A program made the position numbers and the translations under genes. The notes beneath the pieces were generated by a model that searched no databases, had not been told where the DNA came from, and was given only the letters and a program-made list of their open reading frames with translations. This document shows, piece after piece, positions 1 to 29,385 of a stretch of DNA of 29,385 bases. This DNA comes from Chlamydiota bacterium. Lineage in GTDB: Bacteria > Auribacterota > Tritonobacteria > UBA1439. Where the stretch lies: positions 1 through 29,385 of the forward strand of contig JBAXOY010000025.1 in NCBI GenBank assembly GCA_037133055.1, read 5' to 3'. Numbering within the stretch: position 1 is the stretch's first letter; each line of letters opens with the position of its first letter.

Positions 1-675
1 CTTCACGACCAGCTCAAGCCCGCGGACCTCGACACGGACGACGCGACCCCCGAGAAGATCGGAGAGGCGGTGAGCGCCCGCATCGCCGACGCGTACGCGC
101 GGAAGGCCGGCTTCGAGGACGATGCCGCGCGCCGGATGGCCCGGGACGCCGGCGGCGAGGAGGGCGAGCCGGGGATGCAGCGGCTCTCGCGCCTTCTGAT
201 GCTCTCCGTCGTGGACCGCCTCTGGAAGGAGCACCTCTACAACATGGACGCCCTTCGCGAGGGGATCTTCCTCAGGGCGTACGGGCAGAAAGACCCGCTC
301 GTCGAGTACAAGAAGGAAGGATTCGACATGTTCTCCGAGATGATGGAGACCGTCAAGGAGGGGATCGTGGGCGGCATATTCCGCACCACCTTTTCTCCCC
401 AGACGATCCGGCAGATCATGGCGGAGCCCGCGCAGCAGACGTATGTCCACAGGGAGGTCAGCGCCTTCCGGATGGCCGCGGAGGAGGAGCCCGAGCCGGC
501 GCTCGCGGGCATCGCGACGCGGCCCGAGGTGTCGTACTCGAGCGGGGAGGACGATGAGCCGAGGCCCGCGAAAAAGCCGTTCGTCAGGCAGGAGCGCAAG
601 GTAAGCCCGAACGAGCCGTGCCCCTGCGGGAGCGGGAAGAAACACAAGAAGTGCTGCGGGGTCGGCACGCACTGA
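1..675 (+). CDS. secA: Preprotein translocase subunit SecA, C-terminal part (5'-truncated by the window)
   Basis: Frame is open from base 1. Motifs 'VDRLWKEHLYNMDALREGIFLRAYGQKDPLVEYKKEGFDMF' and the terminal SEC-C Zn motif 'PNEPCPCGSGKKHKKCCG'. Confidence 0.97.
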   Translation, partial: LHDQLKPADLDTDDATPEKIGEAVSARIADAYARKAGFEDDAARRMARDAGGEEGEPGMQRLSRLLMLSVVDRLWKEHLYNMDALREGIFLRAYGQKDPLVEYKKEGFDMFSEMMETVKEGIVGGIFRTTFSPQTIRQIMAEPAQQTYVHREVSAFRMAAEEEPEPALAGIATRPEVSYSSGEDDEPRPAKKPFVRQERKVSPNEPCPCGSGKKHKKCCGVGTH

Positions 676-697
676 TCGGTTCATCACCGGGAGTTTC

Positions 698-2203
698 ATG
701 TATCCCTATCTTCTCTCCATCTTCTCCGGTCTCCTGCTTGCCGTGTCCTTTCCAAGCACGGACTGGAACTGCCTTGCCTGGGCGGGGCTCATCCCGTTCT
801 TCATCGCGGTCGAGGGGAGGGGCTGGAGGGAAACGTTGGGGATCGGCTACGTCGGGGGCGCCGCCTTCTACTGGAGCCTTCTCTACTGGCTGAACAACGT
901 CACGGTCGCCGGCTTTCTCGTCTTGACGCTTTACCTCGCGTTCTACTTCCCCCTCTTCGGGATACTCATGAACTTCGCACGGCGCAGGGTCCCTGCGCCG
1001 TGGTGGCTCGTCGCCCCGGTCGTCTGGACCGCGCTCGAGTACGGGCGGACCTATGCGTTCACGGGCTTCCCGTGGGATGTGATGGGGGCGACGCAGCACC
1101 GGGCGATACCGCTCATCCAGTTCGCCTCCATCACGGGCGTCTACGGAGTGTCGTTCCTGGTGGTGCTTGTGAACGCCGCCCTCTACGAGTGCGCGGCGGG
1201 GAGGGGCATGGGGCGCGTCGTGCCGGCCCTCGGCGCCGCGATCGCCGTCGCCGGCGCGCTCGTGTACAGCGAGTGGTGGATGCGCGATGGGGCGGCCCTC
1301 GGCGGCTCCCTCCGGGTGGCGATTGTGCAGGGGAACGTGCCCCAGGAGGAGAAGTTCGGGGAGGGGTTCACGCGGGAGATTATCGGGAAGTTCCATCGCC
1401 TTACGCGCCGGGTGAAGGAGGCGAAGCCCGACCTGGTGGTGTGGCCGGAAACATCGGTGCCCGGTTACTACTGGTACGACCCGCTCGTCCGCGGCACGAC
1501 CGCGGAGCTCCAGCGGGAGATGCGGACGCCGCTTCTCCTCGGGAGCGTCCACGTCTCCGACCTCGACAACCCGAACTACTACAACTGCGTCTTTCTGGTC
1601 GACGCGGGCGGGGATCCGGTCGGACGCTACGACAAGATCCACCTCGTCCTCTTCGGAGAGATCATCCCCTGCAAGACGATCTTCCCGTTCCTGAAATATG
1701 TCGTGCCTTTTGAGGAGGATTTCACTCCGGGGAGCGAGTTCACCGTCTTCCCGCTCGCGCAGGGGGACTTCTCCGCGCTCATCTGCTTCGAGGACGTGCT
1801 CCCCGACCTGGCGCGGAACTTCGTGAAGCGGGGCGCGCGGTTCCTCGTAAACGTCACGAACGACGCCTGGTTCGGGAGGACGAGCCAGCCGTACCAGCAG
1901 GCGGCGCACGCGGTCTTCCGCTGCGTGGAGAACTGCGTGAGCATGGTCCGGGCCACGAACACCGGGGTCTCGTGCTACATCGACCCGTTCGGGAGGGTCT
2001 ACGGGGTGCTGAGAAACGCGGCGGGCGAGGATCTCTACGTCGAGGGGACGGCGGTCAGGGACGTGCGGCTCACGCACACGAGCACCTTCTACACGCGGCA
2101 CGGGAATGTATTTTCAGTCTCGTGCGCGGCGCTCTCGGTGGTCTTGTTCGCCCTCGGCTTCGTGCCGCGGGGGGATCGCCGGGGCGTGAAGGGCCGCACG
2201 TGA
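698..2203 (+). CDS. lnt: Apolipoprotein N-acyltransferase
   Basis: Multi-TM N-terminus, 'GFPW', 'VQGNVPQ', and nitrilase-fold triad motifs WPET / YDKIHLVLFGE / ICFED, plus 'NVTNDAWFG' and 'RATNTGVS'. Confidence 0.96.
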   Translation: MYPYLLSIFSGLLLAVSFPSTDWNCLAWAGLIPFFIAVEGRGWRETLGIGYVGGAAFYWSLLYWLNNVTVAGFLVLTLYLAFYFPLFGILMNFARRRVPAPWWLVAPVVWTALEYGRTYAFTGFPWDVMGATQHRAIPLIQFASITGVYGVSFLVVLVNAALYECAAGRGMGRVVPALGAAIAVAGALVYSEWWMRDGAALGGSLRVAIVQGNVPQEEKFGEGFTREIIGKFHRLTRRVKEAKPDLVVWPETSVPGYYWYDPLVRGTTAELQREMRTPLLLGSVHVSDLDNPNYYNCVFLVDAGGDPVGRYDKIHLVLFGEIIPCKTIFPFLKYVVPFEEDFTPGSEFTVFPLAQGDFSALICFEDVLPDLARNFVKRGARFLVNVTNDAWFGRTSQPYQQAAHAVFRCVENCVSMVRATNTGVSCYIDPFGRVYGVLRNAAGEDLYVEGTAVRDVRLTHTSTFYTRHGNVFSVSCAALSVVLFALGFVPRGDRRGVKGRT

Positions 2204-2209
2204 TATAAT
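2201..2209 (+). promoter_or_regulatory. Extended -10 promoter (TGnTATAAT) for prfB, overlapping the lnt stop codon
   Basis: TGATATAAT at 2201-2209, then SD GGAGG at 2221-2225 and ATG at 2231. No recognisable -35. Confidence 0.65.
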
Positions 2210-2230
2210 GGGCGCACCGCGGAGGGTACC

Positions 2231-3335
2231 ATGCTCGACGAACTGACGGAACGGCACAGGAAGCTCATGGAGGGGCTGCAAAAACTCGGAGACTATCTTT
2301 GACCTCGCTGCAAAGCGGAAGGAGATGTTCGAGCTCGAGGGGAAGATAGGCAGGCCGGACTTCTGGAACGACCAGGCGGGGGCCCGGACCGTCACCGAAC
2401 TGCTCTCGAGGATCAGGGAGGCCGTCGAATCCTGGGAGAAGCTGAAGAGGGACGCCGAGGACCTCGGCGTCTTCTTCGAACTCGTCAGGGCGGAGGGGGA
2501 CGAGGGGTCCGCGCCCGACCTCGCGAAGGACCTCGAGAAGGTCGAGGGCGAGTACCGCGATCTCGAGCTCAGGTCGATGCTTGGAGACCCCCGCGACCGG
2601 TCCGGCGCGATCATGATGATACACGCCGGGGCGGGGGGCACCGAGGCCTGCGACTGGGTCACTATGCTTCTAAGAATGTACCGGCGATGGGCGGAGGGAC
2701 GCGGATACGCGGCGGAGGTCCTTGACATGGCCCCGGGCGAAGAGGCGGGGTTCCGCAGCGTCACGCTCTCGGTCAAGGGCGACTACGCCTACGGGTACCT
2801 CAAGGCGGAGCAGGGGGTGCACCGGCTCGTGAGGATCTCTCCGTTCGACTCGGCCAAGCGCCGGCACACCTCCTTTGCCTCCGCGGACGTGGTGCCGGAG
2901 GTGGAGGGCGAGCTGGAGGTCGAGATCAAGGACGACGACCTCAGGGTCGACACCTTCCGGGCGCACGGGGCCGGCGGCCAGCACGTCAACAAGACCGACT
3001 CCGCGGTGCGCATGACGCACATCCCCACCGGGATCGTGGTGCAGTGCCAGAACGAGCGCTCGCAGTACAAGAACCGGGTGACCGCGATGCGCGTCCTCAT
3101 CGCCCGCGTCGCCGAGCACTACCGCCGGATCAAGGACGAGGAAATGGCGAAGGAGCGCGGCGAGAAGCAGGATATCGCATGGGGAAGCCAGATCCGCTCC
3201 TACGTCTTCCAGCCGTACCAGATGGTCAAGGACCACCGGACAAAGCACGAGTCGGGGAACGTCCAGGCCGTGATGGACGGGGAGATTCAGCCGTTCATCG
3301 AGGCATTTCTCAGGGGCGGGGGGAAGGGGGAATAG
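2231..3335 (+). CDS. prfB: Peptide chain release factor 2, join(2231..2299,2301..3335) by +1 frameshift, about 367 aa
   Basis: A 23-codon first ORF (MLDELTERHRKLMEGLQKLGDYL) ends in CTT TGA C. The +1 frame continues into the 2325..3335 ORF, which has SPF ('RISPFD') and GGQ ('GAGGQHVN') motifs. Confidence 0.97.
2288..2303 (+). promoter_or_regulatory. RF2 autoregulatory +1 programmed ribosomal frameshift site
   Basis: GGAGAC TAT CTT TGA C: an internal SD-like GGAG followed by the canonical CTTTGAC slip site at 2297-2303. Confidence 0.93.
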
Positions 3336-3374
3336 CCGTATCGGCGTGTGGGCGTATCAGCGTGAGGGCGTGTG
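3335..3374 (+). repeat. Degenerate 8-bp tandem array, 5 units, directly after the prfB stop
   Basis: GCCGTATC GGCGTGTG GGCGTATC AGCGTGAG GGCGTGTG. Confidence 0.75.
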
Positions 3375-3411
3375 CGAATGGAAGGAGATGACGGCCCGGG
3401 GCAAATATCGT

Positions 3412-3441
3412 TTGCCCGGCGGAAGTGTGGTGCGTTACAAT
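3412..3441 (+). promoter_or_regulatory. Putative sigma70 promoter for the small gene at 3481
   Basis: TTGCCC (3412-3417), 18 bp spacer, TACAAT (3436-3441). The -35 overlaps the inverted repeat GGGCAAA-N5-TTTGCCC (3399-3417). Confidence 0.5.
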
Positions 3442-3480
3442 CAGCGACGCCACGCAGGGGGAAGCCGAATGGAGGATCCG

Positions 3481-3912
3481 ATGAACAGGGGACGGTGTAT
3501 CGCGGCGATCATGCTATGCACGTTCGTCTGCGGGACGGCATCCGCGACGTATCTCGACAACATCTCCCTCAAGATTGACAGGGGGTTCTCGAACGCGCTC
3601 GGATGCTGGCTGGAGATCCCGTACCAGACCTACGCGACGGCGAAGGAGAAGGGGATCATCGCGGGAGGGCCGATGGGGCTCGGCAAGGGGGCCCTGATGC
3701 TGCCCTGCCGTCTCGTCTCCGGCGCCCTCGACATCGCCACCTTCCCCGCGCCCTGCCCGCGGTCGGGCTGGAACGGGTTGATGGAGCCCCAGTACAACCC
3801 GTGGGTCGAGCAGCCGGACCAGGCGGGGCCCGGGACTCAGCCCGCCGCGGGGCAGCCCATCGTGGAACAGCCCGCCCCGCCCCCGGCCGAGCGGCCCGGC
3901 CAGGCGCCGTGA
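3481..3912 (+). CDS. Small secreted/membrane protein resembling the putative exosortase-associated TIGR04073 family (143 aa)
   Basis: SD GGAGG at 3471-3475 before ATG 3481. Signal-peptide-like N-terminus, pattern 'KIDRGFSNALGCWLEIP...GLGKG...RLVSGALDIATFP...MEPQY', and a Pro/Gln-rich tail. The family call is from recalled pattern only. Confidence 0.6.
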   Translation: MNRGRCIAAIMLCTFVCGTASATYLDNISLKIDRGFSNALGCWLEIPYQTYATAKEKGIIAGGPMGLGKGALMLPCRLVSGALDIATFPAPCPRSGWNGLMEPQYNPWVEQPDQAGPGTQPAAGQPIVEQPAPPPAERPGQAP

Positions 3913-3943
3913 AGGAGTTCCCGGGGCCCGAACGGATGTGAAC

Positions 3944-3982
3944 AAAGGCGCGCGGGCGCGGGAAACGCCTGTGCGCCTTTTT
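3944..3982 (+). terminator. Intrinsic terminator-like hairpin
   Basis: AAAGGCGCGCGGGCG (3944-3958) pairs with CGCCTGTGCGCCTTT (3966-3980): 15 bp with two G-U pairs, a 7-nt loop, and a T run at 3978-3982. Confidence 0.75.
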
Positions 3983-4020
3983 CATCGCGAAGGTGATTGC
4001 GCAACAGAGGTAACGCACGC

Positions 4021-5538
4021 ATGGAAACCGAGGATCTGTACGGGCAGCGCCTCGAGAAGCTCGCGCGCCTTCTCGAGAAGGGCGCCGGGGTCTATCGGGA
4101 GGGGTTCCCCTCGCGGCAGCCCATCGGGTTCGCTGTGGCGCAATTCTCCGAAGGGAAGGAGACGCGCCTCGCGGGAAGGATCACCTCGCTCAGGGGGCAC
4201 GGCAAGGCGGTCTTCGCGGACCTGCGGGACGGGACCGGTCGGATCCAGCTCTACCTCAAGAAGGACACACTCCCCGGGGACGCCTTCGACCTGGTGGCTC
4301 TGCTCGATCTCGGCGACATCATCGGCGTCCGCGGATCGTTCTTCGTCACCCGCACGGGCGAAAAGACGCTCGAGGTGAAGGAGATCGCGGTCCTCTCGAA
4401 GGCGCTCCGCGAGCCCCCGCTCGGCAAGACCAAGGAAGGGAAGCACTGGTACACCCTCGCCGACGTGGAAACGCGCTACCGGCAGCGGTACCTCGACCTG
4501 ATGGCGAACGAGGAGTCGATGCGCATCTTCATGGTCCGGAGCCGCATCGTCCGGGGCATCAGGGCGTTCCTCGACGCGCGCGGCTTTCTCGAGGTGGAGA
4601 CCCCGATGATGCAGCCGCTTCCCGGGGGCGCCGCGGCACGGCCGTTCGTGACGCACCACCGCGCCCTTGACACCGACCTGTACCTCCGCGTGGCGCCGGA
4701 GCTGTACCTGAAGCGGCTGCTCGTGGGCGGGTTCGAGAAGATCTACGAGCTCAACCGCAATTTCCGCAACGAGGGCATCTCGACGCGGCACAATCCCGAG
4801 TTCACGATGCTCGAGCTCTACCAGGCATTCGCGGATTACCGGGATATCATGGCGCTCGTCGAGGAGATGACGGTCTCTCTCGCCGATTCGGTGCTGGGGG
4901 CGCGCACCCTGCAGTATCGCGGGAAGGAGATATCCCTCGCGCCGCCGTGGCCCAGGGTGCCGCTCCTCGAAGCGATCCGCGAGCGCACCGGAGAGGATCT
5001 TTCTCCCGAGAAGGGCGAGGCCTCCGCGGCCGCGGCCGCGGCGCGGCTGAATCTCGCGATCGAGGGGCCGAAGACGTACGCCAAGATCGTGGACGAGGCG
5101 GTGAAGAGCTTCGTGGTGCCCACGCTCATCGCGCCGACCTTTCTCATCGACCATCCCGTCGCCCTCTCCCCGCTCGCCAGGAAGAAGGCGGACAACCCGC
5201 TCCTTGCCGAGCGGTTCCAGCCGTACATCGGCGGCATCGAGGTCGGGAACGCCTTCTCGGAGCTGAACGACCCCCTGGACCAGCGGGAGCGGTTCGAGGC
5301 GCAGCTCGCCGCGAGGGGCCGCGGGGACGAGGAGGCGCACCGGATGGACGAGGACTTCATCAGGGCGCTCGAATACGGGATGCCCCCGGCGGGGGGGCTC
5401 GGGATCGGCGTCGACCGGCTGGTGATGCTCTTCACGGGGGCCGAGTCGATCCGGGACGTGATCCTCTTCCCCCAGCTGAAGCCGGAGGCAAAGACGCCTG
5501 ACATCCGCACGAACGCCATCCCCCGGAAGGATGAGTGA
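4021..5538 (+). CDS. lysS: Lysine--tRNA ligase (class II)
   Basis: OB-fold N-terminus, 'RYRQRYLDL', 'FLEVETP', 'GGAAARPF', 'FRNEG', 'HNPEF', 'GLGIGVDRL'. SD GAGGT at 4007-4011 favours ATG 4021. Confidence 0.98.
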   Translation: METEDLYGQRLEKLARLLEKGAGVYREGFPSRQPIGFAVAQFSEGKETRLAGRITSLRGHGKAVFADLRDGTGRIQLYLKKDTLPGDAFDLVALLDLGDIIGVRGSFFVTRTGEKTLEVKEIAVLSKALREPPLGKTKEGKHWYTLADVETRYRQRYLDLMANEESMRIFMVRSRIVRGIRAFLDARGFLEVETPMMQPLPGGAAARPFVTHHRALDTDLYLRVAPELYLKRLLVGGFEKIYELNRNFRNEGISTRHNPEFTMLELYQAFADYRDIMALVEEMTVSLADSVLGARTLQYRGKEISLAPPWPRVPLLEAIRERTGEDLSPEKGEASAAAAAARLNLAIEGPKTYAKIVDEAVKSFVVPTLIAPTFLIDHPVALSPLARKKADNPLLAERFQPYIGGIEVGNAFSELNDPLDQRERFEAQLAARGRGDEEAHRMDEDFIRALEYGMPPAGGLGIGVDRLVMLFTGAESIRDVILFPQLKPEAKTPDIRTNAIPRKDE

Positions 5539-6773
5539 GGGCATCGTGAGAATGCCGTTCGAGATGTTCGTCAGTCTCCGCTACCTCAAGGCGAAGCGCA
5601 AGCACCGCTTCATCTCCTTCATCTCCTTCATCTCGGTGGCGGGGGTCGCCCTGGGCGTGATGGCGCTCATCGTGGTGCTCGCGGTGATGAGCGGCTTCGA
5701 GCGGGACATGAAGGAGAAGGTGATCGGCGTCTACTCGGAGCTGAACATCCAGGAGCGGAGCGTGATGCACGGCTGGCAGGACGTGGTCAAAAAGGCGGAA
5801 CTCGTCCCCAACGTCGTGGCGGCGAGCCCCTACATCCTCGGGCAGGTGATCGTCCGGGCGCCGCGGCAGGCGCGCGGCGTCGTGGTGCGGGGGATCGAGC
5901 CCGCGGGTGAGGGGAGGACCACCTCGCTCAAGAAATTCATCGCCCAGGGAACCCTCCTCGCCGGCGGCCCCGGCATCCTGGTGGGCGAGGAGCTCGCGAA
6001 GGACATGGGGCTCGACGTCGGCGACGGGGTGAAGCTCGTCTCCCCGGTGGAGATGGACACCCCCGCAGGCCCGGTGCCGGTGGTCCTCGACCGGGTGATC
6101 GCCGGCATCTTCGACTCCGGGATGTATGAGTACGACTCCTCGCTCATCTACGCAGACCTCGACACCGCCCAGAAGCTGTTCCGGTTTGCCGGCGGAGTCC
6201 ACGGCGTGAGCGTCCGGATCAGGGACCTCGATCTCACCGACCGCGTCAAGGCGGAACTCAAGGCGAAGTTCCCGTTCCCGTACGTGGTGACAAGCTGGAA
6301 GGAGAAGAACCCGGGCCTCTTCGCCGCGGTCAACATGGAGAAGAAGGTCATGTTCATCATCGTGGCGCTCATCGTGCTGGTCGCGGCCCTGAACATCGCG
6401 AGCACCCTGATCATGGTGGTCATGGAGAAGACGAAGGATATCGGCATCCTCAAGGCGATCGGGGTCAGGCCGCTGAGCATCATGGCCATTTTCACGGCGG
6501 AGGGGGCGATCATCGGCACCACCGGCGCCCTCATCGGCACGGTCGCGGGCTGGCTCTTCGCCGAGTATATCAACCCGATCGCGGACTTAGTCGGCTGGCT
6601 CACCGGCTTCCAGCTTTTCCGGAGCGACATCTACTATCTGGACCGGATCCCGGCCGATCTCTCCTGGACGCGCATCGCCATGACCGCCGCCGTCGCGCTC
6701 GCCCTGAGCACGATCGCGGCGCTCTATCCGGCATGGAAGGCGTCGAGGCTCGATCCCGTGGAGGCGCTGCGCT

Positions 6774-6781
<8 letters not shown>
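5531..6781 (+). CDS. lolE: Lipoprotein-releasing ABC transporter permease, LolC/E family (start may be ATG 5552)
   Basis: '[19 protein letters not shown]', 'VLAVMSGFE', '[13 protein letters not shown]', '[18 protein letters not shown]'. Adjacent to a lolD-like ATPase. Confidence 0.92.
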
Positions 6782-7469
<688 letters not shown>

Positions 7470-7481
<12 letters not shown>

Positions 7482-7522
7482 AAGTCAAGTTCTCACCGCG
7501 GAGAGCACGGGGGATCACTGGG
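7470..7522 (+). repeat. Composite junction repeat: a 7-bp array spanning the lolD stop, then a CACGGAG-family module
   Basis: GTTGAAA GTTAAAA GTCAAG (7470-7489), then TTCTCACCGCGGAGAGCACGG (7490-7510), which is 20/21 identical to 14446-14466. Confidence 0.7.
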
Positions 7523-7584
7523 GAAACCAGAAAAGGCCTTTTCAAATCCGGGGGATGGTCTCCCGTAGTCTTCCGATTAGGCTG

Positions 7585-7614
7585 TTGACACCGAAAAGAG
7601 ATTTCGGCTATTGT
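7585..7614 (+). promoter_or_regulatory. Sigma70 promoter for ilvE with a palindrome in the spacer
   Basis: TTGACA (7585-7590), 18 bp spacer, TATTGT (7609-7614). The spacer holds CCGAAA-N5-TTTCGG (7591-7607). Confidence 0.65.
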
Positions 7615-7653
7615 GGTGCTGTTCGCGCGCGCCTTTTCCACCGGAGAGAACAG

Positions 7654-8520
7654 ATGAAGATTTACATCAACGGAAAATTCTACTCCAAGTCGGAGGCCAA
7701 GATCTCCGTCTACGACCACGGTTTTCTCTACGGGGACGGTGTCTTCGAGGGGATCCGCGCCTACCAGGGCAGGATATTCAGGCTCCAGGAGCACGTCGAC
7801 AGGCTCTTCAAGAGCGCGCACACGATCATGCTCACCATGCCGATGACCCGGGAGGAGATGGTCGAGGCCGTCGCGGCGACCGTCAGGGAAAACGGCCTGA
7901 AAGATGCCTATATCCGGCTCGTCGTCACGCGCGGAGTCGGCGCGCTTGGCCTGAACCCGTTCAACTGCGAGACACCGCAGATCGTCATCATCGCGGACAA
8001 GATTGTTCTCTATCCTAAGGCATTCTACCAGAATGGATTGGGAGTCGTCACGGTCCCCACCCAGCGGAATCTCGGCGAGGCGGTCAACCCGCGGATAAAG
8101 TCCCTGAATTACCTGAACAACATCATGGCCAAGATCGAGGCGATCAACGCGGGCGTCCACGAGGCGATCATGCTGAACACGTACGGCTATGTCGCCGAGT
8201 GCACCGGCGACAATCTCTTCATCGCCAGCAAGGGCATGCTCCTCACCCCGGCCCTCTACATGGGGGTCCTCGAGGGGATCACCCGCGACGAGATCATCGC
8301 CCTCGCCGCGCGGAACGGGATCGAGGTCAGGGAGACCGTGCTCACCCGGCACGACATTTTCAACGCCGACGAGTGTTTCCTCACCGGCACCGCCGCGGAG
8401 ATCATTCCCGTCGTCAAGGTCGATGGCCGTGTCATCGGCAACGGAAAGCCCGGCCCGATGACGAAGCGCCTGATGGCGGATTTTCACGAGCTGGTGCGCA
8501 AGGAAGGATTCCCGATCTGA
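7654..8520 (+). CDS. ilvE: Branched-chain amino acid aminotransferase (class IV PLP enzyme), 288 aa
   Basis: 'ISVYDHGFLYGDGVFEGIRAY', 'FRLQEHVDRL', PLP Lys in 'RIKSLNYLNNI', 'LEGITR', 'ADECFLTGTAAEIIPV'. GGAG lies before ATG 7654. Confidence 0.95.
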   Translation: MKIYINGKFYSKSEAKISVYDHGFLYGDGVFEGIRAYQGRIFRLQEHVDRLFKSAHTIMLTMPMTREEMVEAVAATVRENGLKDAYIRLVVTRGVGALGLNPFNCETPQIVIIADKIVLYPKAFYQNGLGVVTVPTQRNLGEAVNPRIKSLNYLNNIMAKIEAINAGVHEAIMLNTYGYVAECTGDNLFIASKGMLLTPALYMGVLEGITRDEIIALAARNGIEVRETVLTRHDIFNADECFLTGTAAEIIPVVKVDGRVIGNGKPGPMTKRLMADFHELVRKEGFPI

Positions 8521-8525
8521 ATCAT

Positions 8526-8648
8526 GGAGGGAAGATCCCTGAGCCGGAGAGGGGGGGATCCGGAGATCCGGGGAAAAATCAAAGCCTTAAAGCTCCCCCC
8601 TTCCCCGGCTCCCCGATTCCCCGGCTCTTCCCTCCCCCCGTCCCCGAT
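8526..8648. repeat. Fold-back element with an 8-bp TCCCCGNN tandem array
   Basis: Outer inverted repeat GGAGGGAAGA (8526-8535) / TCTTCCCTCC (8626-8635). Inner inverted repeat CCGGGGAA (8568-8575) / TTCCCCGG (8601-8608). Units TCCCCGGC TCCCCGAT TCCCCGGC (8602-8625) and TCCCCGAT (8641-8648). Confidence 0.75.
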
Positions 8649-8658
8649 GTGATATACT
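8648..8658 (+). promoter_or_regulatory. Extended -10 promoter (TRTGnTATACT) for mcsA-mcsB-clpC
   Basis: TGTGATATACT at 8648-8658, SD AGGAG at 8677-8681, ATG at 8693. Confidence 0.65.
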
Positions 8659-8692
8659 GTCAGCCTTCACGGCATCAGGAGCCCGGATCCCC

Positions 8693-9229
8693 ATGAATTG
8701 CGAAATGTGCAAGAAGAACCCCTCCACGGTAAGCTACACCGAGGTGGTGAACAAGAAAGTCCTGAAGATGAACCTGTGCGAGGACTGCGCGAAGAAAAAG
8801 GGCGTCAGCGTTCATGCGCCGTTCACGATTGCCGATCTCCTCTCCGGCCTCGCAGATGTGGGGGCGAGGGCCGAGGAGGACGCCGGGAAGACCTGCCCCT
8901 CGTGCGGCCTGACCTACGGCGATTTCAGGAAGACAGGGCGGCTGGGCTGCGACGGATGCTACTCGGCGTTCGAAAAGGGTCTCAGGGGGCTCCTCGAGAC
9001 GATACACAAGAGCACGAGCCACACCGGCAAGGTCCCCTCCCACGCGAAGGGAGAGGCCGACGAGCTCTGTCTGCTGAGGGAGCTCGAGTCCGGGCTGTGC
9101 GCGGCGGTGGAGAAGGAGGAGTTCGAGAAGGCCGCCGGGATCAGGGACCGGATACAGGATTTGAAGAAGAATGCACGGGCGAGGGAGCGCGCCGCGAAAA
9201 AAGAGAAGAACGCAAGGACCCGCGGATAA
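8693..9229 (+). CDS. mcsA: Protein-arginine kinase activator McsA
   Basis: Four CxxC motifs (CEMC, CEDC, CPSC, CDGC), 'GRLGC', 'HTGKVP', and a C-terminal UVR motif 'AVEKEEFEKAAGIRDRI'. Lies upstream of mcsB-clpC. Confidence 0.95.
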   Translation: MNCEMCKKNPSTVSYTEVVNKKVLKMNLCEDCAKKKGVSVHAPFTIADLLSGLADVGARAEEDAGKTCPSCGLTYGDFRKTGRLGCDGCYSAFEKGLRGLLETIHKSTSHTGKVPSHAKGEADELCLLRELESGLCAAVEKEEFEKAAGIRDRIQDLKKNARARERAAKKEKNARTRG

Positions 9230-9247
9230 TTGTCTGGCCGCGGGTCC
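9216..9247 (+). other. Perfect 10-bp hairpin with the mcsA stop codon in its loop
   Basis: GGACCCGCGG (9216-9225) / CCGCGGGTCC (9238-9247). TAA at 9227-9229 sits in the 12-nt loop. No U-tract follows. Confidence 0.7.
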
Positions 9248-9269
9248 GCGCGGATCACTATCCCCTTGC

Positions 9270-9314
9270 CACAGAGGTCACAGAGGTCACAGAGGTCACA
9301 GAGGTCACAGGGGG
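9270..9314 (+). repeat. Perfect 9-bp tandem repeat (CACAGAGGT)x4 plus a variant fifth unit
   Basis: CACAGAGGT at 9270, 9279, 9288 and 9297, then CACAGGGGG at 9306. Confidence 0.95.
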
Positions 9315-9420
9315 CGCGGGGGTATACGCGCTGGCGTGTGGCACAGATGAACGCAGGCTGCGGCAACCGGTGTGTAGCTGTGGTGAACGTAAGAGCTGTC
9401 TCTCTTCCTGGGGCTTAGAT

Positions 9421-10512
9421 ATGGGCATCGAGATATTGCTGAAGCGGGACGCCGAGTGGCTCAAGGGCGAGGGGCCGGACGCCAGGATAGTCGTGAGCAG
9501 CCGCGTCCGGTTCGCGCGGAACCTGCGCGGCTTCACCTTCCCCGGGCGGGCCGACGCGCAGACCCGCATCCGGGTGCGGGACAGCGTCGGGAAGGCCATC
9601 GAGGGCAGCCGCCTCATGCAGGGCTCTCTCACGGTCCGCCTCGACGAGATCGGGGAGCTCGACAGGCAGTTCCTGGTCGAGCGGCACCTGAGCAGCCGGG
9701 AGCACGCCCGGGGCGACGAGGGGAGCGCGCTCGTGGTCGGCGACCAGGAGATCCTGAGCATCATGGTGAACGAGGAGGATCACTTGCGCATCCAGACCCT
9801 TCGCTCCGGCTTCCAGCTCGGCAGGGCCATCGAGGAGATCAGCGAACTTGACGATGAGCTGGAAGAGCAGCTCGAGTACGCGTTTCTCCCCACGGTCGGT
9901 TACCTCACCTCGTGCCCGACGAACGTCGGCACGGGCTTGCGGGCCTCCGTCATGATGCATCTGCCCGGGCTGGTCATCGCCAACCAGATCAACCAGGTCC
10001 TCCAGGCGATCGCGAAGCTCGGGCTGGCGGTGCGGGGCCTGTACGGGGAGGGGACGGAGGCGTCCGGGAACCTGTTCCAGATCTCGAACCAGGTCACCCT
10101 CGGCATGTCGGAGGAGGACATCGTCGACAACCTCGGGAAGGTGATACGCCAGATCGTCGAGCACGAGAAGAAGGCCCAGCAGGCGCTCTTCAAGAGGAGC
10201 CTGAAGGCGCTCGAAGACCGCGTCTACCGGGCCCACGGGCTGCTCACCGGCGCCCGCATCATCACCTCGAAGGAGACGATCGAGCTCCTGTCGGCACTGA
10301 AGCTCGGCCTCGACTTCCACCTGATCGGCCTCGACCTCGGGACGATCAACGAGCTCTTCATCGTCACCCAGCCCGCCCACCTGCAGAAGCTCGCCGGAAA
10401 GGAACTGAAGCCCGAGGAGCGGGATATCTTCAGGGCCGACCTCGTGCGGAGCAGACTGGGGGAGGGCCGTCAAAATCCCAAATCCCAAATCCCAAATCCC
10501 AAAGAGGAGTAG
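9421..10512 (+). CDS. mcsB: Protein-arginine kinase McsB, 363 aa
   Basis: 'IVVSSRVRFARN', 'LVERHLSS', 'MVNEEDHLRIQ', 'GYLTSCPTNVGTGLRASVMMHLP', 'VRGLYGEG', 'QISNQVTLG', 'QPAHLQ'. Family-like sequence begins at ATG 9421, not at the ORF-track start 8698. Confidence 0.96.
   Translation: MGIEILLKRDAEWLKGEGPDARIVVSSRVRFARNLRGFTFPGRADAQTRIRVRDSVGKAIEGSRLMQGSLTVRLDEIGELDRQFLVERHLSSREHARGDEGSALVVGDQEILSIMVNEEDHLRIQTLRSGFQLGRAIEEISELDDELEEQLEYAFLPTVGYLTSCPTNVGTGLRASVMMHLPGLVIANQINQVLQAIAKLGLAVRGLYGEGTEASGNLFQISNQVTLGMSEEDIVDNLGKVIRQIVEHEKKAQQALFKRSLKALEDRVYRAHGLLTGARIITSKETIELLSALKLGLDFHLIGLDLGTINELFIVTQPAHLQKLAGKELKPEERDIFRADLVRSRLGEGRQNPKSQIPNPKEE
10473..10503 (+). repeat. (AAATCCC)x4+AAA heptamer array inside the 3' end of mcsB
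   Basis: Four perfect units, translated as QNPKSQIPNPK, ending immediately before the clpC SD (GAGGAG 10504-10509). Confidence 0.95.
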
Positions 10513-10515
10513 AAA

Positions 10516-12990
10516 ATGTTCGACAGATTCACGGACAGGGCGCGGCGGGTGATCATACTCGCGCGCAAGGAAGCCGACCGCTTCAACCACAACTACATCG
10601 GCACCGAGCACCTCCTGCTCGGCCTTATACGCCTCGGGCAGGGCGTCGCGGTGAACGTCCTGAGGGGGCAAGGGCTCGACTTCGAAACCATACGCGTGGA
10701 GGTCGAAAAGGCGGTGGGGACGGGGCCGGAGACCAAGGTGATCGGGGATATCCCCCTCACCGCGCGCGCCAAGAAGGTCATCGAGCTCGCGGTCGAAGAG
10801 GCGCGGAACCTCAACCATACCTATATCGGCACCGAGCACCTCCTTCTCGGCCTTCTCCAGGAGGGCGAGGGCGTGGCGGCGAAGATACTTCGCACCCTGA
10901 ACGTGGACGTCGAGAAGACGCGCCAGGACGTCCTGCGGGAGCTCCAGTCCACCATGGGGCAGCAGCCCGGGGAGGAGGAGGAGGGCGCCCCCGGGGGGGA
11001 GCAGCCGCGGCAGCCCCAGCCCGCTACGCGGACGAAGTTTCCCGCCCTGAAGGCCTTCGGCAGGAACCTCACCGAACTCGCCCGCACCGGCACGCTCGAC
11101 CCGATCATCGGCCGGGCCATGGAGATCGAGCGCGTCATACAGGTGCTCTGCCGCAGGAGAAAGAACAACCCGGTGCTGCTCGGCGAGGCGGGCGTCGGGA
11201 AGACGGCGATCGTGGAGGGGCTCGCGCAGCGGATCGTTTCGGGGGACGTGCCCGAGATCCTCAGGGATCGGGAGCTCATCACGCTGGACCTCGCCTTGAT
11301 GGTCGCCGGGACAAAGTATCGCGGGCAGTTCGAGGAGCGCATCAAGGCGGTGATGGAGGAGATACGGAAGGCGGGGAACGTCGTTCTCTTCATCGACGAG
11401 CTCCACACCATCGTGGGGGCCGGCGCGGCCGAGGGGGCGATCGACGCCTCGAACATCCTCAAACCCGCGCTCTCCCGCGGGGAGCTCCAGTGCGTCGGGG
11501 CGACCACCATGAACGAGTACCGGAAGTACATCGAGAAGGACGCCGCCCTCGAGAGGCGGTTCCAGACGATCATCGTCGAGCCGCCCACCGTTGCCCAGAC
11601 CATCGAAATTCTGAACGGGCTACGGCACAAGTACGAGGAGCACCACAGGGTCAGGTACACGGAGGAGGCGCTGCGGGCCTCCGCCGAGCTGTCCGATCGC
11701 TACGTGACCGGGCGGTTCCTTCCGGACAAGGCCATAGATCTTATCGACGAGTCCGGCGCGAAGGCGAGGATCTCCGTGATGACCCGGCCCCGGGAGATAA
11801 AGTCGCTCGAGGATGAGATCGAGGTGATGCGCCGGCAGAAGGAGGACGCGATCCGGGAGCAGGACTTCGAGAAGGCGGCGAGCCTCCGGGACAACGAGAA
11901 GAGGAATCGCGCGGGCCTCCAGGCGACCGTGGACATGTGGCGGAAGGAGCAGGTCGACAGGGTGGTGACCGTCTCGGAGGAGGATATCGCCTCGATCGTT
12001 TCGAAGTGGACCGGGATACCGCTCTCGCGCCTCGAGGAGGCGGAGACCGAGAAGCTCCTCCGGATGGAGGAGGAACTGGGAAAAACCGTCGTGGGGCAGG
12101 ACGAGGGGGTGGGGATCATCTCCCGGGCGCTCAGGCGGTCCCGCGCGCACCTGAAGGACCCGCGGCGCCCGATCGGCTCGTTCGTCTTCCTCGGGCCCAC
12201 CGGAGTGGGAAAGACCCTTCTCGCGCGCGCGATGGCGGAGTTCATGTTCGGGGACGAGGACACGCTCATCCAGCTCGACATGTCCGAGTACGCGGAGAAG
12301 TTCTCGGCATCGCGGCTCACCGGGTCCCCCCCCGGGTACGTCGGCTACGAGGAGGGCGGACAGCTCACGGAGCAGGTGCGCCGCAGGCCGTACTGCATCG
12401 TGCTCTTCGACGAGATCGAGAAGGCGCACCCCGACGTGATGCACGTCCTGCTCCAGATCCTCGAGGAGGGAAAGCTCACGGACAGCCTCGGGCGCACGGT
12501 CAACTTCAGGAACACCGTCGTCATCATGACCTCAAACGTGGGCGCCGATCTCCTGAGGAAGGGAACCACCGTGGGGTTCGGCGCGGGGGGAGAGGCGGCG
12601 GATTACCAGGGGATGAAGGACAAGATCATGGGCGAGGTAAAGAAGTCCTTCAAGCCCGAGTTTTTGAATCGACTGGACGACACCATCGTCTTCAGGGCGC
12701 TCAGCCGCGGCGATCTCGGGAAAATCGTGGCGATCGAGACGCGCAAGGTCGAGGAACGGCTGAAAAACCAGGGCGTGTCCATCACGCTCGACGATCGGGC
12801 ACGGGACTTTTTGATCGAAAAGGGATACGATCCGCAGTTCGGGGCGCGGCCGCTCAGAAGGGCGATCGAGCGAAGCATCGAGGACCGGCTCGCGGAGGAG
12901 ATCCTGCGCGGAAGGGTGAAACGCGGGGCCTCCGTCGAGATCAGCTCGGACGGGAAGGAGCTGATCTATCCGGGGCTGGGGGGAGAATGA
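10516..12990 (+). CDS. clpC: ATP-dependent Clp protease ATPase subunit ClpC
   Basis: Two Clp-N repeats (GTEHLLLGL x2), AAA1 GEAGVGKT / FIDELH, a short UVR-type M domain '[15 protein letters not shown]', AAA2 GPTGVGKT / LFDEIEKAH, and 'GARPLRR'. Follows mcsAB. Confidence 0.97.
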
Positions 12991-13009
12991 CGCGGGACGC
13001 CGTGCCCAT

Positions 13010-13045
13010 CCTATAGGTCTTATAGGCCCTATAGGACCTGCAGGA
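13010..13045. repeat. 9-bp tandem array of palindromic octamers
   Basis: CCTATAGGT CTTATAGGC CCTATAGGA CCTGCAGGA. Confidence 0.9.
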
Positions 13046-13052
13046 CGGAGAC

Positions 13053-14504
13053 GTGAAAGAAGCCAGGACAAAGCCGGTCTTCGTGTGCAGCGCCTGCGGG
13101 CGCGAGTCGACGCGGTGGCTCGGGAAATGCCCCGGCTGCGACGCGTGGAACACGCTTGAGGAGGAGCTCCCCCGGGCAAAGGCGCCGCGCCGGGCCGCGG
13201 CGCCGCGCCGGGCCGCAAGGCCGCTCGACGGGGACGCGGGTGCTCCGCAGGCGCGCGAACGCTTCCCGACGGGGATGGCCGAGTTCGACGGGCTCCTGGG
13301 CGGCGGGATCGTGCCCGGCTCGTTCGTCCTCATCGGGGGCGAGCCGGGGATCGGGAAGTCCACCCTCATGCTCCAGGTCGCGTCGTGCCTCGCGAAGAAG
13401 GGCGTCCGGGTCCTCTACGTGAGCGCCGAGGAGTCGTTCGAGCAGACCGGGATGCGCGCGAAGCGCGTCGGGGCCTCCGCGGAGAGCCTGTTCATCCTCT
13501 GCGAGCCGGACGTGACCGCCATCATCGAGGAGGCCCGGACGCTCAAGGCGGCGGTCGTGGTGGTCGATTCCATCCAGATCATTTACCATCCGGATGTCCC
13601 CTCCTCGCCCGGCAGCGTGAACCAGGTGCGGGAATGCGCGAGCGCGCTCATGCAGGCCGCGAAGGGGGAGGGGGTGAGCGTTTTCGTCGTCGGGCACGTG
13701 ACGAAGAGCGGGGACATCGCGGGCCCGCGGATGCTCGAGCACATGGTGGACACGGTGCTCTACTTCGAGGGGGACCGGTACCACAGCTACCGCGTGCTGC
13801 GCACGCAGAAAAACCGCTTCGGGTCCACGGAGGAGGTGGGGATCTTCTCGATGGGGCCGGAGGGGCTGAGGGAGGTCGGCGACCCGTCGAAACTGTTTCT
13901 CGAGGAGCGCCGGGCTGAAAACGCCGGGAGCGTGGTGACGCCCTCGATGGAGGGGACGCGTCCGATTCTCGTGGAGATACAGGCGCTCGTCGGCGCCCGG
14001 TGCTACGGCGTCCCGCAGCGGAGGAGCGTCGGGGTGGACTACAACCGGCTGTGCATGCTGCTCGCCGTGCTCGAGACGCGGGCGGGCGTGAACCTTCGCG
14101 ACCGGGACGTCTTCGTGAGCGTGGCGGGAGGCCTCGCCGTGGACGAGCCGGCCATCGATCTCGCGATCGCGCTCGCGCTCGCCTCGAGCCTCACGGGGAA
14201 CGCGGTGCCCGCCGACCTTGTCGCGATAGGGGAGGTCGGGCTCGGGGGAGAGCTCCGCGGCTGCCGGCACCTGGCGCGGCGGATCAAAGAGGCGGCGAAG
14301 CTCGGATTCGCGAGGGCGCTCGTGCCGCGCTCGGTCGCGGAGGCGGAGGGGGGCACGCACGGCCTGACGCTTATCCCGTGCGACACGGTCCAGGAAGCGA
14401 TCAGGGCGGTGCTGAAAGAGGGAAAAACGAAAAATAACGCGCACATTCTCACCACGGAGAGCACGGAGCACACGGAGAAATTGGACGCGGATCGCCGCGG
14501 ATGA
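13053..14504 (+). CDS. radA: DNA repair protein RadA/Sms
   Basis: C4 Zn finger (CSAC...CPGC), Walker A GEPGIGKST, 'VVDSIQ', 'GHVTKSG', KNRFG motif, and a Lon-like C-terminal domain 'GEVGLGGELR'. GTG start after GGAG. Confidence 0.97.
   Translation: MKEARTKPVFVCSACGRESTRWLGKCPGCDAWNTLEEELPRAKAPRRAAAPRRAARPLDGDAGAPQARERFPTGMAEFDGLLGGGIVPGSFVLIGGEPGIGKSTLMLQVASCLAKKGVRVLYVSAEESFEQTGMRAKRVGASAESLFILCEPDVTAIIEEARTLKAAVVVVDSIQIIYHPDVPSSPGSVNQVRECASALMQAAKGEGVSVFVVGHVTKSGDIAGPRMLEHMVDTVLYFEGDRYHSYRVLRTQKNRFGSTEEVGIFSMGPEGLREVGDPSKLFLEERRAENAGSVVTPSMEGTRPILVEIQALVGARCYGVPQRRSVGVDYNRLCMLLAVLETRAGVNLRDRDVFVSVAGGLAVDEPAIDLAIALALASSLTGNAVPADLVAIGEVGLGGELRGCRHLARRIKEAAKLGFARALVPRSVAEAEGGTHGLTLIPCDTVQEAIRAVLKEGKTKNNAHILTTESTEHTEKLDADRRG
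13181..13216 (+). repeat. Exact 18-bp in-frame tandem duplication in the radA linker
   Basis: GGCGCCGCGCCGGGCCGC x2, encoding APRRAA twice. Confidence 0.85.
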
Positions 14505-14569
14505 ACGCGGATTACGGTTTGAACCGCTTGAACAAAGCCTTTCACCACGAAGGCGCGCAGGACACGAAG
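14446..14569 (+). repeat. Composite array of four different tandem modules across the radA stop
   Basis: CACGGAG x3 (14453, 14462, 14471; period 9); CGCGGAT x3 (14486, 14496, 14506; period 10); TTGAAC x2 (14519, 14528); CACGAAG / CGCGCAG / CACGAAG (14546, 14554, 14563). Confidence 0.9.
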
Positions 14570-14588
14570 CAAGCCGGGGGATAAATCC

Positions 14589-15365
14589 GTGGACGTGGTG
14601 GCAATCATCGTGGCGGCAGGGATGGGGAGGAGGATGGGGGACAAACCCAAGGCCCTCCTCGACCTGGGAGGGAAACCGCTCCTCTGCCGTTCACTGGATG
14701 TTTTTCAGGCCTCGCCCCTCATCGACGGAATAGTCGTCGCCGTGCCCCCGGGGATGCGCTCCATGTTCAGGGACGAGTTCGCGCCCCTCCGGGGGTATTC
14801 CAAGATCGTCGCATGGGTCGAGGGCGGCGCGCGGAGGCAGGACTCGGTGGCCGCGGCGCTCGAAGCTGTCCCCGCCGATGCGAAATTCATCGCGGTGCAC
14901 GATGCCGCCCGGCCGTGCGTGACCGGGGACCTCATCCGCCGCGTGGTCGAGGCCGCTCGCGAAAAGGGAGCCGCCATCCCCGGGATCAAGGTCGTGGATA
15001 CGATAAAGGAAATCGGCGAGGCGGGCGTCGTGGTGCGCTCGCCCGCGCGCGAGCGGCTCCGGGCGGTGCAGACGCCGCAGGTCTTCTCCGCCGACCTCCT
15101 CAGGAAGGCGTATCGCGCCGTCGAGGAGAAGGGGATCACGGTGACGGACGACGCGTCGCTCGTGGAGCGGCTCGGGCATCCGGTCATGGCGGTGGAGGGG
15201 CACCGGGACAACATAAAGATCACCGTGCCCGGGGACATCCAAAGAGCGGAGGGGATATTGAAATCCCGAATCCAAAATCCCGAATCCCAAAAGAAAATGG
15301 ACGACGGAATTCAGGCGGGGGAAAAGGCGTGCTCTCAACGCGGCATGAGGCGGAAGAAGAGATGA
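14589..15365 (+). CDS. ispD: 2-C-methyl-D-erythritol 4-phosphate cytidylyltransferase
   Basis: 'AAGMGRRMG..PK', 'GGARRQDSV', 'VHDAARP', 'DTIK', 'VQTPQVF', 'TDDASLVE', 'NIKIT.P.D'. Confidence 0.96.
   Translation: MDVVAIIVAAGMGRRMGDKPKALLDLGGKPLLCRSLDVFQASPLIDGIVVAVPPGMRSMFRDEFAPLRGYSKIVAWVEGGARRQDSVAAALEAVPADAKFIAVHDAARPCVTGDLIRRVVEAAREKGAAIPGIKVVDTIKEIGEAGVVVRSPARERLRAVQTPQVFSADLLRKAYRAVEEKGITVTDDASLVERLGHPVMAVEGHRDNIKITVPGDIQRAEGILKSRIQNPESQKKMDDGIQAGEKACSQRGMRRKKR
15261..15291 (+). repeat. Degenerate AAATCCC-family heptamer array x4 in the 3' end of ispD
   Basis: AAATCCC GAATCCA AAATCCC GAATCCC AAA, translated as KSRIQNPESQK. Confidence 0.88.
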
Positions 15366-15862
15366 AAATCGGAATCGGCTTCGACGCGCACCGTTTCGTG
15401 CGGGGCAGGAAGCTTGTCCTCGGGGGGATCGAAATCCCGCACGCCTGGGGTCTCGAGGGGCACTCGGACGCGGACGCGCTCCTGCACGCGGTCTGCGACG
15501 CGATGCTCGGCGCGCTCGCGCTCGGCGACATCGGCAAGCATTTCCCCGACACCGACGCGCGCTACAAGGGGATCGCGAGCGCGGAGCTCCTTCGCCACGT
15601 CGGCGAACACGTCGCGCAGCGCGGGTACCGCATCGGCAACATCGACGCCATGATCGTCGCGGAGAAGCCCCGGATCGCCCCCCACGTCGACGCGATGCGC
15701 GCGAGGATCGCCGCGGTCCTCGGATGCGCGCTCGACGACGTAGGGATCAAGGCGACCACGACCGAGGGAATGGGCTTCTGCGGCAGGGGGGAGGGGGTCG
15801 CCGCCATGGCGGTCGTCCTCCTCGAAAAGGTCGACAAGGCCGAGCGGCTCGAGTTGTGCTGA
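15362..15862 (+). CDS. ispF: 2-C-methyl-D-erythritol 2,4-cyclodiphosphate synthase
   Basis: 'MKIGIGFDAHRF', 'GHSDADALLHAVCDA', 'GDIGKHFPD', 'KATTTEGMGF.GRGEG'. ATGA overlap with the ispD stop. Confidence 0.97.
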   Translation: MKIGIGFDAHRFVRGRKLVLGGIEIPHAWGLEGHSDADALLHAVCDAMLGALALGDIGKHFPDTDARYKGIASAELLRHVGEHVAQRGYRIGNIDAMIVAEKPRIAPHVDAMRARIAAVLGCALDDVGIKATTTEGMGFCGRGEGVAAMAVVLLEKVDKAERLELC

Positions 15863-15881
15863 AGGAACACAGGGGCAGGAT

Positions 15882-17342
<1,461 letters not shown>

Positions 17343-17365
17343 TGACAACCGCAAGGAGGATCGAC

Positions 17366-18010
17366 ATGAAGGGCCGTTTCATCACCATCGAGGGACCGGA
17401 CGGGTGCGGCAAGACGACCCAGACCGAACTGCTCGTAAAGGCGCTGCGGGACGAGGGGCGGGATATCATCGTCACGCGCGAGCCGGGCGGGACCAGGATA
17501 GGGGAGGAGATACGGGCGCTCGTGCTGAGCGCGAAGTACGAGGAGATGCAGCCCCTCACCGAGCTTCTTCTCATGTCGGCGAGCCGCTCCCAGCACGTCC
17601 TCGAAAAGATCGGGCCTGCGCTCACGGAGGGGAAGATCATCGTCTGCTCGCGCTTCACCGACGCGACCATCGCCTACCAGGGGTACGGGCGCGGGTTCGA
17701 CATCGAGCTGCTCGAGAAGGTGAACCGGATCGCGACGACCGGCGTCTGGCCGGACCTGACGATCATCCTCGACATCGACGTGAAGGAGGGCCTGCGGCGC
17801 GCCTTCAAGGTCGAGAAGACCGAGGCGAAGAGCGGGGAGGGCGACCGCCTCGAGAGCGAGGACATCGGCTTCCACGAGCGGGTGCGCGAGGGATACCTGG
17901 CGCTCGCGAAGAAATACCCGAAGCGAGTGAAGGTGATCGATGCGGCCGGGACGATCGAACAGGTGCGCGCCGCGGTTATGAAGGAAGTGAAGGCGACATT
18001 CGAAAAGTAG
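17366..18010 (+). CDS. tmk: Thymidylate kinase, 214 aa
   Basis: SD AAGGAGG at 17353-17359. 'FITIEGPDGCGKTTQ', 'TREPGGT', 'AYQGYGRG', 'PDLT', 'DRLE...FHERVREGY'. Confidence 0.96.
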   Translation: MKGRFITIEGPDGCGKTTQTELLVKALRDEGRDIIVTREPGGTRIGEEIRALVLSAKYEEMQPLTELLLMSASRSQHVLEKIGPALTEGKIIVCSRFTDATIAYQGYGRGFDIELLEKVNRIATTGVWPDLTIILDIDVKEGLRRAFKVEKTEAKSGEGDRLESEDIGFHERVREGYLALAKKYPKRVKVIDAAGTIEQVRAAVMKEVKATFEK

Positions 18011-18057
18011 GGTCTTCCCTCCTCGCGGGGGGATAGGGGCGGCAACGGAGAGAAGAG

Positions 18058-19224
18058 ATGGGCCTTGCGGCGGTGCGCGGGCAGGAGCAGGCGACCGGCC
18101 TCCTGAAAAGGAGCGTCGCGGAGGGGAGGATCGCACACGCCTATCTCTTCCATGGCCCGGACGGCGTCGGCAAGGAGCTCGCGGCGAAGAACTTCGCCAA
18201 GCTCCTCAACTGCCGCTCGCCGAAGAACGGCGACGCGTGCGACTTCTGCGGGGAGTGCCTTCTGGCCGAGAAGAACGGCCACCCGGACGTGCTCTGGCTC
18301 AGGCCCTCGGGCAAGACGCGGATCATCTACATCGGGAATCCGGACAGCCCCAAAAGCGGTTCGGTGCGGGATTTCCAGCGGAGGGTGGCGCTCAAGCCGT
18401 TCCAGGGGAAGTGGAAGGTCGGCATCTTCGTCGACGCGGACTGCATGGAGGAGGCCGCACAGAACGCGATCCTGAAGACGCTCGAGGAGCCCCCCGGGCA
18501 CACGGTGATCATCCTGATCACCGCGCGCCCGGAGTCTCTCCTCCCCACCATCCTCTCCCGCTGCCGGGCGGTGCGGTTCGGCCCGATGCGGGAGGAGGAG
18601 CTCGGGGAGTTGCTCCGCGGGGAGTACGGACTCAACCACGACGACGCGAAGGCGCTGAGCCGCCTGACCGAGGGGCGGATGGGCGAGGCGGTGCGGGCGA
18701 TCCGCGATGAGCGGCTCGACGAGGCGCGTCGGCTGTCGCATCGGCTCTCCTCGGGGGAGCCGGGATACTGGCGCGCGGTCGCGGGGCCCCTGGGGATCTT
18801 CGAGGATTCCCTGCGGAAGGCGCGGGAGGCGATCGAGGCCGATCTGGTGGCGCGGGGGCTCATGGACCCCCCGGGCGCGGCGGGCGAAAGGCGGGCGACG
18901 GGCGATGAGGAGGACGATGAGCGCGAAAAGCAGGCGGCCGCGTTCATCGAGGGGGAAATGCGGCGCAGGCACGAAGAGATGCTCCGCCAGCTTCTCGCGT
19001 GGTACCGGGACCTGATGGTGTGGAATCTCTCGGGGAGCGAGGCGCTCCTCGTGGGGGCGGCCCCCGTCGGCGACATCACGCGGGCGGCACGCGGGATGAG
19101 TCCTGCGGAAATCGGGGAGCGCGTGAAGCTCATCGAGGCGGCGCTCGAGGCGCTGTGGATGAACGCGGATTTCCACGCGGTGACGGAGAACCTGCTGGTA
19201 CAATTGACCGTGCGGGAGGCGTAA
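18058..19224 (+). CDS. holB: DNA polymerase III subunit delta'
   Basis: 'HAYLFHGPDGVGK', Zn Cys cluster (C...CDFCGEC), 'HPDV', 'AQNAILKTLEEPP', 'LLPTILSRC'. Sits in the tmk-holB-PSP1 synteny. Confidence 0.93.
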   Translation: MGLAAVRGQEQATGLLKRSVAEGRIAHAYLFHGPDGVGKELAAKNFAKLLNCRSPKNGDACDFCGECLLAEKNGHPDVLWLRPSGKTRIIYIGNPDSPKSGSVRDFQRRVALKPFQGKWKVGIFVDADCMEEAAQNAILKTLEEPPGHTVIILITARPESLLPTILSRCRAVRFGPMREEELGELLRGEYGLNHDDAKALSRLTEGRMGEAVRAIRDERLDEARRLSHRLSSGEPGYWRAVAGPLGIFEDSLRKAREAIEADLVARGLMDPPGAAGERRATGDEEDDEREKQAAAFIEGEMRRRHEEMLRQLLAWYRDLMVWNLSGSEALLVGAAPVGDITRAARGMSPAEIGERVKLIEAALEALWMNADFHAVTENLLVQLTVREA

Positions 19225-19258
19225 GGTTTTTCGCTGATTCCGACAGGGGGCTTGCTCT

Positions 19259-20077
19259 ATGCACAGGGTCGTCGAGGTGCGGCTCAGGGAATCGGGCCGG
19301 GTGCACTACTACAACTGCGGCGAGGAGTCCTACCCGGCGGGGGACTACGTGATCGTCGAGGCGGACCGGGGCGAGGATTACGGGCTCGTCATGACCGAGC
19401 CGGAGACGATTCTCGACAGCGAGGCGGAGCAGCCGCTCCGGAACATCGTGCGGCGCCTGAGCCCCGCCGACGAGGAGCGCATCGCCGGGAACTGCCGCGA
19501 GGGGCGGACGGCGATGGAGACCTGCGGCGCCAAGATCGCCGAGCGGAAGCTCCCGATGAAGCTGATCGACGCCGAATACTCCTTTGACCGCTCGAAGATC
19601 ATCTTCTACTTCACGGCCGAGGGCCGCGTCGATTTCCGCGAGCTCGTGCGCGACCTCGCCTCGCACTTCAAGGCCCGCATCGAGCTCCGGCAGATCGGCG
19701 TCAGGGACGAGGCCCGGATGCTGGGGGGGATCGGCTGCTGCGGCCGCCAGCTCTGCTGCGCCACCTTCCTCAAGGATTTCGATGCGGTCAATATCCGCAT
19801 GGCGAAGGAGCAGCGGCTCCCCTTGAACCCGAGCAAGATCTCCGGGCTGTGCGGACGGCTCCTCTGCTGCCTCCGCTACGAGTTCGAGGCGTACAAGGAG
19901 CTGCAGCGCGGGATGCCGAAGGAGGGGACGGTCGTCACCACGCCCCTCGGCGAGGGGCGCGTCAAAGACGTGAACCTGCTCAAGCAGTCCGTGGGCGTCG
20001 AGCTCGAGAACGGCCGGATCGCCCAGGTGGCGGTGAAGGACATCAGCCGGCCGAAGGGGAGAAAACCGAAGGCATGA
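19259..20077 (+). CDS. ricT: PSP1-domain protein (RicT/YaaT family)
   Basis: 'FYFTAEGRVDFRELVRDLA', 'RIELRQIGVRDEA', 'GCCGRQLCC', 'MAKEQ', 'KISGLCGRLLCCLRYE'. Confidence 0.93.
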   Translation: MHRVVEVRLRESGRVHYYNCGEESYPAGDYVIVEADRGEDYGLVMTEPETILDSEAEQPLRNIVRRLSPADEERIAGNCREGRTAMETCGAKIAERKLPMKLIDAEYSFDRSKIIFYFTAEGRVDFRELVRDLASHFKARIELRQIGVRDEARMLGGIGCCGRQLCCATFLKDFDAVNIRMAKEQRLPLNPSKISGLCGRLLCCLRYEFEAYKELQRGMPKEGTVVTTPLGEGRVKDVNLLKQSVGVELENGRIAQVAVKDISRPKGRKPKA

Positions 20078-21606
20078 AGGACACTTTTTTCCTCACCACG
20101 GCGATCGACTACGTCAACGCACTGCCCCACCTGGGGACCGCCTACGAGAAGATCGGGGCGGACGCCCTGGCGCGGTACATGCGGCTCAAGGGGGTGGAGA
20201 CGTTCTTTTTGATGGGGGTCGACGAGCACAGCGCGAACGTGGAAAAGCAGGCGCGCGAGCAAGGCCTGCCGCCCCGGGAGTACTGCGATGAGATGAGCGC
20301 AAAGTTCCTGGAGGTCTGGCGCCGCCTGGGGATATCGTGCGACCGGTTCATCAGGACCACGGAAGACGCGCACGTCTCGACGGTCCGGGAGCTTTTCACG
20401 CGGATCCACCGCAAGGGGGAAATCTACAAGGCGAAGTACCGCGGCTGGTACTGCCTCTCCTGCGAGGCGTTCCTCAAGGACTCGGATCTCGAGGACGGGC
20501 TCTGCCCCACGCACGGGAAGAAACCGGAGTGGATCGAGGAGGATAACTACTTCTTCGCCCTCTCCCGCTACCAGGATGCGCTCCGGCGGCACATCGAGGA
20601 GCACCCTGAGTTCATCAGGCCGGAGATACGCCGGAACGAGATGGTGGGCCTCCTCTCCAAGGGACTCGACGACATCAGCGTCTCGCGCGCCGGGATCGAA
20701 TGGGGCATCCGCTGCCCGTTTGACGAGGACCAGGCGGTCTACGTATGGTTCGACGCCCTCATCAACTACGTTTCCGGGGCGGGGTTCTCCGACGACCCCG
20801 AGCGGTTTCCCCTCCGCTGGCCGGCGGACATCCACATCATCGGGAAGGACATCACCCGGTTTCACTGCCTTATCTGGCCGGCGATGCTCATGTCCGCGGG
20901 GTTGCCGCTTCCCCGGTCGGTCTGGGGGCACGGCTTCGTGCACCTCGGGGGAGAAAAAATGAGCAAGACCCGCGGGACGATGGTCGATCCCGTGGAACTC
21001 GCCGACGAATACGGCGCCGACGCCCTTCGCTACTTCCTCCTCAGGGAGGTGCCGTTCGACAGGGACGGAGAGTTCACCCCGGAGAAGTTCCGCGTGCGGT
21101 ACAGCGCGGACCTCTCGAACGACCTCGGCAACCTCTGCCAACGCACGCTCGTCCTTGTCGCGAAATACCTCGACGGCGCCGTTCCCTCGCCCTCTCCCGA
21201 CCAGGGGGGCGCGGACGGGGAGCTACGCTCCGCACTCCTCGGCGCCGCGCAGCCGTTCCGCGAGGAGATGGAGTCGCTGCGCTTCAGCCAGGCGCTCGAG
21301 AAGATCTGGGCGGTGGTGGGGCGCTGCAACCGCTACATCGACGAGTCCGCCCCGTGGAAACTCCGCAAGGACCCCGGGAGCGCCGCGAGATTCGCGGGGG
21401 TCGTCTACAACCTCTGCGAGGCGCTGCGGATACTCTCGGTGCTCGTCTCCCCGTTCATGCCGGCGACCGCGTCGGCGATGCGGGCCCAGCTCGGACTCCC
21501 GGCGGAGCTGAAACCCGGAGCGCTGGACGAGGCCGGGCGGTTCGGCCTGATCGAGGCCGGCACGCGCCTGGGAGAGGTGAAGGCGCTGTTCCCGAGGAAA
21601 GAGTGA
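20074..21606 (+). CDS. metG: Methionine--tRNA ligase, short form without the C-terminal tRNA-binding domain, 510 aa
   Basis: 'TTAIDYVNALPHLGTAY', 'DEH', 'FIRTT', Zn knuckle CLSC...CPTH, 'YVWFDALINY', 'GKDITRFH', KMSKT, 'DLSNDLGNL'. ATGA overlap with the PSP1 stop. Confidence 0.97.
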   Translation: MKDTFFLTTAIDYVNALPHLGTAYEKIGADALARYMRLKGVETFFLMGVDEHSANVEKQAREQGLPPREYCDEMSAKFLEVWRRLGISCDRFIRTTEDAHVSTVRELFTRIHRKGEIYKAKYRGWYCLSCEAFLKDSDLEDGLCPTHGKKPEWIEEDNYFFALSRYQDALRRHIEEHPEFIRPEIRRNEMVGLLSKGLDDISVSRAGIEWGIRCPFDEDQAVYVWFDALINYVSGAGFSDDPERFPLRWPADIHIIGKDITRFHCLIWPAMLMSAGLPLPRSVWGHGFVHLGGEKMSKTRGTMVDPVELADEYGADALRYFLLREVPFDRDGEFTPEKFRVRYSADLSNDLGNLCQRTLVLVAKYLDGAVPSPSPDQGGADGELRSALLGAAQPFREEMESLRFSQALEKIWAVVGRCNRYIDESAPWKLRKDPGSAARFAGVVYNLCEALRILSVLVSPFMPATASAMRAQLGLPAELKPGALDEAGRFGLIEAGTRLGEVKALFPRKE

Positions 21607-21631
21607 ATCGCCGATGAACTGGCGCCCCGTT

Positions 21632-21662
21632 TTTGGGATTTGGGATTTGGGATTTGGGATTT
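21632..21662 (-). repeat. TTT(GGGATTT)x4, the exact reverse complement of 10473-10503
   Basis: Four perfect GGGATTT units at 21635, 21642, 21649 and 21656, ending 7 nt before the tatD ATG. Confidence 0.95.
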
Positions 21663-21669
21663 CCCTCGC

Positions 21670-22512
21670 ATGCTGATCGACACGCACGCCCACCTCACGG
21701 ATCCCCGCTTCGCCGGGGACCTCGACGCGGTTCTGAGACGCGCCGGGGAGGCGGGCGTGGGGGCGATTCTGGACGTCGGCGACAGCGCCGCGAGCTCCGC
21801 ATCCTGCGTCGGGCACGCGCGAAGCTGCGCAGGAGTCTTTGCCGCGGTGGGCATACACCCCAACAACGCGGCGGAGGCTGAGCCCGGGGATCTCGATCGG
21901 ATCGCTGAGCTTGCCCTCGACGGCCGGGTCGCGGCGCTCGGCGAGACCGGGCTCGACTATTACCGGCGGCGCTCGCCGCGCGAAGCCCAGGAGCGGATCT
22001 TCCGCGGGACGCTGGACCTCGCACTCGGGACGGGGCTCCCGGTCGTCATGCATTGCCGGGATGCCTACGCCGCCCTGATCGGGGTGCTCGGCGAGGCGCG
22101 GTACGCGGGGATCCGCGGCGTGGTGCACTGCTTTTCGGGAACGGGAAACGACGCGGAGGCGATCGTCGGGCTCGGGCACTCCCTGTCCGTCGGCGGGCCG
22201 CTGACGTATCCGTCTAACGCCGGACTCAGGGACACGGTGCGCGCCGCGCCGATCGGGCGGATACTCGTCGAGACGGATTGCCCCTATCTTCCCCCCGAGG
22301 GGGAGCGCGGAAAGAGGAACGAGCCGGCGCTCGTCGCGCGGGTGGCGGACGATCTGGCCCGCCTCCGGGGGGTATCTCCCGGCGAGATCGCGCGGATCAC
22401 CACCGAGAACGCCCTGCGCCTGTTCACGAGGATGGGGGCGGCAGTGCGAACCGGCGATACTCTAATCTCCAAAGTCGCCCGCTCGCCCTTTCGCCCATTC
22501 ACCGGCTCATGA
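21670..22512 (+). CDS. tatD: TatD-family deoxyribonuclease
   Basis: 'MLIDTHAHL', 'GIHP', 'ALGETGLDYY', 'MHCRDA', 'VVHCFSG', 'LVETDCPYL', 'NEP', 'TTENA..LF'. Follows metG as in many bacteria. Confidence 0.95.
   Translation: MLIDTHAHLTDPRFAGDLDAVLRRAGEAGVGAILDVGDSAASSASCVGHARSCAGVFAAVGIHPNNAAEAEPGDLDRIAELALDGRVAALGETGLDYYRRRSPREAQERIFRGTLDLALGTGLPVVMHCRDAYAALIGVLGEARYAGIRGVVHCFSGTGNDAEAIVGLGHSLSVGGPLTYPSNAGLRDTVRAAPIGRILVETDCPYLPPEGERGKRNEPALVARVADDLARLRGVSPGEIARITTENALRLFTRMGAAVRTGDTLISKVARSPFRPFTGS
22475..22506 (+). repeat. Degenerate 8-bp array in the 3' end of tatD
   Basis: TCGCCCGC TCGCCCTT TCGCCCAT TCACCGGC, with a weak complementary arm at 22431-22458. Confidence 0.75.
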
Positions 22513-22543
22513 TACGGTATCGTAAAAAGGAAGAAAGTCAGGG

Positions 22544-23413
22544 ATGAGTGCAGTAAGCTCACTGAAAGGCCGCAGCCTCTGGCGCCAGGCCTGGCGGAGG
22601 CTGCTCGCCAACCGGATGGCGGTCGCGGGAGGCATCGTGGTCATCGTCATGGCCGCGCTCGCGCTGGCGGCGCCGCTCGTGAGCCCCTGCGGGTATGACG
22701 AGACCTCCCCGGAGCAGTACAGCCCCCCCTCGCGGCATCACCCGATGGGGACGGACATCCACGGGCGCGACTTGCTCACGCGGGTGCTCTACGGGGCACG
22801 GCTGTCGCTGGGGGTGGGGCTCGTCGCCACGGTGGTGAGCCTGGTGATCGGCGTCGGGTACGGCGCCGTCTCGGGCTACGCGGGAGGGAAGACCGACGAG
22901 GTCATGATGCGCGTCGTGGACATCATCTACTCGCTTCCGTACATGTTCTTTGTCATCATCCTCGTGGCCGTTTTCGGGAGGAGCGTGCTGCTCCTCTTCC
23001 TCGCGCTGGGGGCGGTGCAGTGGCTCACCGTGGCGCGCATCGTGCGGGGACAGGTCCTCTCGATCAAGGAGAAGGAGTTCATCCAGGCCGGGTACGCGAT
23101 CGGCGCGGGGCACGCGCGGATCATCGTCCACCACCTCCTGCCGAACGTGCTCGGGCCGGTGGTGGTGTACATGACCCTGACGGTTCCCGCGGTCATGCTC
23201 CAGGAGGCGTTCCTGAGTTTTCTGGGGCTCGGGGTGCCGCCGCCCGCGAGCTCGTGGGGCACGCTTATCGCCGACGGCGCATCCGCGATCAACGCGCTGA
23301 GGATCTACTGGTGGCTCCTGTTTTTCCCTGGCGCGGCGATGGCGGCGACGCTCTTCGCGATGAACTTCCTCGGGGACGGGCTCCGCGACGCGATCGACCC
23401 GCAACTGAGGTAG
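22544..23413 (+). CDS. oppC: Oligopeptide/dipeptide ABC transporter permease (OppC/DppC type)
   Basis: 'SLWRQAWRRLLANRMA', 'HPMGTDIHGRDLLTRVLYGARLSL', EAA-like loop 'KEKEFIQAGYAIGA', 'EAFLSFLGLG', 'GDGLRDAIDP'. Confidence 0.9.
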   Translation: MSAVSSLKGRSLWRQAWRRLLANRMAVAGGIVVIVMAALALAAPLVSPCGYDETSPEQYSPPSRHHPMGTDIHGRDLLTRVLYGARLSLGVGLVATVVSLVIGVGYGAVSGYAGGKTDEVMMRVVDIIYSLPYMFFVIILVAVFGRSVLLLFLALGAVQWLTVARIVRGQVLSIKEKEFIQAGYAIGAGHARIIVHHLLPNVLGPVVVYMTLTVPAVMLQEAFLSFLGLGVPPPASSWGTLIADGASAINALRIYWWLLFFPGAAMAATLFAMNFLGDGLRDAIDPQLR

Positions 23414-23419
23414 AAAAGA

Positions 23420-23444
23420 GCCGGACCGGTTTGACCCGTCCGGC
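23420..23444 (+). terminator. Hairpin after oppC (possible terminator or processing stem)
   Basis: GCCGGAC / GTCCGGC outer stem plus GGT / ACC inner stem. No U-tract on +. Confidence 0.4.
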
Positions 23445-23472
23445 GCGTTCCCGCCGTCGCGTCCGAACGATA

Positions 23473-23504
23473 TTGCATATACGGCGGCCCTTATGTAGTA
23501 TACT
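23473..23504 (+). promoter_or_regulatory. Putative sigma70 promoter for the GGDEF gene
   Basis: TTGCAT (23473-23478), 17 bp spacer, TAGTAT (23496-23501), overlapping TATACT (23499-23504). SD GAGGTGG lies before ATG 23522. Confidence 0.6.
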
Positions 23505-23521
23505 GGCGAAAGAGGTGGAAG

Positions 23522-24376
23522 ATGATTCCTCAGCGCTCGTTGTGGGAAAAGATGTTCCTGTTCATCGTGAGCATGCTGTTTGCGCTCGTGCTCGCGTTCA
23601 ATCTCCCCCAAAACACGCTTAGCCTGAGTTTTTTCATCATCCCGATCATCCTCGCGGCGAGCTACTACGGGCTTCCCGGGGGGCTCGGCTGCGCTGTCCT
23701 GAGCGCCGCCCTCGCCGCCGCCATCGCGCAGCGGTCCGGTATGATGCTGAAGGACCCGCAGCTCCTTCCGCAGATAATCCTCTATTTTCTCGTGGGAGGC
23801 TTCGGGGGGTTCATGCAGCAGGAGCAGAACCGCATCCAGCGGATGTTCCATCTCTCCTCGATCACCGACGAGCTGACCGGTCTCTACAACTACCAGCACT
23901 TCCGCACGCGCCTCGATGAAGAGGTCCGCCGCGCCAAGCGCTACGGCCACCCGCTCTCCCTCCTTATGTGCGATATCAACCAGTTCAAGCGCTACAACGA
24001 CACCTACGGCCACATGAACGGCAACTTCATCCTCAACAAGACCGCCAGCCTCATCAAAGACTCCATTCGCGAGAGCGATATACCCTTTCGCTACGGCGGC
24101 GACGAGTTCGCGGTCATCCTCCCGGAGACCGGCATGGATGCGCAGGGGGTCGCGGAGCGGATCGTCAAAGCCGTCAACTCCGCGTTCTCGCCCCAGAAGG
24201 GCGATCCGACAATGCGGCCGAGCATCACCGCGGGCGTGGCGGCACGGGACGCCGAGCGGCCGCTCTCCGCGTCCCTCCTCATCTCGTTCGCAGACCAGGC
24301 CCTTTACAAGGCGAAAACCTCCGGCGCGCCGTTCGCGATATTCAGAGTCGGCGACCCGGCCGTCGAAAAGGACTAG
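23522..24376 (+). CDS. Membrane-anchored GGDEF-domain protein (diguanylate cyclase family)
   Basis: About 4 hydrophobic N-terminal segments, 'TDELTGLYN', 'CDINQFKRYNDTYGH', I-site RESD, 'RYGGDEFAVILP', 'ADQALYKAK'. Confidence 0.93.
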   Translation: MIPQRSLWEKMFLFIVSMLFALVLAFNLPQNTLSLSFFIIPIILAASYYGLPGGLGCAVLSAALAAAIAQRSGMMLKDPQLLPQIILYFLVGGFGGFMQQEQNRIQRMFHLSSITDELTGLYNYQHFRTRLDEEVRRAKRYGHPLSLLMCDINQFKRYNDTYGHMNGNFILNKTASLIKDSIRESDIPFRYGGDEFAVILPETGMDAQGVAERIVKAVNSAFSPQKGDPTMRPSITAGVAARDAERPLSASLLISFADQALYKAKTSGAPFAIFRVGDPAVEKD

Positions 24377-24390
24377 GGTCGCCCCCCCCC

Positions 24391-25005
24391 GTGAATCGCC
24401 TCCACCCGTCCGCCGCTCCGCCGCCGCACGCGCGCACCGTCATCCTTGCCTCGCGCTCGAAGGCGCGCCGGGCCCTGCTCCGGCAGCTCGGGCTCAGCTT
24501 CCGCACGGCGGTTTCCCGCGTGGAAGAGGGGGGTGCGCATCGCCGCGGCTGCGCCGCGCTGGTCGTCTCGAACGCGCGCAGGAAAGCCCTGGACGTGGCG
24601 CGAAGGCGCCGGTCGGGAGTGGTCATCGCGGCCGACACCGTCGTCTCGGCGGGCGGGAAAATCATCGGCAAGCCGGCAAATCTCGCCGAAGCGCGAGCGA
24701 CGCTGAAACTCCTCTCGCGGCGCCCCCAATGGGTCCACACCGGCATCGCGGTCGTCGATGTCGACCGGGGCAGAACCTACACCGCGCGGGAGAAGACGAG
24801 GGTCGTCATGCGGCCCATGAGCGACCGCGAGATCAGCCGGTACTTCGGGAGGGTGTCCCCCCTCGACATGGCGGGGAGCTTTGATATCCAGGGGCTCGGG
24901 GCCGTGTTCGTCACGCGCGTGGAGGGGTGTTACTTCAACGTGGTCGGGCTCCCGCTTGCCGCGCTCTCCCGGCTCCTCCGCAGGGCCGGGATCGAGATCC
25001 CCTGA
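24391..25005 (+). CDS. maf: Maf-family nucleoside triphosphate pyrophosphatase (start uncertain; GTG 24391 chosen)
   Basis: 'ILASRSKARRALL', 'NARRKA', 'AADTVV...IIGKP', 'AGSFDIQG', 'EGCYFNVVGLP'. Confidence 0.9.
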   Translation: MNRLHPSAAPPPHARTVILASRSKARRALLRQLGLSFRTAVSRVEEGGAHRRGCAALVVSNARRKALDVARRRRSGVVIAADTVVSAGGKIIGKPANLAEARATLKLLSRRPQWVHTGIAVVDVDRGRTYTAREKTRVVMRPMSDREISRYFGRVSPLDMAGSFDIQGLGAVFVTRVEGCYFNVVGLPLAALSRLLRRAGIEIP

Positions 25006-25018
25006 CCGCCTTTGAGAG

Positions 25019-25052
25019 GTCGGACGGGTCCGACGAGTCAGACAGGTCGGAC
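25019..25052. repeat. 9-bp-period array of the interrupted palindrome GTCNGAC x4 between convergent genes
   Basis: GTCGGAC (25019), GTCCGAC (25028), GTCAGAC (25037), GTCGGAC (25046). Confidence 0.88.
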
Positions 25053-25065
25053 AGGTTCCTGACCC

Positions 25066-26718
25066 TTATCTTTTCTCCCAGTCTGCCCTGTCCGCGAGCA
25101 GCCTGTTGTCCGGGTCGGCCCCGAACGCGGGCGCGGGGATGGGGTGGAGGAGTCCCCGGAACGACGGATTTGCGGAGAGCGAGTCGAGGTCCCCCTGCTC
25201 CATGATCACGAAGGTCGTGGAGGGCCCCCCGAGCACCGCCCGGAGCTCCGCCGCACGGTCGAGCTCTCGCAGCGTCCGGTCCGCGTAAAAGGGAATGTAT
25301 CCCCGGATATTGTCGCCCGGCCGGTAGAGGTAGATCGCGCGGTCGCCGACGATATCCCAGGTCTCCCGGGCAAGATCGAAAAGGCACCTTTTCCTGTGGA
25401 AAACGCGGGCGACCGACGGAGCGGTGCTCACGATGAGCGCGCACAGCGTCAGGGCGATCAGGGGGAAGAGGGCGGCGGAGAATCGTCGCCTTCCCGTCGC
25501 CGCGGCGCACGCCCCGACAATCGGGAGCAGGAGGACCGAGGCGATCAGGAGCACGGCGCGCGCGCTAAGGAGCGGCGAGACGAGGCTGAGCGCCGCGAAC
25601 GGGAAGACCATGCCCATCCATGCCGCCCCGCGCCATGTCTCCTCTTCGTGAGGGGATGTGGTGTCGATGAGCCACGCTCCGATGAGCATCGCCATCGCCG
25701 TGTAGGAGGGAAGGATGTAGGTCCTCTCCTTGATGCTGGAGAGGGAGAAGACGAAGATCGGCAGAAACGCCCAGACGAGGAGAAAACCGATGAACCGCGC
25801 GTCGCCCCTGCCGCCCGTGCGTATCGCGGCGACCGCCCGCCATGCCGCGAACGGGAGGAACAGCACCCATGGCCCCATGATCTCGGGGAGCACATCGAGG
25901 TAGAAATGCCACGGGAGCCGGCGGCCGAGGTCGGTGTGGAAGAAGCGGGCGTCCGTGAGCTCGAAATGAATCCGGAGAAATCGCCCGAGGATGTTGTTGA
26001 CGAAGTGCTCGTAAAGGTACGGGACCCCTCCCTCCCGGTAGAAAAGGGCGAGCCATGCGGATACGGGAACGAGAAAGATGAGCAAAGGGAACGGCGCGAG
26101 CACCTCCCGCAGCGCGCCCCATCGGCGCGTCGCGGCGCAGAACGCCAGGATGATCAGCGCGATGGTGAAGACGGCGACAAACCCCTTCGTGAGGAACGCG
26201 CACGCCGAGAAAAACGCGCAGAGCGCGGGGGGGAGGCGCCGGCTGTCGCCGGAGTCGCCGATGAGCCCCCAGCCGAAACACGCGAGCGCGCACGAGCAGA
26301 ATGCGCCCACGGCGATGTCCAGCAGGATCACGTGGCTGTAGCGCCAGAACCGGGGCATGGTGAGGAGGACGAGGAGCACGAGCCAGGCGGCGTGCGTCCC
26401 GCGCCAGCGGCGGGCGAGGAGGAAGGCCGCGGCGAGCATCGCCGCGCCGAAAAACACGGAGACCGCCCGGGCGGCGGGCGGCGAGATGCGGCCGATTGCC
26501 GCATAGGAGAGGGCGACGAGGTCGTAGTAAAGCGGCGGCTTCTCAAGAAACGGCAGCCCGCACAGGCGGGGAACGATCCAGTGCCCGCCCCTGAGGGTCT
26601 CCCGTGCGATCTCCGCCTCGCGGGGCTCGTCGGGGCCGAAGAGATAGCGGTGGTTGACGCCCGTCGCCATCGCGGCCGCCACGGCCGCGGCGAGCAGCAG
26701 GGATGTTTTTCGCGGCAT
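25066..26718 (-). CDS. ArnT/PMT-like (GT-C fold) integral membrane glycosyltransferase
   Basis: 'PDEPREAEIARE', 'W..P...G.PFLEKPPLYY', 'AFLTKG', 'K..TYILP', and many TM segments. GGAG SD upstream on the - strand. Confidence 0.88.
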   Translation of the reverse strand: MPRKTSLLLAAAVAAAMATGVNHRYLFGPDEPREAEIARETLRGGHWIVPRLCGLPFLEKPPLYYDLVALSYAAIGRISPPAARAVSVFFGAAMLAAAFLLARRWRGTHAAWLVLLVLLTMPRFWRYSHVILLDIAVGAFCSCALACFGWGLIGDSGDSRRLPPALCAFFSACAFLTKGFVAVFTIALIILAFCAATRRWGALREVLAPFPLLIFLVPVSAWLALFYREGGVPYLYEHFVNNILGRFLRIHFELTDARFFHTDLGRRLPWHFYLDVLPEIMGPWVLFLPFAAWRAVAAIRTGGRGDARFIGFLLVWAFLPIFVFSLSSIKERTYILPSYTAMAMLIGAWLIDTTSPHEEETWRGAAWMGMVFPFAALSLVSPLLSARAVLLIASVLLLPIVGACAAATGRRRFSAALFPLIALTLCALIVSTAPSVARVFHRKRCLFDLARETWDIVGDRAIYLYRPGDNIRGYIPFYADRTLRELDRAAELRAVLGGPSTTFVIMEQGDLDSLSANPSFRGLLHPIPAPAFGADPDNRLLADRADWEKR

Positions 26719-26789
26719 GAGGGATACTCCGTTGCGCCGCGGCGGGGCCCATGGGATCGTGGATCGTGCACTCGACCGCGAGGACCCCT

Positions 26790-26819
26790 ATGGTACGGCA
26801 TACGCGGCCCGCGACTCAA
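26790..26819 (-). promoter_or_regulatory. Putative sigma70 promoter for the ArnT-like gene
   Basis: On the - strand: TTGAGT (26819-26814), 18 bp spacer, TACCAT (26795-26790). Confidence 0.45.
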
Positions 26820-26918
26820 GGTGAAAATGGGCACGGGGGGGGTCTGCTCACCCTGACGTTGCTGTCTTCACGGGCTCCCGGTTAGGGTATACTATCCGCA
26901 TCCACGAGAGGACGTTCC

Positions 26919-29385
26919 ATGCCGAAACGCAGTGACCGCGACGCGGCGGGGGCCCCGCTCTTGCTTCCCGAGGTCCGGGTCGTCGAGGCGTCGGCGGGCT
27001 CGGGGAAGACCCATGCCCTCGCCGTGAGATACCTCCGTCTCCTGATGGAGCCGGGGGAGGATCTGCGCGCCATCCTCGCCATCACCTTCACCAACAAGGC
27101 CACCCGCGAAATGAAGGGCCGGATCCTCGATCTCCTCAAGAGGCTTGCCCTCGACGCGTTCGGAGGGGAAGAAGAGAAAGCGGAACTGGTGGCGCGGCTT
27201 TCAGCGGACGCGGCGAGCGCCGGAGCGCGCGCGTCGGGCCTCGTCGAGGGGATCGTGCGGAACTACCACTGCTTCCAGGTCCAGACCATCGACAGCTTCA
27301 TCAACGTGCTCCTCTCGGGCTGCGCCTCGGAGCTGGACCTCTCGCCCGGTTTCAGGATCGCGCGCAACTCCGGGGACTACCTCGCATGGAGCATCGACCG
27401 GTGCATCGAACGGGCGGGGCGCGAGCGCGGGGTCCGGAAGGAGATCCGCGCATTCGTCGCGCAGTACCTGCATCTCGACCACAGGGCGCACTGGTTCCCC
27501 AGGACGGACATCATCGCCACCGTCGGCGCGCTTTTCTCCGAACACAACCTCTACGGGGGAAGGTTCGTGAAATACGGCGCCCCCCCGGCTCGGGCGAAGA
27601 GGGATCTTCTCGAGATGCTGGCGGAGCTGCGCGCGTGCGCGCCCGAGGGAACGCACGCCGGCCTCGTCAGGGCGCTGAACGCCCTCGCGCGGAACGGGGA
27701 GGGGCGCCTCGACCTCGACGACTTGAGGAGCGCGTATTTCCTCAAAGACGAATTCCCCATGACGCGGAAGCGCGAGGCGCCCCCGGAGTGCCGCGCCCTG
27801 TGGCGCCGCATCCGGAAGAAGATCCCGGAGGTCGCGGAGGCGGAGGCGCGCTCCCTCTTCGACTGTTATATCGAGCTGTTCGAACTCGCGTCCGGGGAAT
27901 TCGACGCGCGCGCGAGAGAGGACGACGTGGTGTTCCTCGATGAGCTCAACCGGAGGGCGCGGGACCTCTTCGCGAGCGGCCGGGTGGGAGTGCCGGAGCT
28001 CTATCTCCGTCTCGCGACCGCGTTTCGTCATTTCCTGATCGACGAGTTCCAGGATACGAGCGGCCTGCAGTGGCGAAACCTCGAGGGGATGGTCGGCGAG
28101 TCGCTCGCGACGGGCGGATCGCTCTTCTACGTGGGGGACCGGAAACAGGCGATCTACCGTTTCCGGGGCGGCGATGTCGGGCTTTTCGACAGGGTCGCCG
28201 CCGAGCTCGGGGATCAGGCGCCGGTGCGCCGAGAGTCTCTGGCCCTCAACCGGCGCAGCCGCCGGGCGATCGTCGAGTTCAACAACGAGGTGTTCTCGGA
28301 GGAGAACATCAGGCGGTTCGTCGCCGCCGTCCAGCCCGACGACGAGGAGGACAGGAAGATGCTGCGCCCGGAGGATATCGACGGGATCGCGGCCGTCTTT
28401 CGCGACGCGCGCCAGACGCACCTTCCCGGCCGGGAGCCGGGCTGCGTGGGCGTCGAGGCGCTCGAGGCCGCGGCGGGCGAGGACGAGGGGGATGCGGTCC
28501 GCGAAAGGCTCGTCGCGCTCGTCCGGGAGCTCGGCGGGAGGTTCGATCCCGGAGAGATCGCCGTGCTCGCGCGGGGGAATGACGACGTCGAGCGGATCAC
28601 GGCGTGGCTGACGGAGGCCCGCATCGACGCCGCATCGGACCGGACCCTCAGCGTCGCGCATAATCCGCTCGTGAAGGAGCTCGTCGCCCTGCTCAGGTTC
28701 CTCGATTCTCCGATCGACAACCTTGCGTTCGCCTCGTTCATCCTGGGGAAGATATTCGCGGCGGCCGCGGGGAAGAGCGTGGAGGAGATGCGGGGGTTCC
28801 TGTTCTCCCTGCAGGGGAAGAACGCCTCCGGCGGCGCGGGGTATTTCTACCGCGCCTTTCGCGATCGCTACCCCGATGCGTGGCGGGAGCACCTCGAGGA
28901 GCTGTTCAGGAACGTCGGATTTGTCCCGCTCTATGAGCTCGTCGCGGACATCCTCCAGCGGTTTCGCGTGCACCGGCATTTCGGCGAGTACCAGGGGTTC
29001 TTCATGCGCTTCCTCGAGCTTATACGGGAGCAGGAGGAGGAGTGCGGCGATATCGCCTCGTTCCTCGCGTATTTCGACGGTGCCGCGGGGGATGACCTGT
29101 TCGTGAGGTTCCCGGGAGTGAACGCCGTGCGGGTCATGACGATACACAAGGCGAAAGGACTCGGCTTCCCCGCGGTGGTCATCCCCTTTCTCGAGTTTGA
29201 CCGCGGTGGCATGGGGGGGGGCGGGCGCTCCCGGGGCGGACCGCCCTACGGGGCGATCCGGCGCGGGGAGGAGATATCCCTGCTGCGGCTCGACAAGAAA
29301 TACACGCGCCTGTCGCCCCGCCTGAGGGACGACTACCGCGAGGAGTACCGGAGGCGCGTTATCGACGAGCTGAACACCGTCTACG
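26919..29385 (+). CDS. UvrD/REP-superfamily helicase, AddA/RecB-like (3'-truncated; absent from the ORF track because it has no stop in the window)
   Basis: Translated by hand from ATG 26919 (SD GAGAGGA; TATACT at 26888-26893). Motifs 'EASAGSGKT', 'ILAITFTNKATREM', 'TIDSF', 'IDEFQDTS', 'VGDRKQAIYRFRGG' and 'MTIHKAKGL' are all in one frame. Confidence 0.92.
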   Translation, partial: MPKRSDRDAAGAPLLLPEVRVVEASAGSGKTHALAVRYLRLLMEPGEDLRAILAITFTNKATREMKGRILDLLKRLALDAFGGEEEKAELVARLSADAASAGARASGLVEGIVRNYHCFQVQTIDSFINVLLSGCASELDLSPGFRIARNSGDYLAWSIDRCIERAGRERGVRKEIRAFVAQYLHLDHRAHWFPRTDIIATVGALFSEHNLYGGRFVKYGAPPARAKRDLLEMLAELRACAPEGTHAGLVRALNALARNGEGRLDLDDLRSAYFLKDEFPMTRKREAPPECRALWRRIRKKIPEVAEAEARSLFDCYIELFELASGEFDARAREDDVVFLDELNRRARDLFASGRVGVPELYLRLATAFRHFLIDEFQDTSGLQWRNLEGMVGESLATGGSLFYVGDRKQAIYRFRGGDVGLFDRVAAELGDQAPVRRESLALNRRSRRAIVEFNNEVFSEENIRRFVAAVQPDDEEDRKMLRPEDIDGIAAVFRDARQTHLPGREPGCVGVEALEAAAGEDEGDAVRERLVALVRELGGRFDPGEIAVLARGNDDVERITAWLTEARIDAASDRTLSVAHNPLVKELVALLRFLDSPIDNLAFASFILGKIFAAAAGKSVEEMRGFLFSLQGKNASGGAGYFYRAFRDRYPDAWREHLEELFRNVGFVPLYELVADILQRFRVHRHFGEYQGFFMRFLELIREQEEECGDIASFLAYFDGAAGDDLFVRFPGVNAVRVMTIHKAKGLGFPAVVIPFLEFDRGGMGGGGRSRGGPPYGAIRRGEEISLLRLDKKYTRLSPRLRDDYREEYRRRVIDELNTVY

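Follow-up and report, generated by a model that had tools for sequence, protein, structure and literature searches.

The window (the whole 29,385-nucleotide stretch of DNA analysed here) carries prfB, tatD, maf and the consecutive run lolD, ilvE, mcsA, mcsB, clpC, radA, ispD and ispF. Gene names agree with NCBIfam best hits, with lolD, mcsA and maf below the curated cut-offs and clpC not among the genes scanned. Short tandem arrays lie between these protein genes or at their ends (Table 1). A sequence-only reading of the same DNA had listed 11 junction arrays, and every listed unit is present at the coordinates given for it. At a Tandem Repeats Finder (TRF) score of at least 30, arrays are found in 13 of 24 junction zones, far above composition-matched sequence (mean 0.74, maximum 3 in 200 dinucleotide shuffles). 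These 13 comprise 10 of the 11 arrays and three weak matches outside the named families (ispF|cysS, oppC|next gene and the last junction). The eleventh, at lolD|ilvE (two decayed units, 7494-7510), gives no TRF match and no BLAST match elsewhere in the genome, and is accepted on homology only, because the relative G003 holds a complete hairpin of the CACCGCGGAG/CACGG family at this junction.

Table 1. Repeat arrays at gene junctions and gene ends in the window
Position	Strand	Feature	Site	Evidence
3337..3371	+	GGCGTGTG-type 8-mer array, single left-type arm	just 3' of prfB stop	TRF
7494..7580	+	decayed CACCGCGGAG/CACGG left arm and decayed right arm	lolD|ilvE	sequence
8540..8640	+	gene-less hairpin, GGGGAGCC-type left and TCCCCGNN right arm	ilvE|mcsA	TRF 8592-8638
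9270..9310	+	CACAGAGGT x4.6, left arm	mcsA|mcsB	TRF
9342..9357	+	CACAGAT/CGCAG 10-mer dimer, left arm		sequence
10473..10503	+	AAATCCC x4.4, single left arm	inside last codons of mcsB	TRF
13010..13039	+	CCTATAGG palindromic 9-mer array, self-pairing hairpin	clpC|radA	TRF
14453..14569	+	mosaic of left arms	radA|ispD	TRF, sequence
14453-14479	+	CACGGAG x3 (in mosaic)	in last codons of radA	
14485-14512	+	CGCGGAT x3 (in mosaic)	spans radA stop	
14519-14533	+	TTGAAC x2 (in mosaic)		
14546-14569	+	CACGAAG x2 (in mosaic)		
15261..15291	+	AAATCCC-type x4.4, single left arm	extended 3' end of ispD	TRF
21632..21662	+	GGGATTT x4.4 (reverse form), single right arm, four G-tracts	7 nt before tatD start	TRF
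22448..22507	+	short GGCGA ... TCGCCCNN block	inside last codons of tatD	TRF 22475-22496
25017..25056	.	GTCNGAC palindromic 9-mer array	convergent maf junction	TRF

A genome-wide scan of the units shows that the families are dispersed throughout the genome, and 10 of the 11 listed arrays are found again elsewhere by BLAST. For example, the prfB array has 7 other loci, the ilvE|mcsA hairpin has a 91-nt match at 81% identity, the tatD-end block recurs at 19 other loci over up to 65 nt, and blocks of the radA|ispD mosaic of up to 95 nt occur at other junctions with 85-90% identity. Short tandem units can expand by polymerase slippage, and a few arrays do reach 7-15 copies. Independent slippage at each site, against which the sequence-only reading had also argued, is nevertheless virtually inconceivable as the origin, because multi-family blocks are shared between sites. 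The same words, phase and flanking blocks recur at dozens of sites, with an orientation rule and inverted pairing around passenger (cargo) genes. Slippage may still adjust copy number.

The window is dense in arrays but not unique. At a TRF score of at least 36, arrays occupy 7 of 24 window junctions and 229 of 1895 co-oriented junctions genome-wide, and the window contig ranks 9 of 67 contigs for array density. The proposal that arrays target operon junctions does not hold, since arrays are as dense in convergent and divergent gaps as in co-oriented ones (0.67 and 0.72 against 0.77 arrays per kb), and such junctions were rejected as a specific target. Arm length is near 30 nt whatever the period of the unit (medians 28-35). 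Arrays had also been described as absent from gene interiors, which is correct for the middle of genes but not for the arrays at 10473, 14453, 15261 and 22475, which lie inside last codons. These four gene ends (mcsB, radA, ispD and tatD) run past the end of the family model in profile searches. The ispD array starts where IspD homology ends (domain end at residue 223-225), 74 nt before the stop. Genome-wide, 55 of 68 AAATCCC arrays lie outside gene interiors against a background of 25%, the other 13 being classed as interior by our own gene calls.

The arrays are linked to small passenger genes elsewhere. Profile searches confirm that the window has no four-helix-bundle or GxxExxY gene, but 8 of its 9 unit families, matched by eye, are found elsewhere in this genome or in relatives as inverted arms on either side of four-helix-bundle, GxxExxY or four-helix-suffix genes. 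Four-helix-bundle genes are armed by the AAATCCC unit in G005 and G007, by the unit of the ilvE|mcsA hairpin in G002 (L060), by a unit related to GGCGTGTG in G003 (L076), and by units related to TCGCCCNN in G003 (L072) and G007 (L070). A GxxExxY gene is armed by CACAGAGGT in G002 (L082), and both GxxExxY genes of this genome are armed by the CACAGAT/CGCAG family. TIGR04258 genes are preceded by units related to CCTATAGG in G008 (L106) and G020 (L105), and flanked by units related to GTCNGAC in G003 (L108) and G020 (L115). In the family sample the word type tracks the cargo (by eye), with 7-8-mers mostly at four-helix bundles, 9-10-mers at GxxExxY genes and palindromic 9-mers at TIGR04258 genes. 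Cargo was never seen with the 9-mer TTGAACCGC family in this genome or the relatives' cargo loci. Inverted arrays surround 5 of the 6 four-helix-bundle and GxxExxY genes of this genome (by eye), and in relatives the flanks of cargo genes pair at a score of at least 14 in 35 of 44 cassettes versus 21 of 1892 mismatched pairs. Complete four-helix-bundle cassettes outside the window consist of an ORF between complementary termini (TIGR02436, 113 bits). The C135, C91 and C60 cassettes, much like the window arrays, lie between protein genes or at their ends. In 22 derivatives of C135, which point to internal deletion, the first and last codons of the cassette are still present at 82-92% identity. 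The proposed mobile cassette of repeat, cargo and inverted repeat therefore stands in its link to four-helix-bundle and GxxExxY cargo, but neither in its operon-junction targeting nor in empty forms as the rule.

Indeed, the single arm, and not the empty hairpin, is the prevailing form in the window. Folding exceeds that of shuffles at 2 of 11 junctions, ilvE|mcsA (z -2.33) and clpC|radA (z -3.50); the other nine fold no better than shuffles, most families consist mainly of single arms, and local hairpins were rejected as the common form. A matching right arm is absent within 500 nt in 9 of 11 copies of the radA|ispD block, and no paired window arrays enclose housekeeping genes within 1.5 kb on the window contig. 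Several families have many more left than right arms (24:5, 32:5 and 24:6), which counts against a symmetric DNA process because the asymmetry is tied to the direction of transcription. Arms point inward in all gap types, the AAATCCC form standing at the left edge in 19 of 21 cases and the GGGATTT form at the right edge in 19 of 23. Forward AAATCCC arrays are nearer the stop in 18 of 19 cases versus 2 of 14 for the reverse form (p 3e-6), and the G-rich form stands close upstream of starts, at a median of 16 nt. Polarity is not significant for TTGAAC (p 0.11), TCGCCC (0.45), GGCGTRT (0.33) and the two palindromic families, all p values being uncorrected for the 18 patterns tested. Four units, and so four G-tracts, are present in 52 of 68 AAATCCC arrays. 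At 57 AAATCCC arrays searched as 30-mers, phase and length are fixed, flanks are unrelated and no target duplication was found.

Orthologous junctions in relatives include occupied, gene-less and clean alleles, the comparison for which the sequence-only reading had called. One junction bears a gene in G005 and G007 and a gene-less hairpin in G003, and is clean here. Of 14 junctions that bear cargo in relatives, 3 hold remnants of same-family arms in this genome, 2 a different family and 1 a different hairpin; the remaining 8 are bare, and none bears cargo here. At the window's own junctions no cargo gene occurs in the relatives' loci read (8 junctions, up to 8 genomes), and in-place decay is therefore demonstrated for no window site. 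The mcsB-end site carries the AAATCCC unit in G003 and G006 too, and the ispD-end site an AAATCCC-type array in G005 and G007. Overall, 18 of 58 gene ends with AAATCCC in G003 and G007 are shared with this genome, far more than the baseline of 128 of 4736 (2.7%), these ends not being independent. A metagenome scan with IspD returned one identical fragment and otherwise only relatives at 54% or less, and so yielded no alleles at strain level.

One possible explanation is a domesticated cis-regulatory vocabulary, of whatever origin, in which protein-binding, G-quadruplex or RNase sites would tune RNA ends or translational coupling. The site sharing, the four G-tracts (as in PMC4692102) and the G-rich form just upstream of starts are all in its favor, and translational regulation has been proposed for polarised TAACTGA repeats (PMC4679880). 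However, the same operon is present in both genus-mates, where its junctions are plain and arrays are nearly absent (0 and 4 matches versus 52-330; in a second count, 0 and 14 versus 123-302), orthologous junctions bear different unit families in different relatives, and array density takes no account of gap type. Arms of about 30 nt are also found at all periods, including families without G-tracts, so that a quadruplex does not follow from four units of a 7-mer. We consider this explanation unlikely as a whole; given the sites shared across genera and indirect evidence that is mixed, the arrays may still have a regulatory role.

A dedicated, duplication-free system is a slightly more doubtful candidate. 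Here each cargo protein would recognise its own word and, acting in trans and possibly via RNA, place new ~30-base modules at gene ends or lengthen existing ones. The four-helix bundle is distantly related to the retroelement protein Avd, to which the C135 protein has a weak match (E 1.3e-5, below the cut-off), and GxxExxY proteins belong to a nuclease fold. The correspondence of word and cargo in the family sample, the fixed phase and unrelated flanks of the AAATCCC arrays, and the left-arm excess all speak for such a system, and 9 of 11 composite blocks follow the direction of the upstream gene. Yet nucleic-acid activity of the cargo proteins is only putative and the edge rule of the arms is strand-symmetric. 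In this 92% complete genome, no reverse transcriptase, TIGR04258 gene or DUF559 gene was found, and none of its four four-helix-bundle genes has AAATCCC arms despite the 68 AAATCCC arrays.

Transposition accounts for one family, which lies outside the window. The CAGGAG family is a true transposed element with IS66/ISBst12-type ends: its ends carry GTAAC and are flanked by 8-bp duplications (20 of 23 with at least 6 of 8 matches; null 5 of 506), its left end agrees with one end of ISDge4 at 13 of 14 bases, and 26 of 35 copies in relatives have GTAA-type ends and an 8-bp duplication. If an IS66/ISBst12 transposase had moved all families, the window arrays would be eroded miniature elements, and in G009 an IS66-type end does abut CACCGC(A/G)GAG-family arms (L029, L038). 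Against this, no GTA-ended element with a duplication was found on the window contig (C25), among 44 cargo cassettes of relatives or among 80 GTDB homologues of the C135 gene, and the AAATCCC arrays are without duplication. These ends were accordingly rejected as a general vehicle; they do not explain the window arrays, for which such an origin is already largely refuted, and as an account of all families it is very improbable. A generic scan for terminal inverted repeats with duplications of 5-11 bp gave no recurrent end besides GTA, and no IS66 transposase (PF03050) was found in this 92% complete genome. IS66 elements in G007, G009 and G053 have ends that are related to, but different from, those of the CAGGAG family.

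On balance, the window arrays are probably words of cassette arms and likely selfish debris, made up of arms that outlasted the loss of their passenger gene and of arm-only blocks that homology-driven recombination likely copied between gaps. Around small passenger genes of relatives the same words stand as mirror-image arms, which is why we read the arrays as likely leftover or re-copied arms and not as purpose-built operon regulators. In the scheme we propose, cassettes of arm, small gene and inverted arm sit in the gaps between genes and are gained and lost between relatives, as the alternative alleles display. The passenger gene would then be removed by internal deletion, a step seen in one family outside the window and presumed for the others. 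Single arms and multi-family blocks do reappear at unrelated gaps, constant in length and phase and with no target duplication, and ectopic recombination or gene conversion between shared ~30-base words could spread them. Arms that reach into last codons, as they do here, may add a tolerated C-terminal tail. Transposition, as marked by target duplications, has occurred in the family with IS66/ISBst12-type ends, which the window's families do not have. Purely neutral debris explains poorly the sharing of sites across genera together with the predominance of four units.

Two published puzzles meet here, the origin of polarised heptamers at gene ends and the function of the four-helix-bundle 'rRNA intervening sequence' protein. 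Separate publications describe the repeats and the rRNA cassettes; a link between them was not found in the literature searched, and the kind of cassette seen here is little described. In this genome family the two puzzles are joined at sites that can be named, whose alleles are gene-bearing, gene-less, single-armed or clean, and the word families follow the cargo families. A bolder and tentative idea, which we think unlikely, is a widespread, undescribed mobile system that would show itself both in the polarised heptamers of many bacteria and in the rRNA intervening sequences with ORFs. Its four-helix-bundle and GxxExxY proteins would each recognise a 7-10-base word and carry ~30-base arms to gene ends, with neither transposon ends nor target duplications, and would thereby alter the C-termini and operon junctions of core genes. 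The outcome is a set of named protein-word pairs and named junctions for binding, RNA-end or mobility tests. Even if they are only debris, the arrays would account for a frequent origin of spacers and of C-terminal tails in core genes.

Several known systems resemble these arrays in part. Cyanobacteria have very short intergenic small dispersed repeats, and the STRR sequences of the same group are further heptamer-type intergenic repeats. Like the dispersed repeats and like REP/REPIN elements with their RAYT transposases (PMC3116915), the arrays are very short and intergenic, have no enzyme of their own and occur in single and inverted forms. They differ from REP/REPIN in being tandem words and not single palindromes, and a RAYT partner was rejected, as none of the 8 Y1_Tnp genes found here has the window's words in its flanks (by eye). 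The ISBst12 group of the IS66 family (ISDge4, PMC12898284) includes passenger-gene cassettes. The CAGGAG family is like MITEs (as defined in PMC3184786) of this group in its ISDge4-like left end, 8-bp duplications, internal deletions and lack of a transposase, whereas neither those ends nor the duplications occur in the window's families, and the CAGGAG family is absent from the window.

ORF-bearing 23S rRNA intervening sequences (S23p, PF05635; PMC4990558) share with the cassettes a four-helix-bundle gene in the loop of a stem formed by complementary termini, a sporadic distribution and low-GC cargo. Unlike them, the cassettes lie between protein genes or by tRNA genes, have arms of tandem words, also carry GxxExxY or TIGR04258 cargo, and are mostly gene-less or single-armed. 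The window arrays are not inside a 23S rRNA gene, and the window has no four-helix-bundle ORF between complementary termini. Polarised intergenic heptamers are known as GGGAATC in Xanthomonas and GGGGA(C/T)T in Nostoc, with no general association with mobile elements (PMC4692102), and as TAACTGA in Beggiatoaceae (PMC4679880, which has no mention of 'four helix', 'intervening', 'S23' or 'GxxExxY'). Much like these, the present arrays are short, lie near stops and starts, are oriented by the gene end, prefer four units, include some inverted pairs and overlap last codons. The polarity is opposite to that in Xanthomonas, the C-rich form following the stop, and unlike the polarised heptamers, at least 9 families with periods of 7-10 co-exist here, joined in mosaics and tied to cargo genes.

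The repeat arrays of the window are a real feature of this 2.99-Mb genome (G000; 64% GC, 92% complete), of which the window is one complete contig, C25. Gene calls came from our own dicodon model (2634 genes), and every location count depends on them. TRF arrays occupy 13 of the window's 24 junction zones; over 200 shuffles the mean was 0.74 zones and the highest count 3. Each repeat unit listed in the sequence-only reading was found, and ten of the 11 junctions it named were recovered by TRF; the remaining one, lolD-ilvE, is decayed and was accepted on a complete hairpin at the same junction in G003. Segments from ten of the 11 match elsewhere in the genome (2 to 74 loci each; zero for lolD-ilvE). 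Array density is high without standing out, the contig ranking ninth of 67. Across the genome, positions outside gene interiors account for 55 of 68 AAATCCC arrays and for every one of the 83 CGCRGAT dimers counted. The claim that gene interiors are free of arrays holds with a qualification, as mcsB, radA, ispD and tatD each have a window array in their final codons, beyond the family-model ends. Targeting of operon junctions is not borne out, since arrays per kb are alike in co-oriented, convergent and divergent gaps. Separately, prfB in the window contains a CTT TGA C site, which we take to be the usual programmed +1 frameshift.

The genome has four PF05635 (four-helix-bundle) and two PF13366 (GxxExxY) genes, with TIGR02436 and TIGR04256 confirmed for one gene each; as the sequence-only reading stated, none lies in the window. 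The link that it drew between such arrays and these genes is supported. By eye, inverted arrays bracket five of the six, the GxxExxY pair being bracketed by CGCAGAT, a word of the window. In relatives G001-G008, flanks paired with a score of at least 14 at 35 of 44 cargo loci, compared with 21 of 1892 mismatched pairs; the 44 loci read comprise 28 of 49 PF05635 and 16 of 28 PF13366 matches, excluding weak, partial and unfetched ones. Of 80 GTDB homologues of the four-helix-bundle gene of contig C135, drawn from many phyla, arms are paired in 59. Several window words were seen with cargo (Table); for the 9-mer TTGAACCGC, no cargo-bearing form was seen by eye among the loci read. In seven genomes one four-helix-bundle subfamily is found at a single, shared tRNA-gene junction, with arm words that differ from genome to genome.

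Orthologous junctions were compared in genomes of the same genus (G001-G002) and family (G003-G007), in which the window locus is syntenic. Of 33 occupied loci, 19 mapped onto 14 intact G000 junctions, some of which bear the tentative labels ilvN-ilvC, leuS and accA, assigned from the translations. In G000 these hold same-family arm remnants (3), another family (2), another hairpin (1) or short clean spacers (8), and cargo at 0 of 14. Empty and occupied alleles were found at one junction: G005 and G007 have AAATCCC-armed cargo there, G003 has an AAATCCC hairpin lacking a gene, and in G000 stop and start overlap. The window's own junctions are plain spacers in G001 and G002 and carry different families or the same word in other relatives, AAATCCC being shared at the ispD end with G005 and G007 and at the mcsB end with G003 and G006; none of the eight junctions read has a cargo gene in relatives. 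One contig whose coding parts are about 95% identical does not align across clpC-radA or radA-ispD, and its spacer lengths differ. The ispF-cysS and cysS-tmk gaps, short in G000, are about 1.5 and 1.9 kb in G003 (L014/L015).

That the window arrays are mostly empty hairpins was ruled out: only two of 11 junctions fold better than shuffles, and most families are mainly single-armed genome-wide. Three words show polarity at co-oriented junctions, with the forward form closer to the stop and the reverse complement closer to the start that follows: AAATCCC (18/19 forward versus 2/14 reverse nearer the stop, p 3e-6), CGCRGAT (49/60 versus 6/23, p 4e-6) and CACRGAG (24/25 versus 2/6, p 2e-3), with p values uncorrected over 18 patterns; polarity there was not significant for TTGAAC, TCGCCC, GGCGTRT and palindromic families. 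The AAATCCC rule is strand-symmetric in every gap type (C-form at the left edge 19/21, G-form at the right edge 19/23), matching a gap-filling element whose arms point inward. Blocks of the radA-ispD mosaic, 85-90% identical and up to 95 nt long, reappear elsewhere. In 11 CGCGGAT+TTGAAC composites, within 500 nt, the CGCGGAT right arm is missing in nine and the TTGAAC right arm in all 11. The right half may have been lost independently at each site; copying of arm-only blocks between sites is simpler.

Locations and arm counts of features discussed in the text
Feature	Location	Detail
McsB C-terminal tail	window 10473-10512	repeat-derived, beyond family model
RadA C-terminal tail	window 14453-14504	repeat-derived, beyond family model
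IspD C-terminal tail	window 15261-15365	repeat-derived, beyond family model
TatD C-terminal tail	window 22475-22512	repeat-derived, beyond family model
prfB start region	window 2232-2325	start 2232; CTT TGA C ~2297-2303, then long frame
C135 four-helix-bundle cassette	G000:C135:447-890 (L001)	IS66/ISBst12-type ends
Gutted C135 derivatives (examples)	C44:19077-19260, C84:4547-4746	57-200 bp, 8-bp target duplications
Small GTA-ended elements	G000:C34:20919-20999, C34:23812-23914, C80:14284-14386, C85:6359-6845	perfect 8-bp duplications, interiors unrelated
Y1 (HUH) transposase-like genes	G000:C64, C17, C175, C88, C4, C11, C20, C19 (L039-L046)
IS66-type element abutting small similar-ended element	G009 L029:1157-1346, L038:604	CACCGC(A/G)GAG-type arms on the small element
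tRNA-junction subfamily	L052, L053, L054, L058, L065, L069, G000:C49
AAATCCC with cargo	L071	by eye
TCCCCG with cargo	L060	by eye
TCGCCC with cargo	L070, L072	by eye
GGCGTGTG with cargo	L076	by eye
CACAGAG/CACGGAG with cargo	L082, L078	by eye
CGCGGAT with cargo	L079, L081, L084	by eye
CCTATAGG upstream of TIGR04258 genes	L105, L106	by eye
GTCNGAC upstream of TIGR04258 genes	L108, L115	by eye
AAATCCC arms	genome-wide	17 left, 12 right, 2 both
CACRGAG arms	genome-wide	24 left, 5 right, 1 both
CGCRGAT arms	genome-wide	32 left, 5 right, 13 both
TTGAAC arms	genome-wide	24 left, 6 right, 1 both

Arm-bearing cassettes can transpose, as shown for the C135 family only. The cassette, which lies outside the window, has 22 relatives with internal deletions in which its first and last codons are retained. 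Of 31 left ends in G000, a right end was found for 23; flanks match at six or more of eight bases in 20 of these (5/506 mismatched pairs) and form a perfect 8-bp duplication in eight (0/506). Among 64 terminal trinucleotides, GTA alone shows a duplication excess (15/87 versus 54/40347). The gene-bearing copy has a worn end and flanks matching at 5/8. The element also occurs in G003, G006 and G007, of other genera, and is absent from both genus-mates and from G004, G005 and G008; 26 of 35 complete copies in the relatives' loci read match at six or more of eight (null 19/1190), eight left ends lacking a right end being set aside. The left end agrees at 13 of 14 bases with one end of ISDge4, an element of the IS66 family, ISBst12 group, with an 8-bp repeat (PMC12898284). 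No IS66 transposase was found in this 92% complete genome, and those of relatives have related yet different ends. None of the other cargo cassettes read has IS66-type ends plus a duplication, and the C135 ends and duplications do not explain movement of the window's words. That IS66 moves all the families is very improbable. Four further small GTA-ended elements were noted, as were eight Y1 (HUH) genes; several of these are extended at the C-terminus and have their own short inverted ends. In G009 an IS66-type element abuts a small one whose arm family is that of window 7494, and in another family of the phylum an IS66-type end is followed by an apparent decayed four-helix-bundle gene (L119, G017:C107).

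AAATCCC arrays have a single phase, four units in 52 of 68 and unrelated flanks, and 57 of them showed no target duplication above the null; slippage is a negligible prospect. It seems rather doubtful that the cargo encodes a dedicated writer that leaves no duplication. AAATCCC recurs at the same gene end in G000 for 18 of 58 mapped G003/G007 ends versus 128 of 4736 gene ends, which are not independent, with ten sites unmapped; the 60 regions cover all further listed G003 sites and part of G007's, G005 being left out. This recurrence at shared ends in different genera counts against plain debris and suggests that selection, conversion-based repair or recurrent gain at open sites is at work. 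Domestication as regulatory sites, which does not preclude a cargo-encoded writer, is nevertheless unlikely: the genus-mates have almost no arrays and an intact operon, which argues against a required function. On balance we favor, with some reserve, a history in which cassettes would enter intergenic gaps and lose their cargo gene, after which the arms would persist and be copied by a homology-driven process.

Cyanobacteria have STRR and small dispersed repeats. In a search mostly outside subscription journals and without supplements, we found no paper that connects arms made of tandem words with these cargo genes at sites other than rRNA; PMC4692102 and PMC4679880 have repeat tables that may list cargo genes as neighbors. 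Published accounts describe polarised intergenic heptamer repeats (PMC4692102, PMC4679880), ORF-bearing 23S rRNA intervening sequences (PMC4990558), the definition of MITEs (PMC3184786) and REP/REPIN elements with RAYT transposases (PMC3116915).
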